Sequence record: MZ475891.1 | Direction: 5' to 3' (one strand) | Length of the DNA: 64,000 nucleotides | Shown here: positions 1 through 64,000 of the stretch, in pieces | Position numbering within the stretch: the stretch's first letter is position 1 | Layout: each line of letters opens with the position of its first letter | Translations under genes and position numbers: made by a program | The notes under the pieces: model-generated | Seen by the model: only the letters and a program-made list of their open reading frames with translations | Databases searched by the model: none | What the model was told of the DNA's origin: nothing

Positions 1-1446
1 CCGAATATCAAAGAAGCGTACAGGACGGCCATGATGGGCCGTCTTGGCGTTTCCCATTTCAGTTCGGAGATCACTCGCAAAGCATTCCGCCGCATCACCA
101 AGCTGGTGGAAGTTAAAAGCGAAATAATTGAATGGGACGACTTGCTGGAAGACCCGAACTTGGCAGAAGAGTTCAGGGATAGTCTGCGCGAAGCAGATGA
201 GAAGCCAGCAAAGAGCATGAAGGGATTCGACCGCGTCTACGACAATCTGGAGAAGTATCGTCAACGCCGTGACATTATGAATATCGGTAAGATGATTGCG
301 AAAGATTTCGGTGAAGCGGATGCCGAAGAGTTCAACGAGCAAGAGTATATGCAAGGTCTGGCTGATAAGCTGGGTCAAGCGCAACGCGGCACTCGTTCTA
401 CCGAGAAAGTGCATACGTTCGGTGGTAAGAAAAGCAACGCTATCAAACTGGCGAAGCAAGTTATCCTGAACCCGAAAGAGGTGATGTACAAGACAGGCTT
501 CAAGAACTACGACAAACGAAATGGCGGTTGGCCTACAACGGGTGTCGTACTCTTAGCAGGTTCTACCTCTGGCGGTAAGTCTGTAATCTCGATGAACATC
601 GCCGATGCAATGGCAAAGATTAATGGCATCCACTGTTTGAAGGTCACCCTTGAGATGACTGCCGAGCAGGAGATGAAGCGTATGCTGTCCATGATCAGCG
701 GCATCGAGTTCAACAAGATCAAGCAGGGCAAGTTATCGAAGCGTGAGCAGAAGCAGTTAATTGAAGCTGCGAAGCAATACGACAAGATCATGACCAAGTC
801 TAAGGGACGTAACTCATTCACGTCTCCAGAGCGCGGCATGTCTATCGATGACGTTCTGTATATGTCTATCCCGTACGGCGTTCACGTAACCTTCATCGAC
901 TACGTTGGTCTGTTAGAAGGTGTGGACAACGACAACCAGTGGCGTGAACTGTCCACGATTGTTCGTAAAGCGAAAGTACACGCGAACGCAACAGGTCAGC
1001 TTGTTGTTATCCTGTGTCAGCTTGATGACCAGTCTGGTCGTATTCGTTACTCTGGTGGTATGCGTGAGCACGCCGACGTTGTATGGTCATGGAACTACTC
1101 TGACCCTGAGATTCGTGAAGGTCACGTTATCCCGATGCAGGTAATGAAAGCGCGTGATGGTGAGTTGTTCGAAATGGCAATCGCCGAAGCGTTCCACTTG
1201 ATGCGTGTGTCTGACGCAGAAGAAGGTGCTGAGATTCCTCAACGTGCTACAACGTCAGATGATGTTGGTGGATCTCCTGCAAAAGGTAATTTCAAGAAGA
1301 AAGGTAAGGGTAAAGACAAGATCGAAATCAAGAAGTCTCGACGTGCAGCAGCAGCGTTCCTATCAAGCGGCAGCGACGATGATGACGACGATGAAGATCT
1401 GCCGAAGAAGAAAAAGAAACGCAAGCAATATGACGTTGCTGCGTAA
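1..1446 (+). CDS. dnaB: Replicative DNA helicase, DnaB-like (5' truncated by window edge)
   Basis: Frame is open from base 1; Walker A GSTSGGKS, TLEM motif, Walker B FIDYVG, LCQL and KARDG motifs. Confidence 0.88.
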   Translation, partial: PNIKEAYRTAMMGRLGVSHFSSEITRKAFRRITKLVEVKSEIIEWDDLLEDPNLAEEFRDSLREADEKPAKSMKGFDRVYDNLEKYRQRRDIMNIGKMIAKDFGEADAEEFNEQEYMQGLADKLGQAQRGTRSTEKVHTFGGKKSNAIKLAKQVILNPKEVMYKTGFKNYDKRNGGWPTTGVVLLAGSTSGGKSVISMNIADAMAKINGIHCLKVTLEMTAEQEMKRMLSMISGIEFNKIKQGKLSKREQKQLIEAAKQYDKIMTKSKGRNSFTSPERGMSIDDVLYMSIPYGVHVTFIDYVGLLEGVDNDNQWRELSTIVRKAKVHANATGQLVVILCQLDDQSGRIRYSGGMREHADVVWSWNYSDPEIREGHVIPMQVMKARDGELFEMAIAEAFHLMRVSDAEEGAEIPQRATTSDDVGGSPAKGNFKKKGKGKDKIEIKKSRRAAAAFLSSGSDDDDDDEDLPKKKKKRKQYDVAA

Positions 1447-1457
1447 AGGAACTGACC

Positions 1458-1706
1458 ATGAGTGATATTCAGCTACAGGAATTCACGCAAGAAATTCGTG
1501 ATGACCTGTCGAAAGACTTTGTGTATCACATCCGTACCAAGGACGGTACGGAGCACACTGGTATGTGGCCCAACTATGCAGGCTTTCATTGTCTCAACCC
1601 AAATGAGGGCAAGCGCATTAGTATGGATGATGTTACGCACATCAGTGAGCAAATGACCTTCGACGATCACTCGGACAAATACGTCTTCAATCGTGAAAAA
1701 GTTTGA
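1458..1706 (+). CDS. Hypothetical protein
   Basis: 82-aa ORF with AAGGA RBS, packed after the helicase. Confidence 0.7.
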   Translation: MSDIQLQEFTQEIRDDLSKDFVYHIRTKDGTEHTGMWPNYAGFHCLNPNEGKRISMDDVTHISEQMTFDDHSDKYVFNREKV

Positions 1707-2490
1707 GGGTCCATACGGGCTAGTTGAGTCCGATAACCTTGTCCCACGTTGGACGTACCCTATTGTGCATGGTAGAGTTCGTCAGGTAGAAGCGTGGGAA
1801 CTTGATACGCTACCAAACGTTTCCACAGAAGTTCGTATGGTAAACGATATTCATGCAATTCACAGCACCCCCGTAGAGGATTATGATGACACAATCGACC
1901 TCGAAGCAGAAGCCGAAACGTATTCAAAAACTGAATCCCGACTTCTTATCAAACCTAAGCTCAATGAAATCAGAGCCCGTAAAAACCAAAGTAACACTGG
2001 TCCAGAGAACGTCTTCTCTGTAGCTCCTGAAGTTCTTGACCGTACGCTGGACAGCATTGATCAGCACAGCGAATCCTTCCGTGATTACCTGTTGCATCAA
2101 GTGTTCAGTCCAATCTTAGGCTTTGATATAGCGGCGGGTGAAGTCGAAGCAATTGCGCGTGATTGTCTCAAGACCCCTCTTGAGATCGACAGTGAACTCG
2201 TTCCCTATCTCGAACGAATCGGACTTGCTAATATCATAGGAGTGATGTTGGGCAAATCTGAGTCTGTACCAGAAATCGTGCGTGCAGACGTACTCAAAGA
2301 CTGGCTGATTAAGTCATTCGATGATATTCGTTTAGACAATAAAACGAAAGCTAACGGTACGAAGCTGCGTGATCAAATACGCCGCCTGATGCACGGTAAC
2401 GACGAGCTAGTTGCTCAAGGTGCTGGCATTGGTTCTACCCGAGGCTATTCGGAAGCGAGGAAGCAACAGAAAGAAAATGGCAAAGCCTAA
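1693..2490 (+). CDS. Hypothetical protein (position compatible with a terminase small subunit)
   Basis: 265-aa ORF overlapping the terminase start; function suggested by position only. Confidence 0.55.
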   Translation: MKKFEGPYGLVESDNLVPRWTYPIVHGRVRQVEAWELDTLPNVSTEVRMVNDIHAIHSTPVEDYDDTIDLEAEAETYSKTESRLLIKPKLNEIRARKNQSNTGPENVFSVAPEVLDRTLDSIDQHSESFRDYLLHQVFSPILGFDIAAGEVEAIARDCLKTPLEIDSELVPYLERIGLANIIGVMLGKSESVPEIVRADVLKDWLIKSFDDIRLDNKTKANGTKLRDQIRRLMHGNDELVAQGAGIGSTRGYSEARKQQKENGKA

Positions 2491-5311
2491 GAAGGGTCCA
2501 GCCTTCCAACTTCGTCCCAAGCGCATAGCTGCATTCGATGCACTGCTTGGTGATGATTTTGAGGAGGCTTCATCTGAGGCGGAAGGGTTAGACTTCCTCT
2601 CAGAAAATAGCGCTAATGCCATAGACTTCCTTGAGAAAGGGGAAGTGAACGTAGTTGACTTGGTGGAGAGTGCGCTAGAGCAGCGTACCCTCGTACCACG
2701 CGACTTGAAGTTCGATGATAGCTCAATGCCGAAAGCAAAGAACTTCTTGGACTGGTGTACTAATCCAAAGTTCCTTAAAGCTGAGCCGTATCTTGAGCAG
2801 GCCATGATCGGTCTGCGTTTGTTTGGTGAGATCTGCGTAAGATGTTCGCCTAACCTACAATGGATGTATACAGAGAATCATGAGCCGCAGGAGGGTACTG
2901 CCGCTATCGGGAAGCATTTGCATCTTCTCCATAACGGTGTGTGTCCTCACTGCGGCGCTCGTCGTTCTGATATGATTCGTAACAAGGAGATTAACTTCTA
3001 CAACGAGCTGGCAGTGAATGCCGGTCAGCGTTGTGTGATTGCGTCTACGCCTGTAGCGACGAACAACGGCATCATGCCTATCGGTCACATGATGATCGGT
3101 CATGACACGCCTGGCTTCCACAAACCTCGTCGCAATTTCAGTGCGCACAACGGACGTGAGATCAAAAAGGTTAGTCAGGTCTATGTGTCAAGCGAGAGTC
3201 CTACCAAGGTCATTACACTCGCTAACGGCATCTGGATTGAAGCAACACACGATCACCCTATCCGTACAGAGACGGGCTTTAAGAAGACCGATAAACTCGT
3301 GCGTGGTGAACGTGTTGAAGTAGCTGTCGGCACGAACACGTGGGGCAAGATACAGCGTCCTACGACTATCTACGAAGCTGGATTGTCTACGCGTGAAGAT
3401 GCGTTGCGATACATTGCAGACAGATCGATTCCGTTCGGCGAAAGCAAGCTACAGTACGTCTCAGAGGACGTTGACGCGATTCAGATGGTATGGTCTATTC
3501 TGCTTAACGCGGGATTTGTGCCGAGCGTGCTGCATGGTGGCGAGGGTTATAGCGTTCTCTACTCTCTGACCGATGAGCCTCAGCGTTGTTCTAAGCACAT
3601 CGAGATCATGTTCGTTGAAGAGGGTACGCCGCAGATAACATACGACTTGCAGATGGAAGGTCTGCCTCAGTTCGTAGCGTCCGGCCTCGTACATCACAAC
3701 AGCGGTAAGTCAGTTGTTGTTGCAATGATCTCTACCTATCTGACGCACAGACTGCTTATGTCGCAGTCGCCTACGGGCATCTTGAGCATCGACAGCACAA
3801 CCGTATTGCACGGTACGTTCGTTGCTCTTACCCAGAAGCAAGCGGCAGATACATTGTGGACTCCCTACTTCAACTACATCATGGGCAGTCCCTGGTTCCA
3901 AGCATACCATGACCTGATTCGTAAACACGAACGGCGCTATGGTATCGAAGTAATGAAGATTCGTGACACGTTCATTCTGTACGGTCACCGTAGCTTTGTT
4001 ATTTATCCTGCAGGTCCTGATGGACGTATTCTTCGTGGTCGAACCCGTGTACTAGCGGTAATCGATGAAGTGGCGTATTTCGACAACGACGCCCAATCGA
4101 AGAAAATCAAAGTCAGTGCTAATGCCGTGTACGGCGCTCTCGACCGCTCGCTCGCCACTGTGCGTGCTAAGGAGAAGCGGCAAGTCGAAGCCGGATATGA
4201 TGAGGCGTTTACGGGTTACTTCTGCAACATTAGTAGCCCGGTACATGCACGCGATAAGATCAATGAACTGATGCGCATGGCAGTTGACTCGAAAACGTTG
4301 CTGGGCATTCATGCTCCTACGTGGAAGATGAACCCAGACATGCCGCGTGACTCAGAGTTCTTGCTCGAAGCGTTCCGTCGTGACCCTGTTGGTGCGGCGC
4401 GTGACTACGGTGCAGAAGCTCCGTTGTCTGCTAACCCGTTCATCACTCAGCCTATCTTTATCGAACAGGCGATACGTGATAAGGGTCGTTCGCTGTGCAG
4501 CTACACGCATCATATTCTACGTCACAAAGATGGCCAGAGACAGCGTTATGGTAGTCTCGTTAAAGCAGTTGAGACAAACAAGAACAGCATCCTCGCAATC
4601 GATGCAGGCTATTCAAACAACAGCTTCTCGCTGGTGACTGGTAGCCGTGACGAAGCAGGGATCATCTCGGTAGACTGCGTTGTGGAGATTATTCCTAAGC
4701 CAGGCATACCTCTCAACTACACGATGATATTCGATGAACTGCTTGTGCCTCTGTGTCGCCTGCGTAACGTTCGCGTAATGCTTGCCGACCAATGGCAGTC
4801 CCTCAAGCTGCTGCAGGATGCGAAGATCAAATGTCCTTCAATCGAAGCTGCCGACAAGTACAGTCTCAAGTATGAGGACATGTGGACAGTTAAGACGATG
4901 TTTGAATCTCAGCCGTCGCGTATCAGCCTGCCTCGTATGGGCTTTGCGAAGACCATTCAGGAAACGTTGCAGTATAACGGTGACGAGTACCCACACTGCT
5001 TTGAGAACAAGCCTACAGAGCACTTGATAATGCAGCTACAGACTGTGCAAGACACAGGCCGTGGCGTTATCAAGAACACAGGTGCAACAGATGACTTGTG
5101 GCGTGCTATGGCTCTCATGGTATATGGCTTTGAGTGTGGTGAATATGAGGAGTTCTTGTCCACTCCTGCGAAAATCAGCGTTAACCGTGACCCGAATCGT
5201 CTGGGTCGTGTTGCTGGTCGTCTTAACAAAGGTGTTGCAGGGTCTAGTGGTAAGACAGCTCCTACTCGCGTTCTTGGTAGCGCTGCGACTCGTATGATTG
5301 GTCGCAAATAA
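2477..5311 (+). CDS. terL: Terminase large subunit, intein-containing
   Basis: Walker A AGQR/SGKS split by an intein, Walker B LAVIDEVAYFD, nuclease motif LAIDAGYSNNSF; likely start ATG 2477. Confidence 0.88.
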   Translation: MAKPKKGPAFQLRPKRIAAFDALLGDDFEEASSEAEGLDFLSENSANAIDFLEKGEVNVVDLVESALEQRTLVPRDLKFDDSSMPKAKNFLDWCTNPKFLKAEPYLEQAMIGLRLFGEICVRCSPNLQWMYTENHEPQEGTAAIGKHLHLLHNGVCPHCGARRSDMIRNKEINFYNELAVNAGQRCVIASTPVATNNGIMPIGHMMIGHDTPGFHKPRRNFSAHNGREIKKVSQVYVSSESPTKVITLANGIWIEATHDHPIRTETGFKKTDKLVRGERVEVAVGTNTWGKIQRPTTIYEAGLSTREDALRYIADRSIPFGESKLQYVSEDVDAIQMVWSILLNAGFVPSVLHGGEGYSVLYSLTDEPQRCSKHIEIMFVEEGTPQITYDLQMEGLPQFVASGLVHHNSGKSVVVAMISTYLTHRLLMSQSPTGILSIDSTTVLHGTFVALTQKQAADTLWTPYFNYIMGSPWFQAYHDLIRKHERRYGIEVMKIRDTFILYGHRSFVIYPAGPDGRILRGRTRVLAVIDEVAYFDNDAQSKKIKVSANAVYGALDRSLATVRAKEKRQVEAGYDEAFTGYFCNISSPVHARDKINELMRMAVDSKTLLGIHAPTWKMNPDMPRDSEFLLEAFRRDPVGAARDYGAEAPLSANPFITQPIFIEQAIRDKGRSLCSYTHHILRHKDGQRQRYGSLVKAVETNKNSILAIDAGYSNNSFSLVTGSRDEAGIISVDCVVEIIPKPGIPLNYTMIFDELLVPLCRLRNVRVMLADQWQSLKLLQDAKIKCPSIEAADKYSLKYEDMWTVKTMFESQPSRISLPRMGFAKTIQETLQYNGDEYPHCFENKPTEHLIMQLQTVQDTGRGVIKNTGATDDLWRAMALMVYGFECGEYEEFLSTPAKISVNRDPNRLGRVAGRLNKGVAGSSGKTAPTRVLGSAATRMIGRK
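3032..3700 (+). mobile_element. Intein (223 aa) in the terminase Walker A motif
   Basis: Starts CVIASTPV, block B ATHDHPI, ends LVHHN, followed by Ser; removal restores AGQRSGKS. Confidence 0.9.
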
Positions 5312-5348
5312 GCTAATTTAACCAAGAAAGCCACTTGAGGAAAAGATC

Positions 5349-5567
5349 ATGGAAAACAAGTTTTACAACCCACTGACAGCCGCCGAGACTGTAAAGTCAC
5401 AGTCAAGCACGGATAAGGCAGAAAGTACGAGCGGTGCATTTCAAGTTGAAAACCCGAACGTCTGTCCTAAGTGCGCATCGTCTACTGTCCCCACTCAGTT
5501 ACTTGACGGGGAACAGGTGATGTTCTGCACATCCTGCCGTGTGAGTCTCGCCATTCCATTGAAGTGA
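5349..5567 (+). CDS. Small zinc-ribbon protein
   Basis: CPKC...CTSC; GAGG RBS. Confidence 0.65.
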   Translation: MENKFYNPLTAAETVKSQSSTDKAESTSGAFQVENPNVCPKCASSTVPTQLLDGEQVMFCTSCRVSLAIPLK

Positions 5568-5574
5568 GGTTATA

Positions 5575-7500
5575 ATGGGCATTCGTGTCGGACGCCAGTA
5601 CGCTGGCTCTCCACCGGAGGAGGCCAAGAAAAAGAAACAGTCTACTCTTGGCTCCGCATCCCTCCCCCGAGCAGTAGGCGAAGCTATCCGCAGTGAGAGT
5701 TCGAAGCGTCACACAGAGTTTCTTTCTCAGTCTGCTGGTGGCGCAGGAATGGCTGCTGGTAATATGCAGATTGGTACCGTACCGCTAGACATTGACTTAG
5801 AGCCAATGATGGAAGGTATGGACTATGATGCTGATGACCGACAGCTATTCAACGTCTACCGCGATATGTATCACTTCGACCCAATCTGCGGCTCTTACGT
5901 GGACTTGTTCTCAACGCTGCCGTTCTCTGATGTGAGTTTCAGTGGCGCGAAGGACAGTGTGCTTGAGCCGTATTACGAAGTGAACGAACGTCTGTCACTG
6001 ACGTCCAGTATGCCGAACATCTGTACCGATATTCAGGTTACTGGCGCGTTCATTGGCAGCATGATCTACAACAAAGACCGTAAGAAATTCATCGACCTGA
6101 TGACGCACCGTTACGACAACATCGACGTGACACCGCTTCCGTTTATCAGTCAGGACCCGATGTTTGACTTGCGTATTCCTCAGTACGTGAAGCAAGCCTT
6201 CAACAAAGAAGGTAAGCGAATCGATGCGCTCAAGAAAGAGCTGGGGCCTGGCTTTGTTGAAAAGCTGATGAACGATCAAACGATGGAGCTTGACCCTATT
6301 GGGACAATCTATATCCCTCGCAAGACGTTCACTTTCGGTGAAGGTATCTCTGTATTCCGTCGTGTGTTGCCTATCTGGCTAATTGAGAAGAACCTGTATC
6401 GCGGTACGTTGATTGAATCTGGTCGTCGTCAACGCGGTATTCTTCATGCTCAGTTGGGTGATGGCGATCAGTGGGAACCTTCGCAGGAAGAAATGGATTT
6501 CATGACAGACCTGTTGCTGTCTGCTGATAGTGACCCTATCGGTAGTATCATCACAACTCGTCTGGGCGTCAACATTAGTGAGTTCCGCCAAGGCGGTGAC
6601 TTCTGGAAGATTACCGATATCTGGGACCAGACTGCTACGTTTAAGATGCGTGCAATGGGTATCAGTGAGGCATTCCTGAGTGGTGAAGCCAACTATGATT
6701 CCGGTGCTGCTGGCCTGACTATCTTTGTCGAGGCGATGCGTGCTTTCCGTGATCATCTGACGCGTAAGGTCTACTATGAGAAAGTCTTCCCGCTTATCAG
6801 TATGATGAATGGCCTTGCTGTTCAGCGTAACGGTAAGATCGTTAAGAAGAACAATCTCATGGACGGCGGCCTGACCGAAGTTATGCACAGACTGAATGAC
6901 GGCTCTAAGCTGTTTATCCCGAACGTGCATTGGTCTAAGCAGCTTCGTCCTGATGTTGACCAAGCGATGATGGAAAACTTGCGTGCTATGACTGAACTGG
7001 GTGTTCCAGTTCCGTTACGTGCAATCGCATCTGCTGGTGGCTACAACTTCGACCAGATTCTGATGGACCAAGATGAAGACCTCGCTATGCGCCGTAAGCT
7101 GATGGCTTATAAGAAGCGTATGGCAGAAGTTGATTCTGAGTTCAAAGCACCAGAAGAAGGCGCGGAAGGTGGCGATAGCTTTAGTTCTGTTTCTAACGAT
7201 CTCAAGCGCCGTCGTCGTCACATTGCAGGTATCGGTTTGTCCTCAGCTGTGCTCGGCGGTGAACGTCGCAAAGGCCTGCTAGGTCGTGATTTCGGTGAGC
7301 AGTCAGAAGTCTTTGAGTTCACCAAAACCGGTAAGAAGAAACACATCATCGGTCAGGCGCGTGCTAACCATAAAGCGAACGATGCTATTTGGAAAGCAGC
7401 ACGCAACTATGAAGCCAACAAAACGATGCCTCTTGATAACGGTAAAGTGTCCTTTGAGCCTACCGCGCAAGAGCTTCGCGCTATGTCGAGACTTCGCTAA
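5575..7500 (+). CDS. Probable portal protein
   Basis: 641 aa, two genes downstream of terL; size and synteny plus weak portal-like segments. Confidence 0.6.
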   Translation: MGIRVGRQYAGSPPEEAKKKKQSTLGSASLPRAVGEAIRSESSKRHTEFLSQSAGGAGMAAGNMQIGTVPLDIDLEPMMEGMDYDADDRQLFNVYRDMYHFDPICGSYVDLFSTLPFSDVSFSGAKDSVLEPYYEVNERLSLTSSMPNICTDIQVTGAFIGSMIYNKDRKKFIDLMTHRYDNIDVTPLPFISQDPMFDLRIPQYVKQAFNKEGKRIDALKKELGPGFVEKLMNDQTMELDPIGTIYIPRKTFTFGEGISVFRRVLPIWLIEKNLYRGTLIESGRRQRGILHAQLGDGDQWEPSQEEMDFMTDLLLSADSDPIGSIITTRLGVNISEFRQGGDFWKITDIWDQTATFKMRAMGISEAFLSGEANYDSGAAGLTIFVEAMRAFRDHLTRKVYYEKVFPLISMMNGLAVQRNGKIVKKNNLMDGGLTEVMHRLNDGSKLFIPNVHWSKQLRPDVDQAMMENLRAMTELGVPVPLRAIASAGGYNFDQILMDQDEDLAMRRKLMAYKKRMAEVDSEFKAPEEGAEGGDSFSSVSNDLKRRRRHIAGIGLSSAVLGGERRKGLLGRDFGEQSEVFEFTKTGKKKHIIGQARANHKANDAIWKAARNYEANKTMPLDNGKVSFEPTAQELRAMSRLR

Positions 7501-7826
7501 TGTATCGCTTCCAGACTTGTCCCATTGAAGGTACGAAGGAGCTGGTGGTGTATCGCCACCCTTCGTTCTCCAACTACGGTCTGGCCTTAAAGGTAAATCG
7601 CACTGGTGAGCAAGACGCTGTTCAGTGCGATATTGTCTCAGGCAACATTGATGGCGTCTCTCGTCTGGACGCCATTACAGACCATACTGCTCCACTTGAT
7701 GTACAGCTATGGGCTTTTACCTGTATGCACATCTTGCGGGAATCTGTAAATATCGAGAGCATTAATCTTGATACGCTGTTTAGCAATAATGGCGGTATCG
7801 TATACTATGGTACTTCAGGAGAATAA
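7500..7826 (+). CDS. Hypothetical protein
   Basis: Start overlaps the upstream stop codon. Confidence 0.65.
   Translation: MYRFQTCPIEGTKELVVYRHPSFSNYGLALKVNRTGEQDAVQCDIVSGNIDGVSRLDAITDHTAPLDVQLWAFTCMHILRESVNIESINLDTLFSNNGGIVYYGTSGE
7744..7751 (+). promoter_or_regulatory. CTGTAAAT motif (putative phage promoter)
   Basis: Recurrent 8-mer, 77 nt upstream of the 7829 start. Confidence 0.5.
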
Positions 7827-7828
7827 TC

Positions 7829-8215
7829 GTGAGCGGAATGTTTCCTCATCATGTAATTGAACAAAAGAAAGGCTTCGTGTTTATCGTTACTCCGATTGAG
7901 GACGATCCAGACAGTCTCGAAGCTGCGGAAGAAGTGCGTGCCGTACTCGAAGAGTCGTGGCCTACTGCACCTTCTGAGTTGACCGTGGACGACGTTCGCG
8001 ATCCTGAAGAAGCTGAGTTAATCTTGGCTGACATTCTGGAGGTTCTGGGCGAAGCAGAATCTGAGTACGCGAACAAAGTCCTGATCAACAGCGTAATTGT
8101 TGTCGGCGCTCTGGCCATCGTTAACGTCCTGCTGCTGGACGAAGAAGTCAATTCCGAAGAAGAGGAAGAAGACGATGACGCTGATCAGTCTGCGGACGAA
8201 GAAGAGTTCGAATAA
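7829..8215 (+). CDS. Highly acidic hypothetical protein
   Basis: GTG start after GGAG; Glu/Asp-rich C-terminus. Confidence 0.7.
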   Translation: MSGMFPHHVIEQKKGFVFIVTPIEDDPDSLEAAEEVRAVLEESWPTAPSELTVDDVRDPEEAELILADILEVLGEAESEYANKVLINSVIVVGALAIVNVLLLDEEVNSEEEEEDDDADQSADEEEFE

Positions 8216-8224
8216 CGTAGACCG

Positions 8225-8244
8225 TGAGGACCTTCGGGTCCTCA
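8225..8244 (+). promoter_or_regulatory. cUUCGg hairpin covering the RBS of the next gene
   Basis: TGAGGACC-TTCG-GGTCCTCA; 8-bp stem ends on the A of ATG 8244. Confidence 0.55.
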
Positions 8245-8378
8245 TGAATCTAACAGACAAGCATCCCGTACTTGCCGCCAAGTATCTCACTAATCAGACC
8301 CCTGTGTATGCGCGTGCGTTACTTGATGAACTCAACAACGAGGAAGTATCTGACCTCTACTATCAAATGGTAGCATGA
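8244..8378 (+). CDS. Small hypothetical protein
   Basis: 44-aa ORF MNLTDKHP..., coupled to the next gene. Confidence 0.5.
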   Translation: MNLTDKHPVLAAKYLTNQTPVYARALLDELNNEEVSDLYYQMVA

Positions 8379-8857
8379 TGGACAAAACAGAGAGCGCAAG
8401 CTCCAATAGCGAAAGGCACCGAATCTATTTCAGGCAGCCGCAACGAGTACCTCCCTTCGATACAGCTTTTGTTCGTGCGTCAGACACCACGAGCCTCAAG
8501 CTGCTTCTCTCGGCTGCTCCTGAACATTGTCAGATCATATTGTTTACGGACGGCACCGGCACTGCTTATGCCATGAAACGCCTCTTTAAGCGCAAATTCC
8601 TTTTGAACTCTCAAGCTCTACAACTCGATCTGCCTACGATAACACTTACAGGTCAGGTCGTTTATCAGTTCGTTCGCGGCGGCTCTGTGCGCGACAAACT
8701 GAGTCGTTACTTCTGTGCTGGACCAAGCTATCTGCATGAGCTGGCACAAACGTCCGTTGAATCAGACGTTCTCGATATGTTCTGTTTGGGCTTAGACTTC
8801 CATGCGGTATTGCGTGCGAGGGAGCGTGGCCGTTCTATTGTCTTTACGGAGGAATAA
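8375..8857 (+). CDS. Hypothetical protein
   Basis: 160-aa ORF, overlapping start/stop on both sides. Confidence 0.65.
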   Translation: MMDKTESASSNSERHRIYFRQPQRVPPFDTAFVRASDTTSLKLLLSAAPEHCQIILFTDGTGTAYAMKRLFKRKFLLNSQALQLDLPTITLTGQVVYQFVRGGSVRDKLSRYFCAGPSYLHELAQTSVESDVLDMFCLGLDFHAVLRARERGRSIVFTEE

Positions 8858-9885
8858 TGGGAAGAACGTTTGCGTCAGTGACTCGCCACTCACCTGTCGC
8901 TCAAATACCTAAGATGGAAATCAAATACGGTAAGAAGCCTATGCTTCACGTAGTTGATGCATCTAACTGGATGTGTCGTGCTTACTTTGCCACACGCGAT
9001 AATCCTGTATATGCATCAGACGGTACACCCATCTACGGCCTGCGCCAGTTTCTGTACATGGTTCAGGACCTGATTGATATAGCAGCCAAAGACCCTAACG
9101 GTTGCTACATTGCTTTCTGCTTCGACCCAAGCTCAAACGAAACGTGGCGGTATCGTGCTCTGCAAAACTGGGCAGCAACCAAGAAGAAGAAATTCATCAG
9201 AGGCGTGTTCAAGAAAAGCAGCGACTATAAAGGCAACCGAGACCGCTCTCAAACAGCCGAGCTTGGTGTGCAGATGATTTTAGCGCGGCAGATTCTTGAA
9301 CTTGCAGGCTTCTATGTTGGCCTGAAAAAGCCATACGAGTGCGACGACCTTGTAGGAACTATCTGTCATAGATTCAAGCGCAAGTATCTGATCAAACTCT
9401 ACTCACGCGATAAGGACTATGTACAGCTTGTTGATCACAAGAACGTTGAACTCATTATGCAGGCGCAGTCTAACGCAAAAGAACGCCGCTTCGATTTCAA
9501 AACAGCGAAAGGCTTCTTCGGTGTTCCTGCCGACCGTGTTATCGATATGCTCGCGCTGTGCGGTGATGGTGTCGATAACGTTCCAGGCATTCCTGGTATT
9601 GGCGAGAAGACTGCTATTGAACATATTCATCGCCATGGTGGTGCTATTGAACTTCGTGACGCTCTGCTTAATGGCAAAGTGAAATCGAATGCAGGCTGGG
9701 CTAAAGCATTGCGCTCAGAGATTCCTTCGATGGACCTTGAACTCCAGATGGAGCTTGTCACTATCTGCCGCAACGTGCCGGGCATGCCTCGCACTATTGA
9801 TGCGTTTGCTAATCGCACGCCTGATGTTAAAGCGCTCAAAGCAGTTAAGAAGCGTCTGGGCCTGACTAAACTATTACACGTATAG
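8857..9885 (+). CDS. 5'-3' exonuclease / flap endonuclease (Pol I N-terminal or T4 RNase H type)
   Basis: VVDASNWMCRAYF, YKGNR, ECDDLVGT, SRDKDYVQL and H3TH motif GDGVDNVPGIPGIGEKTA. Confidence 0.93.
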   Translation: MGRTFASVTRHSPVAQIPKMEIKYGKKPMLHVVDASNWMCRAYFATRDNPVYASDGTPIYGLRQFLYMVQDLIDIAAKDPNGCYIAFCFDPSSNETWRYRALQNWAATKKKKFIRGVFKKSSDYKGNRDRSQTAELGVQMILARQILELAGFYVGLKKPYECDDLVGTICHRFKRKYLIKLYSRDKDYVQLVDHKNVELIMQAQSNAKERRFDFKTAKGFFGVPADRVIDMLALCGDGVDNVPGIPGIGEKTAIEHIHRHGGAIELRDALLNGKVKSNAGWAKALRSEIPSMDLELQMELVTICRNVPGMPRTIDAFANRTPDVKALKAVKKRLGLTKLLHV

Positions 9886-9892
9886 GAATGAT

Positions 9893-10438
9893 ATGAAACA
9901 TCCTCAGCGCGTTGCTCACTTAGAGCATTGGTTGGAGGCGGGTCGCGCCGCTTTCACCATGGGTGTGCGTACACCAAATAAAGATGGCGTGGAGCTGCTT
10001 GCTATTTTCCGTGCTGTGTCTCGTGGTACAAAAGACCAGTGCGCTGCATCAATCAAAAAGCAAACGGCAGAACTGATTGAAGACATTGAGCGCGATGTGC
10101 CTGCCTTCAAAGTCATTCGTCGTCGCTTCCGCAAAGAGTTTTATCCAGACTACAACATACCCGCAGAAGTCGAGCTGTATGTTGCGCTTCTGGCGGAGAC
10201 GTTTGGTGACATTGTGCAGACCATGACGTACCTGCATCTTCGTCGCTGCGTCGATACTAAAGACCTGATGCTTAACTGGCTGCCAAATGGTTATCCAGCT
10301 AAAGACGCTATGGGTCTCCTGTGGAACTTACAGAAAGTGCCTACCGAGAACGAGTTCATGTTCACAGGAAATGCAGTAGATTGCATACAATCTGTAAATG
10401 ACCTATACAACAAAATGTATAAGACAGGAGACAAGTAA
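9893..10438 (+). CDS. Hypothetical protein
   Basis: 181-aa ORF with AGGA RBS. Confidence 0.7.
   Translation: MKHPQRVAHLEHWLEAGRAAFTMGVRTPNKDGVELLAIFRAVSRGTKDQCAASIKKQTAELIEDIERDVPAFKVIRRRFRKEFYPDYNIPAEVELYVALLAETFGDIVQTMTYLHLRRCVDTKDLMLNWLPNGYPAKDAMGLLWNLQKVPTENEFMFTGNAVDCIQSVNDLYNKMYKTGDK
10392..10399 (+). promoter_or_regulatory. CTGTAAAT motif (putative phage promoter)
   Basis: 38 nt upstream of the 10438 start. Confidence 0.5.
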
Positions 10439-11025
10439 TGGATTTATCTTCTATCGGCTATGCAAACAAACCATTTCGCGTTATCCCTGTTACTTCTGGT
10501 AATATCGTAACTGATTTCATTGCCGGAAAGTTTCAGGTGATTGGCGTTGAGTGCAATGCTCGTGGTGCGTATGGCTCGCCGATTCAACAAAGCATTGCAC
10601 GCCGCTTCCCTGACGTGTTGCAGAAGATGAACGCGCTCGACTACGACCACCAGAACTTCATGGGCAGCACGTTGATGCATCCTGTGCAGACTCAGCACCG
10701 TCGTCGTTTGTTTGTCGCTAACATGTTCCTTGCACGCGGCTTTGGGTTAGGCCAGAATCGCACTCAAAGTGAAGGTCCGATTAATCGTTTCAGTGAGCGA
10801 CACTTGACGCAAGCCTTCGACAGTCTTGTTGATAGCTGTGCATCACTCAACATTAGTCTGGACCGCCAGATTGCTGTGCAGCGTTTCTACGGCGGTCTTG
10901 GTGGGGTATCTTGGGAAGAAGTATGTGAAGTGCTGGACGCTATTTGCGCCAAGCATAAATTCAACATGCTGGCTTATCTGCCTAAGAACTATAACTCTAA
11001 CTTTGTGCGGGGTTCTGCGCAATAA
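10438..11025 (+). CDS. Macro-domain-like protein (ADP-ribose processing)
   Basis: CNARGAYGSPIQQSIARRFP and RFYGGLGGVSWEEV resemble the two macrodomain signature loops. Confidence 0.62.
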   Translation: MDLSSIGYANKPFRVIPVTSGNIVTDFIAGKFQVIGVECNARGAYGSPIQQSIARRFPDVLQKMNALDYDHQNFMGSTLMHPVQTQHRRRLFVANMFLARGFGLGQNRTQSEGPINRFSERHLTQAFDSLVDSCASLNISLDRQIAVQRFYGGLGGVSWEEVCEVLDAICAKHKFNMLAYLPKNYNSNFVRGSAQ

Positions 11026-11040
11026 CTCTGGGGTGTATTG

Positions 11041-11373
11041 ATGAATACAATACGCGGTTTTGATTGGCTTTTTTATGAGGATGGCACCGACAGTGGCCAA
11101 CACTCTGTTTTAAATATCGTCTGTGAACCACAGACTAAATCAATGCAGGTAGAAGTTCGAAAGGGATGCGCCGCGCCTGTAATTCAAGCAATTCAGGAAA
11201 ATGAAATCCTGTATGCTCAGACCGATGAAGGACTTTATCGAGTTCGTTATCGTTGTTCGTTTAAGCATCTTGCAGCGAACGCATTTCCTCCAGAGATGAC
11301 AGTGATCAAGTTGAAGTTGCTTGCACTTGACTTTCTTCCGGGCGTTACTACGCACGATAAACCTTTGGACTAA
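11041..11373 (+). CDS. Hypothetical protein
   Basis: 110-aa ORF in a packed operon. Confidence 0.6.
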   Translation: MNTIRGFDWLFYEDGTDSGQHSVLNIVCEPQTKSMQVEVRKGCAAPVIQAIQENEILYAQTDEGLYRVRYRCSFKHLAANAFPPEMTVIKLKLLALDFLPGVTTHDKPLD

Positions 11374-11378
11374 CCGCC

Positions 11379-12101
11379 ATGATTACAGCGAAACACATTG
11401 AAAGCCGTTTAAGAACAATAGACTATACCAAGCCTAATCCTGATCGGGAAATGCTTGTGGCGCTTGTGTCTGATGGACGTTCTCGTATTTTGAAGACAGC
11501 ACAGATCGATGGTCTGTGTCCGCTGTCTGATAAGTATTTTGAGTTCTGCCTCAGCCAGGTCGGCTCTTTCTGCACGGCAGGTTACAACGCTGTGGAGATT
11601 GCAATGTCTATCGGTGTTCAGCCTATCTATGTCGCAGCGCACATCCATCTGCATGGCTGCGATTGGGCACACAGACTTTTAGGCTTGAAGCGATTTGCTG
11701 CGCTTGCCCGTGGTCCGCACACTGTGTGGTCATCAGGTGAAGCGTGGTTCGCTTTGGGTGAATGCCAGCGTCGCTCTAAGCTGCACTATGGCACTTCAAG
11801 CGGGCAGGAAGCACTGCGCAAAGCAATCCAAAAAGCAGAGATGCCTTATGTGCTTGCTGCCGCTGTCACACATCCCCATCGTCTCATGAGCATTCTCCGT
11901 CCGCGTGATGGTCTGTTGTATCGTGACCCTCGCATTGAGAAGACGCTGAAACAACGTGAGAAAGCCGCTGCTGATGCAAAGGCGGAAGGCCGTTCTGTGC
12001 TAACGACTGAGAAGCGTAGCGAGTACGGCGACATGGGCAAGTTGTTTAACGGTCATCTGTCGCGTGCTGACAAGACAGGTAACCCTCGCGTAACTGAATA
12101 A
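11379..12101 (+). CDS. Hypothetical protein
   Basis: 240-aa ORF. Confidence 0.7.
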   Translation: MITAKHIESRLRTIDYTKPNPDREMLVALVSDGRSRILKTAQIDGLCPLSDKYFEFCLSQVGSFCTAGYNAVEIAMSIGVQPIYVAAHIHLHGCDWAHRLLGLKRFAALARGPHTVWSSGEAWFALGECQRRSKLHYGTSSGQEALRKAIQKAEMPYVLAAAVTHPHRLMSILRPRDGLLYRDPRIEKTLKQREKAAADAKAEGRSVLTTEKRSEYGDMGKLFNGHLSRADKTGNPRVTE

Positions 12102-12111
12102 GGAACGTATC

Positions 12112-12504
12112 GTGGACAAGAATGAAATCACGTTGTTGATCAATAGTCTTAACGGTAACCCAAAGAAGCCTTCTGACTATAACGATCTTCTGGGTAAGAC
12201 CGCAGGCGCCTTAGCCAAGTCTGAACAGAACATTGCGTTTCTGGTGAACAGCGATTTTGTTCATGAGAACATGCTACGTCTCGGTCGTGAAGAGGTAGCC
12301 CTCGATTGGTGGGAACCGTCTGAAACTCTCGACCAGTTATCGAAAGGCCTGCTCGGTAAGATTCACGACGTGCCTGTGTACGGTAACTGGTTCTATGTTA
12401 AGCCTGGCGATATTCCTAAGAAAGGACAGCCGCCACGCTTTGGCCTGTATCGTATCGATACTAAAGAGATCTTCCCGTTAAGCCCTGATTTGTTCTGTGC
12501 TTAA
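12112..12504 (+). CDS. Hypothetical protein, paralog of 12539-12919
   Basis: N-terminus MDKNEITLLINSLNGN; GTG start with AGGA RBS. Confidence 0.75.
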   Translation: MDKNEITLLINSLNGNPKKPSDYNDLLGKTAGALAKSEQNIAFLVNSDFVHENMLRLGREEVALDWWEPSETLDQLSKGLLGKIHDVPVYGNWFYVKPGDIPKKGQPPRFGLYRIDTKEIFPLSPDLFCA

Positions 12505-12538
12505 TTCATCTTAATCTGACCATCTAAAGGAATGTATC

Positions 12539-12919
12539 GTGGACAAGAATGAAATCACGCTTCTGATTGACAGTCTGAACGGCAATCGCAATTTCCCAAT
12601 CGATCCAGAAGCTGCAATAGGCATGACCCTTGAACAGTTCATCAAAACCAATGGGAACTTTGTGTTTCTCATGAATGATGCGCTCGTCCGTGACATGGTA
12701 AGTAAGCAGCATGAGTACGATCCAAACTTCGTACCAGCTACTACTCTCGACGAAATCAACAACGGTCTTATGGGAACTTTCCACGGCGTCAATGTGTACA
12801 GCACTTGGGTGTATCGTGCTCCTGGGGATCTGCCTGCGGAAGCGAAGCCTCGTTTCGGTATGTATCGCGCCGACCTAAAACAAATCTTCCCGTTGACTAA
12901 ACATTTTATCGTAAAGTAA
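12539..12919 (+). CDS. Hypothetical protein, paralog of 12112-12504
   Basis: N-terminus MDKNEITLLIDSLNGN; shared PRFG.YR.D.K.IFPL C-terminus. Confidence 0.75.
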   Translation: MDKNEITLLIDSLNGNRNFPIDPEAAIGMTLEQFIKTNGNFVFLMNDALVRDMVSKQHEYDPNFVPATTLDEINNGLMGTFHGVNVYSTWVYRAPGDLPAEAKPRFGMYRADLKQIFPLTKHFIVK

Positions 12920-12970
12920 AACTGTTTACGGTAATTTCTGAAGGTCAATCAGAATAACGGAATCCTCATC

Positions 12971-13741
12971 ATGAGCAATATCGATACCACAATGCCTGAA
13001 GGCAAATGGGAGTTCAACGAGTCGGTTGCTTGCGTGTTTGATAACATGCTGCAAAACTCCATCCCATCTTATGCCCGTATGCGTGACCTGACGTATCGTC
13101 TGGGTCGTCGCTTCGTAACCCCGGGTTCAGCTATCGTTGATCTCGGTGCTTCACTCGGCCGAGCTATCGAGCCGTTTGCAAAAGAGTTCGGCAAGTATGA
13201 CTACCATCATGCTGCTGACGCTCCTGGCGAAGACTACGAAACAGGCAATCACTATAGCCTGTACGAAGTAGCGCCTGCGATGCGTGAACGTCTGGTGCAG
13301 AATGAAGTGCTCAACTCAGTGAATGCCAAACTGGAAAGTGAATCGCTGGTCGATGCAGACACGTTTATGTTTGATGGGCAAGTGCATTGCTCGCTGATTC
13401 TGAGTGTACTGACGCTCCAGTTCACGCCGATTGAACATCGTCAACACATTCTGGAAAACGTGTACAACTCACTGCAACCAGGCGGCGCATTCATCCTCGT
13501 TGAGAAGGTGTTAGGCGATAACAACTATCTCGACAAAATGCTGGTGGACACCTACTACCAGATGAAAGGCGGTAACGGTTACAGCGCCGAGTCGATTGCG
13601 ACTAAACGTAAGTCACTGGAAGGCGTACTCGTTCCTGTTAAAGCAGCGTGGAACGAAGAACTGTTGCGTAAAGCAGGCTTCGGTCAGGTAGAAAGTTTCT
13701 ATCGCGACCTGAACTTCGCAGGATGGATTGCTATTAAGTAA
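12971..13741 (+). CDS. cmoA: CmoA-like carboxy-S-adenosylmethionine synthase
   Basis: WEFNESVACVFDNM..SIPSY, DLGASLG, TLQF, LQPGGAFILVEK, KGGNGYS..I.TKRKSLE and AGF..V..F...NF all align with CmoA, including the KR Arg. Confidence 0.85.
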   Translation: MSNIDTTMPEGKWEFNESVACVFDNMLQNSIPSYARMRDLTYRLGRRFVTPGSAIVDLGASLGRAIEPFAKEFGKYDYHHAADAPGEDYETGNHYSLYEVAPAMRERLVQNEVLNSVNAKLESESLVDADTFMFDGQVHCSLILSVLTLQFTPIEHRQHILENVYNSLQPGGAFILVEKVLGDNNYLDKMLVDTYYQMKGGNGYSAESIATKRKSLEGVLVPVKAAWNEELLRKAGFGQVESFYRDLNFAGWIAIK

Positions 13742-13750
13742 GGAAATACT

Positions 13751-15013
13751 ATGAAAGTAAACGGGCGTATCTTAGCTATCGTCCCACACAAGACAATGCA
13801 AGACCGTACCAAGTCGGGTGTGGGTTCATACATTGATGGGCTAGAGGCCTACGGCTTCTGCGACTTTATCACAGACGGAGAGAATAGCTCCGTTACGAAA
13901 AGTCAGTGGTTCACTTATGGTGACACTACTCTCAGTGACGGTTATAAGATAGGGCATATCCAGAGCGAGTTGCTGATTGCACTTGAGCGTCTGCCTTACC
14001 GTGCGATTATTTGCAGCACGTATGAGGCGATTGAAGCCTGCGTGTCTCTAGGTCTGCCGAAGATTATGCCCGTTTACTATCGCACGCACAACAGCTTTTT
14101 GCTCACACAAGATCTCAAGGGTCTTGGTGCAGAGAAGATCCACCGTGCGTTGTTACAAGCGAAAGTCACAGGGCTGCGCATCCTTGCTAACTGTGATTCG
14201 ACTGCGATCAATCTTGCTGAGCGCTATAAGACGCCAGCGCACGTTGCCTACAACTCGTTCTCAGTGCCTGACTACAACCCACCAGCTAAACGTGTTCCAC
14301 AGTTGTTGATTATCTGTCGCTATGAGAAGGTCAAGCGCACGTTGTTTGCTGCGCGTATTGCTGCTGCATCAGGACTACCCGTTCGTGTTATGACAGGCAG
14401 TGATCGTCAAGCACGCAATTGGGAGAAAGAGCTGGCTGAGGCGGGCGTCAAAGAGTATACGGTCGTCAGTGGCCTTAGCGGCAAACAGAAACTCGAATTT
14501 ATAGGCGCTTGCACCGTAGCCCTTTCTACTGCGAGCGTTGAATCATTTGCTAATGGTGTGCGTGAGTCCATACCTTACTGCCCTACCTTTATCGTGCAGA
14601 CATCCAAGTACGATTGGGCTAAGGACTATACGCGCTTCTGTACCGCCGACAAGCATGTTCATATCAGAACTGTTGATCGCGTATCGGACCAAGCCGTAGC
14701 TGAAATCGGAAGTGAGATAGCGCAAACAGCTACCACTCGTTATCTGACAGGACCTCAGCGTAAGCAGCTACTGACTGCTTGGGCAAAGCAAGTTGATCGT
14801 GGTTGGTCCGACTTTGTTCAGAAGGCTGTTGTTGACGATGACGGCAAGCCGCTGCGCACCGAGCTGTATCAAGAACTGATCGACAAGTCAGAGATCGATT
14901 GGTCACAAACGCCCACGCTGATGCGTACTGTAAATGCGTTACATAAATGCCACGCTCGTTTGGGCCTGACATTTGATGGCACTAAAATCAAATATAAGAG
15001 GAAGCGCAAATGA
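13751..15013 (+). CDS. GT-B fold glycosyltransferase-like protein
   Basis: C-terminal domain CRYEKVKR...; EX7E motif ESFANGVRE. Confidence 0.65.
   Translation: MKVNGRILAIVPHKTMQDRTKSGVGSYIDGLEAYGFCDFITDGENSSVTKSQWFTYGDTTLSDGYKIGHIQSELLIALERLPYRAIICSTYEAIEACVSLGLPKIMPVYYRTHNSFLLTQDLKGLGAEKIHRALLQAKVTGLRILANCDSTAINLAERYKTPAHVAYNSFSVPDYNPPAKRVPQLLIICRYEKVKRTLFAARIAAASGLPVRVMTGSDRQARNWEKELAEAGVKEYTVVSGLSGKQKLEFIGACTVALSTASVESFANGVRESIPYCPTFIVQTSKYDWAKDYTRFCTADKHVHIRTVDRVSDQAVAEIGSEIAQTATTRYLTGPQRKQLLTAWAKQVDRGWSDFVQKAVVDDDGKPLRTELYQELIDKSEIDWSQTPTLMRTVNALHKCHARLGLTFDGTKIKYKRKRK
14928..14935 (+). promoter_or_regulatory. CTGTAAAT motif (putative phage promoter)
   Basis: 74 nt upstream of the 15010 start. 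Confidence 0.45.
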
Positions 15014-16086
15014 GTGTTATCGGTGATATTTATAACATCCCACAACCTTTCGCAATGTATGTCGGGAATTGTGAGACGCGTGCTCAAGCCAAAGTTGCTG
15101 CGGGCACAATCGAGTGGGCGCCAGAGAAAGTGTGCTGCACCGTAGATGATGGTAACAACCTGTTCCCTAACGTACCTTCAATCAACCCTGCTGACGTGCA
15201 TAAGACAGATGCAGAAACTTTAGTGATTGGCTGTGCACCTTTCGGCGGCCGCATTGACGAGCACATGGACAAAGCTATTCGTAGCGCTATCTATCGTGGA
15301 CGCAACATCGCTGCTGCTATGCATACGCGCCTGGCGGATAATCCTGAATACGTTGAGCTGGCTGATCGCTACAACGTCAAGCTGTATGACTTCCGCCATC
15401 GTCCTGATGCGTACCCACTCGGTACTGGTGAGAAGCGTAGCGGTCTGCGTCTGTTAACTGTCGGTACTGATAGCTCATGCGGTAAGAAGTTTACCACGCT
15501 GTCTCTGTATCGTGAACTCAAAGCTATTCATGAAGCCACTACGTTCTGCTCTACTGGCCAGACGGGTTTCTTGATTAGCGGTTGCGGTATCAACAACGAC
15601 ACGATTGTTGCCGACTTCCTTGCTGGTGCCGCTGAATCACTTTCGCCTGATGGTCCTGCTGATCATGTTTATCTGATTGAGGGTCAAGGCGCTATCACGC
15701 ACCCAGCATACACAGGCGGCAGTATGAGTCTGATTGCTGGCTCGCAGCCTGATCATCTCATCCTGTGTCACGCATGGAACCGTCAGAATCAGTTGGGCGT
15801 TAAGCGTAAGCCTGACCTTGATTTTGAGATGCGTGCTAACATTGAAGCGGCACGTATTCACGGTCTCAACCCGACTTACATCGGTATCAGCATTAACTTC
15901 TCTGAGTGCAACCTCACCGCCGATGAGCAAGATAAAATCCTGTACCAACTCGCATCCACGTATGAGATTCCCGTGTTCGACCCCTCACAGGACACTTCTG
16001 TGTTGCGTGACCTCGCTCGTATGTTAGCAACTAAAGCCAAAGCAAGGAGCCTCGATGGCCAAGCATCCCCTACGCAAGCTGTTTGA
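15010..16086 (+). CDS. DUF1611 family P-loop protein (DgcN-like N-acetyltransferase family)
   Basis: VGTDSSCGKKFT, STGQTG, DFLAGAAE, IEGQGAITHPAY, GSQPDHLILCH. Confidence 0.8.
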   Translation: MSVIGDIYNIPQPFAMYVGNCETRAQAKVAAGTIEWAPEKVCCTVDDGNNLFPNVPSINPADVHKTDAETLVIGCAPFGGRIDEHMDKAIRSAIYRGRNIAAAMHTRLADNPEYVELADRYNVKLYDFRHRPDAYPLGTGEKRSGLRLLTVGTDSSCGKKFTTLSLYRELKAIHEATTFCSTGQTGFLISGCGINNDTIVADFLAGAAESLSPDGPADHVYLIEGQGAITHPAYTGGSMSLIAGSQPDHLILCHAWNRQNQLGVKRKPDLDFEMRANIEAARIHGLNPTYIGISINFSECNLTADEQDKILYQLASTYEIPVFDPSQDTSVLRDLARMLATKAKARSLDGQASPTQAV

Positions 16087-16930
16087 ACAGCATGTGAAAA
16101 AAGAAGTGAAAGCAGACAAGGTAGCTGTACTGCTTTCATCTGGCCTCGATGGTTTGGTTGGCGCATTAGCTGCACACGACCTGGGCAAGAAGGTACATGC
16201 CTTCACATTCCAAATGGGTGACAACCCTAGCTTTGACAGTCGCCACGCACAGATTGTTGCGCAGAAGATGGGTTGGGAGTTCACGCTTGTTAAAGTTCCC
16301 ACCAGCGTGTCTGCTATCGCATTAGCATGGCGCGTGTTGCACTCCAAATATCGCTGCATCAAGAAGCGTGACTATGAGTGTGCGTACCCTATGGTCTATT
16401 GCTACAAGGCAATCAAAGACGCTGGGTATAAGTATGTGCTAAGCGGGCTGGTGGCTGATGGTTACTTCCTGTATAACCGCAACACGCACATTCAGAAAAT
16501 CAGCGGGCCACACTCTGACGCTCAGAAGTATCATGAGTTCCGTACTCAATACTTTAGTCCGTGGCTTAAACACGGTAAGAAGTCTCTGGGCGTTGACGGG
16601 TACAACCCGAGCGGTATGTTGCAGCATGAAATGTTGTGCGATAACTTCGGCCTGATTCACGTTAACCCGTGGATGCAGAACAAGGTGTTTGACTACTTCA
16701 TCAAATACACTTGGCAGGAGCTGAATCAGCCTAAGCAGAAGATGCCACTAACCGAAGCGTGGGCAGAACACATTGCTCTTGTTGGTCATCGCCCACACAG
16801 GGGCTATCAGACAGAAGCCAAAGTGCCTGAATACTTTGAGCATCTGATCGATAACCCTGAGATTAACTTTAACGGGCGCAAGCGCATCATGGACGTGGCA
16901 CGCGACTGGTCCAAACGAGAGCCTGAATAA
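16055..16930 (+). CDS. ATP-dependent amide ligase (asparagine-synthetase C-terminal domain only)
   Basis: PP-loop LLSSGLDG and VLSGLVADGYF (cf. VLSGEGADELF); no N-terminal glutaminase domain. Confidence 0.72.
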   Translation: MAKHPLRKLFEQHVKKEVKADKVAVLLSSGLDGLVGALAAHDLGKKVHAFTFQMGDNPSFDSRHAQIVAQKMGWEFTLVKVPTSVSAIALAWRVLHSKYRCIKKRDYECAYPMVYCYKAIKDAGYKYVLSGLVADGYFLYNRNTHIQKISGPHSDAQKYHEFRTQYFSPWLKHGKKSLGVDGYNPSGMLQHEMLCDNFGLIHVNPWMQNKVFDYFIKYTWQELNQPKQKMPLTEAWAEHIALVGHRPHRGYQTEAKVPEYFEHLIDNPEINFNGRKRIMDVARDWSKREPE

Positions 16931-17185
16931 ATGCATCCTGTTATCACAGACTTTCTTGGTCCTATCGTTAAGCGGCTGGGCTTATTCACTGCTATATTCG
17001 GTTTTGTCGGCGTGCTGCTGTCTGTGATCGCAGTGCTTGTGTGCCGCCCAGAAGTCCTTCAATACGAATACGATACTGTAAATAGACTTCGTACTGAGGG
17101 TATTGTATTCTTGGGTAAAGGCGTTCTTATTTACATCGTAGGCGAGATACTTGAAGGCACGTTCAAGTGGAGAAAAGATGATTAA
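16931..17185 (+). CDS. Small membrane protein
   Basis: Two hydrophobic segments. Confidence 0.6.
   Translation: MHPVITDFLGPIVKRLGLFTAIFGFVGVLLSVIAVLVCRPEVLQYEYDTVNRLRTEGIVFLGKGVLIYIVGEILEGTFKWRKDD
17076..17083 (+). promoter_or_regulatory. CTGTAAAT motif (putative phage promoter)
   Basis: 94 nt upstream of the 17178 start. Confidence 0.45.
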
Positions 17186-17441
17186 CAAATTCGTGATGAA
17201 GAAGACTCCGACCATTGAAGCCTGTCAGTGGAATGGAGAGAACAAGGAAGAGATTGAAGCCTTCCTTGGCGATAGCGGATTCGTTGTTGGACGTTACGTG
17301 CAGATTGGTGTTCTGGATAAATACCAGAAGCCAACTATTGCTAACGTAAGCGTAGGCAACTATGTGATCAAGCGCGACGATGGTAAGTTCTATGCCATTA
17401 CTGCGCAAGATCTGTTTGAGAATTATGTATTAGCAGATTGA
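17178..17441 (+). CDS. Conserved phage hypothetical protein (EA.QW...G.YVIK...FE..Y type)
   Basis: IEACQWNG, VGNYVIKRDDGKFY and LFENY pattern is common in phages; GGAG RBS. Confidence 0.7.
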   Translation: MINKFVMKKTPTIEACQWNGENKEEIEAFLGDSGFVVGRYVQIGVLDKYQKPTIANVSVGNYVIKRDDGKFYAITAQDLFENYVLAD

Positions 17442-17448
17442 GGCCATA

Positions 17449-17901
17449 ATGAATCTGTTTTCTATTTTAAAACAGCAAGTGAAGAAATCCCTGACGACCG
17501 AAGCAACGCTTGAGCCAGAAGTGCGCAAACACTTTGACTGGCGTTTCAGTGTTGACGTCAAGGGCATGATGTACATTGTAGGCAAGACAGGCGCTAACAC
17601 CTGCTTCTATCTTGAGCCAGGTCACGTTGAGCCTACTGCCTGCTATCCTGATGAACTGCTTGCGAAGATTGATAGCTGGGGCGCTGCGAAGTACGTGTCC
17701 TACGCTGTCTACTTCAAGAAGTTCAGTAGCCCTGTAGCTGAGAACATCAAGACGCTTGAGCAGGCCAAGACAGGCAAGCCTAAAGCGTTTAAGAAAGGCT
17801 ACTTTATCTGTGGCGTAACACCGAAAGGTAAGCGCGTCAAACTGTGTCGTCTGCACAACAGCCTAAGCGGTATGCAGTGGGTTGATGTAGACCAGAAGTA
17901 A
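17449..17901 (+). CDS. Hypothetical protein
   Basis: 150-aa ORF with GAGG RBS. Confidence 0.7.
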   Translation: MNLFSILKQQVKKSLTTEATLEPEVRKHFDWRFSVDVKGMMYIVGKTGANTCFYLEPGHVEPTACYPDELLAKIDSWGAAKYVSYAVYFKKFSSPVAENIKTLEQAKTGKPKAFKKGYFICGVTPKGKRVKLCRLHNSLSGMQWVDVDQK

Positions 17902-17915
17902 ACCAAGGAGCTTAT

Positions 17916-18236
17916 ATGATTAGCGACATTGACATTGGCCATTATTATTGTTCTGCGAGCGGTATACCGTTTCGCGTAAAAGAACGTGCAGCACACGGAC
18001 AAGATTGTTCTCTGTCGATGATCGTATTTGAGAACGTGGAGGCAACTAAGGATTACCCTGTTGGTCAAACTTGGGTGCTTCCAGAATCTCTGTTCGTGAA
18101 ACAGTATTCCGAATTTACGGAAGGAAAGTATCATGAACGAAACAACGCTCTTAGAGCATCTGAAAACAAGACACTGGCAACCAGAGAAGCATTTCGGGTG
18201 GCTTTCGCCGAAGACCCTGACAGTGCCACTGTATAG
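17916..18236 (+). CDS. Hypothetical protein, DUF1653-like
   Basis: G.Y...SG..FRV...A.H...MIVF...WVLP...F pattern; AAGGAG RBS. Confidence 0.55.
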   Translation: MISDIDIGHYYCSASGIPFRVKERAAHGQDCSLSMIVFENVEATKDYPVGQTWVLPESLFVKQYSEFTEGKYHERNNALRASENKTLATREAFRVAFAEDPDSATV

Positions 18237-18649
18237 CTTTGACCGACAGATGAGAGGCGTTCAAGTTTATACGCCTAGCGCACCGAAGAAAGACCCGAAC
18301 CCCAAAGCGTGTCGTTACTTCACTCGCGTGTTCGGTGGCAAACAGTTGGTGTGGGGAACGGAAATTAGACCTATACGGGCCGACCGTTTTCTTAACTGAG
18401 TCTGTGTTTAAAGCGTGTGCGCTGCATCGTCTCGGTCTCAATGCGTGGTCTGTTTTAGGCTCGAACGTGAGTGACTATTTATACCACCAGCTTAGTCTTC
18501 TTAATCTGCACTTTGTTTGTCTCGGTGATGCGGATAAAGCTGGTGAGGAGTTCAGCCAGACGTTTGGTCGTGGTGCTGTTAGCGCCGACTTGGACGAGAT
18601 GACTGATGAGCAGTTACTCGATTTAACTCTACCACTATTAAGGAAATAG
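18133..18649 (+). pseudogene. Small primase-like TOPRIM gene interrupted by a +1 frameshift near 18361-18365
   Basis: Frame 1 gives HLKTR...TVPLY...GVQVY.P...RYFT...VWGTE; frame +1 continues LDLYGPTVFLTESVF...LGDADKAG; deleting one A fuses them into 171 aa. Confidence 0.7.
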
Positions 18650-18650
18650 G

Positions 18651-19079
18651 ATGGAACATAAAGTTGTCGTGCGTATTCTCGGACCTGTTGGCAGCGGTAA
18701 GTCTTCTGTTTACGCCAAGCTCGTTAAAGGTCTGACTGATACCGGCGCTATCATCAAACACGCAGATGAGCAAGCGTGGAAGATGTTGAACAACAGCGGC
18801 GAAGTAACTTCGGCCGACACGGTTCTCGATGAGTTCCGCACCGAAGTTACCTTCGAAGAGGTTGTGATTCGTGACGACTACACCAAGTCTAAGAATCAGA
18901 TCATGCAGTTCTTCGCGTACTCACATCTGCCGCCTAACCTGCAGGCTGTAAGCAAACCGATTGCGTTGCTTGCGCAGGAGATGGACCAGAATCTGCCTGA
19001 CGGTGCTGAGAAAGCCGCTGGTCTACGCAAGCTGCTTGAAGCGAAAGACTGTCTGGTTCGTGCGCTGGTAGCCAAGTAA
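18651..19079 (+). CDS. P-loop-like N-terminus fused to a conserved phage helical-hairpin domain
   Basis: GPVGSGKS; C-terminal MQFFAYSHLPPNLQAVSKP...LRKLLEAKDCLVRA. Confidence 0.65.
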   Translation: MEHKVVVRILGPVGSGKSSVYAKLVKGLTDTGAIIKHADEQAWKMLNNSGEVTSADTVLDEFRTEVTFEEVVIRDDYTKSKNQIMQFFAYSHLPPNLQAVSKPIALLAQEMDQNLPDGAEKAAGLRKLLEAKDCLVRALVAK

Positions 19080-19093
19080 TTCGGAGAGCAAAC

Positions 19094-19483
19094 ATGCCTA
19101 CTTTTATTCGCCCTCCCTCATTACTCAAGTCAGTGCCTACGTCATCAACTGTGGAAGCAACTGACATTTTCGCATCACTCGCACCTATCAACAACGTAAT
19201 TAACCTAAGTGCCGTTCAAGCTCTGCGCCGTGAGCAAATCGGTGCTGGTCATGTTGAACAGTTCTCTGAGGCTATTGGTCTGCATCCAGAAGACCCTGCT
19301 CCTGAAAATGATCTTGTCAGCGTTCCAGCGATCACTTTCTCATTTGAAGGAGATGCGTGTGAGACCTGGTATTTCTGCGGGCCTGAACGTACCTTAGCTG
19401 AATGGGCTGTAGTGCGCGATGCCGTTGAACAATCTTTTGTTGATAATTCATACCATCATGATATGAACTTCGAAATCAACTAA
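19094..19483 (+). CDS. Hypothetical protein
   Basis: 129-aa ORF with GGAG RBS. Confidence 0.65.
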   Translation: MPTFIRPPSLLKSVPTSSTVEATDIFASLAPINNVINLSAVQALRREQIGAGHVEQFSEAIGLHPEDPAPENDLVSVPAITFSFEGDACETWYFCGPERTLAEWAVVRDAVEQSFVDNSYHHDMNFEIN

Positions 19484-19489
19484 CAACAC

Positions 19490-19515
19490 AAAGGGTGGCT
19501 TCGGCTGCCCTTTTT
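19490..19515 (+). terminator. Rho-independent terminator
   Basis: GGGTGGC-TTCG-GCTGCCC followed by T5. Confidence 0.85.
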
Positions 19516-19519
19516 CGAT

Positions 19520-19527
19520 CTGTAAAT
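19520..19527 (+). promoter_or_regulatory. CTGTAAAT motif (putative phage promoter)
   Basis: Intergenic, immediately after the terminator, 30 nt before the 19558 start. Confidence 0.6.
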
Positions 19528-19557
19528 AACTCGTATAACATCTAACGAGAAACTACC

Positions 19558-19959
19558 ATGAGACCTGAAAACATTTCACGCACCTATCGCGTCGGTCAGT
19601 CTGACCTGGAGAAAGCACACAATGTCTGCGGAGAGAACAATGTAACACTCTCAGATGTGGTGCGCAGATACATCGAAAGAATCGTACTGACTGAGGGTGA
19701 GTTCCTTATGAACGAGCGTAAGCACGTACCTGAGTCCCAACTGAATGTACGCCTGCCCTTTTATATTGCGCACTCCTTTGCATCTGTGTGTAAGTCTCGT
19801 GGTACGTTAGCCTCTAAAACCATTCTCAACTTTGTCAAGAATATTGCTCTTTCCGGGACTATCCCTGAGGAGTTAAAGTATGCTTCTGACGCAGAGTTGC
19901 GTGCCTATATTACCTCAGAGCGCTCTCGCCTCGATGCACTGGAAGCAAAACTCAAATGA
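19558..19959 (+). CDS. Tandem ribbon-helix-helix DNA-binding protein
   Basis: Two RHH-like units: SRTYRV...TLSDVVRRYIERI and LNVRLP...LASKTILNFVKNI. Confidence 0.6.
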   Translation: MRPENISRTYRVGQSDLEKAHNVCGENNVTLSDVVRRYIERIVLTEGEFLMNERKHVPESQLNVRLPFYIAHSFASVCKSRGTLASKTILNFVKNIALSGTIPEELKYASDAELRAYITSERSRLDALEAKLK

Positions 19960-20795
19960 TTCTAACTAGTCCCATTCGCTATCAGGGTAACAAGCGCACT
20001 CTGATGCCTCTTATTCTCGAACATGCGCCTGTGAAGGATTGCGTTCGCATGATAGACGCATTCGGTGGTAGTGGTACTGTTGCGCTTAACATGCCGCACA
20101 AGTTTCGCATCTACAATGAGCTGAGCACGCCTGTGTTTGAGATCGTCCAGTTGCTTGCGCATCAAGACCCGAAGAAAACATTGGGTCAGATTAAGCGTAT
20201 CGTCAAGCGTTTTTGTCTAACCAATAGCAGCCAAGACAACTACGACATGTTCCGTGCGTATGTGCAGAAGAAGCCTAGCCCTCTTCACCATTATATCGCA
20301 CACAGGCACGCACGCTCTAACATGCTGCGCTTCAACCAGAAAGGCATCTACAACGTGCCGTTCGGTGAGCGTGGTCTGATTGGTAAGTTCGATCAGCTTG
20401 AGCAGGAGCTGGTGCAGTTCCACGAGCGTATGCAGAACACGCACATCACCAACATGCGCTATAACCTGTTGCTCAAGTCCGTGTCAAAGCATATCGGACC
20501 GAACACGTTCATTTACTTTGATCCTCCGTATCTTGCTAGTGGTGCGATGCAGTACGGCAAGTGGACTGAGCACAACGAGCGCAACCTGCTGTCCGTGCTT
20601 GAGTATCTGAATCGTCAAGGCTGCCCGTGGATGTTGAGTAACGTTCTCCAGCATCGGCACCACACGAACGACTTGCTCAAGCGCTGGCTAAAGAAACACG
20701 CAACGACTGTCATCTATCCTGACAAGTCTTATTCAATGGCCAACTCTCATTCCGATAGTCACAGCACTATCGAGATTCTGGCAATGAACTACTGA
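19956..20795 (+). CDS. dam: DNA adenine methyltransferase (Dam family)
   Basis: SPIRYQGNK, DAFGGSGTV, YNVPFG, YFDPPY, WMLSN. Confidence 0.9.
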   Translation: MILTSPIRYQGNKRTLMPLILEHAPVKDCVRMIDAFGGSGTVALNMPHKFRIYNELSTPVFEIVQLLAHQDPKKTLGQIKRIVKRFCLTNSSQDNYDMFRAYVQKKPSPLHHYIAHRHARSNMLRFNQKGIYNVPFGERGLIGKFDQLEQELVQFHERMQNTHITNMRYNLLLKSVSKHIGPNTFIYFDPPYLASGAMQYGKWTEHNERNLLSVLEYLNRQGCPWMLSNVLQHRHHTNDLLKRWLKKHATTVIYPDKSYSMANSHSDSHSTIEILAMNY

Positions 20796-20802
20796 GGTAC
20801 AA

Positions 20803-21189
20803 ATGGTCAAACAGTATTGTGCCGATAAGTACGAGGGGGATCTTGAGGGTCACCCTGTTGTGCTGCTGCTATCGTTTAAGATAGGTGGCCCTACGCCTAT
20901 GCGAATCTCAGGACGTGACCTGTATCGCTATCTGGGCATAAGCAAGAACTACAGTAGCTGGGTAAACGACTCTATTGCAGACTGCGGTCTTGTCGAGAAC
21001 TCGGACTATGTGATTGAGTGGTTCAAGTCAGATGCAAATGGTCATTCGATAGAACACAAATTCACACAGCACGCCGCCATTGAGATAGCAATGCGTGGGC
21101 GTAGTACATTGGCCAAACGTATTCGTCGATCTGTGTGTCGTCGAGATGGCTTCATTCGATTTGTAGGAGAACATAATGAACAAGATTGA
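20803..21189 (+). CDS. AntA/AntB-type antirepressor domain protein
   Basis: ISGRDLYRYLG...YSSW......GLVENSDY...FT...AIEIAM. Confidence 0.72.
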   Translation: MVKQYCADKYEGDLEGHPVVLLLSFKIGGPTPMRISGRDLYRYLGISKNYSSWVNDSIADCGLVENSDYVIEWFKSDANGHSIEHKFTQHAAIEIAMRGRSTLAKRIRRSVCRRDGFIRFVGEHNEQD

Positions 21190-21640
21190 AGAACTGCGCA
21201 GCCGTCTTGCTGCTGCATTGGGCTTTCGTGTTAAGTCTTTAAACGGAGCCGACCACTACGTTGACGGCGATGATGTTCTCGGCCTAGTCGAACATTGGCT
21301 GCCAGATGAGCCTCAGCACATCCTTGCAGTTATTGAGCGTTATGGTCTGAAAGTCGAACGCATGGTCAAAGAAGGCACTCGCCCACGACCTGGTGAAGAG
21401 CCTGTGTTCGTTTTCTGCGTGAGATCAAAGACTCTGGTGTATCGCAGCCTGTCTGAGAGTAATCTCGCACGTAGTAGTCTGCCTTACGTATCAGGCAATA
21501 CTCTGACTGAGGCTGTTCTCCTATGGGCTGTGTTACGTGCGGAGCGCATTGTTGCATATAAGGCCGACCCACTAATGTCTAGCGCCTACAACTTCGACCG
21601 ACTGGAAGAGCTGGTATACATAACGCGGTTTGGAGAATAA
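21176..21640 (+). CDS. Hypothetical protein
   Basis: 154-aa ORF with AGGAG RBS. Confidence 0.7.
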   Translation: MNKIEELRSRLAAALGFRVKSLNGADHYVDGDDVLGLVEHWLPDEPQHILAVIERYGLKVERMVKEGTRPRPGEEPVFVFCVRSKTLVYRSLSESNLARSSLPYVSGNTLTEAVLLWAVLRAERIVAYKADPLMSSAYNFDRLEELVYITRFGE

Positions 21641-21641
21641 T

Positions 21642-21944
21642 ATGGATGCACCAGAAGGTACTAACTTAAAGCTATGGTCTATTGCGCAGCGTATGGACCG
21701 AGTGCTTGAATATGTGGCAAGAGAAGCATGGTTCGTGTCCGGCGATCCAAAAGACACCTGCGGCGCTGTAGCGTGGGCGGGCAACTTTGATGATGAATCT
21801 TTGATCGCGCATATTGAAATGCGTGCTGCCCAGATTGAAGAACGCCGTCGATACACAACACGTATCAGACAGGGCTCTACGGCCTATACGATAGCGTTAG
21901 AGAATCATGCAGACGCTATCTATGCTAAGTACGGTCGCTCCTGA
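21642..21944 (+). CDS. Hypothetical protein
   Basis: ATG 21642 after GGAG. Confidence 0.65.
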   Translation: MDAPEGTNLKLWSIAQRMDRVLEYVAREAWFVSGDPKDTCGAVAWAGNFDDESLIAHIEMRAAQIEERRRYTTRIRQGSTAYTIALENHADAIYAKYGRS

Positions 21945-21947
21945 GAT

Positions 21948-21955
21948 CTGTAAAG
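21948..21955 (+). promoter_or_regulatory. CTGTAAAG variant motif (putative promoter)
   Basis: Intergenic, 29 nt before the 21985 start. Confidence 0.5.
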
Positions 21956-21984
21956 AAACCTAAAGCCATCTAATTGAGGTCAGT

Positions 21985-22707
21985 ATGGAATACACCTTAG
22001 AAGAACAACTCAAAGCCTTGTCTCAGATTCGTATCGATCAGATTCAGGCCTTTGATCATATCGCTCGTCTGGTGCTGAGAAGCACGGACCCATTAGCCCA
22101 CACAGAACAATGGCAATCTCACGTATGTGAAGCTCTGGGTCTGGATTATTCACTGTGGCCGTACTACAATGAACTGTCCAACTTCATGGTGACTGGTATG
22201 CCTCCATGTTTGGTTGCATTACAGATCGCATGTACAACGTTTGTGGGTGCTGACGTGCGGGAGACAATAGCTCGCTTTTCCTCAGTTGATGCAGAGACTG
22301 CGCTCAATGCCATGGAGTTTGGCAACAAGTGGCGTGCAGACAATCAGCGAATCATCTACACAATGAAAGCCATTGATGATCTGCTTGTTTTGTATTCGTC
22401 GCTTGTGCCAGATGAAGATGCAGAAGCGGATGAAAGTCGTTGTATCGGATATCCGGGTATGCCTAACATGCATCCGTATCTGAACATGATCTTCCAGTTG
22501 ATTGCAGATCATAATATGGTAATTGATGGACGCTGGCGCACACCTGCTGAGTGGTTCAATCAGCCTAAGCGCGACTTCGCGCTGATGTACCCGCCGAATC
22601 TTTCTGAACAGCATAACGCTATCATCAAAACGGAAGTTGGTACTATCTATCTCACCAAAGCGCCAAAGCGCGGTGATACCAACTCTAACCATTTACGCTC
22701 CGTCTGA
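21985..22707 (+). CDS. Hypothetical protein
   Basis: 240-aa ORF with GAGG RBS. Confidence 0.7.
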   Translation: MEYTLEEQLKALSQIRIDQIQAFDHIARLVLRSTDPLAHTEQWQSHVCEALGLDYSLWPYYNELSNFMVTGMPPCLVALQIACTTFVGADVRETIARFSSVDAETALNAMEFGNKWRADNQRIIYTMKAIDDLLVLYSSLVPDEDAEADESRCIGYPGMPNMHPYLNMIFQLIADHNMVIDGRWRTPAEWFNQPKRDFALMYPPNLSEQHNAIIKTEVGTIYLTKAPKRGDTNSNHLRSV

Positions 22708-22714
22708 GGTCAGT

Positions 22715-23458
22715 ATGGAACACGAAGAAAACATTGCAGATCGTCCTGACGTTATCGTTAACGGTTTTCAGTTCAACGATGCCAACACGAAGCTGCTGGC
22801 GTATGCGCTTAATCTCCATCGTCTGGGCGCAAAGATTGGTCCTGAGTTTTGGGCACAACACATCATTAGCGATGTTGTAGAGCAGTCCGATGACGGCTTC
22901 GACAAACTTGCAGGCGTAGACGAACCTACTCGTCCTATCACGTCTTCTGATTTACTTATGTATCAACTGACTGTTGTGGGTCCTGTTATCACGCGCCGTG
23001 ACTTCTGCCTGTTTGACAGCCTTGAGAAGTGCCGGAATGATGCTGCTATTGTTCTTGAAGCTCTGGGCAGAGGTCTGCTGCATATGCATGGCTCAATGAT
23101 TGAGATCTGGGCAATCACCTCAGGCAGTCCTGTTAAAGTTTTGACTGAAAAGCAGATGACAAGCCTGGGTCGTGCTACGCTGCGTTATCTCACCAGTAGC
23201 GCTAAGCTGGACGAACAGGACGAGCGGGTGTCTGTAGCTACGGTACATGCTGACTCTGAGCCGGTGCTGATTCATGTGCCTACAACGCCAGTCGATCAGT
23301 ACGTGTTTAGCGGTAGCTGGACGCATGTGTCTCATCTCGGTCCTCGCGCAGACAAGCTGCGTCTGTGGTATTACAACCACCAGCTCACGCGCTTCCGTAT
23401 GCAGCAACTGCTGAACATCTTCCTCACTCTCGATTTCCCCGAAAAGTTTAAGGCTTGA
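22715..23458 (+). CDS. Hypothetical protein
   Basis: ATG 22715 after GAGG RBS. Confidence 0.7.
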   Translation: MEHEENIADRPDVIVNGFQFNDANTKLLAYALNLHRLGAKIGPEFWAQHIISDVVEQSDDGFDKLAGVDEPTRPITSSDLLMYQLTVVGPVITRRDFCLFDSLEKCRNDAAIVLEALGRGLLHMHGSMIEIWAITSGSPVKVLTEKQMTSLGRATLRYLTSSAKLDEQDERVSVATVHADSEPVLIHVPTTPVDQYVFSGSWTHVSHLGPRADKLRLWYYNHQLTRFRMQQLLNIFLTLDFPEKFKA

Positions 23459-23460
23459 TT

Positions 23461-23805
23461 ATGTCCATTGCGCTCGTTGTAGAAATGAATCATTTGGAAC
23501 AGATTGACACTGGTTACGAAAACAGTCCTATCTTTCGCATTCAGTACATCGCAGACAAATCGGTAGCTCCTGCTGATTATATCCGCGAAAAGCTCGTACC
23601 GAAAGCATTCCCGTTCGGTGTTGACAAAGCAGTAGTGCAAGGCCATGACTATATGGTGCTTACTGCTATCATCGACGGTACTGAGCACGATGTTTGTCCT
23701 GGCGATCTGCTTGTCTATCACGTTGGTGGTCGTGTGACGTATATCGCAGGCGCCACCAAAGACTGTCTCGTAATCAACGGAGACGGAACAATTGTCATCA
23801 GTTAA
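23461..23805 (+). CDS. Hypothetical protein
   Basis: Packed ORF containing a CPGDLLV segment. Confidence 0.6.
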   Translation: MSIALVVEMNHLEQIDTGYENSPIFRIQYIADKSVAPADYIREKLVPKAFPFGVDKAVVQGHDYMVLTAIIDGTEHDVCPGDLLVYHVGGRVTYIAGATKDCLVINGDGTIVIS

Positions 23806-24190
23806 TCAGTTACGTGATCAATTGACCGAAGCTGAATATGCAGAACTTGAGCGCACGACAGCACGGTCAATCATGGAACAAGTGTGGGCACTACGCGGCT
23901 GGACGGTTAAGCTCGACTGGTGCAACTATATGTGCGACGACGTTGATTGGTTATTCCATGGTAATGAACGTAAAGCACCGGTTGATCACGCTATGCCGAA
24001 TTCTGGTGTTGGCACTAGCATTGAGCAGCATCGCCTTAATGTCGTGTTTACTCCTACTGAGGTTAGCGTTACGAACTCACTGGTAGACAGCCCTGTCACG
24101 GGCACTGGTATGTCACTGCGCTGTGCTTACTGCGCGTGGCTTTTAGAAATCGAAAAACAAAAGGCTGCCAATGCGCTGCAATCTGACTGA
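23792..24190 (+). CDS. Hypothetical protein
   Basis: TTG start after GGAG; overlaps both neighbours. Confidence 0.6.
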   Translation: MSSVNQLRDQLTEAEYAELERTTARSIMEQVWALRGWTVKLDWCNYMCDDVDWLFHGNERKAPVDHAMPNSGVGTSIEQHRLNVVFTPTEVSVTNSLVDSPVTGTGMSLRCAYCAWLLEIEKQKAANALQSD

Positions 24191-24686
24191 ACTGCCTATC
24201 AAACTCGATCAGGCTGAAAACATTATGGGCAGCGTGTTCGCGCTTGCTGCTGGCTCCAAGTCCAAACGCCGTGCTACTGCGGCAATGCTCATTCACTTCC
24301 ATGAAGGCTACCCTACCATTATCAGTAGTGGCGTCAATGGTACTGTGCCTGGTGAGAGCAACGTGTGTGAGAACGAAGACCTCACTCTGACGTTTGCCCA
24401 CGTTACCCACGCAGAAGCTAACTGCCTCAATCGCATGGACGAATACAGTCTGTGGCCAGAAGAAGAGGACATCCTGTTTTGTACTGACAGCCCATGTCCT
24501 GATTGTTTGCAGCAACTCGAATCTGCTGGTGTGCAGACCATCGTTTATGCGCGTGAATACAGACTCACAGAGCACCTGGATAAGTCTGCTATTCGCATGT
24601 ATTGTCTCGATATTGAGAACGTGCGGGCGTCTTTGCTGAAATCTGTAAATCGTATAGACGAAGTGATTGCAACCACACCTACTTAA
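24171..24686 (+). CDS. dCMP deaminase (cytidine deaminase family)
   Basis: SSGVNG, HAEANCL, TDSPCPDC, IVYAREY. Confidence 0.9.
   Translation: MRCNLTELPIKLDQAENIMGSVFALAAGSKSKRRATAAMLIHFHEGYPTIISSGVNGTVPGESNVCENEDLTLTFAHVTHAEANCLNRMDEYSLWPEEEDILFCTDSPCPDCLQQLESAGVQTIVYAREYRLTEHLDKSAIRMYCLDIENVRASLLKSVNRIDEVIATTPT
24643..24650 (+). promoter_or_regulatory. CTGTAAAT motif (putative phage promoter)
   Basis: 53 nt upstream of the 24704 start. Confidence 0.5.
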
Positions 24687-24703
24687 ATACCATAAGGATT
24701 GTC

Positions 24704-25384
24704 ATGATGGACAAGAATCTGACTATTGAGTTTTTTGCTCCCCGTATTGAAGGAAAGACAGTGCATGTTGGACCTAAGCCTGTCGATGCACCTTCATGGG
24801 AAGAGCAAATAGCTACTGTTTCTGGTGAGCCTACTGCACAGATGCGCCAGCGTGCGTTTGATCGCTTGGATAAGGAATTCAAATTCACTATTCAAGACAT
24901 TGCAGATTCTTTGGACTGTCGTGACAACCCTTCAAGTCCTACTGGTCGTATTCAAGACCCGTATCGTCCGCGTTTGCACAACATCAATCTTCGCCCAGAA
25001 CAAGCCGCAGTGTTGCGTGAAGTAATGAGTCCGCCGCGTCATATGGGTGGCCTGCCTGTTGAGTTAATGCAGGGAACTGAGTCTTCTCTTAATGCACGCG
25101 CTCTCTTTGAGCATACCAAAGAGCATTTTCGTAAGGAAGGACCTATCGTCACGATTGATAGTATCCCTGTTGAGTTCACACAGAAAGGTGATGACAGTAT
25201 CGTCATTGCAGAAGATAAAATCGGTCAACAGGCGTTGGGGCGCACGCTTCGTATCGATTATGAATCACGTTCTGACTGGTCGATGAATCGAACCAACCGC
25301 GCTGCAACGCCTGCTAAGAGCCGCAGCAAACTTCGCGCAAAGAGCCGTGCTCAAAAGCAAGCACGCAAGCGCCAAAGAGGATAA
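24704..25384 (+). CDS. Hypothetical protein with basic C-terminus
   Basis: 226-aa ORF; ends KSRAQKQARKRQRG. Confidence 0.7.
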   Translation: MMDKNLTIEFFAPRIEGKTVHVGPKPVDAPSWEEQIATVSGEPTAQMRQRAFDRLDKEFKFTIQDIADSLDCRDNPSSPTGRIQDPYRPRLHNINLRPEQAAVLREVMSPPRHMGGLPVELMQGTESSLNARALFEHTKEHFRKEGPIVTIDSIPVEFTQKGDDSIVIAEDKIGQQALGRTLRIDYESRSDWSMNRTNRAATPAKSRSKLRAKSRAQKQARKRQRG

Positions 25385-25389
25385 TAACA

Positions 25390-25887
25390 ATGAGCGACAT
25401 TAATCAATTACGCCGCAACTGGTTACAGTCTATGGACATTCCCGAAGAGCTGGTGGACAAAGTATGCGGCACAGACATTGAACAGCAAGACCTGTTTGAA
25501 AGTCTAAGCGCACAGCAACAACGCAAAGTAACGATCGGCCTTGCGCTGCTCCATCTGCAAGTGCCTGATGAAATTCGTTTCGATTTGCTCACCAATCATC
25601 TGGACGAGACTGAACGTTTGGTCAAAGAGCAATTCGAAGAACTGGCAGCACGTCTCGTTAATCAAGTGACGCAGACGGGTTCACCGGAGAAGCAATCAAT
25701 GACAGGCGGTGTTCGTTTAGCAATGCTGATGAACATCCTTGGCTTTGATGATACCACGCTACACGGTATCATGTCGAACCCCAGCTTGATGCGTCAGGCG
25801 GGCCTTGTTGCTATGACTGGCCTTCAAGATATGGGACAGAAAATACAGCAACTTTACGACGGAAATAAAAGCAATGAGCCAAAATGA
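25390..25887 (+). CDS. Hypothetical protein
   Basis: 165-aa ORF with GAGG RBS. Confidence 0.7.
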   Translation: MSDINQLRRNWLQSMDIPEELVDKVCGTDIEQQDLFESLSAQQQRKVTIGLALLHLQVPDEIRFDLLTNHLDETERLVKEQFEELAARLVNQVTQTGSPEKQSMTGGVRLAMLMNILGFDDTTLHGIMSNPSLMRQAGLVAMTGLQDMGQKIQQLYDGNKSNEPK

Positions 25888-26011
25888 ATTAGACGATTTC
25901 GACATTCCTGATCTGGACGAAGCTGAGCAACGCGCAGAAGCTAAGCGTGATGGTGGCGGGGAAGTTGTCGAAGCATCTGATGAATGTGAAGGCGGCGCCT
26001 GCAAAATCTAA
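25874..26011 (+). CDS. 45-aa acidic peptide ending CEGGACKI (not in ORF track)
   Basis: MSQNELDDFDIPDLDEAEQRAEAKRDGGGEVVEASDECEGGACKI; fills the gap up to a terminator. Confidence 0.65.
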   Translation: MSQNELDDFDIPDLDEAEQRAEAKRDGGGEVVEASDECEGGACKI

Positions 26012-26014
26012 TTC

Positions 26015-26041
26015 ATGGGGCCTCGTGCCCCATTTCTGTTT
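26015..26041 (+). terminator. Rho-independent terminator
   Basis: ATGGGGC-CTCGT-GCCCCAT followed by TTCTGTTT. Confidence 0.65.
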
Positions 26042-26055
26042 CTCGGAGAGATGCT

Positions 26056-26511
26056 ATGTCTATTTTATATTCCAACCTTACGCCCAATGAGCGTGACAAT
26101 TTTCGTGCGCATATTCACCAGTGGTATCAGTTGAGCACACAGAAGTCTGCATATCTCGATCTGATGGATCGTGTTGATGAAATTCTCGGCAATATTGTCA
26201 TGGAGTTTGCCAACATGCAGGTTGCGGACACTACTCAGATTCGCATCGACCTTGCGCTGGAAGAGTGGGCTGCTAAATATCCTAAATGCATTGCGTTTCG
26301 TGACCGTTCTGCCTTCTGGGTGAAAGTCTCATTCAAAGAGTGGTTGAATAACACAACCCTATATGTGGAGCGTTCTCATTCGTTGCGTGATCTGAGTGCA
26401 GGTACTTGTTATGGCGTTGATGTGGTAGACACTCACGATTGGCCAGATAGTATCTTGGTCAAGACCTACCAAGATATAGAACAACATAAAATTCGACGAG
26501 GTGCTCGCTGA
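26056..26511 (+). CDS. Hypothetical protein
   Basis: 151-aa ORF with GGAG RBS. Confidence 0.7.
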   Translation: MSILYSNLTPNERDNFRAHIHQWYQLSTQKSAYLDLMDRVDEILGNIVMEFANMQVADTTQIRIDLALEEWAAKYPKCIAFRDRSAFWVKVSFKEWLNNTTLYVERSHSLRDLSAGTCYGVDVVDTHDWPDSILVKTYQDIEQHKIRRGAR

Positions 26512-27041
26512 TGGAGATCGGCTATCGCTGTGTCAACTGTCGCCACGTCTATCAAGACATTATCGGCAAGTGTGACTGCAACAACGACAAGTTCGTGTTC
26601 AAGCGTGTTGCAATCATCGACGTGCCTGATGAGGAAGAAAAGATTCCTCAACTGAATGAGCTGCACCATTCGCGCGGCCCTCGTTTCGTCAACTACCGCA
26701 ATGGCAGTTCTTGGAATGGCGTGTACGAGTATCAAGGTCTGCATGAGAACGGTCGTCCTCGCGTAGGTATTCTCGGTAATATGGGTAGCAGCTACGACCA
26801 CGTAGAAATGTCTAAACAGTTCGGTGATCGTAATATGCAGTCTAACTGTGTGTTGGCTGCTGCTAGTCCTGAGTTGCTGGAAGTTGCCTACATGTGCTAC
26901 AACTACTTCAATACGAAGCGCAAGGTACAGGGCAACAGTCCTAAAACTGAAATGCGTATCAAACTAATCGCGCAGGCTATCCATGCTGCGACTGACCTCT
27001 CCGTCTACAAGGAACCGCAAGATGCTCCAGTATCTAAGTGA
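26511..27041 (+). CDS. Hypothetical protein with N-terminal Cys motif
   Basis: CVNC...CDC; GAGG RBS. Confidence 0.65.
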   Translation: MEIGYRCVNCRHVYQDIIGKCDCNNDKFVFKRVAIIDVPDEEEKIPQLNELHHSRGPRFVNYRNGSSWNGVYEYQGLHENGRPRVGILGNMGSSYDHVEMSKQFGDRNMQSNCVLAAASPELLEVAYMCYNYFNTKRKVQGNSPKTEMRIKLIAQAIHAATDLSVYKEPQDAPVSK

Positions 27042-27663
27042 CCCGCAATTTATGACGCGCCTTCTGTGCGCAGTAATTCTGATTATCGTTGCTTATCTGA
27101 TTTGGCAGAAGTTGAAGATCAGACGCGCAGAGAGCATGAACAACTATCGTGCCTCGTTGGCTGTACGTGCAGGTGATTTCAATTTCGGGCGTTGCTGGCG
27201 TCATCGCAGTTCAGGCCGTGATTACGTTATACTGTGGATGACCAATCTGACTGCTAACAAGCAGGGCTGGGAAGTTATGGTAACGTACACGAACAACCAC
27301 CGCGATCTATACACGCGTCCTGTGTCGCAGTTCTATGCTAAGTTCCGTCGTATGCCTGACTCTGATAGCGTGAAGGACCTGTCGCTGTCTGAGTTGCTTA
27401 CTCTGGCTACAGCTAACTGTAAGATGCGCGTACCACTTGCGGGTGAGACGTGGGTTCGTGAAACCTCGTTGAATCTTAATGGCACTGAGGGTTCGTCAAT
27501 CACAGAAGCCACAATCACTGACGTGTTGGCGCTTGACACGTCTCGTCCTGTTGTCACGTATACTGTAAATGGTAAACACACAGCAATGCTGATGTATGTT
27601 TTCCTCGCTGATTTCAAACTAAAGGAAGTGCAACGTGAGCAACAACCAAAAGTTACCGCCTAA
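27022..27663 (+). CDS. Membrane-anchored protein with DUF1653-like domain(s)
   Basis: N-terminal TM; GRCWRHRSSGRDYVI...VTY...YTRPVSQF. Confidence 0.6.
   Translation: MLQYLSDPQFMTRLLCAVILIIVAYLIWQKLKIRRAESMNNYRASLAVRAGDFNFGRCWRHRSSGRDYVILWMTNLTANKQGWEVMVTYTNNHRDLYTRPVSQFYAKFRRMPDSDSVKDLSLSELLTLATANCKMRVPLAGETWVRETSLNLNGTEGSSITEATITDVLALDTSRPVVTYTVNGKHTAMLMYVFLADFKLKEVQREQQPKVTA
27563..27570 (+). promoter_or_regulatory. CTGTAAAT motif (putative phage promoter)
   Basis: 64 nt upstream of the 27635 start. Confidence 0.45.
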
Positions 27664-27991
27664 CGTTTTCAAATACGTGATGTTCTTGCTGGTCAAAGAC
27701 GAGCGCACGAACAAAGATCGCACGCATATACCTATAATCTTCCCACGTCATATCATGCACAGTGATATGGGCGATGAGATGCGCGGCTATGCGATACATA
27801 ACGGTTACGTGGAGAATCGTTACCACCAGACAATGGAACCTGTTAGCGCAGGCTTTGTTGATCTCAACACACTGTCGTGCTTTGGTGAGTCTGAGTCTAT
27901 GGAACTCAAGTCTCGTCCAGAAGAAGACAGCCTAATCCTTCGTGAGTATTTCAAAGATGATGGAAAACTTCCTGAAGTACCTGTGGAGTGA
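27635..27991 (+). CDS. Hypothetical protein
   Basis: KYVMF...PIIFP....H and PVSAGFV......CFGESESM.LKSRPE.D motifs typical of a phage family. Confidence 0.7.
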   Translation: MSNNQKLPPNVFKYVMFLLVKDERTNKDRTHIPIIFPRHIMHSDMGDEMRGYAIHNGYVENRYHQTMEPVSAGFVDLNTLSCFGESESMELKSRPEEDSLILREYFKDDGKLPEVPVE

Positions 27992-28295
27992 TGAGTTCTG
28001 GTCCTCTCCTGCTTCTGCGTTCGCACCCACTGTTGTAATCATCTCATGGTTTGTGTTCTGTGAGATTCGTGAACGCCGTGCGTTACGTGCAGCACAGCGC
28101 GTTGTAGCAAGTGGCTGGGAGCCTGTTGAACACGCCACGTATCAACACAAATGGCTGCCGTGGGTGAAGTGCTATGTCATGTTCTATACTGTCAGTCTGA
28201 ACGATAAGTTCATGCCTGCTGTGTACGTGCTAAGAGGCAAGCATAGCTCTGAAATCCCCATGCACAAATTCCATTCTCGTTGGAGTTTAGTATGA
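27957..28295 (+). CDS. Hypothetical membrane protein
   Basis: Hydrophobic segment near the N-terminus; start uncertain. Confidence 0.5.
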   Translation: MMENFLKYLWSDEFWSSPASAFAPTVVIISWFVFCEIRERRALRAAQRVVASGWEPVEHATYQHKWLPWVKCYVMFYTVSLNDKFMPAVYVLRGKHSSEIPMHKFHSRWSLV

Positions 28296-28609
28296 CACCC
28301 CTTATTATGTTTGACGCACGAACCATTCGCGTGCTCAAGCAAAGTTTCGGTCAGGACAAACCTTTTGTTGTTGCAGGGTTAAACCCAATCGTAGGCAACA
28401 AAGGTGACCGTGTTACTCTCGCTAATGCCTGTAGCGTAGTCGCCATCCCTCGTGTGATGGGACTTGAAGTAGGCCAAGTGCTTTACGTAGGCACAGATGA
28501 TGAAGTCTACGCATGGCCTTCTGATATGGTGATGGAATTTGCTTCTGTCTCTGATAACCAAACTCGGGCCATTGCATACGCATTGCGCCCAATACTTTCG
28601 GATGATTAA
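28292..28609 (+). CDS. Hypothetical protein
   Basis: ATG 28292 after GGAG. Confidence 0.6.
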   Translation: MTPLIMFDARTIRVLKQSFGQDKPFVVAGLNPIVGNKGDRVTLANACSVVAIPRVMGLEVGQVLYVGTDDEVYAWPSDMVMEFASVSDNQTRAIAYALRPILSDD

Positions 28610-28611
28610 AA

Positions 28612-29712
28612 ATGACGGGTCCTCTCGATCTCACTAACCCACAGCACTTCGAACTGTACTCGTTGCACAGCGTTGATGCGCAGTACATCAATCTGTGTGA
28701 CGCACTCCTCACGCAGGGTACGCACGAATCTGACCCAGATCGCACTGCCGATACGTGGCATACGCTGATCGGTATTGGCTTCCAGTTGTCTAACACCAAC
28801 ATCGCTTTCCCTGCGCTGCTGTCTAAGCGTGTCAACGTCCGTGCAGCTATCGATGAATCCTGCTGGTTCGCACGCGGTGAAACGAACATCGCAACTCTCG
28901 GTTCTAAAATCTGGAACGAGTGGGCAGATGAAGAAGGTGAGAACGGTCCTATCTACGGCTTCCAGTACCGTAACTGGCCTGACATTAAAGTGTTCAACAC
29001 TGTCGAAGGCATGATTGAGCAGCACATCCCACCAGCGATGATTGAGCGCATCTCGAAAGAGATCAACCGCATGAAGGCGCAGGGCTATATCGAAACTGCG
29101 TTGCCTGATGGTCGCGTGTTGTACGAAGGTTATATCGATCAGTACGCTGATGCACTGCGTCAAATCATGGCGCGTAGTCGTAGCCGTCGCATTCGTGTGC
29201 AAGCGTTCAATCCGGGTTACGTTGGTATGCAGAGCCTGCCTCCGTGCCATACCGAGTTTGAGTTCAACGTAACCAAAGCCACTGCGTATGAGATTGCGCA
29301 GATGGAAGCACGCTCAATGCGCCCTGACGCTGACTCACTGCATATCGTGGTGACGATGCGCAGCAATGATGCACTTCTCGGGCGTCCCTTCAATATCGTT
29401 GGCTACAGCGCCATGCACCAGTTGTTTGCGAAGTGGGCTGGTCTGAACGTTGGTTCGTTTACTCTGAACGTTACCAACATGCACATGTACGATCACCACC
29501 GAGAAGCGTATGCACAACAGCGCGAGCAGTGGCTGGAGCTACAGACGCAGATGCAGACGACAGGTAAACCTGTTGTTTACCCAACTCTCGAAATCACTGA
29601 CGACATTCTGGGCCTGACTCCAGAAGAGCTGCTGGATAACGTCAACGTCGATTGGTTCGAGCTGGTGGACTACTCTCCTAAACCTGCTGTTAAAGGACGC
29701 GTAACCAAATGA
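28612..29712 (+). CDS. thyA: Thymidylate synthase
   Basis: IWNEWAD, GPIYGFQYRNW, SRRI, LPPCH, RSNDALLGRPFN, NMHMY. Confidence 0.95.
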   Translation: MTGPLDLTNPQHFELYSLHSVDAQYINLCDALLTQGTHESDPDRTADTWHTLIGIGFQLSNTNIAFPALLSKRVNVRAAIDESCWFARGETNIATLGSKIWNEWADEEGENGPIYGFQYRNWPDIKVFNTVEGMIEQHIPPAMIERISKEINRMKAQGYIETALPDGRVLYEGYIDQYADALRQIMARSRSRRIRVQAFNPGYVGMQSLPPCHTEFEFNVTKATAYEIAQMEARSMRPDADSLHIVVTMRSNDALLGRPFNIVGYSAMHQLFAKWAGLNVGSFTLNVTNMHMYDHHREAYAQQREQWLELQTQMQTTGKPVVYPTLEITDDILGLTPEELLDNVNVDWFELVDYSPKPAVKGRVTK

Positions 29713-30371
29713 TGCTAATCAGCCGCATTGCTGCATTCCTGTATGTCGGGTATGCAGAGTCAGTGGAAGACATTCCACGTTTGCTCGTCGAAAAAGTTAA
29801 GGTGCGCATCGAAGATCCCGATTGGGACCCGTTTGATGACGTTACCGTTGAAGATGCACCGCCTATCCTCGAAATGACAGGCAAGGTCATCTATCATCTG
29901 CCACTCAACTGCTTCCTGATTGACGGTCGCATGGAGCAGGATGAATCGTCCGAAGATACGCTCAAGATGCAGAAGCATTGCGCGGATAACTTCTTCAAGC
30001 ACAAGCAGACGCGCAACGGTCGTGTAGGCATTGCCGTGGACAGCATGATCAGAGAACTGTCCTACGCAGAGGCACAGCACCCTAACTGGCCTACTGAGCC
30101 GCTGCACGCTGGTGCTATCCTCGCAGAAGAAGCTGGTGAGTGTCTGCGTGATTGCGTGTCCTACGATGAAACAGGTCGTGATGCTCTGCTAACCTCTATG
30201 GCCGAAGAAGCTGTGCAGACAGGCGCGATGGCGATTCGTTTTCTGATCAATGCACATCGTTCTAAAGAGCGCACGCTGCCTCGCTCTACAGTCCGTGACC
30301 TGCTGTCAGACACGTCCATTCCTCTGGCGGAGCGTGTTGCTAAACTTCTTGATGTGGTGGACGCTAAATGA
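29709..30371 (+). CDS. Protein with C-terminal MazG-like NTP pyrophosphatase domain
   Basis: AILAEEAGECL...EEAVQTGAMAIRFL acidic helical motif. Confidence 0.55.
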   Translation: MMLISRIAAFLYVGYAESVEDIPRLLVEKVKVRIEDPDWDPFDDVTVEDAPPILEMTGKVIYHLPLNCFLIDGRMEQDESSEDTLKMQKHCADNFFKHKQTRNGRVGIAVDSMIRELSYAEAQHPNWPTEPLHAGAILAEEAGECLRDCVSYDETGRDALLTSMAEEAVQTGAMAIRFLINAHRSKERTLPRSTVRDLLSDTSIPLAERVAKLLDVVDAK

Positions 30372-31279
30372 AACTACTCGCACTTATCCCGTCTGCTACC
30401 ACCAATGTGTTTCGCACGCTGCATTGTGTAGGCACGGCAGAAGAGTTTCCTGTGGGCGAACATCCTAAGTGGGATGGCTTTGGTCTGAATCTGACTAACG
30501 TCAAAATCATTCCTGACCTGGCTAAAGACGCCGTGCCTGATTCGTTCTATGTTACTATCGATAGCCACCTCGACTGGTCTGTTGATCTTGACCGTATCGA
30601 TACGTTCAGCGCGGATTATCTCATCTGGTGCGGTAAGCATACGCCTTCAATTGAAGCTGTGCTCGAAGCCCACATGATTAAAGGCCAGTTGCCGAATCTG
30701 GTGCAGGACTTTGATGCGTTCGTCGCTGATCTGCAAGAGCGTCTGGACAACATGACCAGCCTCGCTAAAGATCGTATGACCATCTCAGGCAGCACGCTGA
30801 TCGATAGCGACACCACAGCCAAGTACAACTTGTGGGCTATCTATCGTCACTGTCTGATGTTAGACAACAAGATGGTCCTGCTGTACGGTAAGGACAATCA
30901 CATCCATGTGTCCGACACGCACGTATCTGAAAAGGGTATCGGCTGGTGGTTGACCGAGCACAACAAACACATGATGAGCATTGCACAGCAAAACGATCTG
31001 CTGGCCGCTTACATTACGTTTGAACGCGATAGCTCTGGCTATACGTTTGTTGGTGCTGACGGTACTCAGGTTAAACGTCCTGTCGAAAGCAGCGAGTTCA
31101 TGCACATGGCGCATCACGGCCTGTTCCCTAAAGTTGTAGTGCGTGAAGACGCAGACGGCCGTAACTTCGAACTGTCGTTTGATTACGCCGAATACTTCCC
31201 ACAGGCGTATCACGATTTTGTCAATCATGCGTGGGCCGGCCGTTCTGATCGTTCACGCGATTTGGTTCGCTTCATCTGA
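30368..31279 (+). CDS. Hypothetical protein
   Basis: 303-aa ORF. Confidence 0.72.
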   Translation: MKLLALIPSATTNVFRTLHCVGTAEEFPVGEHPKWDGFGLNLTNVKIIPDLAKDAVPDSFYVTIDSHLDWSVDLDRIDTFSADYLIWCGKHTPSIEAVLEAHMIKGQLPNLVQDFDAFVADLQERLDNMTSLAKDRMTISGSTLIDSDTTAKYNLWAIYRHCLMLDNKMVLLYGKDNHIHVSDTHVSEKGIGWWLTEHNKHMMSIAQQNDLLAAYITFERDSSGYTFVGADGTQVKRPVESSEFMHMAHHGLFPKVVVREDADGRNFELSFDYAEYFPQAYHDFVNHAWAGRSDRSRDLVRFI

Positions 31280-31284
31280 TCGTC

Positions 31285-31330
31285 GCGCTGTCTGCTGTCA
31301 GTAATTTGAAGCTACTATAGGAGACAGCGC
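31285..31330 (+). promoter_or_regulatory. RBS-occluding inverted repeat with a TAATTT motif in its loop
   Basis: GCGCTGTCT (31285-31293) is a perfect complement of AGACAGCGC (31322-31330), which abuts ATG 31331. Confidence 0.55.
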
Positions 31331-31669
31331 ATGAAATATGATAAGACCAAAGACTACCAACCGTTCAAGTATCTTGAGCCAGACCCAAAGGCTCCAAGAG
31401 TAGGCTTCTACGGTTCGACTGGCCACACTGTCACAAAGGACGTTCTGATAGGGCAGGACGTATGCGAGTTTGAGTTCAAGCCCGAAGAGTTGAACAATAT
31501 GAATCGCGGTACGTTGCTCTTCCGTGCTAAAGATAGTGGCGGAACTATTGTCGTAAAGAAATGCTCTGTGCTTGGATTGAAAATGGTAATTACGCTAGAG
31601 AGAAGGGTGATTCAGTTCGGCAAGGTTCAAGCTGAATGGATGACCACATCCCGACTGTATAACTACTAA
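31331..31669 (+). CDS. Hypothetical protein
   Basis: 112-aa ORF with AGGAG RBS. Confidence 0.7.
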   Translation: MKYDKTKDYQPFKYLEPDPKAPRVGFYGSTGHTVTKDVLIGQDVCEFEFKPEELNNMNRGTLLFRAKDSGGTIVVKKCSVLGLKMVITLERRVIQFGKVQAEWMTTSRLYNY

Positions 31670-31677
31670 CTGTAAAT
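31670..31677 (+). promoter_or_regulatory. CTGTAAAT motif (putative phage promoter)
   Basis: Intergenic, 34 nt before the ParB-like gene. Confidence 0.6.
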
Positions 31678-31711
31678 ACATTGTACAGAAGCAACTACAA
31701 GAGAAAAGAGA

Positions 31712-32410
31712 ATGGCAAAAATTGCTAAAGCAAAGGAAGGGAAAAAGAAAAGCAACCCTATGTTGATTGACCTGAAAAAGTTCAAGTCAGTTAAACAGCT
31801 TAAGGGTGCGAAGTACAACCCTCGTTTCATTACAGACAGCCGACTGAGAGCGCTCGAAGGTTCTTTGGGCAGCTTCGGTGATTTGTCTGGCGTGGTGTTC
31901 AACAACAGCGTGGACAGTGGCGTGCTGATCTCAGGCCACCAGCGCCTCAAGTCGATTGAGAAGTGGGACTCGCGCATTGAGATTCAGCAAACGTCTGACA
32001 AGTACGGCACGGTAGCGCTGGGTTATATCCATGCCACCAGCGCCAAAGGTAAAACGATCAGCATCCCACTGCGTATCGTTAACTGGTCAGATAAGAAAGT
32101 GGAGTTTGCTGCTAACATTGCCGCGAACGCCCACGGCGGTGAGTTCGATAACAAAAAGCTCGCGTCACTTGTCGAGAAGCTGGACCTGACTACAATCAAG
32201 CCAGCTCTTATCGGGCTTGACCCGTTAGAGATTCGCGGCCTGCAACAGACGCTGAGCAAACAAGCTATCGTCGAGCAGGAAAAGCGTGTTGGTAAAACAA
32301 CAGGCAAAATGAACGGCAGCACCGGCGAGTTCAAAGAGTACACGACTGATGAAGTTGGTACTGCGCTGACCTGCACCTGCCCACGTTGTGGCTTTAAGTT
32401 CGAGGGATAA
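31712..32410 (+). CDS. ParB/Srx-like N-terminal domain protein with C-terminal zinc ribbon
   Basis: KYNPR, LISGHQRLK, ANIAAN; CTCPRCGFKF. Confidence 0.78.
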   Translation: MAKIAKAKEGKKKSNPMLIDLKKFKSVKQLKGAKYNPRFITDSRLRALEGSLGSFGDLSGVVFNNSVDSGVLISGHQRLKSIEKWDSRIEIQQTSDKYGTVALGYIHATSAKGKTISIPLRIVNWSDKKVEFAANIAANAHGGEFDNKKLASLVEKLDLTTIKPALIGLDPLEIRGLQQTLSKQAIVEQEKRVGKTTGKMNGSTGEFKEYTTDEVGTALTCTCPRCGFKFEG

Positions 32411-32411
32411 C

Positions 32412-34547
32412 ATGATCATCAAGCCGCCTACAATGAAAGAGATTAATAAGCTGCCCAAGCCCTGGTCAGGTATGAGTTTCTTTGCAGGTTGCGGTGGTTC
32501 ATCTACCGGTCACAAGATGGCCGGCATTAACATCCTACTGAGCAACGAGTTCGTGGACGCGGCTCGTGAATCGTATGAAGCGAACCATCCAACAACCAAA
32601 GTGTTGCCCCACGATATTCGTCGTCTTGACCCGAAAAAGCTGCTTAGCTATTGCGGCCTGAGCCAAGGCGAACTGGACTTGCTTGACGGCAGTCCTCCGT
32701 GCTTCACCGAAGACACGTTCATTCATACTGACACTGGTATGAAGTTCATCACTGATATGCGCATCGGTGACTTCGCTATGACCTCTGTTGGTAAGTATCA
32801 TCCTGTGTATGACACGATGGTGCGTCCGTATGACGGTCAGATGCACAGAATTGAAACGCTGCTCGGTCAGAACAATGCAACACCTGAACACCCATTCTTT
32901 GTTCGTCGTCAGAGCGAAGAAGGTGGCGGGTACAGTGCGCCGTTCTGGTGTGACGCTAAAGATGTGCAGGAAGGTGACCTGTTAGGTACGCCTCGTGTTA
33001 CGCCTGACATGGGTGAAGCACACACGCACGAGATTATCTCGTCGTTGACCGCGCAGCTTGTGCGTTGGATTGCATTGCCTGAGTTCTGGTGGCTGATTGG
33101 ACACTGGTGCAATCGCGGTGCAATCGATAAGATTCGTGGTGTCGATGTTATTCAATTCACCTCGATGACAGCGATGGAAAACTCGCTGGTGGAACAAGCG
33201 TTCGACGTGCTCAAGTTAAGCAGCATCAACAGCGCTTCGTCCGACATGGGCGTTCATCGTAAGACCGTTCGTGTTGTTATGGACACAGACCTGTTGCTGT
33301 TCTTGCGTATGTTCATCGCACAGGGCAAGAAGTCTATGTCACGCCGTCTGCCTGGCATGATCTTCCATCTGGCTAAAGAGCTGAAACAGCAATTCATTCT
33401 CGGCTATCTGGGTCGTGATTACGTCACAGCAATGGGCGTTGGTCATGCGTTAGAGGCTGACTCAAAGCGCTTCCTCGTTGAGATGAATTACCTGTGCTGC
33501 TCTGCGTTCAACCGACCGCTGTTCGATGCAATGTTGTTCACTGACTTGCACTACGGCAGTCCGATGTTACCGCCGAGTCGCTTCATTACCAAAGAGCACA
33601 TCGGCTTCCTGTTCTTGCAAGAAGAGGTTAATTTCTTCTTCGAGTTCGAGCCGGAAGACCCGCATCTGTGGGTTGAAGTGATTGAGAACTTTACGCACCA
33701 TGAAACGTGCAACGTCTATAACTTCTCAGTCAGTGTTGATGAGACGTATGTTGCTAACGGCATGGTCGTGCATAACTGCAAAGGGTTCTCGACTGCTGGC
33801 GTGAAAGAAGACGGCTGGGGTAAAGAGGTTAAGTACAGCGGCAACAAGTATCAGCAAGTCGATGACCTGTTCGATCAGTATTGCCGTATGCTCAAGCACA
33901 TGCAGCCTAAAACGTTCACTGCGGAAAACGTTAGTGGCCTCGTTAAAGGTGCGTCGAAGGGTTACTTCATTGAAATCATGAAGACCTTTGATCAGCTGGG
34001 TTACTATGTGCGAGCACCGTTGCTTAATGCTGCGTGGCTTGGTGTGCCTCAGTCTCGTGAACGTATCATCTTTATGGGTGTGCGCAAAGACGTGGCGAAA
34101 GCACTCGGTTATAAAACTGCGTTGACTGCTGTGCCTGATGTAACACCTCAATCAAGCATGGCATTCCTTGCAGATGCATTGCCGAACATTCGTCGCTATA
34201 AAGGTACGGAGCGTGACATTATCAAGTATCTGCCTGCTGTTAACGGGCCGATGCCTACGATTACCGCCGCTGACGCTATCGCATACGAAACAGCACGCTT
34301 CTCCTCTGCTGGCTTCATTGAAGACGACAAAGGGCACAGACGCAAGCTGACGATTGATGAACTCAAAGTTGTATCAGGCATGCCTAGTGATTACGTGCTC
34401 ACAGGTAAGTTTGAAGAACAATGGGAACGTCTCGGTCGTGTGTGCGTACCTGCAATGACGTGTGCTGCGGCAAGCGCGTTGATACGCCATGTGCTTGAGC
34501 CTTACGCGAAGCTGCGTAAAAAGAAACCTGGGGATCGTTTTCGTTAA
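32412..34547 (+). CDS. DNA cytosine-C5 methyltransferase homolog, intein-containing (candidate carboxymethyltransferase)
   Basis: Motif I FFAGCGG, IV SPP/CKGFS (split), VI ENVSG, VIII QSRERI, IX RKLTIDE, X LGRVCVP; ATG 32412. Confidence 0.88.
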   Translation: MIIKPPTMKEINKLPKPWSGMSFFAGCGGSSTGHKMAGINILLSNEFVDAARESYEANHPTTKVLPHDIRRLDPKKLLSYCGLSQGELDLLDGSPPCFTEDTFIHTDTGMKFITDMRIGDFAMTSVGKYHPVYDTMVRPYDGQMHRIETLLGQNNATPEHPFFVRRQSEEGGGYSAPFWCDAKDVQEGDLLGTPRVTPDMGEAHTHEIISSLTAQLVRWIALPEFWWLIGHWCNRGAIDKIRGVDVIQFTSMTAMENSLVEQAFDVLKLSSINSASSDMGVHRKTVRVVMDTDLLLFLRMFIAQGKKSMSRRLPGMIFHLAKELKQQFILGYLGRDYVTAMGVGHALEADSKRFLVEMNYLCCSAFNRPLFDAMLFTDLHYGSPMLPPSRFITKEHIGFLFLQEEVNFFFEFEPEDPHLWVEVIENFTHHETCNVYNFSVSVDETYVANGMVVHNCKGFSTAGVKEDGWGKEVKYSGNKYQQVDDLFDQYCRMLKHMQPKTFTAENVSGLVKGASKGYFIEIMKTFDQLGYYVRAPLLNAAWLGVPQSRERIIFMGVRKDVAKALGYKTALTAVPDVTPQSSMAFLADALPNIRRYKGTERDIIKYLPAVNGPMPTITAADAIAYETARFSSAGFIEDDKGHRRKLTIDELKVVSGMPSDYVLTGKFEEQWERLGRVCVPAMTCAAASALIRHVLEPYAKLRKKKPGDRFR
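32700..33776 (+). mobile_element. Intein (359 aa) with degenerate LAGLIDADG-like region
   Basis: Starts CFTEDT, block B ATPEHPFFV, ends NFSV...VANGMVVHN, followed by Cys. Confidence 0.92.
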
Positions 34548-34556
34548 GGAGCAGTT

Positions 34557-34640
34557 ATGTTGTGGGTCGGGTTCATTTTAGGTTTTATGCTCGGCACACT
34601 GCTAACGTTGCTGCTGCCTATCCCTTACTTGTCATGGTGA
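34557..34640 (+). CDS. 27-aa hydrophobic peptide (not in ORF track)
   Basis: MLWVGFILGFMLGTLLTLLLPIPYLSW with AGGAG RBS. Confidence 0.5.
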   Translation: MLWVGFILGFMLGTLLTLLLPIPYLSW

Positions 34641-34648
34641 CAATCTGT

Positions 34649-34709
34649 GTATTATCTCCGAAGCATGTCACATTTGAAGGTGGGCATATCGTCCACTAGG
34701 AGATAGTAT
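34649..34709 (+). promoter_or_regulatory. Structured leader pairing over an RBS
   Basis: GTATTATCTCC pairs with GGAGATAGTAT (11 bp, 2 GU); inner GTGGGC/GTCCAC hairpin. Confidence 0.45.
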
Positions 34710-34710
34710 T

Positions 34711-34881
34711 ATGACAAACGTAAACACAAACGAAATCGAAACCCCTTGGTACGAAGCAGACGATGAGCAGCTAACCGCAGAGCACATTGCAATCATTCAG
34801 CAAAAGGCTAATGCTGATGCGATAGCCCGCGGCAAGCCATTGCCCGATGCGGATGACCCGAGCTGGATTCGTCTGTTCTAA
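34711..34881 (+). CDS. 56-aa hypothetical protein (not in ORF track)
   Basis: MTNVNTNEIETPWY...SWIRLF with AGGAG RBS. Confidence 0.6.
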   Translation: MTNVNTNEIETPWYEADDEQLTAEHIAIIQQKANADAIARGKPLPDADDPSWIRLF

Positions 34882-34918
34882 AATAAACTTGGGACAAGGA
34901 TGTCCTTTGGAGAATGCC

Positions 34919-35053
34919 ATGAACGATCCCGTTGTTCTTTGGTCTATTATCGGTGTGCTGTTGTTTCTGCTTGCGTGCGGTGGTGCGTTCATTTATTTCT
35001 TGCTGCGCACTGTATCGGAGACAATCTTCCGGAGTCTCTGGGGTGGACACTAG
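34919..35053 (+). CDS. Small membrane protein
   Basis: ATG after GGAG; one TM segment. Confidence 0.5.
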   Translation: MNDPVVLWSIIGVLLFLLACGGAFIYFLLRTVSETIFRSLWGGH

Positions 35054-35222
35054 ACTGCGTGTGGGTCTAGCCTTCATCATTACAGGGGCACTCACATTCA
35101 TGTCCTGTAGATCACTGGATATGTTATTTGATGACGCCCTACCAATATCTTTAGTGTTCGGCACTCTTGTCGCACTGCATGAGTTTCATTATCTCATGTC
35201 AATGAGGGATTTTGAAAATTGA
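35043..35222 (+). CDS. Small membrane protein
   Basis: GTG after GGAG; two hydrophobic stretches; start uncertain. Confidence 0.4.
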   Translation: MDTRLRVGLAFIITGALTFMSCRSLDMLFDDALPISLVFGTLVALHEFHYLMSMRDFEN

Positions 35223-35455
35223 AAATACCTAAAAAGTGGCGAACGGCTTCGAACTCGTTGGCGCACACTGTTGAGATTATTAACGATAATGCGCAACTCG
35301 TTGTCGTGTATAAAGTGTGGTACGCTAGGCGCAAACGCTGGGAGTATTGTGCTGAGCCTATCGAAGTCGTCTTGTATATCATTAAGGACCTGCATTTTGG
35401 CGGGTCTCTTGCCGAACTCCGAGCAATTAAAGCCAGTCGAAAAAACAGCAACTGA
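35219..35455 (+). CDS. Hypothetical protein
   Basis: 78-aa ORF, TTG start. Confidence 0.55.
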   Translation: MKIPKKWRTASNSLAHTVEIINDNAQLVVVYKVWYARRKRWEYCAEPIEVVLYIIKDLHFGGSLAELRAIKASRKNSN

Positions 35456-35460
35456 AATAC

Positions 35461-35574
35461 TACACAGGCAAACCGAATGTGTCTTGGCCCGACCAAGACG
35501 AAACCGCCGAGTAATCGGCACTCATGGTGTGAGACACACAAGTGAACTCACCCTCTACCTAAAAGGTATGTAAT
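35461..35574 (+). ncRNA. Candidate structured RNA or 5' leader (family unknown)
   Basis: Intergenic; hairpins at 35481-35499, 35506-35519 (GTAA GNRA loop), 35527-35539 and 35556-35568. Confidence 0.35.
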
Positions 35575-36441
35575 ATGACTAAGCAACACACTAACTACAG
35601 CTCCGCATTCGCTATCAATGAAATGGCCGTGCTGTCTTTTGATAGCTTCGGTTCGGATAAGCTGTACGGCGTTGTATCAGGCGTTATGTTCTACGGCCCA
35701 CAACGTATGTATCGCGTCAGTATATTCGCCAACGACGGTCCTGAGTCGGCGCCTACTGCGTTCCTGCATGAAGGTCGTCCTATCGATGGATTCATTGCAG
35801 ATGACCTGCTGCCTGTAACTGACCAGTACGTCCCTCATATCGGTCATGTTGGTCGCTACGAATCAACTGACCACAAGACGTTTGGTGACTCACCATTCAC
35901 TAGTGGTCAATTGGTTGAAATCAAGATCAAAGATATTGCCGACAGCTTTAACGTGCCTGTTCTCATCACAGGCGTCACTTACGTTGAAGGTAAGATCATG
36001 TACGATGTGAGCATCGAGCGCGCCTACTACAGTGATGGTCGTGTTAACGGTGGTCGTCTGGTGCGTGATACTCTTACCGGCATTGATGGTATCTTCATCA
36101 AACCTGTTGGTGGCTGGCCAGAAGAAGGCGATGACATTAGTGAGTATGCGCTGGAGATTGGCGTTGAAGACAGCGCTGTGCCTATCTCTAATGAGATTTT
36201 TGATACGGCGTATGATGCGCATCTCTTAGGTGTTCAGTGCGGTGAACTCAACAAGAACGCTGCACGTAATTTCTTAGGCGCTTACATCAACGCTGAGAAT
36301 GCGCGTGTGGAAAAGTATCTCGGTGCTCGTACAGGTCGCTGGGACACAAACAAACTGAATGAGAGCTCCAAACCTCGTTCAGTATCAGACATTGATACGT
36401 CGAAGATCTCCCAAGTTCAGCCTTGGCCAAAAGATGAATAA
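35575..36441 (+). CDS. Hypothetical protein with internal duplicated domain
   Basis: Two similar units F...V.....G..YRVSI / F...VLITGVTY..G..MYDVSI. Confidence 0.7.
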   Translation: MTKQHTNYSSAFAINEMAVLSFDSFGSDKLYGVVSGVMFYGPQRMYRVSIFANDGPESAPTAFLHEGRPIDGFIADDLLPVTDQYVPHIGHVGRYESTDHKTFGDSPFTSGQLVEIKIKDIADSFNVPVLITGVTYVEGKIMYDVSIERAYYSDGRVNGGRLVRDTLTGIDGIFIKPVGGWPEEGDDISEYALEIGVEDSAVPISNEIFDTAYDAHLLGVQCGELNKNAARNFLGAYINAENARVEKYLGARTGRWDTNKLNESSKPRSVSDIDTSKISQVQPWPKDE

Positions 36442-36447
36442 ATAACT

Positions 36448-36473
36448 AAAGGGTGGCTTCGGCTGCCCTTTTT
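36448..36473 (+). terminator. Rho-independent terminator identical to 19490-19515
   Basis: AAAGGGTGGCTTCGGCTGCCCTTTTT. Confidence 0.85.
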
Positions 36474-36477
36474 AGAT

Positions 36478-36485
36478 CTGTAAAC
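36478..36485 (+). promoter_or_regulatory. CTGTAAAC variant motif (putative promoter)
   Basis: Same terminator-adjacent position as 19520. Confidence 0.55.
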
Positions 36486-36508
36486 AACTTATACAAGAGG
36501 AGCATACA

Positions 36509-36862
36509 ATGAAAGACTATGTTATGAAGCGCCTTGCGGAAGACAATATCGATCCTGAAAACAAGGATATGATTATGAGCCGCATCCGCGATATTATGGG
36601 AGGTGTGTTGCGTGCGCAGCCTACATTGCCTCATATGTTCGGTGCACTGGAGCACTCACGCGTACCGTCACTGTTTGATGCAATGGTTGTCTGCGACCAC
36701 ACGAACAACTCTGAGGAGGATATTGCAAACAACATCCTTAACGTTTCTATTCTCCCTCGCACTCCAGTACAACAAATTTATTTCAACATCGATTCTGGGA
36801 GCAAAGAAGATGCGTCTTTTATTTCAAAGACTGTTAAAGTTTCTAAGTCTGAGCAGCAATAA
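36509..36862 (+). CDS. Stand-alone tail-sheath C-terminal-domain-like protein
   Basis: VVCDHTNNSEEDIANNILNVSILPRTPVQQIYFNI resembles the sheath C-terminal motif VxCDxxNNT..I..N......P. Confidence 0.55.
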   Translation: MKDYVMKRLAEDNIDPENKDMIMSRIRDIMGGVLRAQPTLPHMFGALEHSRVPSLFDAMVVCDHTNNSEEDIANNILNVSILPRTPVQQIYFNIDSGSKEDASFISKTVKVSKSEQQ

Positions 36863-37259
36863 GCCTAAGCAGGTTCATGATCGTGAGCTGCGCAAGTATC
36901 TGGCGCCTAAGCGCGAGCCATTCAACCCAGCTAAAGGCCCTCGTATCCCGCCGGTAGTCGACCGTGATTTGGAGTATCGTCGTCGCGTGCTCGCTACTGG
37001 CGGTCATCCGCCTAAGGCCGACCCTTCTTTGCGATCCAGCCCTCAGCGCCGTAGAGACGATGTACTTCCGTCACAAGTTGTGATGATGGATGTTAGTACA
37101 GGCTTAGGTCCTACTAAGAAGATCCCATCGCATAGCCAGCGTGATTCTGATTCTTACTGTTCACCACATCATACGCACCACACGCCGAGTCACACACCGT
37201 CTGATAACTATGATGGTGGCTCGAACGATGGTGGCGGTGGAGGAGGTTCTTGTGATTAA
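36810..37259 (+). CDS. Hypothetical protein with low-complexity His/Ser/Gly C-terminus
   Basis: Likely start ATG 36810; ends GGSNDGGGGGGSCD. Confidence 0.6.
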   Translation: MRLLFQRLLKFLSLSSNKPKQVHDRELRKYLAPKREPFNPAKGPRIPPVVDRDLEYRRRVLATGGHPPKADPSLRSSPQRRRDDVLPSQVVMMDVSTGLGPTKKIPSHSQRDSDSYCSPHHTHHTPSHTPSDNYDGGSNDGGGGGGSCD

Positions 37260-37590
37260 AGTGTTATTGAACGCGATCGGTCTTCGCCTGATTACTAAAG
37301 CGAATCGCCGTAAGATCGAACAACACCACTACATGATGCAGGCCTGTACGGATGTGTATGACTGGTGTGGTGCCGAGTTCCCTCAAGCTGCTGAGGCTGT
37401 TGAGCATGTTCGCACACGCGCACTCGGCTATGAAGGACGCTCTGGCCACAATAGCAAAATCATGACCCCGTACGAAGCACATACGGGCATCAGCAACTGG
37501 CGTGAACTTATGCGCAATAAGTATAAGGACTGGCCGCCCGTTGATTTCCCTCTTGAGTATAAGAAAGACAATGAGCAAGAACGGCGATAA
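37252..37590 (+). CDS. Hypothetical protein
   Basis: GTG 37252 after GGAGG. Confidence 0.65.
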   Translation: MIKVLLNAIGLRLITKANRRKIEQHHYMMQACTDVYDWCGAEFPQAAEAVEHVRTRALGYEGRSGHNSKIMTPYEAHTGISNWRELMRNKYKDWPPVDFPLEYKKDNEQERR

Positions 37591-37678
37591 AGAAAAGCTG
37601 CAAGAGTTCCGAGACGAACTTGAGCGCGACTGTGACGGCGAAGAGGAAGAGGACTTCGATTTCACCGATCATCAATAA
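37571..37678 (+). CDS. 35-aa acidic peptide (not in ORF track)
   Basis: MSKNGDKEKLQEFRDELERDCDGEEEEDFDFTDHQ. Confidence 0.4.
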   Translation: MSKNGDKEKLQEFRDELERDCDGEEEEDFDFTDHQ

Positions 37679-37706
37679 CCTGCTTCATCTATACCGAGAA
37701 TAAAAT

Positions 37707-37928
37707 ATGACACACGAAACTCAAGGCATTATCTTACTGACCTGGCTGCTGGTCGGCATCTTTGTTTCACTTGCGAAGACCTTTCGTCTGCTTGGTGAAT
37801 CAGACCGCAGCTACAAGAATGCACCCTTCTGGCTGTTCATCTTCAACATGTTCTTCTGTCTGATTGTATGGCCGTTCCCTGTTGTGTTTTGTTCAGCACA
37901 CCAGCGACTCCTCAATCGCTTCTGGTAA
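37707..37928 (+). CDS. Small membrane protein
   Basis: Two TM segments. Confidence 0.6.
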   Translation: MTHETQGIILLTWLLVGIFVSLAKTFRLLGESDRSYKNAPFWLFIFNMFFCLIVWPFPVVFCSAHQRLLNRFW

Positions 37929-37937
37929 GGGACTACT

Positions 37938-38477
37938 GTGGAAAAGAATTTAGACAAGAAAATCATCGTGCTGGACATAGACCGTTTCGCACAACTGTTA
38001 GCGCTTGCATCAGTCGGCGATCAGGAGCTTTGCGGCCAAACGAATCTGGAAGAGATTATACGCCATGTGCGTAAGTTCAATCCAGTGTTAAAAGCAGCGC
38101 AGGACGAAGAACAGAAGGAAGAACGCGAACGCCGTAAAGCTGCACATCGTGAGCGTGCAAAGGCCAATCGCATTCTGACTAACAGAACGGTGCACAGTTG
38201 GCCTTATGAGTCTCGGGGCTGTGGTACGTTTGAGCAAGTACACAAGGAAGAGCCTCGTGTTTTCTATTACCTGTATGATCATGAAAAGCTGGCGTTCCCT
38301 GTTCATGTTCTCGGTCCGTCAAGCAATGCCATTGGCCTCCTCTGCGTCTCGTTCCTCACTAAAGATCATATTCATCTCGCAGGCCAATACTTTATCCAGA
38401 TTAATTGCCCTGCTCGAAGCATAGCAGAGAGACTAAAAGATATTCCTGAAGGCTACACGCTCATGGAGGTCGAATGA
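37938..38477 (+). CDS. Hypothetical protein
   Basis: 179-aa ORF. Confidence 0.65.
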   Translation: MEKNLDKKIIVLDIDRFAQLLALASVGDQELCGQTNLEEIIRHVRKFNPVLKAAQDEEQKEERERRKAAHRERAKANRILTNRTVHSWPYESRGCGTFEQVHKEEPRVFYYLYDHEKLAFPVHVLGPSSNAIGLLCVSFLTKDHIHLAGQYFIQINCPARSIAERLKDIPEGYTLMEVE

Positions 38478-38719
38478 TCGGCAACATGATCGTCCTAATT
38501 TTGCTAGGCTCTTTCTTGTTTGCATTCTGTGCTTATATAGCCTACAAGTTGGAGAGTAGCCACAAAGAGAAAGCAGATCAAGGTATCTATGCCTACCGCA
38601 TAGCCTTCAATATGAAACGCTATCTGTTAGCGCGGCTGCTGTGGCGAATCTCTAGCGCAGTCTATTGCGTGCTCTTTGCGTTCGCGCTTTGCTATCTATA
38701 TTTCACAGGACAACTATGA
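38474..38719 (+). CDS. Small membrane protein
   Basis: Two TM segments; GGAGG RBS. Confidence 0.65.
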   Translation: MIGNMIVLILLGSFLFAFCAYIAYKLESSHKEKADQGIYAYRIAFNMKRYLLARLLWRISSAVYCVLFAFALCYLYFTGQL

Positions 38720-39114
38720 AAGCACTATCTATCAGGCAGCCTTGGGCATGGCTCATCGTTCAAGGCCACAAGAAAGTTGAGAACCGTACGTGGGATACAA
38801 AGAAGCGCGGACGTTTCCTCATTCACGCGAGTTCTAAGCGTCCGTCCGATGATGACATGGCTGCGGCTCAAGCTATCTGTGACAAGCTGAACGTAACGCT
38901 GCCACAAAAGTCTGAGTTCGTGCTCGGTTCCATTGTAGGCTATGCGACACTTATCGGCACAGTGACTGAATCGCGTGACCCGTTCTTCTTTGGTCCTGTG
39001 GGTCACTTGCTCAAAGACTGCCGCGCTGTCGAACCTGTGCAGTTTAAAGGAGCACTCAGTTTCTTTAATACACCGTTCTGTATTGTAGGCGGTAAGCTAG
39101 TTCGCTCACGATGA
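38716..39114 (+). CDS. ASCH domain protein
   Basis: MKALSIRQPWAWLIVQGHKKVENRTW, IHAS, G.IVGY. Confidence 0.88.
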   Translation: MKALSIRQPWAWLIVQGHKKVENRTWDTKKRGRFLIHASSKRPSDDDMAAAQAICDKLNVTLPQKSEFVLGSIVGYATLIGTVTESRDPFFFGPVGHLLKDCRAVEPVQFKGALSFFNTPFCIVGGKLVRSR

Positions 39115-39338
39115 GTAGACCTATCTTGCTACATGGTTCTGGTCACTGTGCGTTTGCTCGGCAGTCAGGCATTGACGGTAAACTCGTATACTTTGTCCGT
39201 GACATAAACATCAAAGGGCACTCAGCTTTGATGGTAGGGTCCACAACGGTAGATAACGTTATCTTCCTCTACCAGTACGTTCCTAACGCAGATGACGCAG
39301 AAGTAATCATAGCTTATAAAAACAAGGGTGGCCATTAG
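39111..39338 (+). CDS. Hypothetical protein
   Basis: 75-aa coupled ORF. Confidence 0.55.
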   Translation: MSRPILLHGSGHCAFARQSGIDGKLVYFVRDINIKGHSALMVGSTTVDNVIFLYQYVPNADDAEVIIAYKNKGGH

Positions 39339-39349
39339 GCTGCCCTTTT
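39324..39349 (+). terminator. Rho-independent terminator
   Basis: GGGTGGC-CATTAG-GCTGCCC-TTTT, same stem as 19490 and 36448. Confidence 0.75.
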
Positions 39350-39421
39350 CTGTTTAATTTGCCAGTGATGAGGGTCCTACACAAGTAGGAAATTTAACTA
39401 GCAACAGCTTAAGGAACTATC

Positions 39422-40426
39422 ATGCAACTAGCATTCCCCAGAAAGAGCGACGACCATGTAAGTCTAATGCGCCGTTCGTTGAATCGTCTATATTTTTTCG
39501 ATGATGCCGCACCTAAAGAGAGCATGAAAGCAGGCCACCTTAATTGGTTACAGAACCTGCCTATGTGCAAAGCTATGGGTGTCGGCAGAACTGATAATGT
39601 TGTGAGCACAGGTCAGCTACAGGGTCAAGGTGATAATAACCGCTGGTATGTTGCTACTGGTGGCTATGTAGGTGCGGCTGATGCCTACAACTTTATCAAT
39701 ATGACGTATGCTTCCTTTGGTCAAACGGACGTTGTGTCTGATACAACAACGCCTGTAAGTAACCCTACCACACAAGCAGAAGTCATAGGCTCTACGCTGC
39801 TTCCTTCAAACAGACTGATGACAGCCTGCCAATATTCAGGCACGATCTATGTAGGCAACAATAGTGGCAGCACTGTCGGTCTAACTGTGTCTGAGATAAC
39901 GCGCTGGCCTAGTGGTGGCGTACACTATAATGACACGTACACGCAAAAGCTGCGTTCGTACCGATTCTGGGTGACAAACAACACATTGACCTCAGTGGCT
40001 GGTGTTGATGGTACAGCCAGTTCAGTAGCTGCTAACGGTACGTATCAGGTATCTTCGTCCACCAGCGCTCCGTTCTTTGCGTTTGTGTCAGCGTACTACA
40101 CTCTAGTGAGATTGTCGTATAACGCGAGTGGCGAAGCAAGCGGAGGAGGAGGCACGTTTGATTACAATGGTGTGTACTCGTCGTTCTCTCGCAACAGAAC
40201 TGCGCAGCCTATATATCTGCCACGAACTGCTGCTAAAGCTGCGGTGAATATTACGTGGGCTGGAATATTTGTAAAGTACCAACAAGCTGAATCTTATTTG
40301 CTTCTGGACTCTGCTGATATACTCAACGTAAGTACCACAGAGCCAGGGCAATACGCCCAGATACAGATCGCAGACATTGAACCGCTCTTAGCTCAATGGT
40401 CACCTGCTCGCCAAATCATGTTATAA
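39422..40426 (+). CDS. Putative virion fibre-like protein, paralog of the 57892-62161 family
   Basis: LYFFDD..PKES....LQNLPMCKAM...G...NRWY N-terminus and ITWA C-terminus match the MLFAS family. Confidence 0.6.
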   Translation: MQLAFPRKSDDHVSLMRRSLNRLYFFDDAAPKESMKAGHLNWLQNLPMCKAMGVGRTDNVVSTGQLQGQGDNNRWYVATGGYVGAADAYNFINMTYASFGQTDVVSDTTTPVSNPTTQAEVIGSTLLPSNRLMTACQYSGTIYVGNNSGSTVGLTVSEITRWPSGGVHYNDTYTQKLRSYRFWVTNNTLTSVAGVDGTASSVAANGTYQVSSSTSAPFFAFVSAYYTLVRLSYNASGEASGGGGTFDYNGVYSSFSRNRTAQPIYLPRTAAKAAVNITWAGIFVKYQQAESYLLLDSADILNVSTTEPGQYAQIQIADIEPLLAQWSPARQIML

Positions 40427-40435
40427 GGAGTCGTC

Positions 40436-40855
40436 ATGTTACCTTTTGCCCCTCGGACGTTAGTGGTTAGTATGCGCAATGGCAACAAAGAGTTTGATGT
40501 ACGCATCGACCGCGAATCTATGTGGGGCAATAAGTTCTACATGAAGAACGAAAGCAAGGAAGAACGTGCGCGAGTTATCTATGAGTATGGCGTGTGGTTG
40601 TGGACTAAAATCTACAACGGAGACATTACACTAAGTCAGCTAGACGCATTATACGGTAAGCGTCTAGGCTGCTGGTGCTCACCTAAGCCTTGTCATGGTG
40701 ATGAATTGAGAAAAGCCGTAGAATGGGCACACGCTACAATCTGTAAATGGGAACGTATATCACGCACATACGCAAGGAGAAAGAAACATGGGCACAGGCA
40801 GACCAAGAAAAGAAAAAGCGATGACAGCAGCCGAGCGTTCAAAAAAGCTGCGTAA
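40436..40855 (+). CDS. DUF4326 domain protein
   Basis: VRIDR.S.WGN.F and LYGKRLGCWCSPKPCHGD. Confidence 0.85.
   Translation: MLPFAPRTLVVSMRNGNKEFDVRIDRESMWGNKFYMKNESKEERARVIYEYGVWLWTKIYNGDITLSQLDALYGKRLGCWCSPKPCHGDELRKAVEWAHATICKWERISRTYARRKKHGHRQTKKRKSDDSSRAFKKAA
40741..40748 (+). promoter_or_regulatory. CTGTAAAT motif (putative phage promoter)
   Basis: 39 nt upstream of the 40788 start. Confidence 0.5.
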
Positions 40856-41069
40856 TCGTATGGCCCCTTTGGGCAAGCGAGTTGATATTTATATGGACGA
40901 GGAGACTCTTAAGGCGATTGACCGTGAAGTAGCTCAACGTCCTGCGCTTGTGGGCATTACGCCCGCTGTTGCACGTAGCCAGTTGCTGCGTGAGATTCTT
41001 ACAGGTCGTGAGTTCCTTGCTGACCTGACTGCATTCGAATACCACAGAGGTCAGACACGCGATGCGTAA
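40788..41069 (+). CDS. Small putative DNA-binding protein
   Basis: GRPRK...AMTAAER; RHH-like RVDIYM...ARSQLLREIL. Confidence 0.6.
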   Translation: MGTGRPRKEKAMTAAERSKKLRNRMAPLGKRVDIYMDEETLKAIDREVAQRPALVGITPAVARSQLLREILTGREFLADLTAFEYHRGQTRDA

Positions 41070-41613
41070 CAAAGAAAAAGTAAGACGCCGTTTCCTTTCT
41101 GCGGGTCGTTCGTTGGACGCTATCAGTTCTCAGGTGTTCACAAGCCCGTACTCGGGATTAGCCTACGGCAGCTTTAGCTTAGCTGTGGGTTCGAGTTTTG
41201 TGCATATTCACGCGCTGGATGAGAGCACTGTCCCAGAGTCTGACGTTCTGTATCTGATGAAAGTCGATGCTGTTATTCGTCACCTCAAGGACTACATCGC
41301 GTTGTTGACTGATTGGGCTGATGGTCATGCTCGTATGTGGCTGAACCCTGAAGGCTCTGCTGCTACAGGCTGTGTCGCGTACCACCACGATGTATCGCAC
41401 CCAGAGAAGCTCGCCTTCTTTGAGCTATCGTCCTGTAGTCAAACGTTCCGTTTGCAGATGATGACCTTCACGCATAAGGAATACAAGAAGCACATTAACC
41501 TGCTGTCCAAAATTAAGGACCATCTTATTCGCCATCGCTTTGATATGGATGACTGGATGAAGGCTATTACTGCTGAGTCTGCACGGCTCATGGATTCTGT
41601 AAATGAACAATAA
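41062..41613 (+). CDS. Hypothetical protein
   Basis: 183-aa ORF. Confidence 0.7.
   Translation: MRNKEKVRRRFLSAGRSLDAISSQVFTSPYSGLAYGSFSLAVGSSFVHIHALDESTVPESDVLYLMKVDAVIRHLKDYIALLTDWADGHARMWLNPEGSAATGCVAYHHDVSHPEKLAFFELSSCSQTFRLQMMTFTHKEYKKHINLLSKIKDHLIRHRFDMDDWMKAITAESARLMDSVNEQ
41597..41604 (+). promoter_or_regulatory. CTGTAAAT motif (putative phage promoter)
   Basis: At a gene boundary, upstream of the HD gene. Confidence 0.4.
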
Positions 41614-41722
41614 CAACGATTGCTGCTGGTGTGCTTTCGGTATGGGTATAGTTCTCGGACTATTTATCGGCCTGTCGATTGCTGCCTTCGCTGTTAAATA
41701 CGGCGTCTTCATAAAACTATAG
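41603..41722 (+). CDS. 39-aa membrane peptide (not in ORF track)
   Basis: MNNNNDCCWCAFGMGIVLGLFIGLSIAAFAVKYGVFIKL fills the gap. Confidence 0.4.
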   Translation: MNNNNDCCWCAFGMGIVLGLFIGLSIAAFAVKYGVFIKL

Positions 41723-41736
41723 GACAAAAGTACCTC

Positions 41737-42405
41737 ATGCTTACTAACATTGCTCGACTTGCTGCGACTAACGCACACGCAAAACAAACTCGTCGCTTCA
41801 CCGGCGAACCGTACATCAACCATCCGCAAGCTGTCGTTCAATTCCTTGAGCGCTTCAACGTGGGTGAACAGATTCTCGCTGCTGCCTGGTGCCACGATGT
41901 GTTGGAAGATTGTGGCATCTGCTACGAAGCTCTGGAACTTTGCATCGGTACGATTGCGACCGACATCGTGTTCGAAGTAACGAACAAAGAGTTCCCAGAA
42001 GGCACGCCACGCATTGAGAAATATTGGCATAACATCGAACGTCTGGTAAGGGCTTCGCATCAGGCGCAGACGCTCAAGTGCGGTGACATTTACGATAACT
42101 GCAAAGATGTATATGAGCGTGACCAACACTACGGTGCTAAGTACATCGCAGAGAAGTATTTCCTGATTCGCATGTTTGCGCGTGCTCAATCTGATGTACG
42201 TCAGACCGTTATGCAGATGCTGCATGATCGCTATCTGTCCATGACGCCAGATGATCGCATGTACTGCTTAGAGTATATGGCGCGTCTCGATAAAGAATGT
42301 CCAGCTGACCTGCGTTCTTTGTTTGACCAGGCCCGCAAAGAAGCTGGTATTGAAAGCCTCTGCTGTGGAGAACATGATGGAGCTACCTGCATTCAAAACG
42401 CGTAA
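41737..42405 (+). CDS. HD-domain hydrolase, SpoT/Mesh1-like
   Basis: AHAKQTR..TGEPYINHP, AAWCHDVLED, LKCGDIYDN. Confidence 0.85.
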   Translation: MLTNIARLAATNAHAKQTRRFTGEPYINHPQAVVQFLERFNVGEQILAAAWCHDVLEDCGICYEALELCIGTIATDIVFEVTNKEFPEGTPRIEKYWHNIERLVRASHQAQTLKCGDIYDNCKDVYERDQHYGAKYIAEKYFLIRMFARAQSDVRQTVMQMLHDRYLSMTPDDRMYCLEYMARLDKECPADLRSLFDQARKEAGIESLCCGEHDGATCIQNA

Positions 42406-42751
42406 CGCTCTGGTTGAAAGCCTCACCATTCGTGATAAGCAAGCGTCTGCATTAGTGCGCGTGTACGAAACGAGCTGGTGGGGTTTCTGCAAACGTGACC
42501 TGTGCGTTGCTATCAACTGTCGTAAGATAACGCGCAAGGAACTCAAGTGGTCTAGCTATGTGCGGTGGTCTGAGGGTTATCAGATTCTGCCTGTATGCGA
42601 AGACAGCGAAGTCCTTCAGGTAGCAAACAGTGCGCTGAAAGATATGCGTCATCTTGGTTACACCAAGTATGAACAGCTTCTGGCGTATCGTCTCCAAATT
42701 CACATGAGAAAGCACAATGCCAAAGAAAATTCTCACGCTCATTCACACTGA
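42374..42751 (+). CDS. Hypothetical protein
   Basis: ATG 42374 after GGAG. Confidence 0.65.
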   Translation: MMELPAFKTRNALVESLTIRDKQASALVRVYETSWWGFCKRDLCVAINCRKITRKELKWSSYVRWSEGYQILPVCEDSEVLQVANSALKDMRHLGYTKYEQLLAYRLQIHMRKHNAKENSHAHSH

Positions 42752-43106
42752 TGTGGAAGACCAGAAGGCTTATCTGGAAGACCGCTTTCATCGCAGCATT
42801 ATGTTCATGCACACGACGACGAACCGCGACCCGTACAAACGTGAATCCAATCCGTGTACGTTCTGCATCTATAAAGTAGAAGGCGCGAATGTGTTTATCA
42901 ATCTTCATGGCGACAATAAGATGCCAGAAGAGTTGGCGAGCACTCTCGGTCTGGTCAAAGTAAAAGAGTGGACGTTGATCCGCCGTCAGTCGAACGTCTT
43001 CTTTGTAGGCCGTAGTTCCGAAGCTATCATCGCAGAGAACGTTGTACCAATGGAAATTCGTGTTGAAGGAGCGCGTGATGCTGAACGATGCTGGTCCGGA
43101 CATTGA
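42717..43106 (+). CDS. Hypothetical protein
   Basis: 129-aa ORF. Confidence 0.6.
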   Translation: MPKKILTLIHTDVEDQKAYLEDRFHRSIMFMHTTTNRDPYKRESNPCTFCIYKVEGANVFINLHGDNKMPEELASTLGLVKVKEWTLIRRQSNVFFVGRSSEAIIAENVVPMEIRVEGARDAERCWSGH

Positions 43107-43692
43107 GTTCGAAGCAATTGATATTGAGAAGTATTGGCAGGGTCGTGTCTATCTCGAAGCGGGTCGTCTGCAAGACGTAGAGTCCAAGCTGGAGAACGTG
43201 GCGTACACCACAGATACGATTAAGCCCTACATAGAAGCCGCGACTAAGATCGTTGCGTCGAAGCGTGAGCTGCACGAGGAAGGCACTGACCTGCCTCAAG
43301 TGGAGCTGGGTGAAGGGCACACGATGAGTCCGTACTTTGTCATTGTGTTCTGTCTGATGTTCGAAGCGGAAGGCGTTATCAATGCGCAGACACGCAATGC
43401 CCTTAAGGGTTTGTCTCAGGCCGAGCGTGATAAAAAGATACGCATTGAGATTGCTGGGCATAGCAGCAAAATCGGTGTGAGTCTTCTCAAAGAGCTGGAA
43501 GCATCTATCTCTGATCGCTTTCATGACCGTCGCCCCGACTTCGCGTTTGCAGAGCTGTCCGAGCCTCGTGAGAAGAAGCCTACGTTTCGTGCTAATGCCC
43601 ATCTCAAGCAAGGTCGTGTTGGCAGACACAGCGGCAATCAGCGATTCAATGCTAAGCCGCAGCGTCAGAACTTTAAAGGTCGTGGTAGATGA
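43078..43692 (+). CDS. Hypothetical protein
   Basis: ATG 43078 after AAGGAG; basic C-terminus. Confidence 0.65.
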   Translation: MLNDAGPDIEFEAIDIEKYWQGRVYLEAGRLQDVESKLENVAYTTDTIKPYIEAATKIVASKRELHEEGTDLPQVELGEGHTMSPYFVIVFCLMFEAEGVINAQTRNALKGLSQAERDKKIRIEIAGHSSKIGVSLLKELEASISDRFHDRRPDFAFAELSEPREKKPTFRANAHLKQGRVGRHSGNQRFNAKPQRQNFKGRGR

Positions 43693-44057
43693 GCAAAATC
43701 TTCTATGCTACGGAGTATATTGATAATAAGCCTGTGGCAGTTCATCGCTTTCCTGCTGTTGAGCAAGGTCGAGCACTATCTGATTACCGTTCCTTGATCT
43801 CATTGGGTGCGTTCGATAAGCGTCAGACCGAGCAGTGTCTCAAAGACTGCATGGTGCGTCGATTCTACGTGAAGAACAAACGCGACTATGAGGCAGACAA
43901 GGAGATCTTGCAGAAGTCCTCTGCGCGTCTCAATCTACCTGAGGTAGGGCTAAGCACTGTCGAACACAAAGACGTGTGGGCATTCTATAAAGCTGTCGGT
44001 TATGACTACCGTACTAAAACTCTGGGAGTGAAAGCAGATGACAAGCAACCTGTCTGA
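43689..44057 (+). CDS. Hypothetical protein
   Basis: 122-aa coupled ORF. Confidence 0.65.
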   Translation: MSKIFYATEYIDNKPVAVHRFPAVEQGRALSDYRSLISLGAFDKRQTEQCLKDCMVRRFYVKNKRDYEADKEILQKSSARLNLPEVGLSTVEHKDVWAFYKAVGYDYRTKTLGVKADDKQPV

Positions 44058-44775
44058 CATTAAATTCGGTAGTCCATTGCCTGATATGGCGCAGAAGTTA
44101 GGCGAAGAAATCATCAAAGGCCGTATCGCAATCCCCAACACTCTGTGGGATTTGCATATTCAGTCTAATGTGCAGCTTCGTCCTATGACTGAGTTGGATA
44201 TGGCTCTGACAAATACGCTGAACGGCTCATGGACTTACGTGCCCAAATACTTGGGTCCAGCGCGAGCAATGCGTCAGGCATACAGCTTAGGCCGAACTGT
44301 GACAAGCGATGAGCCTCGTGCAGGCTATGAATTGCTGTTGAACCAAATGACCCGTCAGGCGGAGCAGCAATTCTTCTACAAGCCGCTGGGTGTGTTGCGC
44401 GATCATCTGCTCATTGACGGTAAAATCCGTATGCCTAAACGCTGGCATGTTGAGATTGGTCCGAAGTTTGCACTGACTGTTGCCTCTTCCTCGTTTGAGT
44501 TGTTCCTCAATCAGGTAGATCACCAGGAAATGCTGCGTACCGTGTATGATATGCTATCGAGTGCGCTGGATAATAACGATCCCGCGAATGCACCACACGT
44601 GGTGTGCTCTGATAGCTCCCGTGGTCCTACGGAGGTGCATGTGCTATCAGAGCAAGCAACTCCACCAGCAGGGTCTGTCAATATGACCAATATTTTCAGA
44701 TTCCTGTTGCACCCAATCGGTCATGATCTGACGCAAGACAGACTTCAGGACTATTTGGAATCTGTAAATAACTGA
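44038..44775 (+). CDS. Hypothetical protein
   Basis: 245-aa ORF. Confidence 0.7.
   Translation: MTSNLSDIKFGSPLPDMAQKLGEEIIKGRIAIPNTLWDLHIQSNVQLRPMTELDMALTNTLNGSWTYVPKYLGPARAMRQAYSLGRTVTSDEPRAGYELLLNQMTRQAEQQFFYKPLGVLRDHLLIDGKIRMPKRWHVEIGPKFALTVASSSFELFLNQVDHQEMLRTVYDMLSSALDNNDPANAPHVVCSDSSRGPTEVHVLSEQATPPAGSVNMTNIFRFLLHPIGHDLTQDRLQDYLESVNN
44762..44769 (+). promoter_or_regulatory. CTGTAAAT motif (putative phage promoter)
   Basis: 51 nt upstream of the 44821 start. Confidence 0.5.
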
Positions 44776-44820
44776 TGTAAGCAAGCGCCACTCTTTTAAT
44801 CTAATGTTAAGGAATAAGTA

Positions 44821-45486
44821 ATGTCTGAGAAAACTAGCGGTATCGCTAAAGCACCTAAATCTCGCAACGGTGCAATGATCTCCCAAACGTATGCAGGCGC
44901 AGAAGTTGGTTCTGCCCGTGCTCCAGGTATCAGCACTGCTGGCTCTATCGTCAATCGCATCAACAATCTGTCCAATGAAGCGTATTCTTTACGCGACACT
45001 CTGCGTCAGATTGGTGTTATCGTAGAAGTGCCCGCTAAAGGTTCTGCGGGTGAAGCTAAAGCTGCCGCGCCTTCTATGCTGCTGGACGTTATCAAAACCG
45101 AACTGGGCGACGTTGTGCGTTTCACACAGAATGTGGTGAACGAAGCCGTCCATGGTGCTGATTGCGGTCACGAAGACAAAGACTGCGGTGAGGAAGAAGA
45201 TAAAGAGAACGAAGGCTCTATCCTCTCTACCGAATATGGCCGCACTATCTTCTACGCCGTTGGTCGCACTACTGATCGTCTGAGCGATATTCGTCGTCAG
45301 GTGGAAACAATCGACCGCACGTTCTTTGGCGATAAGCCGAATGACAACGTTAGCCGTGTGCAGAACAGCTCCGAATCTGTTGTTGCTTCGGTTAGCGTCC
45401 TGATCGACAACCTCGATGACACCATCGTCGCTATCCAGCGTCTGAACGGTGATCTGCGTGCTAACATTCTGGGTGAGAACGTTTAA
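44821..45486 (+). CDS. Hypothetical helical protein
   Basis: 221-aa ORF with AAGGA RBS. Confidence 0.7.
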   Translation: MSEKTSGIAKAPKSRNGAMISQTYAGAEVGSARAPGISTAGSIVNRINNLSNEAYSLRDTLRQIGVIVEVPAKGSAGEAKAAAPSMLLDVIKTELGDVVRFTQNVVNEAVHGADCGHEDKDCGEEEDKENEGSILSTEYGRTIFYAVGRTTDRLSDIRRQVETIDRTFFGDKPNDNVSRVQNSSESVVASVSVLIDNLDDTIVAIQRLNGDLRANILGENV

Positions 45487-45488
45487 TT

Positions 45489-46406
45489 ATGATTGATTGG
45501 TCACAAGTAAACGTGAAGTGGGAAGAGGGCACTAACGGTGTTCACGTTCCCTATGTACTTGAGCGCGGCCCGAAAGGTCGTTTCGTAAAACGCTACCTGA
45601 CTGACGCTGAGCAGAACGAATACAAACGTTCGCATCATAGTGCAAGCGTATCAGCCTCATCTGATCCAGTTAATCTGAGCGCAGGTGAGGCTGGTCCTGT
45701 GGGTCCTGGTCCTTGTCCGCAGGGTCCTGCTAATGCATACGACCCAGCCCCTGAGCCTCTGTACGAAAGCGATGTTGATCTGGGTGCTGCTACACGTCTG
45801 GCACGGCGTAGCACAACGCTGTTGCTGTCTGTGCAACGTCTATCTGCTGCGCTGTATGACTTCGGTCTGATCTACGATAACTCGTTTGCAGAGATTATCA
45901 ACCGCGCTAAATCGCTTAACCAAAATCAGGAAGCGGACTCAAGTTCGCCTACTCAGGCTGATTACAACGACACTGATTCTAACTTCCTGCGTCTGGCTGG
46001 CTTGTTAAATCACTCGTGGTATATGGATCGCGGCGCTTCTCCTGCGCGTGTTATCGGTAACTATGCTGCACCAACTCTGGTGACGTTGCAGTATCTGCTG
46101 GGTCTGGCGCTGCCTGATTCTGATTGCTGCATCCGTGCTTCTCACGACGAGCTGATGTTCCGCACCGATGCACAGCAAGTGCCTGCGCTGGCTAACGATC
46201 TGCTGAACGAATACAACCACATTCAGTCATGCATCACTGCGCTGTGTCAGAACCTGGCGGGCCATGATATTCCACAGTCTGGCGGCGACATGCAGTACCC
46301 ACAGAATGCGTCTATCATCGAATACGTCAGCGGCGTTGATGATCTGATTAGCTATCTGGTTGAACGTGTTGATGCCCTGTCTGAGATTATCGAAGGCACG
46401 ATGTAA
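45489..46406 (+). CDS. Hypothetical protein
   Basis: 305-aa ORF, last plus-strand gene. Confidence 0.7.
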   Translation: MIDWSQVNVKWEEGTNGVHVPYVLERGPKGRFVKRYLTDAEQNEYKRSHHSASVSASSDPVNLSAGEAGPVGPGPCPQGPANAYDPAPEPLYESDVDLGAATRLARRSTTLLLSVQRLSAALYDFGLIYDNSFAEIINRAKSLNQNQEADSSSPTQADYNDTDSNFLRLAGLLNHSWYMDRGASPARVIGNYAAPTLVTLQYLLGLALPDSDCCIRASHDELMFRTDAQQVPALANDLLNEYNHIQSCITALCQNLAGHDIPQSGGDMQYPQNASIIEYVSGVDDLISYLVERVDALSEIIEGTM

Positions 46407-46423
46407 CAACAGTTTGGACAAAT

Positions 46424-46461
46424 AAAAAGGGCGACTCTCAATCACGAGGGCCGCCCTTTTT
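46424..46461. terminator. Bidirectional terminator between convergent gene blocks
   Basis: AAAAAGGGCG...CGCCCTTTTT. Confidence 0.8.
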
Positions 46462-46464
46462 CGA

Positions 46465-46932
46465 TCACAACGCCAATCCAATCCCTATCGCTGCAACAAT
46501 ACGCGTAAACCAAATCTGCATGTTGGCCGACTTCTGGTCTTCTATACGCGCCTTCCTTTCTGCTGCTAAGTCTTCGGAATAACCGTTAGCACGCACCTCT
46601 TCGGCTTGTGCAAGTCTCAGCAACTTGTTGCGCTCATCAATCGTCAGGTTAAGAGTCTCAAGCAGCTTGTTACGCTCCTCAGTTCTGTCCTTACCTGCCT
46701 TGTACAGATTTATTAGATCAACCATCCCTTTCTTGTCCAGAGTTGCCAGCTTCTGATCGTCAACTTGCTTGAGCACAATCTGAGGCTTGGCAGGAACCTT
46801 TTCTGATTCCCACTGGACTTTGTTGATCTGCTGAACATCCTGCATGGTAGTCTTTTTCTGAGCATCAATATTACTCAGATTGGACGAACATCCGCACAGA
46901 ATAAGGCACAACAGCACAATGATAGTTTTCAT
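46465..46932 (-). CDS. Spanin-like lipoprotein (lipobox plus C-terminal TM)
   Basis: Signal MKTIIVLLCLILCG-C-SS; coiled-coil body; C-terminal IWFTRIVAAIGIGLAL. Confidence 0.6.
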   Translation of the reverse strand: MKTIIVLLCLILCGCSSNLSNIDAQKKTTMQDVQQINKVQWESEKVPAKPQIVLKQVDDQKLATLDKKGMVDLINLYKAGKDRTEERNKLLETLNLTIDERNKLLRLAQAEEVRANGYSEDLAAERKARIEDQKSANMQIWFTRIVAAIGIGLAL

Positions 46933-47234
46933 AGCTTGTTGTATTTCTCCGCCAGATCATCCATAGAATCGTTTTCAGATGCGGGCTTAGGGTCAGTCTC
47001 AGGCTTCCGTTCGTTCAAGCCCGCCACAGCATCGTTGACAGTCTTGCTGTCTTGGACCTGATTGGCGATAGCTTGTTCTCGCGTATTCTCTGCGGCTTTC
47101 TCTTCACCTGACGTGATTGATTCACTCGCTTTCGGACGACGAAAGAAAAGTGCAGCAACAATCAACACGACTACTGAGGCGAAAATCTTCCAGTACTTCT
47201 TAAAAATTTCAATAGCCTTCGACATACCAATCAC
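46929..47234 (-). CDS. i-spanin-like single-TM protein
   Basis: N-terminal TM followed by a charged periplasmic tail; overlaps the lipoprotein start. Confidence 0.55.
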   Translation of the reverse strand: MIGMSKAIEIFKKYWKIFASVVVLIVAALFFRRPKASESITSGEEKAAENTREQAIANQVQDSKTVNDAVAGLNERKPETDPKPASENDSMDDLAEKYNKL

Positions 47235-47555
47235 CTATTGGTTGTTATCGTTCTGATCAGTGTTCTGACCGTCAGCATCTTCTTTCTTTGACTTGGAGAT
47301 TTGAGTGTTAATCAAGTTCTCTACCGTAAAAGCAAGAGAGAAATAGGTAAGATGATCTGTTTGGCCACTGCGAATCAAACTAATCATCATGCCTGTAGAG
47401 ACGCATAGTGCCGCGATACTTGCGACAGGATTGAGCGTCCAGTACTCTTTCCATCCCAAGTGTTCACGTCGCGTCTTAACGATATAGTTCATCAACACTC
47501 CGCCGATGTATGTGCAGGTGAAGGCGAAAATATCGGTATACGACAAATGCTCCAT
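47235..47555 (-). CDS. Putative holin
   Basis: 106 aa with 2-3 hydrophobic segments and a charged C-terminus, upstream of spanin-like genes. Confidence 0.5.
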   Translation of the reverse strand: MEHLSYTDIFAFTCTYIGGVLMNYIVKTRREHLGWKEYWTLNPVASIAALCVSTGMMISLIRSGQTDHLTYFSLAFTVENLINTQISKSKKEDADGQNTDQNDNNQ

Positions 47556-47576
47556 TGATCAATACTCCGTATCGAC

Positions 47577-47604
47577 AAAAGAAAAGGGAAGCCGAAGCCT
47601 CCCT
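47577..47604 (-). terminator. Rho-independent terminator
   Basis: Minus strand GGGAGGC-TTCG-GCTTCCC-TTTT. Confidence 0.75.
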
Positions 47605-47610
47605 CATGTA

Positions 47611-47850
47611 TCACAGCTGATCAGCGGTAATCTGACCTGCTTGATATAGTTCACGTTTGCGTTCTTTCCATGTAGATGATACTTCTGAGAAGAACTCTTT
47701 CAGACGGTCGTCATCTAGCTCGAACGGCTGATCAACACCATACTTGGTACATAAGGCATTGAACGTGGATTGGTATTCAGATTGCAGCAAGGACTTACCA
47801 GCACTAACTGACGTATATTCCTTAGCTGCCAAAGCAACTCGAATTTGCAT
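47611..47850 (-). CDS. Hypothetical protein
   Basis: 79 aa with GAGGAG RBS. Confidence 0.7.
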   Translation of the reverse strand: MQIRVALAAKEYTSVSAGKSLLQSEYQSTFNALCTKYGVDQPFELDDDRLKEFFSEVSSTWKERKRELYQAGQITADQL

Positions 47851-47885
47851 AACAGGCTCCTCGTATTAGACTCTAGTAAATTAGC

Positions 47886-48491
47886 TTACTTGAAAGTAAT
47901 AACGAGGTCGTTGATTACTGTGGCTTTCGACTGATCATTGCCTGTTGTAGCGTTGGCATAGACCTTACCACCAGCAATGCGAAGCTCTGCGCTGCTGTTC
48001 TCGTTACCCACTGAACCCACTGCAATGAAGTCGCAGTAGTATGAAGCGGTAGGCAAGCCTGTTGTCAGATTCAGCGCTAACGAACCACCAGCAACAAGCG
48101 CGAACCACGTAGGCGTTGCATCCTTAGTGATATAGCTGTTACGGGTGTCTGTGTTAGCAGCAACCAGTTTGGTGTTCATGGCGGCACCGAGAGTAATCGG
48201 TACGTTGCTTGCCATGAGAGTCATGTTAGGCTTTAAGCCACCAATACCACCAACGTAGTCTGCGTTGCGTGCGGTCAGGAACGAAGTCAGGTTCTGATAA
48301 GCTGCGTTCGAGCCTGCGTGCTGCGTAGCGCCGTTCAGGAAAGCATTCATCTCAGCTTTAGTTGGCTGAGTACCTGTGAACAGCAACACTGCCACGTTCA
48401 TTGAAGCATACGCGGTAGGCACAGAGCCAGACACATATGTTGAGATAGCGTTGCGCTGCATTGCGTTTGCTGTAGCTGGTAACATTCTCAT
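47886..48491 (-). CDS. Putative virion structural protein (short paralog class)
   Basis: LLFTGTQPT, ATPTWF, GSVGNENS.AELRI.GG. Confidence 0.65.
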   Translation of the reverse strand: MRMLPATANAMQRNAISTYVSGSVPTAYASMNVAVLLFTGTQPTKAEMNAFLNGATQHAGSNAAYQNLTSFLTARNADYVGGIGGLKPNMTLMASNVPITLGAAMNTKLVAANTDTRNSYITKDATPTWFALVAGGSLALNLTTGLPTASYYCDFIAVGSVGNENSSAELRIAGGKVYANATTGNDQSKATVINDLVITFK

Positions 48492-49393
48492 TACACACTC
48501 TCCAGGAAGTTATCAGCGATGCGGAACGACAGGTCAGGCACAGCTTGCTGTGTGAACTTACCTATGTTAGGCACACCCAGCGTCATATCTGTAGGCACGT
48601 CAAGCACCAGACCGTAATAGTCGTCTGCAACGTTACCCAGATAGTTGTTCGCGCCAGAAGGCATAGCAAGCAGCAACGGAACCAACACAACGTGCGTGAG
48701 AGCAGCGCTAACGTATTCACTGGACCGTTCTGCATACAGCGTGAAGGACTGATAGGCTGTGGTTGCTGTCTTGCATGTGATGCGAATACGACGAGTAGTA
48801 ATGTCCAAACCATCGTTCATGCCTTGAGCAAGCCCTGTGATTGACGTCCACACGTTGTTGCTGTCCAGATAGCTAATGTCAAACCAACCACTGCTTGGAA
48901 GCTGTGCAGAGTTAATCATCATACCACGTATATGCAACGAGCGACCGTAATCGTACTCAACCACATCGCCTAACGCCCATGAAGGAGAAACAGGGCTGGT
49001 GAAGTCGAATGCGGCAGAGAGCTGTGCGCACACTTGCTGGGGCGTGTTGTTCGTACCAATAGCAGGCGTGAGGCGCGAATACTCAGGGTAAGTAGCAAAC
49101 GTATCAACAGACGCACCAGCAATGAACTGAGTGCGTTTCTGGCCATAGCCGCCAATAGGAAGCATTGAACGACCACGACTGAACTGACGAGTCAACAGGC
49201 CATTTGCTTCTGTGCCTTGAGACTGGAACTTATATTCCACAGCACAACGTGAGCTTGCAATCAAGTCCATGAGTGTGCGTGGAATGGATGCGCTACTACC
49301 GTTACGGAAGAAAGCAGCAAACCCGCTAGAGTTAGCAGCCGTGCCTACTGTCTGTAGGAACTGGTATAGCGCAACTTTTTCAGAGACTAACAT
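48491..49393 (-). CDS. Putative virion structural protein (long paralog class, discoidin-like insert)
   Basis: VVEYDYG..., FDISY.D....W, RRIRI. Confidence 0.6.
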   Translation of the reverse strand: MLVSEKVALYQFLQTVGTAANSSGFAAFFRNGSSASIPRTLMDLIASSRCAVEYKFQSQGTEANGLLTRQFSRGRSMLPIGGYGQKRTQFIAGASVDTFATYPEYSRLTPAIGTNNTPQQVCAQLSAAFDFTSPVSPSWALGDVVEYDYGRSLHIRGMMINSAQLPSSGWFDISYLDSNNVWTSITGLAQGMNDGLDITTRRIRITCKTATTAYQSFTLYAERSSEYVSAALTHVVLVPLLLAMPSGANNYLGNVADDYYGLVLDVPTDMTLGVPNIGKFTQQAVPDLSFRIADNFLESV

Positions 49394-49402
49394 CGTGCCT
49401 CC

Positions 49403-49933
49403 TTAGAGCTTGATGCGAATGTCAGATGGACGCAAGGCAACGTTAGCAGTTACGGTACCGCCAACGATTTTAAGATCCGCTGTGGAGTTCTCATCGCCGA
49501 CAGTTCCCCAGACCAACGCACTGCACGTAGTAGATGCAGACCAGTTTGCAAAAGCAGATCCCGCTGAGGCCGCTGCACACAGACGCATCATGAACCAAGT
49601 AGGCGTACCTGACGTGGCAATCACAAAGTTGTTAGCCTGAGAACTGAGAGGTATAACAAGCGACAGCGCATCTGGGTCGATAGTCGGTACGATAGACAGG
49701 CACGCTAGGTCACCGAGAAAGTTTGACGCTGTAGCGAAAGGTGCAACCGCAGCAGCCGTCCACGTAGGCAGCTGGCTGGAGCCCAACAGAGCAAGGATCT
49801 GATCGTCTGTAGGCATAGTTCCGTTGAACAGACCTACATGCAGCACGTTGTCCAACATAGTTGAGTTAGGAACAAAACGCAGCAGCAGGTTGACCAAACT
49901 CTGGTTACTATTAAAAGAAGCAGATACACGCAT
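49403..49933 (-). CDS. Putative virion structural protein (short paralog class)
   Basis: LHVGLFNGTMPT, GTPTWF, GTVGDENSTADLKIVGG; start ATG 49933. Confidence 0.65.
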   Translation of the reverse strand: MRVSASFNSNQSLVNLLLRFVPNSTMLDNVLHVGLFNGTMPTDDQILALLGSSQLPTWTAAAVAPFATASNFLGDLACLSIVPTIDPDALSLVIPLSSQANNFVIATSGTPTWFMMRLCAAASAGSAFANWSASTTCSALVWGTVGDENSTADLKIVGGTVTANVALRPSDIRIKL

Positions 49934-50997
49934 TAGTAGTTCTCCAGAGTTACAGGACGCAGGTTGATAACAAGACTCGGGCACAGTTGCTCCTGTGCAG
50001 GAATCACAGTCGCGTCAGGCATAAGAATGTCGTTTGATGCAGAGACTTTCAGATCGTCTGTCACGCTAAGGCCAAAGTGGTTGAAGACACGCCCGTAGTT
50101 ATACCCAGACTGGTTCGACACCGCAGGGATAGCAGTGAATGACGTGGCAAAAGCAAACAAGCATCCCACCATGTGACCGATTTTACTCAGGGTACGCGGT
50201 GAAGCGCCTGAAACGTAATCGCCATAGAAGTGCAACGCGAACTGACCAAAGCCCGTAGACCACTGAGTCGCTACGTTAGCAGCTTTAGTGACTAAACGGA
50301 AGCGACGGCCAGTAACAGTTGAAGGCAACTGGAAGTATTTCTCCGAGGCTGCGCTGGCGTTGAACAGGTTAGCTGTTACGCTAGTAACGTCAGTCCAGCT
50401 ACTGCCATTCTGCACCTGCAGGAAGACCATATACGGAGCAGATGAGACCAAGACGTTGTTGCTGCCTGTAGCGAACGTCAATGACGCCAGAGAGTTGATA
50501 GCAACATCAGCACCAAAATCGTACTCAGCAATCGTCCACGAACCATCTGTGTTCTGCACACGAGGTTGAGGTAGAGAAGCTGTAGCATTCGCTGGGAATG
50601 GCAGAAGGTTAGCGACGGTAGTTGATGCACAGCGGTGTGCCAGAATCGTGAAGAAGATTTGGTCTAACTGTAAGGCAACGTTGGTCAATGAGTTTTGCGA
50701 CAGCACGTTCGCATAGTCTGTGCTATACGTAGGCAGATTCACTTTAGGCAACACGCGTTTGCCACGATAACCTTGAACAGTAGTCCACGCTGGTGCAGGA
50801 GATACCTGATATGCTGTCACTGTGTTCGGCGTAGCTGTGAACTGACCGCCACTTGGAGCCGCTGTAAAAGAACGCGCAGACAGCATGTTGTTCAGCACTG
50901 TTTGTAGATCATAGTTCAAGGGGTCAGGCATAGCCCCCTCAAGGAATGCGCCGTAGATTTGCTGCGTGGTACTCGAATTAAATGGAGCGAGTTTCAT
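49933..50997 (-). CDS. Putative virion structural protein (long paralog class)
   Basis: IAEYDFGADV, LQVQNG.SW, RRFRLV; start ATG 50997. Confidence 0.65.
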   Translation of the reverse strand: MKLAPFNSSTTQQIYGAFLEGAMPDPLNYDLQTVLNNMLSARSFTAAPSGGQFTATPNTVTAYQVSPAPAWTTVQGYRGKRVLPKVNLPTYSTDYANVLSQNSLTNVALQLDQIFFTILAHRCASTTVANLLPFPANATASLPQPRVQNTDGSWTIAEYDFGADVAINSLASLTFATGSNNVLVSSAPYMVFLQVQNGSSWTDVTSVTANLFNASAASEKYFQLPSTVTGRRFRLVTKAANVATQWSTGFGQFALHFYGDYVSGASPRTLSKIGHMVGCLFAFATSFTAIPAVSNQSGYNYGRVFNHFGLSVTDDLKVSASNDILMPDATVIPAQEQLCPSLVINLRPVTLENY

Positions 50998-51024
50998 ATT
51001 ATGCCCTTGTGTTGAAGACACATC

Positions 51025-51060
51025 AAATTAATGTGTGCGGCACATATGGCACCGCACACA
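51025..51060 (-). terminator. Possible terminator hairpin
   Basis: TGTGTGCGG/CCGCACACA 9-bp stem followed by TTAATTT on the minus strand. Confidence 0.45.
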
Positions 51061-51063
51061 ATC

Positions 51064-51594
51064 TTATACCTGGAACGACAGATCGAGGAAGCGATATGCC
51101 TGACTGGTCTTAATCGTGCCGCCGATGAACTGTAGTTCAGCATCAGAGCCTTCTGCACCAACAGTGCCGATAATCACAGGCCCTGCAAGCAGCGTACCAG
51201 GAGAAGACGTTAGCATGAAGTTAGCCCACGAAGCCACAGCAGCCGCACCAGCAGCGGCAACGATACGAGCTACGAAGTAGGTAGGTGTACCATCAGCCAC
51301 GCCAACAAGTGTACGACTACTACCCGCAAGAGGCAGAGAGATTGTACGAGATGAAGGGTTGACAGAAGGTGTAAGGTTATCAATGGCGATAGAGCCAAGG
51401 AAGTTAGCCTGCGTCAAACCTAAACCTGTACCACCCAGCACGTTCCAACCCGAAGTCAGAGACATAGCCATGAGATTTTTCATCTGAGGCTTAGTGCCTT
51501 TAAACAGACCGATATGCAACGTATTTGCAGCAATTGCGGTAGCGGGAAACACTGAGTTCAGTTGAGCCAAAGAAAGGCCACGGTTACTAATCAT
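51064..51594 (-). CDS. Putative virion structural protein (short paralog class)
   Basis: LHIGLFKGTKP, GTPTYF, GTVGAEGSDAELQFIGG. Confidence 0.65.
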   Translation of the reverse strand: MISNRGLSLAQLNSVFPATAIAANTLHIGLFKGTKPQMKNLMAMSLTSGWNVLGGTGLGLTQANFLGSIAIDNLTPSVNPSSRTISLPLAGSSRTLVGVADGTPTYFVARIVAAAGAAAVASWANFMLTSSPGTLLAGPVIIGTVGAEGSDAELQFIGGTIKTSQAYRFLDLSFQV

Positions 51595-52667
51595 ACGCCT
51601 CTCCCTACGATTGCGTCAGCACGAACTTTGAAAGCAGGTACAGGCACGTCCGTAAACTTATCCAGCGTGTAAGTTGCGTCACGCATGTAAATATCCGAAG
51701 TCGCGGCTTTCGTCAGGTCATCTGTGATAGTCACGTGGAACATCGCGCAGTAACGGCCAAGCACTGTAGTAATAGCAGCAGGATAGTTGAAAGCCCACTC
51801 AGTGGTAGTAGTATAGCCCGCGGCAGGGATTACATGCAGCATAGTCATGTGCTTGTACTTGCCCAATGTACGTGGCTTGGTAGTGGTATAGTTGCCAAAG
51901 AAATGCAAACCAAACGGATAGTGACCAACAGTAGACCACGGGAAGGTCGGGTTCTTATTCACTACGCGGAACTTCTGCGCTTTAACAGAAGCAGGAAGAA
52001 CGTAATGATTCGAACCGTAGTTAGTGGACACACGGGTAGCTGCGTATACGTCCACTGCATCTATCCACTGCCCGTCAACTTGAGCCTGCAAAATAGTTTG
52101 CTGGGTATTCGTTATCATGTACGTGCTGTTGGTAGAACCACATGTTGTGCCGAGGATGCTCTTGAGTTCAATCTCTGCACCGAAGTCGTACTCAGCACAC
52201 AGCCACCAGCCTTCCGCAGTTGTGTTATAGATATTACTTAACACGCGGTTGCCTGATGTAGAGAAGGCAACAATCGTATCAAAGTGATGCGCAATCATCG
52301 CAGCAGCTACAGCCTCGTTGTAATACTGAGCCTGAATAGAGAAACGCTGATCGATAGGTGCGAAACGAATTTTAGGCACGATACGCTTAGCACCAGCAGG
52401 CACGGCAATAGCTGAGTTACGTGCAACGGTTTCGATCCAAGAAGGAACAAAGTTGTTACCGCTAAACGTTGTATTGCTAATGCTTGGCGTAAACTGAGAA
52501 GCGATTGGCGATCCAATACGCGCCATGTTAAACAGACGTATAGCAACAGCTTCATTGAATGCGCTGTGAATCCCTTTCTCACCATCGGCAGGAGCATCAG
52601 TATCATAGAGCAGACCAAAATACTGAGCGTTGCCTGACAGCAGAGGGTTGTACGGTAGAATCTCCAT
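51591..52667 (-). CDS. Putative virion structural protein (long paralog class)
   Basis: CAEYDFGAEI, LQAQVDGQW, QKFRVV. Confidence 0.65.
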   Translation of the reverse strand: MEILPYNPLLSGNAQYFGLLYDTDAPADGEKGIHSAFNEAVAIRLFNMARIGSPIASQFTPSISNTTFSGNNFVPSWIETVARNSAIAVPAGAKRIVPKIRFAPIDQRFSIQAQYYNEAVAAAMIAHHFDTIVAFSTSGNRVLSNIYNTTAEGWWLCAEYDFGAEIELKSILGTTCGSTNSTYMITNTQQTILQAQVDGQWIDAVDVYAATRVSTNYGSNHYVLPASVKAQKFRVVNKNPTFPWSTVGHYPFGLHFFGNYTTTKPRTLGKYKHMTMLHVIPAAGYTTTTEWAFNYPAAITTVLGRYCAMFHVTITDDLTKAATSDIYMRDATYTLDKFTDVPVPAFKVRADAIVGRGV

Positions 52668-52674
52668 AATGTCC

Positions 52675-53256
52675 TCAGCTAAAAGTTATGTTATTGAGAA
52701 CGATAGGACCGCTCAGTGTATAGGTACCATCACCGTTGTCAGTCAGAGTCGCACCCATCTGAGTCAGGTCAGCAGGCGTAAGCTCAACAACTGAGGGTAT
52801 CGCAGTTGTTGTACCGATGGCGGCAACACCACTAAGGAACAAATACATGCGATTGAACGGTTGCGTGTATGTGATGCGACCCAAGTTCTGAATCAGAATA
52901 TCCAACATGCGAGTACCATCACCCTGATTGATGATACGCGCAGCGTTAGAACTGGAATTCACGACTGCGCTCATCGTACAGTTAACGCCAGCAGCATTCA
53001 GCGCTGTGCTCAGAGCATTGATCGTGATGTTCGACGCATACAGCGTATTCCAAATAGAGTCTGGAATGGTATCGCCTGTAGAGAAAAGAATAGCTGCTCC
53101 TACTTCTGTACTGTAAGGAGCGCCGCCACCTTGCACAGCAACAGCATTATAGGGAGTCACTAGTGCTGGCACCCAAGGCGCATCCACTGGAGAACTTGAG
53201 TTGTTAGAACTCAGAGCATCACCACGCATGTTCATCATGGCTTTAGAAATATACAT
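52675..53256 (-). CDS. Putative virion structural protein (short class, divergent)
   Basis: 193 aa, same position within the repeating long-short unit. Confidence 0.55.
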   Translation of the reverse strand: MYISKAMMNMRGDALSSNNSSSPVDAPWVPALVTPYNAVAVQGGGAPYSTEVGAAILFSTGDTIPDSIWNTLYASNITINALSTALNAAGVNCTMSAVVNSSSNAARIINQGDGTRMLDILIQNLGRITYTQPFNRMYLFLSGVAAIGTTTAIPSVVELTPADLTQMGATLTDNGDGTYTLSGPIVLNNITFS

Positions 53257-54158
53257 CAGCTACTCCTTGTGGTGAAGCGCAGCTTAGGACAATACATGAT
53301 TGTCTTCTGGTTAGGAATAACGTCGCCCACGATCTTGAATGGACCTGACGTACCGCACGCACCAGCCGCAAACATAATGTCATCAGAGTAGTCAATGCTA
53401 CCATGAGTGAACGTATTGCAGTGAGTGAAAGCAGCCCACGTAGGAGCAGTTGCAGCAGCGCTTGGTGCAGCATCTACGGAACTCAACAGGATGCGAGGCA
53501 TGGACGCAGTGGTGCCTGAGTATTTGAAGCGATAGCGCTTAGCCGCACGTGGCGTAGACAGAGCGAGACAAGTAGCCTCACCAGCAACAGCCGTAGCACT
53601 ACCTAACGCATATTCAGTCGCACCATCGTCAGACAACGCCACCAGCGTAAAACCATCAGAAACAGTGCCGAGGAATTTGATGTGCGTTACAGTAACCGCA
53701 GTATCAAACTCAATGTCCGTATTGCTCGAAGCGGAACGTGAATACACGGACGCTACGGACCCAACGCCAAGAGGCAGCGTGATGTTTCTGTCAGTGAATC
53801 CGCTACGCGTAATGCGATTAGGCAGAAGCTGATTAACAGCGAGCGCAGCAGTACCCACAGTGCCGTAATACGAAACGCCTTTAGGTATGTACTGCGACTG
53901 TAGAGCAAGCGCAATAACGTTACCGTTTTCTGTTCCTGTCACAGGATTACGCACGATACCAATCGCTTGGTTGTACATGTCCGCAAGTGACTTCTGGTTG
54001 AAAGCCGCAGCGAAGCCCGCATCAGATGTAGGCAGCTTACCGCTAAATGCAAAGATATTCCAGCCGGCGCCTACGTTCGGGTCATTCAGGACACCAGCTA
54101 CGTTTGAGGCCGACCCAACAACTGCTTGAGCCATTTGGCGAGTATTGATGATTTTCAT
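53256..54158 (-). CDS. Putative virion structural protein (long paralog class)
   Basis: IFAFSGKLPT, IEFDTAVTVT, KRYRF, APTWAAF. Confidence 0.6.
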   Translation of the reverse strand: MKIINTRQMAQAVVGSASNVAGVLNDPNVGAGWNIFAFSGKLPTSDAGFAAAFNQKSLADMYNQAIGIVRNPVTGTENGNVIALALQSQYIPKGVSYYGTVGTAALAVNQLLPNRITRSGFTDRNITLPLGVGSVASVYSRSASSNTDIEFDTAVTVTHIKFLGTVSDGFTLVALSDDGATEYALGSATAVAGEATCLALSTPRAAKRYRFKYSGTTASMPRILLSSVDAAPSAAATAPTWAAFTHCNTFTHGSIDYSDDIMFAAGACGTSGPFKIVGDVIPNQKTIMYCPKLRFTTRSS

Positions 54159-54616
54159 TATCCCACCACCGGTGCAACAGGTTTGTTGGTAACTTTCGTA
54201 TCGGACAGATCGAGATTACCTGTCTGCACACGAAACACGATGTTATCAAACAGCACGTCCAGTGTTGCTGTTGTGACGAACTGGCCACACACCACAGGCG
54301 CGTACTGCACAGGCGCTGGTGGGTTTGAGTTGAACGACTCAGGCATAAACTTAGACTGAGACTGCGTAGCCAGCACAGGTTTAAGCGTCAGAGTATCAAC
54401 AGCCGCAGTACGCTTGCGCTGAATGAGCGACCACACATTCGCACCCAGCGTTAACGAAATGGCGGTAGCGCTAGTACGCGTCAGACTAATAGCAGACTGG
54501 TTTTCGTTGTCGTACTTACGGTTAGGCTGAGAGGAGCTGCTAATCTCTTGCTGTGAAAGCACGAACGTAAAGTCCGCAAACATATCTGGGTCATATGTGA
54601 CGACAGGAATAAACAT
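54158..54616 (-). CDS. Putative structural protein, paralog of 56681-57328
   Basis: N-terminus MFIPVVTYD vs MHIPVVSYE. Confidence 0.6.
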   Translation of the reverse strand: MFIPVVTYDPDMFADFTFVLSQQEISSSSQPNRKYDNENQSAISLTRTSATAISLTLGANVWSLIQRKRTAAVDTLTLKPVLATQSQSKFMPESFNSNPPAPVQYAPVVCGQFVTTATLDVLFDNIVFRVQTGNLDLSDTKVTNKPVAPVVG

Positions 54617-54618
54617 CG

Positions 54619-55713
54619 TTACACTCCTTGGCGAATGCTGTATTTGTCAATGATAGGCGTGTAGGCCGCATTCGCACTTGAACCATAACCGCCTGTAACG
54701 ATACTTCCAGTAACATTCGGCTTAACAATCGCATACGTGAAGCTATCCACAACAGTACCGTTGATGGAAATAGTATGGATGTTTGACAGTGCGTTATACA
54801 CATACTTGATGTGGACGTTGCTGGTGGTTTTCATCGCGGCATACGCAGCAATAGGACGAACCACTTTAGCAGCAGCCGCACCGCCACCTGAGTTGTTCCA
54901 CAACAGGAAGCCTTTCTCGTTCGAACGGTCAAACGATAGCGTCAGTCTGTCAGTTAACGTGGTGCCCATCTTGAGCAGCGTGAACTCAGAGTAGTCCGTA
55001 GTGCTTGACTGACGATAATCAAACTCAATGGTGAATGACTGACTCAGATCGATATTGGACGTGAGAGACATAACGCCTGTCGTGCCTAAATCGATACCAG
55101 CAGCACCGTCAGCAGGAGCTTTAGCGTTACCACTTACAGTCGCAGTGGCTCCAAGATAGTCAGCAAAGCTGGTGGCGCCAGGCGTCCACAGCGAACTGTC
55201 CAGAGCTACAACCTCTGAACCGCCAAGCCATGTCGCTGTTGTGTTCTCTACCCACATGTTGGTCAGTGGAATAGTGAAGCTGTTGATCGTAATCTGCGTC
55301 TTATATCCCGCTGCATCGTACTTGATGTTCAGGTCAGGATAAAGCAGAGTAACGTCCGTGCCTACAGTCAGACACACAGGCAAGATGCCACCCAGAATAA
55401 GATGAGTAGGCACGCCTTCTGCAACTGCGGTCAACAGGCAATCAGATACGGAAATCTTCTGACGGTCGATAGTGCGAACGCAGTTGGTGCCTTTAGCCAG
55501 CACAGTACAGATACCGCTAGACGCTGCTAGTGCTGCATCAAACGAGTAACCTGCACCAGTCTGTGTCTGATAGTTAAGGCACTTATTAATGTCTGTCTCA
55601 GTGAATCCGTTGTTGAGACGAACGAGATAACAGGACTTATCGTCGGCGGTAGCCTGAGCAAACAGACGAGTAAGCTGAGGTACGGCAGATGCTGCAAATA
55701 AACTGTATTTCAT
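54619..55713 (-). CDS. Putative fibre protein with C-terminal LamG/concanavalin-like domain
   Basis: FTIEFDY..., HIKYVY......ISINGT, IIDKYSI; start ATG 55713. Confidence 0.6.
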   Translation of the reverse strand: MKYSLFAASAVPQLTRLFAQATADDKSCYLVRLNNGFTETDINKCLNYQTQTGAGYSFDAALAASSGICTVLAKGTNCVRTIDRQKISVSDCLLTAVAEGVPTHLILGGILPVCLTVGTDVTLLYPDLNIKYDAAGYKTQITINSFTIPLTNMWVENTTATWLGGSEVVALDSSLWTPGATSFADYLGATATVSGNAKAPADGAAGIDLGTTGVMSLTSNIDLSQSFTIEFDYRQSSTTDYSEFTLLKMGTTLTDRLTLSFDRSNEKGFLLWNNSGGGAAAAKVVRPIAAYAAMKTTSNVHIKYVYNALSNIHTISINGTVVDSFTYAIVKPNVTGSIVTGGYGSSANAAYTPIIDKYSIRQGV

Positions 55714-55714
55714 G

Positions 55715-56671
55715 TTATACCTCAGTAGACAGGCGCATCTGAGCGATAGTAGCGAACTCACCCGGGCCCAATGCGGTAGCCTGTACTTCGATTGGCTTAC
55801 CACTACCGATAGCTCCGACTTCGCAAGCGAAATAAGTTGGGATGTAGTTGCCATTTGCCAAAGCACCATAGTTGGTATCTTGAATCACGACGATAGCGCT
55901 TTGCACAGTCTTGTAACTTGCATTCATACCAACATCAGATGCAGTCACAGGAATGGCGCGGCGGTTAGCTACAGAGTGGACGAGTCTAAAGCGATTGCTT
56001 GCAGCAGGCACGGTGGCCAGCATGTTACCTTCCTGGTTAGCTGCAATAGACCACGCAACAGCAGTTCCAAGAGAACCATCGCTGTTGATAGGAGCAATCG
56101 TGCCACTCGTAATCAGCGACTGATCGTTAACGTCAGACAGCATGGCATTAATCGTTACCACGTTGTCATACGTCAGGTCAGTAGTCGATAAGTGAATCCC
56201 AGGCTGCGCTGCATCGTGAGGGATACCCGCATAGTCCCAAGGACGATAGCCCGCTTGACCAATACCCCACAGTGCTTTGTTGCCTGCATCGATCGAGGTA
56301 GTGTACGCAGTTTGAATCGCAACGTTTACAGCAGCCGAGTAGCCTACAGGAAATGCCTTAGAAGGATAGTGAATCGTTGCCCCGTTCTTTGGTTCGTACA
56401 CAGAACCCGAACGCGCTTTCCATCCCTCAGACAAATCAAGCAGTGGCAGCAGGCCTTCTGTTGTTGGACGCAATACTACCTTCGTTGCAGCAACTGCGTT
56501 GTTGAACAGGTTGCGCATGTCAGTCAAATGCTGGCGGAAGTTGCCTTGATCTGCAATGGTGTTCTCAAAGAAGAACACGTTGGCGATAATACCATTGGAC
56601 GCTGTATTCGCCCAGCCGGAGCCTTGCTGTAGCACAGACAGCGGCAGAATGTTATGTCCTAAGATACGCAT
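55715..56671 (-). CDS. Putative virion structural protein (long paralog class)
   Basis: VFFFE, NRFRLV, PTYFACEVG..GSG. Confidence 0.6.
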   Translation of the reverse strand: MRILGHNILPLSVLQQGSGWANTASNGIIANVFFFENTIADQGNFRQHLTDMRNLFNNAVAATKVVLRPTTEGLLPLLDLSEGWKARSGSVYEPKNGATIHYPSKAFPVGYSAAVNVAIQTAYTTSIDAGNKALWGIGQAGYRPWDYAGIPHDAAQPGIHLSTTDLTYDNVVTINAMLSDVNDQSLITSGTIAPINSDGSLGTAVAWSIAANQEGNMLATVPAASNRFRLVHSVANRRAIPVTASDVGMNASYKTVQSAIVVIQDTNYGALANGNYIPTYFACEVGAIGSGKPIEVQATALGPGEFATIAQMRLSTEV

Positions 56672-56680
56672 CAGAACCTC

Positions 56681-57328
56681 TTAATCATATAAAAATACAC
56701 CAGCACGCAGACGCACTCTATCAATAACTCCAAACGGTCCAGCGACATTTCCATATCTGCCTATAGCCCAAGGCGTATCGCTTACTTTCGGCATAGCCTG
56801 TACGACTTGAGCAACTTGTTGGCCATTGACAAAGATCGTGTGGGTCTTAGCTGTTGCGTCATAGACATACTTGAAAGGGACCATGCTCAAAGTCAACAGG
56901 CCGCCAAGAACACCAGACTGAGCAATTTGCTTTTCTGCCCATGAGCCGCCCGTGCTATACCAAACGCCTATGCGAATGTTAGAGCCATTCCATTGGTTCT
57001 GCATCAACAGCTCCACCTTGTCTGGGTTAGACTTTAGGTAGGACATGAATATGAACTGTGCTAACACATTCGTATCAGTCTGTGCATAGAGCAAATCAAG
57101 CGTATATGAGGCAGTCGTATCAAACAGCAGATTACCTGCGGTCTTCACGTTACCACCACAGACAATACCTACATCAGACAGAGACAATGAAGAAGCAGCA
57201 AACTGATTGCCTACATAATCAGTGAACCCGTCTGCGGAGAAGTTGTCACGGTCAAAGGCCACCAGCTCATCGCCTGTGAACCAAGGAGGCACGTCCGCTA
57301 TTTCGTATGAAACGACAGGAATATGCAT
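56681..57328 (-). CDS. Putative structural protein with LamG-like domain
   Basis: YVYDA....HTIFVNG, IGRYG, IDRVRL. Confidence 0.6.
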   Translation of the reverse strand: MHIPVVSYEIADVPPWFTGDELVAFDRDNFSADGFTDYVGNQFAASSLSLSDVGIVCGGNVKTAGNLLFDTTASYTLDLLYAQTDTNVLAQFIFMSYLKSNPDKVELLMQNQWNGSNIRIGVWYSTGGSWAEKQIAQSGVLGGLLTLSMVPFKYVYDATAKTHTIFVNGQQVAQVVQAMPKVSDTPWAIGRYGNVAGPFGVIDRVRLRAGVFLYD

Positions 57329-57329
57329 G

Positions 57330-57827
57330 TTAGAACTCCTTAGAGTCTCTGCATACAGTCGCTAAGAACTTACCGTTACGCAAGTTGTCTGAACTAAGAA
57401 TCAGGTCAGCACCCGAACCCGCAGCACCGATAGTCAAGATCAAGAAGCCACCGTAAGGCGTGCTTGCAATGCTCTTGTTGAACACAATCACGTTGTACTG
57501 AGCAAGCAACTCGGTGATTGTTCCAGCAAACGTTCCCTGAAGTGTGGCAGCAAGTTTGAATTTATATTTATTGCCTGAACCGTGAATCCAGCGAACAGGA
57601 TTGTTAGTCACAGACGTTAGGTCAAGCACAGCAGTTGCGCCAATCGCAGCCTGAACGGTAGTACCATCAGCAACTACGATGTTCGCAGGGTCAGGCACTT
57701 TCGCAAAGCAGATTGTTTTCTGCATGTTTGAAAGGCCATACTTCAACGGCGGATCAGCAGCAGGACGTTTGCCTGCGTCTGGGATAACGATGCCGTTAGC
57801 GACCAGCGGGAAAGAAATGATTTCCAT
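57330..57827 (-). CDS. Putative virion structural protein (short class)
   Basis: LTIGAAGSGADLIL C-terminal motif. Confidence 0.6.
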   Translation of the reverse strand: MEIISFPLVANGIVIPDAGKRPAADPPLKYGLSNMQKTICFAKVPDPANIVVADGTTVQAAIGATAVLDLTSVTNNPVRWIHGSGNKYKFKLAATLQGTFAGTITELLAQYNVIVFNKSIASTPYGGFLILTIGAAGSGADLILSSDNLRNGKFLATVCRDSKEF

Positions 57828-57891
57828 TATAGTTCTCCAGTTGTTTCGCGTTTAAATTACTGACTGCATGTGGTAAGTGCGGAACACTATG

Positions 57892-58947
57892 CTACAGCGA
57901 AACGGTTTTTGTTAGCGCAACGTCTGTGATAGTTGCTACGGATATCTGAGGGATATCGCCAGGCAGCGTAGATGTAGCGTGAGTGAAGTCCGTACCTTCG
58001 CGCAGCACTTGCACCATACACGGATGCTGTGGGTCAAACGCTATTGGAAGCATAGCCCACGTCAGTTTGGTTGCTGGCGTATCAGCACGCGTAACAAGAG
58101 GCACAGAATACAGACGATCTGTTTCAACAAAGTTCGTGGTGTTATTCAGCGCACCCTTTGAGTATGATGTGCTGTACGACCAACCACCTCCTGAGAAATA
58201 GCGCGTACCGTACACGTTAGTTCTCCACGAATACAGAACACGCAGGCTTCTAGCAGGCGCAGAACTCAACGTAGTCTGAGCATTGGCTATGAGCGCACTC
58301 TGACCTACAACACCAGACCGCACCGTTACGTTCGTTGCGTCAGAGTAGGTATAGGTATCCATATAGACGTTAGTGATAGAGCTGGAATCACTAGAAGACC
58401 AGTTACCTATTGTGCCTATGTTACCACTGTTAGAGTCAGACATGGGTACAGTCACACCTGTCTGCACTGCACACTTAGGGCTTAGGTTAGCTTCTGTGAT
58501 TGTACTGTCAAATACAGGCAACAACATAGAAGCAGATGAAGGAATGCGCTTACCATCAATGTTCGTATTGTCCAGTAAGCTGCCTTGCATTGTAACAACA
58601 GAACCTTCTGCAAACAAAGTACCGACGCTGTAGTAACGTCTGAATACTTCTTGAGGAGTCCAGACAACGGATTCGGCAGCTGTAGGCAACGTTGACCCGT
58701 ACGTAGGGTTATCTATCATTGTGTGATAGTATCGCATACTACGATAGCCTGCCATGCGCGTACATTGAAAGGTATCGTTTGCTACATACTGAGAGAACGA
58801 ACGCGCCAAGTTAATCGTGTTCATTGCAGAGGCTGCGGTAGACTGTGCTGTTGGAGGAACTGTGTCATCCGTGAACAGAAATACCCTTCTTCTAGCTAGT
58901 GCTAGTTTCTTCTCCAACAGCTTAGCCCCACTTGAGGCAAATAACAT
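57892..58947 (-). CDS. Putative fibre-like protein, MLFAS family copy 4
   Basis: MLFASSG...RVFLF; Ser/Thr/Gly/Asn-rich variable core. Confidence 0.6.
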   Translation of the reverse strand: MLFASSGAKLLEKKLALARRRVFLFTDDTVPPTAQSTAASAMNTINLARSFSQYVANDTFQCTRMAGYRSMRYYHTMIDNPTYGSTLPTAAESVVWTPQEVFRRYYSVGTLFAEGSVVTMQGSLLDNTNIDGKRIPSSASMLLPVFDSTITEANLSPKCAVQTGVTVPMSDSNSGNIGTIGNWSSSDSSSITNVYMDTYTYSDATNVTVRSGVVGQSALIANAQTTLSSAPARSLRVLYSWRTNVYGTRYFSGGGWSYSTSYSKGALNNTTNFVETDRLYSVPLVTRADTPATKLTWAMLPIAFDPQHPCMVQVLREGTDFTHATSTLPGDIPQISVATITDVALTKTVSL

Positions 58948-58956
58948 AAACTCTCC

Positions 58957-59991
58957 TTAGACAGAGATAACCGATGCAACCCCGGGGACAGCGAGCGTTT
59001 GGAGAAATGATACATCGGGCTCAACGTTTGTCTGTTGCTGTACGTTGTTTTTGAAGTCAGTACCTTTGCGGAAGATCTCACAGCTAATCTTCTCGCCGTT
59101 CCATATAGGACAGCCCAGCCATTCAATGTCGAATGCAGGAGTGTCAGCAGGCGCAGTTGACGCAAAGCCGATCTTAACAACAGGCTTATGTTGAAGCGGA
59201 ACGTCTACGTTACCTGGTCTGGAGTACGTCCAGGTATTCACGTTATTGCCTACAAGCGTGTTATAGATATAGTTCTGCACACCGTACACAGAGGCCATAC
59301 CCGCAACAGGAGCGGAACCAAACAGTCGTATGATATTACCTATCGAGGAAGAACCAAAGCTGATGTTGCCTTGAGCATATGAGTTATCCTCAGTTCCGTA
59401 CGAGGCTCTTGATGCAAAGTACGTGTAGCTCCAACTGTTGTTACTACCACTGCCAGACGAGTTGTATGTGCCAGTCCTATCAGGGAAGTGACCACCTACT
59501 CCGTAAAGAGACGCGTACTTCTTAGGAATCAGCACGGTCTTTATCGTGCCAACAACAGGCAGATGGCTAGGGTTATACGTGTCATAAGCAGAAGGTGCAG
59601 ACAACGACACAGGACCTGCCAGTGGGTTAGCAAACGAATTGTCTGCATTTAGATAGCTCATCACACCGTGCTTGAGAGCGCGTTGTTGGGCAGTAAGCGT
59701 ATCTGACATGCTGAATATCGGTGAGTTGTTCACAGTGCGCTCATAGGCATCATGATTCACCTCAGCAGGAAAGAAATACTGACTCGCAATGCCACTGCAT
59801 GAACACCCGAGTAGTTTGTTGTCTGCTACACTATACCCGATAGAGCGAGCTTCTACCATATTCTTTACCCATGCCACAGGGTCAGTGAGTGCAGCTTCTG
59901 GTGTTATTGAACTGTCAAACATGAAGGCACGCTTACGCGCAACAGCCATAAGCGTCTTCTGGATGTTTCCACCTGACGATGCAAAAATCAT
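58957..59991 (-). CDS. Putative fibre-like protein, MLFAS family copy 3
   Basis: MIFASSG...RAFMFD. Confidence 0.6.
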   Translation of the reverse strand: MIFASSGGNIQKTLMAVARKRAFMFDSSITPEAALTDPVAWVKNMVEARSIGYSVADNKLLGCSCSGIASQYFFPAEVNHDAYERTVNNSPIFSMSDTLTAQQRALKHGVMSYLNADNSFANPLAGPVSLSAPSAYDTYNPSHLPVVGTIKTVLIPKKYASLYGVGGHFPDRTGTYNSSGSGSNNSWSYTYFASRASYGTEDNSYAQGNISFGSSSIGNIIRLFGSAPVAGMASVYGVQNYIYNTLVGNNVNTWTYSRPGNVDVPLQHKPVVKIGFASTAPADTPAFDIEWLGCPIWNGEKISCEIFRKGTDFKNNVQQQTNVEPDVSFLQTLAVPGVASVISV

Positions 59992-60000
59992 ATTATTGCC

Positions 60001-61098
60001 TCATAGCGTAATAGAGGACGGGGCATTGCACCAGTCTTTAACTGCTTGAGCAACTACCAAGTCAGCTTGTTGGGCTACTGTCGTCCCTGTCTGCTTAATA
60101 TCGGCGGAATCGTCCTGTGCAATATCGAACATAGCGAGCCTGTACCCACCAACAGTCTCGTAAGCAATGGCACCAACAGTCAGCACACACGCACCATCAT
60201 CAGCCATGCCTGTTACAATGACAGAAGGAACATCGGGAATAGTCATTGCATTCTGATCTGCGTTCGGCGTTAGTCCTTCATTGAATGAGTTGTTAGTGGT
60301 GCCTCCACCTATAGGGTACGTGGTGAAGCGCCGCTCCTGCATAGTGATTACCATAGCGCCCGACACCGTGTTGAATGCCTGGGGATCGAATACATCTGCC
60401 CAATTGCCATTCCCGCCATAAGTCGTATCGTTCGGCAGCATAATATCAATATAGTTTTGCGCCTGATAAGTATTAGGTATAGGGTAGAACACAGCAGACG
60501 AATAGAACTGGTCATAGTAATAGTTAACACCAGATTGACCTGAACTACGAAACGATATTGTCGCGTTATTGAGAAACTTAGGCTGGTACTGCGTCTTATT
60601 CTTCGTACTACGCATACTGGTGACGATGCGCTGCGGATAAAGATACAAGCGAGAGGCCAGCTTTGCTTTATCGTACTGCCCAACAAGAGTAGAGCCAAGA
60701 ATGTTGCTCGTCTTGTCTCCGATAGTACCCCTGGGTGCGAGATACTTCACGGTGCAATAGCGGTCAGCTTGTTGGTCTGGCGTGTTGCCGTCTGAGGAAA
60801 CGTTATACATGCCATTCCATGAAGCACTATTCGACGCGTTGTTCTGGTTGAATAGCTGAATGTTTGCGCTGTGTGCAGGGTAATAGCGATTGGACTTTAC
60901 ACCACTAAGCGCTGTTGATTTAAGAGCGTCTACGGTACCGCAAGTCATCGCACGACATTCAGGCACGGACTGTAATAGATACTGGCGTGCTTGTCTGATA
61001 GTGTCTTTACTGATTGTGCTGTCAAACAGATATAAGGAGGACATTGCACGAGTTCGCACAGCTTTATCTCGTACTCCTCCGACGGAAGCGAATAGCAT
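60001..61098 (-). CDS. Putative fibre-like protein, MLFAS family copy 2
   Basis: MLFASVG...LYLFD...GVKSNRYY. Confidence 0.6.
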   Translation of the reverse strand: MLFASVGGVRDKAVRTRAMSSLYLFDSTISKDTIRQARQYLLQSVPECRAMTCGTVDALKSTALSGVKSNRYYPAHSANIQLFNQNNASNSASWNGMYNVSSDGNTPDQQADRYCTVKYLAPRGTIGDKTSNILGSTLVGQYDKAKLASRLYLYPQRIVTSMRSTKNKTQYQPKFLNNATISFRSSGQSGVNYYYDQFYSSAVFYPIPNTYQAQNYIDIMLPNDTTYGGNGNWADVFDPQAFNTVSGAMVITMQERRFTTYPIGGGTTNNSFNEGLTPNADQNAMTIPDVPSVIVTGMADDGACVLTVGAIAYETVGGYRLAMFDIAQDDSADIKQTGTTVAQQADLVVAQAVKDWCNAPSSITL

Positions 61099-61105
61099 AG
61101 CTACC

Positions 61106-62161
61106 TCATAGTGTGTAGGACTTCGTTGTTACTAAGGCAGCCAACACCGCACTCGAACAAGTAAAAGCAGGCTGAGTGCCTACCGAAGTGCCTGTCGTCA
61201 GTGTTAGGTCCGAACCAATGTCCATCACCATAAGCTCGCTGGATTGTTCCGTGGCTACAGCGATAGCGCCAAAGCTCAATGCTGCATCTGGGTCATCGGC
61301 CTGAGTAACATCAATGTAAGGCAATTCGACGCACACCTCATTGGGTGTACCGTTTCGCCAGTTCTGACCACTGCCGTAGCTCGTATACCACGTGGCGTTA
61401 GCGAACCATGTGCGCGTGTAGTTATACTGTGGGTTTATCATGTACAGACCACCATACTCTGTACGCAGCGCACCTAACGCAGTAGGCGTACTGTTTTCAT
61501 AGTAACCAGCACCAACAGGGAAAGATACACCAGGCATCGTCCAGAATCGAGAAACACCAGAACCCAGAGAGATGAATCCAGGAGTTATGCTCTGCGTATA
61601 ATCAAAGTAGTCCGTGCTTGTGCCAGTACGTCCTCCCATTGTGCTCTTTGGTCGGAGTTTAACGGACTTGCCACCAAACAAAGAAAGACGTGAAGTAGGC
61701 AGCAGATACGTACGGCTCATGCTATCGAAGGAAGTAACACCACCATAACCAGATTGTGTACCAAGCATGTTGCCTGTAGCGTTATCGAAAGCAGCTTTAG
61801 TCGAAGGCGAGGCCACCGTAACAAAACGCGCAGCATAGTTCTCAACAGTCTGACCATCGCTTATGCCATTTGTCAGACGGAAGAACCAACCGTTGTTACT
61901 GGACACAGGACTGAACTGACTGATACGTCCTGTATGAGCCAAATAAAACTTATTATTCTTTACGCCGCCTATAGCAGTAGCGTCCAGAGTATTCCCTGTC
62001 ATTGTGTGCGTGCAGCTACGCGCTTCATGGCACACGTTCAGCAAACCTACAGGGGTGCGAACATTCTGTTTGTCTACGGACGTGTCAAACAAAAATAAGT
62101 GCTGCATAGCAGACTTGCGAATGTTTTCCTGTATAACAGCTCCAGCAGAAACGAATAGCAT
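61106..62161 (-). CDS. Putative fibre-like protein, MLFAS family copy 1
   Basis: MLFVSAG...LFLFD...GVKNNKFY; start ATG 62161. Confidence 0.6.
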   Translation of the reverse strand: MLFVSAGAVIQENIRKSAMQHLFLFDTSVDKQNVRTPVGLLNVCHEARSCTHTMTGNTLDATAIGGVKNNKFYLAHTGRISQFSPVSSNNGWFFRLTNGISDGQTVENYAARFVTVASPSTKAAFDNATGNMLGTQSGYGGVTSFDSMSRTYLLPTSRLSLFGGKSVKLRPKSTMGGRTGTSTDYFDYTQSITPGFISLGSGVSRFWTMPGVSFPVGAGYYENSTPTALGALRTEYGGLYMINPQYNYTRTWFANATWYTSYGSGQNWRNGTPNEVCVELPYIDVTQADDPDAALSFGAIAVATEQSSELMVMDIGSDLTLTTGTSVGTQPAFTCSSAVLAALVTTKSYTL

Positions 62162-62171
62162 ACAAGCTCCT

Positions 62172-62211
62172 AAAACGAAAGAGGGCAGACACCTTTCGAT
62201 GCCCACCCTTT
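62172..62211 (-). terminator. Rho-independent terminator
   Basis: Minus strand GGGTGGGCATC-GAAA-GGTGTCTGCCC followed by TCTTTCGTTTT. Confidence 0.6.
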
Positions 62212-62214
62212 AGA

Positions 62215-62796
62215 TCACACGAGCAGGCGTCCTGCGATAGTGATCGCCACACCGTTAAGCGTAGTATCAGCAGTATCAGGCGCAACGATGCGAAGCTGAT
62301 CACCAGATACGAGAATGATTTCCTGATCTTGGTAAGCAGCAAGCGGAGCAAATACGCCAGATTTTGAACCAGCACCGAATGAGACGGTACCAAGCTGGAT
62401 AACAGCCGCAGTTGCAGAGTCATACGCGCTGATCTTAAAAGCAGAAGCAGCGGTAGCAGCAACGTCAGCAGTAGCCAGAGAGCCTGCAAAGTTTTTAGTG
62501 ATAGCTGTTGTGCGCACAGAGAGGAAACGAGAAATCTCTTGGCCACCAGCGTAACGCTTGAGCACGTTCATGCCCAAGTCATATGGGTTGTATGATTGTA
62601 GTTGGCTAACCCACTTTGCTCGCACTTGACTATACACGTATAAGCCAGGCTGGTTAGCACCCGACACAGCAGTCAGGTTCCATACGCGACCGTTAGTCGG
62701 GCTAGCAGGGAAAGTTGGGCCAGAAGAATTTGGATCACCTGGGGCGCGAACAATCTGAGAGTTCACACCTGCAAGTTGTAGACCGTAAGAAAACAT
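62215..62796 (-). CDS. Putative tail/fibre-associated structural protein
   Basis: G..FPASPT.G motif; C-terminal VSGDQLRI..P...D.TL.G pattern. Confidence 0.55.
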   Translation of the reverse strand: MFSYGLQLAGVNSQIVRAPGDPNSSGPTFPASPTNGRVWNLTAVSGANQPGLYVYSQVRAKWVSQLQSYNPYDLGMNVLKRYAGGQEISRFLSVRTTAITKNFAGSLATADVAATAASAFKISAYDSATAAVIQLGTVSFGAGSKSGVFAPLAAYQDQEIILVSGDQLRIVAPDTADTTLNGVAITIAGRLLV

Positions 62797-62807
62797 CAGT
62801 ATTCTCC

Positions 62808-63029
62808 TTAGGCGATTCGCACTTCACCTGTCACCGCGTACGGGAAGGTAATCTTAACAGTGTCCGAGTCAACGATGATTACATCTAGCGGCAGCACTTG
62901 ATGTAACTTACCATCAGGTTGCATAGTGCATGTAGTCACGGCGACAGGACGCCCGAAGTTGTGCAGAATCGTCCATTCAGAAGCAGGCGTGTCTTGCTTG
63001 AAGCTACGCCCCATCGAATAGTTGAGCAT
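62808..63029 (-). CDS. Small structural protein (W.I.HN.G domain)
   Basis: EWTILHNFGRP...VLP..V...D.DTV.ITF. Confidence 0.6.
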   Translation of the reverse strand: MLNYSMGRSFKQDTPASEWTILHNFGRPVAVTTCTMQPDGKLHQVLPLDVIIVDSDTVKITFPYAVTGEVRIA

Positions 63030-63050
63030 AAGAGCCTCGCGATTGTGGCG

Positions 63051-63647
63051 TTAGTACAGGATTACAGTGCCAGACTCAGGATTGTCGAAGGTAATCGTCA
63101 ACTGGCTGGTGCTGTCATGCACGATAGACTTAGGCTGTACTTCATTCGCACCTTGATAGATACGCACCGCAGGGTTATAACCGAGATTATGCACAACAAC
63201 CCACGTAGCCAGATTCTCATAAGATGCAGTGAATGCAACGGTAGGAGTAGGCAGACCTGACTCAACGCCAGACAACAGTACAGCAGTACCAGCCACGGCA
63301 GAAGGGAAGAGGACAACGATGTTGTTAGCATCATCGGCGTGAATTGAAGACGGCTGTACCACGTCACCATTCTCATCGTAGCACTGTACGATAGGCGTAG
63401 CGGTATTCATCTTGTGGTTAATCTCCCAACGAGACGAAGCAGTAGGTTGCGAGTAGCGAACCATAGTCATCTGTTGAGTTAATGGAACCCAGACAGGAAC
63501 ATCTTCGATAGACACGCAGAACATCAGACGCTTGTCCATGAAGATAGCCATACCAGGCTTAGGGTTAAGAGGCCAGTCAGTCGCTACGTCAAACGCGAAG
63601 TTAGCAAGTGAGCCAAACTCTAAATCAAGAGTCCCTAGGACTTTCAT
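63051..63647 (-). CDS. Structural protein with two W.I.HN.G domains
   Basis: RWEINHKMN... and TWVVVHNLGYNP... Confidence 0.65.
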   Translation of the reverse strand: MKVLGTLDLEFGSLANFAFDVATDWPLNPKPGMAIFMDKRLMFCVSIEDVPVWVPLTQQMTMVRYSQPTASSRWEINHKMNTATPIVQCYDENGDVVQPSSIHADDANNIVVLFPSAVAGTAVLLSGVESGLPTPTVAFTASYENLATWVVVHNLGYNPAVRIYQGANEVQPKSIVHDSTSQLTITFDNPESGTVILY

Positions 63648-63667
63648 AAATCTTTCTCCTGAGAGGT

Positions 63668-63697
63668 AAAAGGGGCAGGCAGAAGCCCACCCCTTTT
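63668..63697 (-). terminator. Rho-independent terminator
   Basis: Minus strand GGGGTGGGC-TTCT-GCCTGCCCC-TTTT. Confidence 0.7.
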
Positions 63698-63710
63698 GTT
63701 TGTGTCGTTA

Positions 63711-64000
63711 TTACTCAGCCGGAGTGTAAGCGTTCGCACCAGTAACGAATGCGATTGCCACTTTCTTCTCGGTGGTCAGTTCAACACGCAGCGTGTTAGC
63801 GTCAACAAACACGACCTCATCAGGGATGATCTGATAGCCGGTATCGTCAACGACGGTAACGGTACCGTATTTGACGCCTGCATTGTGTGCGAAGGTGTGA
63901 GTGGTGTTGGCCACGTCACCGCTTGCAGTTTTGTCGTACTGGTACAGCTTAGCAGCAGAACCGCTTGAGCCAGCAGCAATCGCATCGTCAACATATTTCT
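63711..64000 (-). CDS. C-terminal end of a fibre/structural protein (5' end beyond window)
   Basis: Frame is open to the window edge: KYVDDAIAAG...HTFAHNAG...IIPDEV.F.DAN. Confidence 0.65.
   Translation of the reverse strand, partial: KYVDDAIAAGSSGSAAKLYQYDKTASGDVANTTHTFAHNAGVKYGTVTVVDDTGYQIIPDEVVFVDANTLRVELTTEKKVAIAFVTGANAYTPAE

Follow-up and report, generated by a model that had tools for sequence, protein, structure and literature searches.

A putative CmoA/CmoX/CmoY-type pathway of DNA cytosine hypermodification with accessory enzymes in Erwinia phage pEa_SNUABM_13

Introduction

In Synechococcus phage S-B43, CmoA, CmoX and CmoY convert cytosine to 5cxmC and further to its glycine amide, the last step being carried out by the ATP-dependent ligase CmoY (Yang et al., Nat Commun 2025, PMC12783734). 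This is the cyanophage system, pairing a carboxymethyltransferase with an amide ligase, to which an earlier note on the DNA analysed here had pointed. In SpCmoX, Arg350 occupies the place of HhaI Asn304. The exchange parallels M.MpeI N374K, where replacing the motif-X Asn by a basic residue permits transfer of carboxymethyl from Cx-SAM, as the note had also stated (PMC12783734). The R350N variant of SpCmoX is dead and does not switch to SAM; the Arg is thus necessary for Cx-SAM use, from which sufficiency does not follow. Yang et al. applied the SPPC motif together with R350 as sequence criteria and described ParBc proteins as frequent neighbours of CmoX-type systems, while their text leaves DUF1611, glycosyltransferases, inteins and Erwinia unmentioned (PMC12783734). 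In Pseudomonas phage PaBG, gp176-181 contiguously comprise a ParB-like protein, CmoX, CmoA, a homologue of an orphan 150-aa protein (p150, see below) and an AsnB-like ligase. The PaBG paper places the asparagine synthase (gene 180) among metabolic genes only, and its text ties none of gp176-181 to DNA modification.

Here, we analysed positions 1-64000 of MZ475891.1, the first 64 kb of the Erwinia jumbo phage pEa_SNUABM_13 (hereafter, the window). Judging from homology and gene context, two loci within it probably specify a CmoA/CmoX/CmoY-type pathway that hypermodifies DNA cytosines after replication, with accessory enzymes. The CmoA/CmoX/CmoY chemistry itself is already known; differences from the S-B43 system are an intein, a DUF1611-linked ligase class, a glycosyltransferase (GT) and the orphan protein. 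The extra enzymes (sugar transferase, acyltransferase-like protein and orphan) predict a more elaborate, so far undescribed DNA base.

Results

Two loci resemble known carboxymethylation systems

All six ORFs were confirmed on the + strand, and the operon described in the earlier note (a CmoA-like gene, a GT-B glycosyltransferase, DUF1611 and a glutaminase-less ligase at 12971-16930) proved exact in its coordinates and matched the families named. The features are as follows.

12971..13741, +, cmoA, carboxy-SAM synthase homologue, 256 aa (TIGR00740, PDB 4gek, PHROG 4752)
13751..15013, +, GT-B (GT4-like, EX7E) glycosyltransferase homologue, 420 aa (AF2 model, Foldseek PDB)
15010..16086, +, DUF1611/DgcN-like P-loop protein, 358 aa (PF07755, PF17396)
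16055..16930, +, CmoY-like ATP-dependent amide ligase, synthetase domain only, 291 aa, class i (PF00733)
17449..17901, +, orphan 150-aa protein, candidate extra component (homologues near cmoA/ligase clusters)
31712..32410, +, ParB-like protein, 232 aa (PHROG 620, PHROG 498, PADLOC MTase_II N-terminus)
32388..32699, +, cmoX N-extein, motifs I-III, ending ...LDGSPP (aligns to 8yf3)
32700..33776, +, intein in cmoX, 359 aa (PF14890, PF13403, TIGR01443)
33777..34547, +, cmoX C-extein, beginning with the catalytic Cys as +1 residue (best PDB match 8yf3)

The genes at 12971-16930 are tightly packed or overlapping (9-nt gap, 4-nt overlap and 32-nt overlap), consistent with a single transcription unit. 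The ParB-cmoX locus lies 14.8 kb away, a distance earlier given as sixteen kb. As in S-B43, we found a CmoA, a C5-MTase with SPPC and Arg, a glutaminase-less AsnB-type ligase and a ParB-type neighbour, without CmoB; the identities are 28% for CmoA, 36% for CmoX and 33% for the ligase. Unlike in S-B43, the genes are spread over two loci, CmoX contains an intein, and the ligase is of a different class, which travels with DUF1611 and the 150-aa orphan and, variably, with a racemase and a GT4 enzyme. PaBG is closer in CmoX (48%) and CmoA (42%), but its CmoX lacks the intein, its ligase, at 24% identity, falls into yet another class, and neither DUF1611 nor GT is present.

In the proposed pathway, CmoA would convert SAM and prephenate to carboxy-SAM. 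The CmoX precursor would excise its intein and rejoin ...GSPP to CKGFSTAG, rebuilding catalytic motif IV, and the spliced enzyme would carboxymethylate phage DNA at C5 of its cytosines, with the neighbouring ParB-like DNA-binding protein as a probable helper. The ligase would then adenylate the 5cxmC carboxylate and form an amide with an amine; the CmoA, CmoX and ligase steps are predicted from homology to characterised enzymes. Beyond them, we infer that the substituent may derive from a D-amino acid, that the DgcN-like enzyme may acylate it or prepare its precursor and that, in the clade of this phage, the GT4-like enzyme may then add a sugar, with the orphan protein as a candidate further component. 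The modification would likely serve to shield phage DNA against host nucleases.

A distinct ligase class is coupled to DUF1611

The ligase matched PF00733 (E 6.2e-13), with residues 4-160 covering AsnB profile positions 235-394 of 517, which corresponds to the synthetase half only; a glutaminase domain was absent in profile searches. It is ~32-34% identical to S-B43 CmoY, which is also its nearest phage-database relative outside the Erwinia/Dickeya jumbo phages (32%, E 5e-32). Class-i ligases differ from CmoY by a 13-residue insert and by the PP-loop, here the non-canonical variant LSSGLDG at aa 27-33 (SSGLDG vs SGGxDS). DUF1611 accompanies them in 34/34 phage records and 8/8 metagenomic contexts, encoded immediately upstream of the ligase or with a racemase gene alone in between. 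The 34 database records with DUF1611 are identical to those with a class-i ligase at at least 80% identity. Further partners are an alanine racemase homologue (often), the GT (sometimes) and the orphan protein (usually). The separate ligase class, its strict coupling to DUF1611 and the racemase homologue in many relatives suggest a D-amino-acid-derived substituent. Thus read, the sequences indicate that the coupled amine is probably not glycine and that the final product is probably not 5gcxmC.

The DUF1611 protein matched PF07755 (E 2.1e-46), PF17396 (DUF1611_N; E 5.5e-18) and PDB 7xrj (E 3.3e-53), and carries the P-loop GTDSSCGK at aa 152. It shares the two-domain DUF1611 architecture and the conserved P-loop with DgcN (D-glutamate N-acetyltransferase, 7XRJ by sequence match). 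In contrast to DgcN, it is encoded by a phage, within a putative DNA-modification cluster, and its 289.8 bits against NF041892 DgcN lie below the equivalog cut-off of 480, so that acetyl transfer is a family-level guess only. Of the further acetylation proposed in the earlier note, the DgcN-like gene is present, while its score stays short of that cut-off. Moreover, a normal alpha-amine amide linkage would leave no free amine for acylation, which weighs against acylation in that order. In many relatives, DUF1611 is partnered by an Alr-type racemase homologue, whereas the partner in the bacterial DgcN pathway is the enolase-type enzyme DgcA.

Pfam yielded no match for the 13751-15013 protein itself. 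Its AF2 model (pLDDT 79.8), however, matched the GT4/GT-B enzymes GlgM, BshA, SenB, MshA and the phage HY126 glycosyltransferase in the PDB (Foldseek, E 5e-10 to 1e-8). The EX7E motif is invariant (E264-x7-E272), and a 38% identical homologue (P0007) weakly matched PF00534. As judged from the model, the protein is a GT-B, GT4-like glycosyltransferase homologue. Phage GT-B enzymes also act on functionalised C5 substituents of cytosine in T4 (glucosyl-5hmC) and in HY126/RB69-type phages, HY126 DNA carrying arabinosylated 5-hydroxycytosine (PMC13326640). There, the handle is a hydroxyl group; here, it would be a carboxyl extended by an amide, so that the sugar acceptor would have to sit on the appended moiety.

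Alternatively, the pathway might end at a simple 5cxmC amide with glycine or another free amino acid as in S-B43, and the DUF1611, GT and racemase homologues would act off DNA, making or recycling the amine donor or targeting host metabolites, cell-wall precursors or phage proteins. We regard this as unlikely, given the invariable company and position of DUF1611 next to a ligase set apart from CmoY, and the GT always lying directly upstream of DUF1611 within the gene string. It would nevertheless fit the activity of the characterised member DgcN on free D-amino acids (NCBIfam name), the small-molecule substrates of the structural neighbours BshA, MshA and GlgM, and the dispensability of two of the enzymes, the GT being absent from AD1/Alexandra-type phages and the racemase from the window.

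CmoA, CmoX and the linkage of the two loci

CmoA matched TIGR00740 with 137.3 bits (E 6.6e-40), below the cut-off of 193.3; as the biochemically proven SpCmoA itself reaches only 115.6 bits, we counted this match as support. Further matches were PDB 4gek (E 2.8e-28) and PHROG 4752 (E 1.9e-78). R213 aligns in the column of E. coli CmoA R199, a contact to the Cx-SAM carboxylate (PMC4482062).

The 32388-34547 product is a C5-MTase homologue (PF00145, E 6.3e-38), whose closest solved relative is S-B43 CmoX (8YF3, E 1.8e-54; HaeIII only 1e-16); the N-extein aligns to 8yf3 residues 20-99. After splicing in silico, the sequence shows SPPC as well as the motif-X Arg, the two CmoX signatures, with motif IV reading GSPPCKGFSTAG. 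The Arg within 'ERLGRV' (nt 34437-34439, ORF residue 684, spliced residue 325) falls in the column of SpCmoX R350. Thus, the C5-MTase with Arg in motif X was seen correctly in the earlier note, which had overlooked the 359-aa intein. A comparison of six cluster-linked MTases (SpCmoX, PaBG, L014, L027, L030 and L031) showed SPPC and the Arg in every one. M.MpeI N374K is engineered and targets CG, and SpCmoX targets GC; the pEa_SNUABM_13 enzyme is natural and phage-encoded. The true start is likely ATG 32412, preceded by GAGGGA at 4 nt and also used in GenBank, rather than GTG 32388.

The neighbouring protein is indeed ParB-like, matching PHROG 620 (E 2.3e-31), PHROG 498 (N-terminus of ParB-MTase fusions; E 1.7e-17) and the PADLOC MTase_II N-terminus (E 5e-9), with Pfam ParBc below threshold. 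Its translation shows a GHQR motif and a C-terminal CxxC...CxxC-type ribbon. In PaBG, L012/L014, L027 and L031, a homologue is encoded immediately upstream of CmoX; in L030, it lies 1.7 kb upstream, with several small genes between.

Support for treating the two loci as one pathway comes from metagenomic phage contigs that carry all pathway genes side by side in one string, shown here with PaBG.

L027: ParB-CmoX-CmoA-GT-DUF1611-racemase-ligase-p150
L012/13/14: ParB-CmoX-GT-DUF1611-ligase-CmoA-p159
L030: CmoX-DUF1611-racemase-ligase-CmoA-p150
L031: ParB-CmoX-DUF1611-ligase-CmoA-p147
PaBG: ParB-CmoX-CmoA-p150-ligase

Several contigs may share one broad jumbo-phage lineage, and these contexts are hence not fully independent. 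In Y3, SNUABM_5, AD1 and SNUABM_3, cmoA is always followed by a ligase with or without accessories. Co-occurrence across phages, which the earlier note had called for, is borne out in the phage database as a nested distribution: the GT in 21 Erwinia records, DUF1611 in all 21 of these and in 34 overall, and CmoA and CmoX in 50 each (48 Erwinia, 2 Dickeya). The relative L008 additionally carries a genuine DAHP synthase, which fits the prephenate demand.

A cmoA operon serving RNA or small-molecule carboxymethylation (for example a boost of host cmo5U tRNA modification or a secondary metabolite), with the distant MTase as an ordinary 5mC enzyme, appears very unlikely to us. The classical role of CmoA is tRNA modification, RefSeq labels the homologues 'tRNA methyltransferase', the loci lie apart in MZ475891.1, and the gammaproteobacterial host should have a CmoB of its own. 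However, searches for CmoB found no homologue among the true phage records of the database, MZ475891.1 included, in line with the earlier observation that none is visible, and the 64-kb window holds no tRNA genes. The MTase further carries the Cx-SAM Arg and is closest to 8yf3, and cmoA is adjacent to the MTase or 1-4 genes from it in the same string in PaBG, S-B43, L013, L027, L030 and L031.

The intein retains its splicing residues

The hypermodification pathway would depend on removal of the intein, which is inserted immediately ahead of the catalytic Cys, inside the catalytic motif. With boundaries set from the translation, its splice residues are canonical (Cys1 in 'CFTEDTFI', block B 'TPEH', C-terminal 'VVHN' and +1 Cys), and it matched PF14890, PF13403 and TIGR01443 (17.2 bits vs a cut-off of 15.6). 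It is carried by 48 Erwinia records, 2 Dickeya records and a Yersinia record, and L012 and L014 form a filled/empty pair with an identical insertion site. By eye, its LAGLIDADG-like motifs look degenerate in the translations, and no homing-endonuclease domain scored above the Pfam threshold. That the locus is a decaying relic whose interrupted MTase cannot mature, as the position of the intein and these motifs might imply, is highly improbable, the splice-critical residues all being kept, every ORF being intact, and the C-extein being ~85% conserved across the family versus ~62% for the intein, the pattern expected for a functional host protein with a tolerated intein. Inteins generally still splice after losing their homing-endonuclease activity.

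A conserved orphan protein

The earlier note had overlooked the orphan 150-aa gene, a conserved candidate component for whose product no family or fold match was found. Homologues lie 0-2 genes from the cmoA/ligase cluster in PaBG, L027, L008, L013, L030 and L031, in varying order. Within the phage database, p150 is confined to 53 jumbo-phage records (Erwinia/Dickeya/PaBG/Yersinia), all from phages found with CmoA or the CmoX intein.

The two loci and their genes

The window represents the first 64 kb of the genome of the jumbo phage pEa_SNUABM_13, whose host is Erwinia amylovora; this genome comprises 264.7 kb, and GenBank labels nearly all genes in the window as hypothetical protein. An ORF check of the window showed that the six open reading frames named in the earlier note are all real, lie on the plus strand and have the coordinates proposed for them; the interpretation as a whole is supported computationally, by homology and gene context. 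These genes are listed here together with an orphan neighbour of 150 residues (p150).

Genes of the two loci
12971-13741, +, CmoA (carboxy-SAM synthase) family; TIGR00740 E 6.6e-40, 4gek E 2.8e-28, PHROG 4752 E 1.9e-78
13751-15013, +, predicted GT-B glycosyltransferase (GT); AlphaFold model neighbours, EX7E motif
15010-16086, +, DUF1611 two-domain protein; E 5.5e-18 (DUF1611_N), 2.1e-46 (DUF1611_C)
16055-16930, +, AsnB-type ligase, synthetase half only
16136-16153, variant PP-loop SSGLDG of the ligase (aa 28-33)
17449-17901, orphan p150; neighbourhood conserved with the cmoA/ligase cluster
31712-32410, +, ParB-like protein; PHROG 620 E 2.3e-31
32388-34547, +, C5-methyltransferase homologue with intein; PF00145 E 6.3e-38

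Promoter and terminator scans of both loci returned sites no more numerous than in shuffled sequence and are therefore uninformative on operon structure.

A predicted phage CmoA and no detected CmoB

The window CmoA scores 137.3 bits on TIGR00740, below the equivalog cut-off of 193.3. This threshold cannot be used to exclude phage CmoAs, because the experimentally proven enzyme of Synechococcus phage S-B43 (SpCmoA) also scores under it and, at 115.6 bits, below the window protein. The matched structure 4gek is that of E. coli CmoA. Within the motif KR..LE.V, R213 of the window protein aligns with E. coli R199, an arginine that is the only contact of the S-carboxymethyl carboxylate (PMC4482062). 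That no tRNA carboxymethyltransferase (CmoB) is visible was borne out: none of the phage records of the collection, this genome included, holds a CmoB homologue, save for one 3.4-kb Salmonella fragment that is bacterial in appearance. Furthermore, the 64-kb window contains no tRNA genes.

The methyltransferase is a predicted CmoX interrupted at its catalytic cysteine

The cyanophage system mentioned in the earlier note exists, as Yang et al. (Nat Commun 2025, PMC12783734) describe CmoA, CmoX and CmoY of S-B43. CmoA produces Cx-SAM, CmoX (the DNA C5-carboxymethyltransferase) yields 5cxmC at GC sites, and CmoY, an AsnB homologue, catalyzes ATP-dependent glycine ligation, the glycine amide being present in virion DNA (PMC12783734). 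R350 of SpCmoX touches the carboxymethyl group; it replaces HhaI N304 and parallels M.MpeI N374K (PMC12783734). As a natural base, 5cxmC was shown only in December 2025, with the glycine amide as the one downstream product (PMC12783734), and among the papers covered by our literature search, none besides this one deals with natural 5cxmC systems.

The best PDB match of the window methyltransferase is the S-B43 carboxymethyltransferase (8yf3, E 1.8e-54), followed by HaeIII (E 1e-16). Between the two methylase halves, Hint/intein signals were detected with Pfam (PF14890, PF13403) and, above the cut-off, with NCBIfam TIGR01443. The intein comprises 359 aa (nt 32700-33776), lies directly before the catalytic Cys of CmoX and carries all features of class 1, namely Cys1 in CFTEDTFI, TPEH as block B, and VVHN at the C-terminus ahead of the +1 Cys. 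Its removal in silico joins LDGSPP to CKGFSTAG and restores motif IV, GSPPCKGFSTAG. The Cys of motif IV thus has two roles, as +1 nucleophile in splicing and as catalytic residue of the methyltransferase. SPPC is present in the spliced protein, whose ERLGRV aligns to ERVGRM of SpCmoX, which confirms the proposed motif X arginine and places it in the column of R350 (HhaI N304). SPPC and R350 are the two criteria behind the 5,615 CmoX candidates of Yang et al. (PMC12783734). From these sequence features, we assign the methyltransferase at 32388-34547 as a CmoX. The SpCmoX R350N variant is inactive and does not use SAM instead (PMC12783734), so the motif X arginine is diagnostic, not proven sufficient. 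The likely start codon is ATG 32412, which is preceded by GAGGGA and also used in GenBank; residue numbers counted from GTG 32388 are thus 8 too high.

A metagenomic homologue (L012, 7783-10014) is interrupted at the identical position by a distinct intein (GSPP|CHPEG...SHN|CSAFSNAG), and in a near-identical contig (L014) this site is empty and the gene uninterrupted, 'GSPPCSAFSNAG'. The window-type intein is shared by 48 Erwinia records, 2 Dickeya records and one Yersinia jumbo phage; the CmoX enzymes of Pseudomonas phage PaBG and of the metagenomic loci L027, L030 and L031 are free of it. It is less conserved than the C-extein (~62% versus ~85%), and its LAGLIDADG-like motifs (GHWCNRG, GYLGRDY) look degenerate compared with those of L012 (GRFLGDG, GYVSADG). 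It is unusual for a DNA-modifying enzyme to carry an intein right at its catalytic Cys, and DNA modification could thereby be made dependent on a maturation step.

The ParB-like protein encoded directly upstream shows an N-terminus that matches ParB-methyltransferase fusions, and it had no match to ParBc or any other Pfam model up to E=1. ParBc proteins are common neighbours in the published 5cxmC systems (PMC12783734).

A ligase class with a variant PP-loop

Residues 4-160 of the ligase correspond to positions 235-394 of the 517 in the AsnB model, i.e., to the synthetase domain alone, in agreement with the earlier description of a glutaminase-less amide ligase. The protein, encoded within the cmoA operon, is 33-34% identical to SpCmoY (E 1e-44, local tblastn), and a sequence search of the PDB returned no match for it. 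An alignment divides the ligases into three groups: the window type, CmoY, and the type found in PaBG, Erwinia phage Y3 and SNUABM_5. Window-type ligases, which share a 13-residue insert, are 58-87% identical among the window, AD1, SNUABM_3 and the metagenomic loci L008, L013 and L025-L030, with L031 at 46%; identity to this type amounts to 33-36% for CmoY and 19-27% for the PaBG/Y3/SNUABM_5 type. In place of the canonical SGGxDS, the PP-loop reads SSG[LM]D[GS] in 17 of 18 near-full-length homologues, the exception (P0020) reading SSGLDA. In contrast, the PP-loop of S-B43 CmoY is canonical (SGGVDS).

Glycosyltransferase, DUF1611 protein and racemase

The GT at 13751-15013 had no match in Pfam, NCBIfam or PHROG, and a weak match to Pfam Glycos_transf_1 was found only for a homologue (P0007) that is 38% identical to it. 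An AlphaFold (AF2) model was built from a seven-sequence alignment (pLDDT 79.8). Its neighbours in the PDB include GlgM, BshA, SenB, MshA and the glycosyltransferase of phage HY126 (E 5e-10 to 1e-8). GT-B glycosyltransferases and pseudo-glycosyltransferases make up nearly all of the best 50 of 215 matches at E<=1e-3, and the best matches have TM values of 0.5-0.6. The EX7E motif, which marks retaining GT4 enzymes, is present as E264-SFANGVR-E272 and is invariant in seven homologues. The two-Rossmann-domain fold of the model and its neighbours uphold the original GT-B call, and we assign the predicted enzyme at the level of family and fold.

For the DUF1611 protein, the nearest NCBIfam model is DgcN. 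As its 289.8 bits stay below the equivalog cut-off of 480, we class the predicted product of 15010-16086 as a DUF1611-family protein, not as DgcN, an assignment at family level. Its PDB match is 7xrj (E 3.3e-53). A DUF1611 profile scan of IMG/VR returned only the same phage family, and wider DUF1611/ligase contexts were obtained by exact-protein look-ups. Each of the eight metagenomic contexts retrieved places DUF1611 upstream of the ligase, with either nothing or a single racemase homologue between the two.

This alanine-racemase homologue (PF01168, TIGR00492), located between DUF1611 and ligase in many relatives, is absent from the window.

Alanine-racemase homologues in related loci
L003 (pEa_SNUABM_3): 4824-5759
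L008 (metagenomic): 12322-13287
L025 (metagenomic): 8099-9001
L027 (metagenomic): 7213-8190
L030 (metagenomic): 8064-9008

This insertion is a hint that the modification includes a D-amino acid. Trees of DUF1611 and ligase are too poorly resolved to place the racemase-linked copies inside or outside one clade; the sole supported group is the racemase-less one of window, AD1 and L029.

Two additional genes were noted in metagenomic relatives. In L008, a DAHP synthase (14162-15025) directly follows the ligase; it has 287 aa, scores 180 bits on TIGR00034 (cut-off 173) and is devoid of the N-terminal ~45 residues of the model. Judged by homology, it could plausibly raise shikimate-pathway flux to prephenate, the co-substrate of CmoA. 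L026, a 224-kb jumbo-phage contig, encodes a GNAT (RimI-like) acetyltransferase (10192-11100) two genes past the GT-DUF1611-ligase string.

Gene distribution links the two loci

Among the jumbo-phage records, 48 from Erwinia and 2 from Dickeya contain CmoA, and the same numbers apply to CmoX and to the intein. Co-occurrence across phages, proposed earlier as a check, proved to be nested. The window-type ligase (at least 80% identity) and DUF1611 occur in exactly the same 34 records of the phage database. The GT occurs in 21 Erwinia records and in L008, L012-14, L026 and L027, invariably directly upstream of DUF1611. The GT is hence nested within DUF1611 and ligase, and these within CmoA and CmoX, the pattern expected of successive steps on one handle. 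Moreover, the slot after cmoA holds a ligase in every phage compared, in varying company, and cmoA and cmoX are adjacent or 1-4 genes apart in PaBG, S-B43, L013, L027, L030 and L031.

Genes in the slot after cmoA
Y3 (L004:2438-4233): other-class AsnB-like ligase, 2OG-Fe(II) oxygenase
SNUABM_5: ligase only
AD1: DUF1611, ligase
SNUABM_3: GT, DUF1611, alanine-racemase homologue, ligase
Window: GT, DUF1611, ligase

Contiguous gene strings (L numbers, metagenomic)
PaBG: ParB-CmoX-CmoA-p150-ligase
S-B43: CmoA-CmoY-CmoX
L012/13/14: ParB-CmoX-GT-DUF1611-ligase-CmoA
L027: ParB-CmoX-CmoA-GT-DUF1611-racemase-ligase
L030: CmoX-DUF1611-racemase-ligase-CmoA
L031: ParB-CmoX-DUF1611-ligase-CmoA

Every methyltransferase of these strings contains SPPC and the arginine. 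Several of the contigs perhaps represent one broad jumbo-phage lineage, and their gene contexts are not fully independent. Co-occurrence, the ligase slot after cmoA, contiguity elsewhere and the lack of CmoB all indicate that the two loci form one system. In Y3, the other-class ligase and the 2OG-Fe(II) oxygenase after cmoA suggest yet another 5cxmC derivative.

Homologues of p150 are located 0-2 genes from the cmoA/ligase cluster in PaBG, L027, L008, L013, L030 and L031, in shuffled gene order. The phage database holds 53 records with p150 (48 Erwinia, 2 Dickeya, 2 PaBG and 1 Yersinia), and these are exclusively phages found with CmoA, CmoX or the CmoX intein. A confident structure model (pLDDT 87, six-row alignment) had no match in the PDB and retrieved only the PaBG homologue from BFVD; p150 also had no match in PADLOC, nor in Pfam even at E=1. 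We regard p150 as a candidate for an extra component of the pathway.

A proposed hypermodified cytosine

By homology, the core encoded here is a further member of the system published in late 2025, and the extension by DUF1611, GT, racemase and p150 as well as the intein in the catalytic motif make it a variant of its own. Yang et al. note ligase clusters with different pockets, to which amines were not assigned; Erwinia, inteins, DUF1611 and glycosyltransferases are all absent from their text (PMC12783734).

By homology to the characterized enzymes, CmoA would form Cx-SAM from SAM and prephenate. The CmoX precursor would splice out its intein and then carboxymethylate C5 of cytosine in DNA; its DNA-binding partner is likely to be the ParB-like protein. 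The ligase may adenylate the carboxylate of 5cxmC and convert it into an amide. An amine other than glycine is probable. Homologues of an Alr-type racemase and of a D-amino-acid N-acetyltransferase are repeatedly paired, which points to a D-amino-acid-derived group; in phages without the racemase, as in the window, a D-amino acid could come from the host pool. The DgcN-like enzyme might acylate the appended group or prepare the donor, and the GT might add a sugar, and the steps from the ligase onwards may follow another order than the one given here. Conceivably, a D-diamino acid is attached via its side-chain amine, leaving the D-alpha-amine for acylation, or a hydroxy-amino acid such as D-Ser is glycosylated at its OH.

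We tentatively propose, at somewhat less than even chances, that virion DNA of pEa_SNUABM_13 and its close relatives contains a new hypermodified cytosine: a 5cxmC amide, possibly with a D-configured amino-acid-type moiety, acylated (DgcN-like) and glycosylated (GT4). The same proposal includes simpler or alternative versions across the 48 Erwinia-phage records (no GT, with or without racemase, or other ligase class plus 2OG oxygenase). If true, this would be the first DNA base with a carboxymethyl-amide linker and a sugar. For cultivable phages already in collections, the cluster predicts a far more elaborate product of the carboxyl handle, with amide formation, acylation and glycosylation as the added steps. 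The related Erwinia and Dickeya jumbo phages provide a ready-made series of natural deletions and replacements (GT present or absent, racemase present or absent, or other ligase class plus 2OG oxygenase), so genes could be matched to mass increments without engineering. Such modifications govern how sensitive the DNA is to restriction and to further nuclease-based defences; they also hinder sequencing and cloning, and their systems are enzyme sources for DNA labelling.

Other genes in the window

Between the two loci, at 19956-20795, lies a gene for a D12-class, Dam-like N6-adenine DNA methyltransferase (PF02086, E 8.6e-26), which suggests that the phage DNA is probably also m6A-modified. A thymidylate-synthase homologue (28612-29712, 366 aa, with ~100 residues inserted relative to ThyA) is encoded 2 kb upstream of the ParB/CmoX pair and retains the catalytic PPCH and the dUMP-type Asn (PFNI). 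A role as a hydroxymethylase in a rival pathway was set aside given this Asn and a true ThyA as best match. The gene at 10438-11025 gave only a faint DarG-like match (E 0.0067); at its position, AD1, Y3 and SNUABM_5 carry a homologous gene annotated as macro-domain / O-acetyl-ADP-ribose deacetylase.

Follow-up and report, generated by a model that had tools for sequence, protein, structure and literature searches.

Bases 12,971–13,741 of Erwinia phage pEa_SNUABM_13 (MZ475891.1) are predicted to encode CmoA, a carboxy-SAM (Cx-SAM) synthase that would feed a CmoX/CmoY cytosine hypermodification of the phage DNA with an anti-restriction role; we put the probability of this reading at about three in four. 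pEa_SNUABM_13 is a 264,714-bp jumbo phage whose host is Erwinia amylovora, and the window analysed here is the stretch formed by bases 1–64000 of its genome. A CmoA–CmoX–CmoY system was described in Synechococcus phage S-B43 by Yang et al. (Nat Commun 2025, published December 2025; PMC12783734), who demonstrated the activity of all three enzymes and found the modified base in DNA from virions (PMC12783734). The GenBank record of pEa_SNUABM_13 labels all of the genes described below as hypothetical. In the sister phage pEa_SNUABM_7 (genus Snuvirus; 97% identical to pEa_SNUABM_13), RefSeq names the cmoA gene a tRNA methyltransferase, which is probably misleading. Relatives of the window CmoA in UniRef are already named Cx-SAM synthase.

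The CmoA homologue and its cofactor site

We predict from homology, kept residues, fold and gene context that the pEa_SNUABM_13 gene very probably encodes a true Cx-SAM synthase. The gene and the two elements within it that bear on this prediction are as follows.

12971–13741, + strand: cmoA homologue, predicted Cx-SAM synthase, 256 aa, ATG start
13196–13255, + strand: lineage-specific CmoA insertion, residues 76–95, YDYHHAADAPGEDYETGNHY, delimited by motif spacing
13607–13609, + strand: codon of CmoA Arg213, equivalent by alignment to E. coli CmoA Arg199

The two CmoA models of NCBIfam were the sole significant family matches of the window CmoA: TIGR00740 (CmoA) with E = 6.6e-40 and 137.3 bits, below its equivalog cut-off of 193.3, and NF011995 with E = 1.3e-29 and 103.4 bits, below its cut-off of 285. 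The biochemically proven CmoA of S-B43 also falls under both cut-offs (115.6 bits for TIGR00740 and 102 for NF011995); since it is active yet scores lower, a score of this size is no evidence against activity. The best PDB sequences were those of E. coli CmoA and H. influenzae YecO (E values from 1e-25 to 3e-28), with E. coli CmoA (4GEK) matched by phmmer at E = 2.8e-28, well above any chance similarity. The protein belongs to phrog_4752 in PHROGs (E = 1.9e-78), and Pfam returned weak generic methyltransferase domains only. An AlphaFold2 (AF2) model built on 64 homologues (pLDDT 91.8, pTM 0.90) shows the class I Rossmann methyltransferase fold together with the N- and C-terminal elements specific to CmoA. 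Its top PDB match in Foldseek was again 4GEK (TM 0.87), and the best six matches were all CmoA/YecO chains (4GEK, 4IWN and 1IM8; E values from 5e-22 to 2e-19; TM 0.84–0.90, normalised to the target), followed by CysG/BelI methyltransferases.

The first-pass annotation had drawn attention to a segment resembling E. coli CmoA and to the carboxy-SAM-binding arginine within it. The resemblance is borne out in both pairwise and multiple alignments, in which GYSAESIATKRKSLE (CmoA residues 203–217, nucleotides 13577–13621) aligns column for column with GYSELEISQKRSMLE of E. coli CmoA. Arg213 of the window protein occupies the column of E. coli Arg199, which pairs with the carboxylate of Cx-SAM in a salt bridge (PMC3663124). 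We mapped the cofactor contacts of E. coli CmoA reported by Byrne et al. (PMC3663124) in a 124-sequence alignment and found Arg in the Arg199 column in 121 family members. In S-B43 CmoA, whose activity was shown by experiment, the column is occupied by Glu, and an Arg follows four residues, or one helical turn, further on. The Arg, a residue that one would look for in a Cx-SAM enzyme, therefore supports the assignment but is neither a sufficient nor a strictly necessary marker of it: the residue is retained, as had been claimed, whereas on its own it makes a weaker argument than all the evidence combined.

Six further contacts are kept in the window CmoA, namely Tyr39 (Y34 in the window protein), Asp62 (D57), Gly64 (G59), Ser66 (S61), Ala70 (A65) and Phe137 (F151). 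Asp89 is conservatively replaced by Glu99, and S-B43 CmoA likewise has Glu. The E. coli side-chain contacts that are not kept are Asn90 (Val100), Asp117 (Met133) and Asn132 (Val146). At columns 90 and 132 most phage-type homologues have Val or Ile, and the active enzyme of S-B43 has Leu; Asp117 is present in 87 of the 124 aligned sequences and was lost in the clade of the window CmoA.

An extra insertion after the SAM-binding loop had also been proposed. It is present, between SAM-binding motif I and strand β2, at a smaller size than the segment itself would imply: 35 residues separate the motif-I Gly from the ribose-binding acid in the window CmoA, compared with 20 in E. coli CmoA, 21 in S-B43 and 18 in Pseudomonas phage PaBG, so that the net gain is about 15 residues and not 20. 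This spacer measures 18–22 residues in 102 of the 124 aligned sequences and 32–38 residues in the other 22, which comprise the window CmoA, its 19 nearest homologues (at least 69% identity) and two more distant proteins. The AF2 model folds the insertion as a β-hairpin with strands at residues 77–79 and 89–91, and the mean pLDDT values of the 10-residue blocks spanning residues 71–100 are 97, 89 and 98.

Could the protein be an ordinary SAM-dependent methyltransferase, descended from CmoA, in which Cx-SAM synthase chemistry has been lost? The scores under the CmoA equivalog cut-offs, the purely methyltransferase-like and weak Pfam matches, the replacement of Asp117, Asn90 and Asn132, and an insertion of about 15 residues near the cofactor site all favour such a descent. 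However, the proven S-B43 CmoA scores lower still and has two of the three replacements, and Arg199, a residue without a function when plain SAM is the cofactor, is nearly invariant among the relatives (121/124). The CmoX homologue of the window, described below, also has Arg where SAM-using C5 methylases have Asn. We consider loss of the synthase chemistry quite unlikely. The earlier claim, that the protein is a Cx-SAM synthase and not a generic methyltransferase, is supported by strong family and PDB matches that are confined to CmoA and by the retention of most cofactor contacts.

Partner genes in the window

The cmoA gene opens a tightly packed same-strand block of four genes (12971–16930), with 9 nt between the first two and overlaps of 4 nt and 32 nt at the next two junctions, in the order cmoA, GT-B glycosyltransferase, DUF1611/DgcN-like gene and CmoY-type ligase. 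We located the cmoX and cmoY homologues in the window by tblastn with S-B43 and PaBG proteins. The genes that accompany cmoA are listed here together with the parts of the cmoX product.

13751–15013, + strand: GT-B (GT4-like) glycosyltransferase, 420 aa, starting 9 nt downstream of cmoA (ESM Atlas and AF2/Foldseek)
15010–16086, + strand: DUF1611/DgcN-like protein, 358 aa (PF07755, E = 2e-46; PF17396, E = 5.5e-18)
16055–16930, + strand: CmoY-type ATP-dependent amide ligase, 291 aa (PF00733, E = 6e-13)
31712–32410, + strand: ParB-like protein, directly upstream of cmoX (44.6% identity to the ParB-like nuclease-domain protein of PaBG)
32412–34547, + strand: cmoX homologue, predicted cytosine-C5 carboxymethyltransferase, 711-aa precursor (PF00145 on both exteins)
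32412–32699, + strand: CmoX N-extein
32700–33776, + strand: intein in CmoX, 359 aa, 1,077 nt (Pfam Intein_splicing, E = 6e-8; Hint_2)
33777–34547, + strand: CmoX C-extein

The cmoA and cmoX genes lie on the same strand at a distance of 18.7 kb, beyond a single gene neighbourhood, and co-occur on one contig, which is the criterion used by Yang et al. Between 11 and 18.5 kb, promoter and terminator sites were no more numerous than in shuffled sequence. Public runs containing related sequence (35–39% of sampled words) were DNA metagenome or contig data only, with no RNA or long-read runs among them.

The cmoX open reading frame spans 32388–34547 and is in-frame and continuous; on the basis of the RefSeq annotation of the sister phage, its start is most likely the ATG at 32412. 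The best PDB match of the C-extein was S-B43 CmoX (8YF3, E = 5.8e-33), followed by M.HaeIII (E = 3e-12). The protein contains the SPPC and ENV motifs and has Arg in place of the motif-X Asn, in a sequence (ERLGR) that aligns with R350 of S-B43 CmoX. After in silico excision of the intein, the two exteins could be aligned along their length with S-B43 CmoX, and F25, E47, F48, D69, SPPC and R350 of that enzyme are all matched. In S-B43 CmoX, Phe25, Glu47, Phe48 and Asp69 are cofactor residues, the carboxymethyl group is bound by Arg350, which stands where ordinary methylases have the motif-X Asn, and Cx-SAM is the sole cofactor accepted (PMC12783734). Given this selectivity and the corresponding Arg in the window CmoX, the phage needs a source of Cx-SAM.

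The intein separates SPP from the catalytic Cys of the CmoX SPPC motif. Its first residue is Cys, it has a TxxH block at residue 61 and it ends in HN; downstream follows Cys-Lys-Gly-Phe-Ser, in which the +1 residue is the catalytic Cys of SPPC. It is conserved in 51 jumbo-phage records from Erwinia, Dickeya and Yersinia and is absent from PaBG. From this placement, CmoX can act only after removal of the intein, and splicing is itself a predicted step. The ParB-like protein encoded immediately upstream had no Pfam match at E ≤ 0.01, and RefSeq names its counterpart in the sister phage a ParB-like partition protein. In PaBG, the ParB-like nuclease-domain protein precedes the C5 methylase, and a ParB-type gene stands beside cmoX in many contigs (PMC12783734).

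The CmoY-type ligase, of the AMP-forming kind, consists of an asparagine-synthetase PP-loop domain only and is devoid of the glutamine amidase domain. It matched S-B43 CmoY over the full length in tblastn (E = 3e-45, 33–35% identity), with the PP-loop SSGLDG and a 13-residue insertion relative to S-B43 CmoY. The pocket of S-B43 CmoY binds the carboxylate of glycine, and the glycine-specific CmoY subgroup yields 5gcxmC; at this identity and with the insertion, the window ligase may use glycine or another amine. The glycosyltransferase had no sequence match in Pfam, PHROGs or the PDB and was recognised from its ESM Atlas neighbours (GT4/Glycos_transf_1, score 0.98) and from an AF2 model (pLDDT 79.8) for which Foldseek returned GlgM, BshA, the glycosyltransferase of phage HY126 and MshA (E values from 5e-10 to 1e-8); one of seven homologues carries PF00534 (P0127). 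The DUF1611 gene, which begins within the last 4 nt of the glycosyltransferase gene, encodes a protein closest to the N-acetyltransferase DgcN (NCBIfam DgcN, 289.8 bits, under the cut-off of 480; PDB 7XRJ, E = 3e-53). DgcN-like proteins form a D-amino-acid N-acyltransferase family.

We weighed these genes against a role in tRNA modification, in which the phage CmoA would mainly raise Cx-SAM for the host CmoB so that wobble cmo5U in host tRNA, and with it decoding, is tuned for phage translation, the DNA role being secondary or absent. Enterobacterial hosts carry cmoB, and the RefSeq name of the sister-phage gene points in the same direction. The synthesis of tRNA cmo5U is, moreover, the original role of CmoA (PMC3663124; PMC10491745). 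Against this, CmoB occurs in no real phage among 50,697 phage records: the sole match lies in a 3.4-kb Salmonella record, which we read as host cmoA–cmoB DNA because it holds a cmoA match too. The window itself contains no CmoB-like sequence and no tRNA gene. Furthermore, its cmoA is packed with a CmoY-type ligase and its CmoX has the Cx-SAM-binding Arg, and neither partner has a role in tRNA cmo5U. We therefore regard a mainly tRNA-directed CmoA as rather unlikely. An effect on tRNA through host CmoB may arise as a side effect, and nothing in the phage calls for one. As a separate CmoB-like candidate we considered the ParB_N–methyltransferase fusion found beside other phage cmoA genes. Its similarity to CmoB is limited to motif I, and the methyltransferase part of this fusion had no PDB relative; it is no more than a lead.

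With CmoX and CmoY homologues in the genome, no phage CmoB and no tRNA gene in the window, the simplest reading is a CmoA–CmoX–CmoY system with CmoA as its dedicated supplier of Cx-SAM for carboxymethylating cytosines in the phage DNA. We conclude that CmoA is most likely used for DNA, not tRNA, modification. The first-pass annotation had guessed at a use in DNA modification, and the guess is strongly supported by a CmoX with SPPC and the Cx-SAM-binding Arg and by the CmoY-type ligase in the cmoA block.

In the pathway that we propose, CmoA would convert SAM and prephenate, the latter bound in a proposed hydrophobic pocket, to carboxy-SAM, phenylpyruvate and water during infection. Spliced CmoX would then transfer the carboxymethyl group of Cx-SAM to C5 of cytosines in the phage DNA, giving 5cxmC, and the CmoY-type ligase would join the 5cxmC carboxyl to an amine, probably an amino acid, at the expense of ATP. 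The GT-B glycosyltransferase and the DgcN-like protein would probably extend or supply the side chain, and the hypermodified cytosine would protect the phage DNA from host restriction. Four elements of this scheme are inferred: that the window CmoA is active, which amine is coupled, what the two extra enzymes do, and that the modification counters restriction in Erwinia.

Variation of the locus among related phages

The surroundings of cmoA vary among relatives. The Snuvirus group has the order cmoA–glycosyltransferase–DUF1611–cmoY, to which the pEa_SNUABM_3 group adds an alanine/serine-racemase-like gene; Alexandra and AD1 have cmoA–DUF1611–cmoY. In Y3 and others, a PaBG-type ligase (42% identity to that of PaBG and about 25% to the window ligase) directly follows cmoA. 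Among phage records, the DUF1611 family is confined to Erwinia and Dickeya jumbo phages, and in every record whose layout was examined its gene lies no more than about 2.1 kb downstream of cmoA. The fullest version of the cluster is found in a distant metagenomic jumbo-phage contig (L095) whose CmoA is 60% identical, with the order cmoA, 84-aa protein, glycosyltransferase, DUF1611, racemase-like gene, ligase and DAHP synthase.

The DAHP synthase of this contig scores 180 bits on TIGR00034 (the aroFGH equivalog), above the cut-off of 173, and in another contig (L007) a DAHP synthase gene lies two genes from cmoA. DAHP synthase feeds the shikimate pathway towards prephenate, the co-substrate of CmoA, and its presence thus fits real Cx-SAM synthase chemistry in the clade. 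We rejected it as a CmoA-exclusive marker: many T4-like phages carry one, so the gene is supportive rather than specific. In the 64-kb window, we found no DAHP synthase or other prephenate-supply gene and no alanine-racemase-like gene.

These clusters also bear on the idea that the main benefit of the phage CmoA is to drain host SAM, in the manner of phage SAM lyases, and so to disable SAM-dependent defences, with Cx-SAM as a by-product. Yang et al. posed a SAM drain as an open question, and the turnover of S-B43 CmoA is ten times faster than that of the E. coli enzyme (PMC12783734). A drain leaves unexplained, however, why CmoX and CmoY are retained jointly with CmoA across the Erwinia jumbo phages, and why related clusters include a DAHP synthase that would raise the supply of the co-substrate. 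Among Erwinia-phage records, 48 have a CmoA match and 48 have a full-length match to the intein-containing CmoX. As the main benefit, draining SAM is very unlikely; it is not exclusive of DNA hypermodification and could add to that main role.

The glycosyltransferase and DgcN-like genes between cmoA and cmoY suggest a more elaborate base. Judging by the enzymes that are retained jointly, the final base would be larger than glycyl-carboxymethylcytosine, and a D-amino acid and a sugar may be involved. Tentatively, and at somewhat less than even odds, the Erwinia and Dickeya jumbo phages might make a new and larger adduct, such as a carboxymethylcytosine bearing a (D-)aminoacyl group, with glycosylation or acylation as a further step. 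On this view the cmoA block acquired the GT-B glycosyltransferase and the DgcN-like gene and, in sister lineages, also the racemase-like gene and the DAHP synthase; swaps of the ligase cassette between lineages would diversify the base, and the pathway would depend on splicing at the catalytic Cys of CmoX.

On our reading, the carboxymethylcytosine pathway, recently described in a marine cyanophage, reaches jumbo phages that can be cultivated and that infect an enterobacterial pathogen of plants. These Erwinia jumbo phages are in development as biocontrol agents against fire blight, and DNA hypermodification bears on escape from restriction as well as on sequencing and cloning. The locus offers a natural experiment, too: close relatives differ in the ligase and the extra enzymes present at one position, and a handful of isolates could reveal how a carboxyl handle on DNA is converted into different bases.

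Comparison with known systems

In fold, the window CmoA resembles E. coli CmoA (4GEK and 4IWN) and H. influenzae YecO (1IM8), with which it shares motif I, Tyr39, Phe137 and Arg199. Foldseek structural alignments give 27–29% identity, and the last 118 residues align gap-free. Unlike the E. coli enzyme, it has no partner CmoB and carries insertions after motif I and before β3, and its downstream acceptor is probably DNA cytosine rather than tRNA ho5U. Cx-SAM also serves as a carboxymethyl donor outside tRNA biology in the engineered M.MpeI N374K and with the natural-product CmoA homologues TglE and MccS, which are engineered or small-molecule/peptide systems and bear no likeness in gene context to the window locus.

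Among the matches listed, the closest phage relative of the window CmoA outside the Erwinia/Dickeya jumbo phages is that of the Pseudomonas jumbo phage PaBG, whose cluster encodes a ParB-like protein, a C5 methylase, CmoA, a 150-aa protein and an asparagine synthase. Identities to the window proteins are 42% for CmoA, 48% for the CmoX exteins and 45% for the ParB-like protein, and the 150-aa protein has a homologue in the window at 17449–17901. The PaBG genes differ from those of the window in being contiguous, in having a methylase without an intein and in having neither a glycosyltransferase nor a DUF1611 gene, and the PaBG ligase is of a different subtype (24–26% identity to the window ligase).

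The system closest in kind is that of S-B43. Both genomes combine a CmoA homologue, a C5-methylase homologue with SPPC and Arg for the motif-X Asn, and an amidase-less ligase, and in both the ligase lies beside cmoA; identities are 28% for CmoA, about 31–55% per extein for CmoX and 33–35% for CmoY. The window differs from S-B43 in the 18.7 kb between cmoX and cmoA, in the 359-aa intein before the catalytic Cys and in the glycosyltransferase and DgcN-like genes between cmoA and cmoY. Its CmoA keeps Arg199, where S-B43 has Glu, and has the insertion of about 15 residues; the host of pEa_SNUABM_13 is an enterobacterium, whereas S-B43 is a cyanophage. Erwinia phages, PaBG, DUF1611, glycosyltransferases and inteins are not mentioned in the accessible parts of the text and supplements of Yang et al., and a comparative review of jumbo phages does not mention CmoA, DUF1611 or carboxymethylation. 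The CmoA–CmoX–CmoY system is thus already known, and what is new in pEa_SNUABM_13 is the glycosyltransferase and the DgcN-like protein encoded between cmoA and cmoY; with the intein, these are the features that merit bench study.

Candidate DNA transferase genes beside distant cmoA homologues

We compared the surroundings of cmoA, which encodes the predicted carboxy-SAM (Cx-SAM) synthase, across IMG/VR loci L030 and L037-L094 and genome loci L099-L176. Among phage and prophage cmoA genes 40-51% identical to that of the window, most have neither CmoX, the predicted C5 carboxymethyltransferase, nor the CmoY-type ligase within 6-10 kb. About 1-1.5 kb upstream of most such genes lies a fusion of about 500 amino acids in which ParB_N is joined to a class-I methyltransferase-like domain, for example:

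L075:8003-9514, fusion of ParB_N and methyltransferase-like domains

This pattern was found at 41 of the 46 IMG/VR loci that were informative and at 39 of the 80 from bacterial assemblies, with 39-100% identity and across several phyla. Beyond motif I, the fusion has no similarity to CmoB. It is a candidate for a second family of DNA transferases that depend on Cx-SAM, a family that Yang et al. (PMC12783734) state they did not find.

Homologues 81% identical to the window CmoA are encoded on two contigs: one of 266 kb, from a Salmonella Infantis assembly, and one assigned by binning to a Raoultibacter metagenome-assembled genome. These contigs are probably related jumbo phages that were co-assembled or mis-binned with bacterial genomes.

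Intein in cmoX and a separate adenine methyltransferase

Two further features concern the DNA-modifying enzymes of the window:

32700-33776, intein of 359 amino acids inside cmoX (32412-34547, + strand)
19956-20792, Dam-like D12-class N6-adenine DNA methyltransferase (PF02086, E 9e-26)

The intein interrupts the C5 carboxymethyltransferase homologue precisely at the junction of Ser-Pro-Pro with the catalytic Cys. Its splicing motifs (Cys1, TxxH, terminal His-Asn and +1 Cys) are intact, and two LAGLIDADG-like stretches, judged by eye, occupy its mid-region. It is kept in 51 jumbo-phage records from Erwinia, Dickeya and Yersinia, with identity down to 53%, but is absent from Pseudomonas phage PaBG. 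Public records annotate the whole cmoX ORF as "hypothetical" or simply "methylase".

The adenine methyltransferase gene, separate from cmoX and 70% identical to AD1 gp027, implies that pEa_SNUABM_13 DNA is probably adenine-methylated as well.

Accessory genes of the cmoA cluster

Related jumbo-phage lineages carry additional enzymes around cmoA, and the window has small genes nearby:

L095:14162-15022 and L007:11331-12287, DAHP synthase
L021:13072-14004 (pEa_SNUABM_3 group) and L095:12322-13284, alanine/serine-racemase-like PLP enzyme
12112-12504 and 12539-12919, tandem paralogous ORFs of 130 and 126 amino acids
17449-17901, ORF of 150 amino acids

DAHP synthase catalyses the first step of the shikimate pathway, upstream of prephenate. 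Its gene lies inside or beside the cmoA cluster in both related contigs; none was found within the 64-kb window. In the sister lineages, the racemase-like gene is inserted between the DUF1611 and ligase genes, which hints that the amine coupled to carboxymethylcytosine is a D-amino acid.

The tandem ORFs directly upstream of cmoA share 44% identity, both begin MDKNEITLLI and match no family; sister phage pEa_SNUABM_7, in contrast, has a single copy. The 17449-17901 product is 33% identical to PaBG_00179, encoded by a small gene that in PaBG lies between cmoA and the ligase gene. It may be a conserved, uncharacterised component of the carboxymethylcytosine system.

Follow-up and report, generated by a model that had tools for sequence, protein, structure and literature searches.

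The glycosyltransferase (GT) and DUF1611 genes of Erwinia phage pEa_SNUABM_13, a jumbo phage, are probably, judging from sequence comparison and gene content, optional additions to the 5-carboxymethylcytosine (5cxmC) pathway, which would yield a more elaborate modified cytosine that has not been described before. In our preferred reading, to which we give a probability of about 0.5 as a whole, the DUF1611 protein works before ligation, the GT acts last and on DNA, and the product is a glycosylated, amide-extended cytosine. The CmoA-CmoX-CmoY pathway of Synechococcus phage S-B43 (5cxmC/5-glycylcarboxymethylcytosine) was first described in December 2025 and has been demonstrated biochemically, with 5cxmdC at m/z 286.1; glycine is the sole proven appendage, and its authors noted that other ligase clusters must take amines not yet identified (Yang et al. 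2025, PMC12783734). The DNA analysed here (henceforth referred to as the window) is 64,000 nucleotides of sequence record MZ475891.1, and the genes under consideration are:

12971..13741, + strand: CmoA-like carboxy-SAM synthase, 256 aa (TIGR00740 CmoA, PHROG 4752)
13751..15013, + strand: GT-B/GT4-like glycosyltransferase, 420 aa, basic, with a Lys/Arg-rich C-terminal tail (AF2 and Foldseek)
15010..16086, + strand: DUF1611/DgcN-like protein, 358 aa, of the phage 'Cys180/Tyr221' clade (PF17396 and PF07755)
16055..16930, + strand: CmoY-like AMP-forming amide ligase, synthetase domain only, 291 aa, 'type-1' subfamily (PF00733)
31712..32410, + strand: 232-aa gene 5' of CmoX, of uncertain membership in the system (the SNUABM_7 orthologue is named 'ParB-like' in RefSeq)
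32388..34547, + strand: CmoX-type DNA cytosine C5-carboxymethyltransferase, 719 aa, with an intein at the catalytic Cys (PF00145)

The original prediction placed the GT and DUF1611 genes between a Cx-SAM synthase and an amide ligase, and this is correct: the 5' gene matches CmoA and the 3' gene matches Asn_synthase (PF00733, 6.2e-13). Its claim that these genes overlap each other and the ligase gene also holds, as both open reading frames exist as stated, the GT stop and DUF1611 start sharing the 4 nt ATGA (15010-15013) and the 3' end of the DUF1611 gene overlapping the ligase ORF by 32 nt. A purine run resembling a Shine-Dalgarno sequence was found 5' of each start codon, and GT and DUF1611 have counterparts with E < 1e-70 in phage contigs of independent origin, which indicates that they are not chance ORFs. 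The cassette is surrounded by replication and nucleotide-metabolism genes; a scan of positions 11000-18500 for sigma-70 promoters and terminators returned none exceeding shuffled sequence, and the 232-aa gene gave no Pfam match at E <= 0.01.

The CmoA-like protein matches TIGR00740 at 6.6e-40 (137 bits, under the cut-off of 193) and PHROG 4752 at 1.9e-78, and shares 28% identity with the CmoA characterised from S-B43 (SpCmoA). In the CmoX-like protein PF00145 is interrupted by Hint/intein domains; its closest PDB match is 8yf3 (SpCmoX) at 1.8e-54, with M.HaeIII at 1e-16, the SPPC motif is retained in intein-split form, and R684 aligns to SpCmoX R350, the Cx-SAM-binding Arg. The ligase is 33% identical to S-B43 CmoY (SpCmoY), and a tblastn search matched it to the CmoY gene of S-B43 at 5e-32 with 32% identity. 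Since CmoX is present, the window contains the whole of the 5cxmC system described by Yang et al. 2025. Homologues of all three S-B43 core enzymes are thus shared, as is the logic of putting a carboxyl handle on DNA and then lengthening it via an amide, whereas the CmoX of the window differs in bearing an intein and in lying 15 kb from the cassette, and S-B43 lacks the GT and DUF1611 genes of the window and also a racemase. By homology to the S-B43 enzyme, CmoA would produce carboxy-SAM; by homology too, CmoX would, after intein splicing, carboxymethylate C5 of cytosine in phage DNA, and the CmoY-like ligase would adenylate the 5cxmC carboxyl and couple an amine to it. Hydroxymethyl-pyrimidine hypermodification, which includes the glucosyl-5hmC of T4 and 5hmU derivatives with amino acids or polyamines, follows the same strategy of a pyrimidine C5 handle to which sugars or amines are then added on the DNA polymer, but there the hydroxymethyl handle is made at the nucleotide level, whereas the carboxyl handle predicted here would come from a SAM-analogue transferase. 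We considered whether the GT could serve a hydroxymethyl-pyrimidine pathway and rejected this, as the ThyA homologue at 28612-29712 scores over the equivalog threshold for an ordinary thymidylate synthase, with no hydroxymethylase signal.

The 420-aa GT had no direct family match in Pfam, NCBIfam, PHROGs or PDB sequence searches (phmmer for PDB). It does not reach the gathering threshold of Pfam Glycos_transf_1, which close relatives match weakly (best 7.8e-6) and which the distant relatives P0018, P0022, P0076 and P0104 pass, P0067 being just under it (26.2 vs 26.4 bits). The check by AlphaFold that had been proposed for this protein gave an AF2 model (pLDDT 79.8) with a GT-B/GT4 fold, for which Foldseek returned GlgM, BshA, SenB, the phage HY126 DNA GT and MshA at 5e-10 to 1e-7, and also TarM, SdgB and tetrahydrobiopterin glucosyltransferase. 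Of 215 PDB matches with E <= 1e-3, the 50 listed were all glycosyltransferases or pseudo-glycosyltransferases, mostly GT4; structural matches in BFVD agree with the GT-B assignment. The EX7E motif claimed earlier is well supported: E264 and E272 are invariant, together with R190 and K195, in a 7-member alignment (A1), and in 90 more distant relatives E264 and K195 are 100% and E272 98% conserved. G23, H113, K195, E264 and E272 are conserved across 103 relatives, and the motif aligns with that of the tetrahydrobiopterin glucosyltransferase 9v0l. The two-Rossmann GT-B fold, EX7E and the donor-site Arg/Lys and His are shared with the GT4 enzymes HY126, BshA and MshA, whereas identity to any solved structure is 12-16%, with a TM of 0.5-0.6.

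The C-terminal ~110 residues of the GT are specific to its family and end in a basic tail. The pI of the window protein is 9.2, and values of 8.9-9.5 with Lys/Arg tails occur in 7/7 lineages, the median of the distant relatives being 6.1, although pI is a heuristic pointer to a DNA-acting enzyme, given that SpCmoY, a proven DNA enzyme, is itself acidic (pI 5.8). Two distant relatives are fusions to a ParB_N DNA-binding domain. The structural match HY126 is a phage DNA 5-hydroxycytosine arabinosyltransferase (PDB 9ir0/9iqz; PMC13326640) and as such a precedent for a GT-B fold glycosylating a modified cytosine of phage DNA. Overall, the predicted fold, the conserved residues, the basicity, the ParB_N fusions and the HY126 match make the GT look active and DNA-directed. 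Its presumed acceptor, the side chain on 5cxmC, would be new compared with the known GT4 enzymes. Members of the GT family proper are very scarce, with 7 clusters in a set of 5.8e9 proteins and 10 representatives with E < 1e-30 in one of 1.84e9, and in 10/10 lineages examined, with several gene orders, they are found nowhere but beside CmoA, CmoX or ligase genes. No NDP-sugar gene was found among the scanned ORFs of the window, and we rejected on this account that the phage makes its own NDP-sugar.

That the 358-aa protein belongs to the DgcN family, as the original prediction had it from the DUF1611 assignment, was confirmed by three matches: PF07755 (2.1e-46, alongside PF17396 at 5.5e-18), the NCBIfam DgcN model NF041892 (2.2e-86) and PDB 7xrj (DgcN; 3.3e-53 over residues 10-327, a full-length homologue). 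The fold, assigned from the sequence match to 7xrj, has the two-domain DUF1611_N plus DUF1611 architecture of DgcN, and 60/69 family-conserved DgcN columns are kept. However, the NCBIfam score of 289.8 bits misses the equivalog cut-off of 480, and positions 180/219/221 are Cys/His/Tyr where the DgcN family has Arg/His/Asp. Arg and Asp at 180/221 show a conservation of 94% or more in the bacterial-like set and are found in 7xrj too; they occur in 64/64 sequences of the Arg/Asp clade, and the equivalent of His219 is present in 96% of the 67-sequence bacterial-like set. In a phage-only clade, to which the window protein belongs, Cys180 with Tyr or Phe at 221 is found in 29/29 sequences, and the neighbouring His is not conserved. 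With its score under the cut-off the window protein is not a DgcN equivalog, and given also the change from Arg/Asp to Cys/Tyr it is unlikely to carry out D-glutamate N-acetylation as such. With a pI of 5.6 (5.1-7.0 in the phage set), similar to CmoA, the racemase and the bacterial homologues, the DUF1611 protein looks like a small-molecule enzyme, and inspection of 90 DUF1611 homologues revealed no DNA-binding extension or fusion.

In 14 or more phage lineages the cassette takes varying forms, built from GT, DUF1611, alanine-racemase-like and ligase genes. Phage DUF1611 genes always lie directly 5' of the ligase gene, or of racemase and ligase genes, and GT and DUF1611 are neighbours in 9/10 GT lineages, so that each could act on the product of the other. 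In one lineage (L010) the GT occurs together with a different ligase type and without DUF1611, which implies that the acceptor of the GT need not be a DUF1611-dependent moiety. Across cassettes it is the clade of DUF1611, and not the GT, that follows the ligase subtype: the 29 sequences of the Cys/Tyr clade are always paired with a type-1 ligase, a tight subfamily (53-84% mutual identity across the cassettes with this clade), and L040, the sole phage cassette whose DUF1611 is DgcN-like in having Arg/His/Asp, has a ligase of another type. In SNUABM_5 the CmoA is 77% identical to that of the window, DUF1611 is absent and the ligase is only 25% identical. This co-variation favours a role for DUF1611 in making or processing the amine of the ligase, and since the ligase falls into a subfamily of its own that is tightly conserved, that amine is probably one other than glycine.

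The original prediction also noted that DgcN is usually paired with an epimerase and that none is present here. This stands for the window cassette, in which no epimerase or racemase gene was found, but not for its relatives: in 5 related cassettes (half) the DUF1611 and ligase genes are separated by an alanine-racemase-like gene. Its product has an invariant PLP lysine and best PDB matches to alanine and serine racemases, and is thus not of the DgcA type; DgcN pairs with the enolase-superfamily racemase DgcA, whereas the phage relatives pair with a PLP enzyme of the alanine-racemase type and always with an AsnS-like ligase. Such a racemase beside DUF1611 in half of the related cassettes suggests a D-amino acid as the probable source of the partner of the ligase.

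We therefore favour a model in which DUF1611, with the CoA-dependent N-acyltransferase fold of DgcN and an acceptor pocket presumably altered from Arg to Cys and from Asp to Tyr, would act before ligation on the still unbound amine or amino acid that the ligase is to couple, helped by the racemase where one is present; in pEa_SNUABM_13, which has none, the host would need to supply the D-amino-acid-derived partner. The GT would then, as the final step, transfer a sugar from a host NDP-sugar onto the DNA-borne side chain, and the glycosylated, amide-extended cytosine would protect the DNA from host nucleases. As N-acetylation of the alpha-amine of a mono-amino acid would block ligation, action before ligation needs a substrate with a second amine, an acyl donor of another kind or an altered reaction. 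The more specific proposal that one C5 carboxymethyl handle bears both a D-amino-acid-derived amide and a sugar, by way of a DgcN-fold enzyme with a Cys/Tyr pocket, is tentative, and we hold it to be rather doubtful. Under that proposal amide formation might involve the conserved Cys or a cytosinyl-acetyl CoA thioester, since in formal terms the amide of 5cxmC, like the product of DgcN, is an N-(substituted acetyl) amino acid.

Alternatively, both enzymes could act after ligation, the ligase adding a di-amino compound or amino acid, DUF1611 N-acylating the remaining amine on DNA and the GT adding the sugar. DgcN is indeed an acetyl-CoA-dependent N-acetyltransferase, the 32-nt overlap couples DUF1611 translationally to the ligase, the neighbouring GT gene fits as well, and a ligand shared by DUF1611 and ligase would explain their co-variation equally before or after ligation. 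We nevertheless consider this order of events unlikely, because DUF1611 is acidic to neutral like its bacterial small-molecule homologues whereas the GT and the ligase are basic, because not one of the inspected homologues (0/90) is extended by or fused to a DNA-binding domain, and because a racemase partner requires a free amino acid, which puts the branch at the level of the metabolite.

It is a good deal less probable that the GT and DUF1611 assemble the amine of the ligase off DNA, in the style of mycothiol or bacillithiol, for example as a glycosylated or amino-sugar small molecule. The structural neighbours of the GT do include GT4 enzymes with small-molecule acceptors (BshA, MshA, SenB, GlgM and tetrahydrobiopterin glucosyltransferase), and the ATGA overlap and frequent adjacency of the two genes would suit such a joint task. 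However, phages Alexandra and AD1, which lack the GT, keep a ligase 84-87% identical and a DUF1611 75% identical to those of the window, so that the substrate of the ligase cannot depend on the GT, and from this we infer that the GT works after or independently of the ligase. The strongly basic GT with its Lys/Arg tail and the ParB_N fusions of its relatives also argue against an off-DNA amine, as does a cassette without a deacetylase to free the amino-sugar amine. Of the earlier proposal that the two genes provide extra tailoring steps or make the amine for the ligase, the tie of both genes to the carboxymethylcytosine pathway is upheld by their gene neighbourhoods, and the version in which the GT makes the amine is disfavoured. 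That neither enzyme has a role on DNA, with the GT glycosylating virion proteins or the host envelope, DUF1611 serving auxiliary D-amino-acid metabolism and their position being accidental, is very improbable: GT4 enzymes often act on proteins or cell-wall polymers (as do TarM and SdgB among the Foldseek matches) and DgcN is catabolic, but linkage to CmoA, CmoX and ligase genes is kept in at least 14 lineages despite rearrangement and GT identities of 25-40%, the surrounding genes serve replication and nucleotide metabolism, GT relatives are fused to ParB_N and the DgcN signature residues are lost.

Under our preferred reading, the locus and its relatives represent a modular extension of 5cxmC by three further enzyme types, a GT of the DNA type, a repurposed enzyme of DgcN fold and a PLP racemase, for none of which did we find mention in PMC12783734, its supplements or the other literature searched. 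If correct, this would mean a new class of hypermodified cytosine, a second function for DUF1611 and new enzymes for site-directed DNA functionalisation; a glyco-aminoacyl role for the Cys/Tyr pocket would further amount to a new enzymatic specificity and to the first recruitment of a DUF1611 fold and an alanine-racemase-type enzyme to nucleic-acid modification. Searches of IMG/VR (GT and ligase alignments) and JGI metagenomes (ligase alignment) returned only Erwinia/Dickeya jumbo phages and one short contig. The Erwinia/Dickeya jumbo series exists in four states (neither gene, as in SNUABM_5; DUF1611, as in Alexandra and AD1; GT and DUF1611, as in SNUABM_13; GT, DUF1611 and racemase, as in SNUABM_3), with CmoA 75-91% identical across the series and the ligases of the three DUF1611-bearing states 82-87% identical, so that the effect of each addition should be readable from the DNA chemistry of existing isolates. 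In the cassette of L003, a 287-aa DAHP_synth_1 gene considered as a Kdo-8-P synthase feeding the GT scores as an AroFGH-type DAHP synthase, and it more likely supplies extra prephenate for CmoA.

Window positions 12900-17000 are 100% identical to Erwinia phage pEa_SNUABM_13 (MZ475891.1), an E. amylovora jumbo phage with a 264.7-kb genome, related to the phages of Snuvirus and Alexandravirus. Its record annotates every gene that the prediction concerns as 'hypothetical protein'; the RefSeq label of the first cassette gene in a sister phage is 'tRNA methyltransferase'. ORF calls recovered both genes of the original prediction with their overlaps: those for the glycosyltransferase-like protein (GT) and the DUF1611 protein share ATGA, the latter and the ligase ORF share 32 nt, and a purine-rich, ribosome-binding-like run precedes every start (GT, DUF1611 and ligase). 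Family matches of the flanking genes agree with the predicted location between a carboxy-SAM (Cx-SAM) synthase and an amide ligase.

Genes of the cassette and core pathway
12971-13741, plus strand: CmoA homologue, flanking the GT gene (TIGR00740, 6.6e-40)
13751-15013: GT, 420 aa
15010-16086: DUF1611 protein, 358 aa
16055-16930, plus strand: asparagine-synthase homologue, synthetase domain only (PF00733, 6.2e-13)
32388-34547: CmoX-type C5-methylase, 719 aa, interrupted by an intein

At the DNA level the cassette is a mosaic, with SNUABM_3-type similarity at 12928-15753 (CmoA, GT and the 5' portion of DUF1611) and Alexandra-type similarity at 15008-16919, from the DUF1611 start codon onward. For the GT, identity to the SNUABM_3 group (group B) is 80%, and the window DUF1611 protein is 75% identical to that of the Alexandra group (group C) versus 57% for group B.

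The 5-carboxymethylcytosine (5cxmC) pathway was demonstrated in Synechococcus phage S-B43, where CmoA produces carboxy-SAM, CmoX (a C5-methyltransferase homologue with an SPPC motif and Arg350) produces 5cxmC in DNA and CmoY, an AsnS-like ligase, couples glycine to the 5cxmC carboxyl (Yang et al. 2025, PMC12783734). Homologues of all three were found in the window. The closest solved structure to the window CmoX is that of S-B43 CmoX (8yf3, 1.8e-54, versus 1e-16 for M.HaeIII); SPPC is present, R684 aligns with Arg350, and the ligase is 32-33% identical to S-B43 CmoY. All sequence features of the system checked in the window genes were present, and by sequence the window core belongs to the CmoA/CmoX/CmoY system. 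Since an intein (Hint/Intein_splicing domains, roughly residues 105-463) interrupts SPPC at the catalytic Cys, the window CmoX would need protein splicing to become active. A CmoX split in the same way (743 aa) occurs in an unrelated metagenomic cassette (L006), and the near-identical contig L008 encodes a 341-aa CmoX without intein. The gene directly upstream of CmoX (31712-32410) carries the sister-genome RefSeq label 'ParB-like partition protein'; Pfam at E <= 0.01 gave nothing for its product, and a ParB-like identity would fit the CmoX-ParBc association described by Yang et al. (PMC12783734). Compared with S-B43, the core enzymes are common and GT and DUF1611 are add-ons of the window phage. 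The paper of Yang et al. and its supplements (PMC12783734) mention neither glycosyltransferase, DUF1611, racemase, inteins nor Erwinia phages, and the other papers that a literature search returned linked none of these to 5cxmC.

To place the two add-ons, we compiled a census of gene contexts in GenBank phages and contigs with homologues (L numbers denote related phage genomes or contigs).

Cassette states in the census
CmoA-ligase only: Rivsvirus SNUABM_5
CmoA-DUF1611-ligase: Alexandra, AD1, L028
DUF1611-ligase: L038
CmoX-DUF1611-ligase-CmoA: L040
DUF1611-racemase-ligase: L039
CmoA-GT-DUF1611-ligase: window group
CmoX(intein)-GT-DUF1611-ligase-CmoA: L007
GT-DUF1611-racemase-ligase: SNUABM_3 group, L003, L021, L022
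CmoA-GT-ligase: L010

Alanine/serine-racemase-family genes between DUF1611 and ligase
L013 (SNUABM_3 group): 4532-5467
L003: 10322-11287
L021: 9055-9957
L022: 7213-8190
L039: 7055-8038

The racemase-family products (300-327 aa) match PF01168 and TIGR00492, have an invariant PLP lysine, and find alanine racemase (9e-16) and serine racemase (2e-13) as top PDB matches. The predicted lack of an epimerase thus holds for the window cassette but not for five related cassettes, which carry one, of the alanine-racemase family rather than the DgcA type. The L003 cassette is closed by a 287-aa AroFGH-type DAHP synthase (12162-13025; TIGR00034, 180 bits versus a cut-off of 173). DAHP synthase is the first enzyme of the shikimate pathway, and here it may provide a larger prephenate supply for CmoA. 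Prephenate supply is a question posed in the discussion of Yang et al. (PMC12783734).

The 420-aa GT has no direct match in Pfam, NCBIfam, PHROGs or PDB sequences, and only six clusters besides its own were found among 5.8 billion proteins; its profile retrieved 229 of 1.84 billion representatives at E < 1e-3, 10 of them with E < 1e-30, and several relatives match Glycos_transf_1 weakly. An AF2 model built on a 7-sequence alignment (pLDDT 79.8, pTM 0.79) has a GT-B fold, and its closest PDB neighbours are of family GT4: GlgM, BshA, SenB, MshA, tetrahydrobiopterin glucosyltransferase and the glycosyltransferase of phage HY126, one of a set of phages for which arabinosylated 5-hydroxycytosine in DNA has been reported. 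The predicted EX7E motif is E264...E272, conserved across relatives. Together with G23, H113, R190, K195 and K247 it is kept in 13 close relatives, and among 90 distant ones G23, H113, K195 and E264 are conserved in 100%, K247 and E272 in 98% and R190 in 80%, which suggests an intact donor site. Strong basicity (pI 8.9-9.5, net +7 to +18) and a C-terminal tail rich in Lys/Arg are common to all seven cassette-type GTs, against a median pI of 6.1 in distant relatives; the pI argument is only heuristic, because S-B43 CmoY is itself acidic. In two distant relatives (P0076, P0104) the GT is fused to ParB_N, a domain often fused to DNA methyltransferases (Yang et al., PMC12783734), and in the census the GT family proper is located only beside Cmo genes. 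These features point to DNA as the acceptor. The GT is a very diverged GT4-like family, an add-on absent from the paper describing the 5cxmC system. Its roughly 220 distant relatives (~450 aa) come from sources including a T4-like phage contig (L011:8001-9392) and the Kyanoviridae cyanophage Synechococcus phage BUCT-ZZ01 (L026:6001-7344), in which queE, queD and folE (7-deazaguanine precursor genes) are followed directly by the GT relative and then by further GT-like genes.

The DUF1611 assignment stands, with full-length DUF1611_N and DUF1611 domains and a match over residues 10-327 (3.3e-53) to 7xrj, the D-glutamate acetyltransferase of Yu et al. 2023 (identified so in a preprint). As for the proposed DgcN family, fold and full-length homology hold, but the protein scores 289.8 bits against the NCBIfam equivalog cut-off of 480. 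We aligned 96 homologues (67 lower-identity, bacterial-like and 29 phage-like); 69 columns show conservation of 90% or more in the former, and 60 of these are retained in the latter. Position 180 is Cys and position 221 Tyr or Phe in 29 of 29 phage-like sequences, whereas the other clade (64 sequences) and 7xrj uniformly have Arg and Asp there; His219 is kept in 96% of the bacterial-like set and varies in the phage clade. Within the DgcN family the phage proteins constitute a clade that is new and likewise unmentioned in the describing paper; it falls outside DgcN in three membership tests. The 7xrj match, the score and the clade split together argue for a DgcN fold without equivalog status, and from the split an altered acceptor specificity is very probable.

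Wherever a cassette has a DUF1611 of the Cys/Tyr clade, its ligase belongs to a single compact subfamily (53-84% identity), while at the same loci CmoA ranges over 41-91% and GT over only 25-40%, except in a closely related Erwinia pair (80%). Ligases lacking such a partner (SNUABM_5, L010, S-B43) are 23-34% identical to the subfamily, that of SNUABM_5 being distant although its CmoA and the window's share 77% identity; L040, whose DUF1611 is the only DgcN-like (Arg/His/Asp) one among the phage cassettes, has a ligase of the L010 type. A given DUF1611 clade therefore comes with a given ligase subtype, the pattern that a shared ligand would produce.

GT and DUF1611 are both quite probably part of the 5cxmC pathway. 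By homology to characterised enzymes, CmoA would make Cx-SAM, spliced CmoX would produce 5cxmC in DNA, and the ligase would adenylate the carboxyl and add an amine. DUF1611, with the racemase where present, would prepare this amine, which is probably D-amino-acid-derived, the host being the likely supplier in the racemase-less window phage; the basic GT would then glycosylate the DNA-borne side chain using a host NDP-sugar. We give this whole scheme a probability of about one half. Its weak point is N-acetylation, which would block ligation if it took a mono-amino acid's only amine; either the DUF1611 substrate must thus carry two amines, or the enzyme must differ from DgcN in acyl donor or reaction. 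The Arg-to-Cys and Asp-to-Tyr changes allow, but do not prove, a changed donor, substrate or reaction. An action of DUF1611 on DNA, after ligation, is rather unlikely, again on the pI heuristic: the protein is acidic (pI 5.6; clade range 5.1-7.0), resembling bacterial homologues, CmoA and racemase, and unlike GT and ligase. That GT and DUF1611 together build the amine away from DNA is unlikely; DUF1611 follows the close GT family in nine of ten lineages, but GT lies outside the co-variation rule, being present or absent beside ligases 82-87% identical and occurring once with another ligase type. With phage DUF1611 followed in every case by the ligase, directly or after the racemase-family gene, a pair of genes lacking any DNA connection is very improbable.

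Several other genes were noted around the cassette. In Alexandra, AD1, SNUABM_3 and SNUABM_5 (L012, L013, L014, L025) the gene after the ligase encodes 206-216 aa; it is missing from the window, where 16931-17441, 3' of the ligase, holds only short ORFs (84 and 96 aa); Pfam matched none of these products. The minus strand at 47886-62796 carries an array of divergent paralogues (pairwise identity 22-31%), to which RefSeq annotation gives no family assignment, with pairs such as 49933-51021/51591-52667 and 60001-61098/61106-62206. Nearer the cassette are a Dam-type N6-adenine methyltransferase (19956-20795; PF02086, 8.6e-26), a dCMP deaminase (24171-24686) and a 366-aa thymidylate synthase (28612-29712) that has an internal insertion yet scores above the ThyA equivalog threshold.
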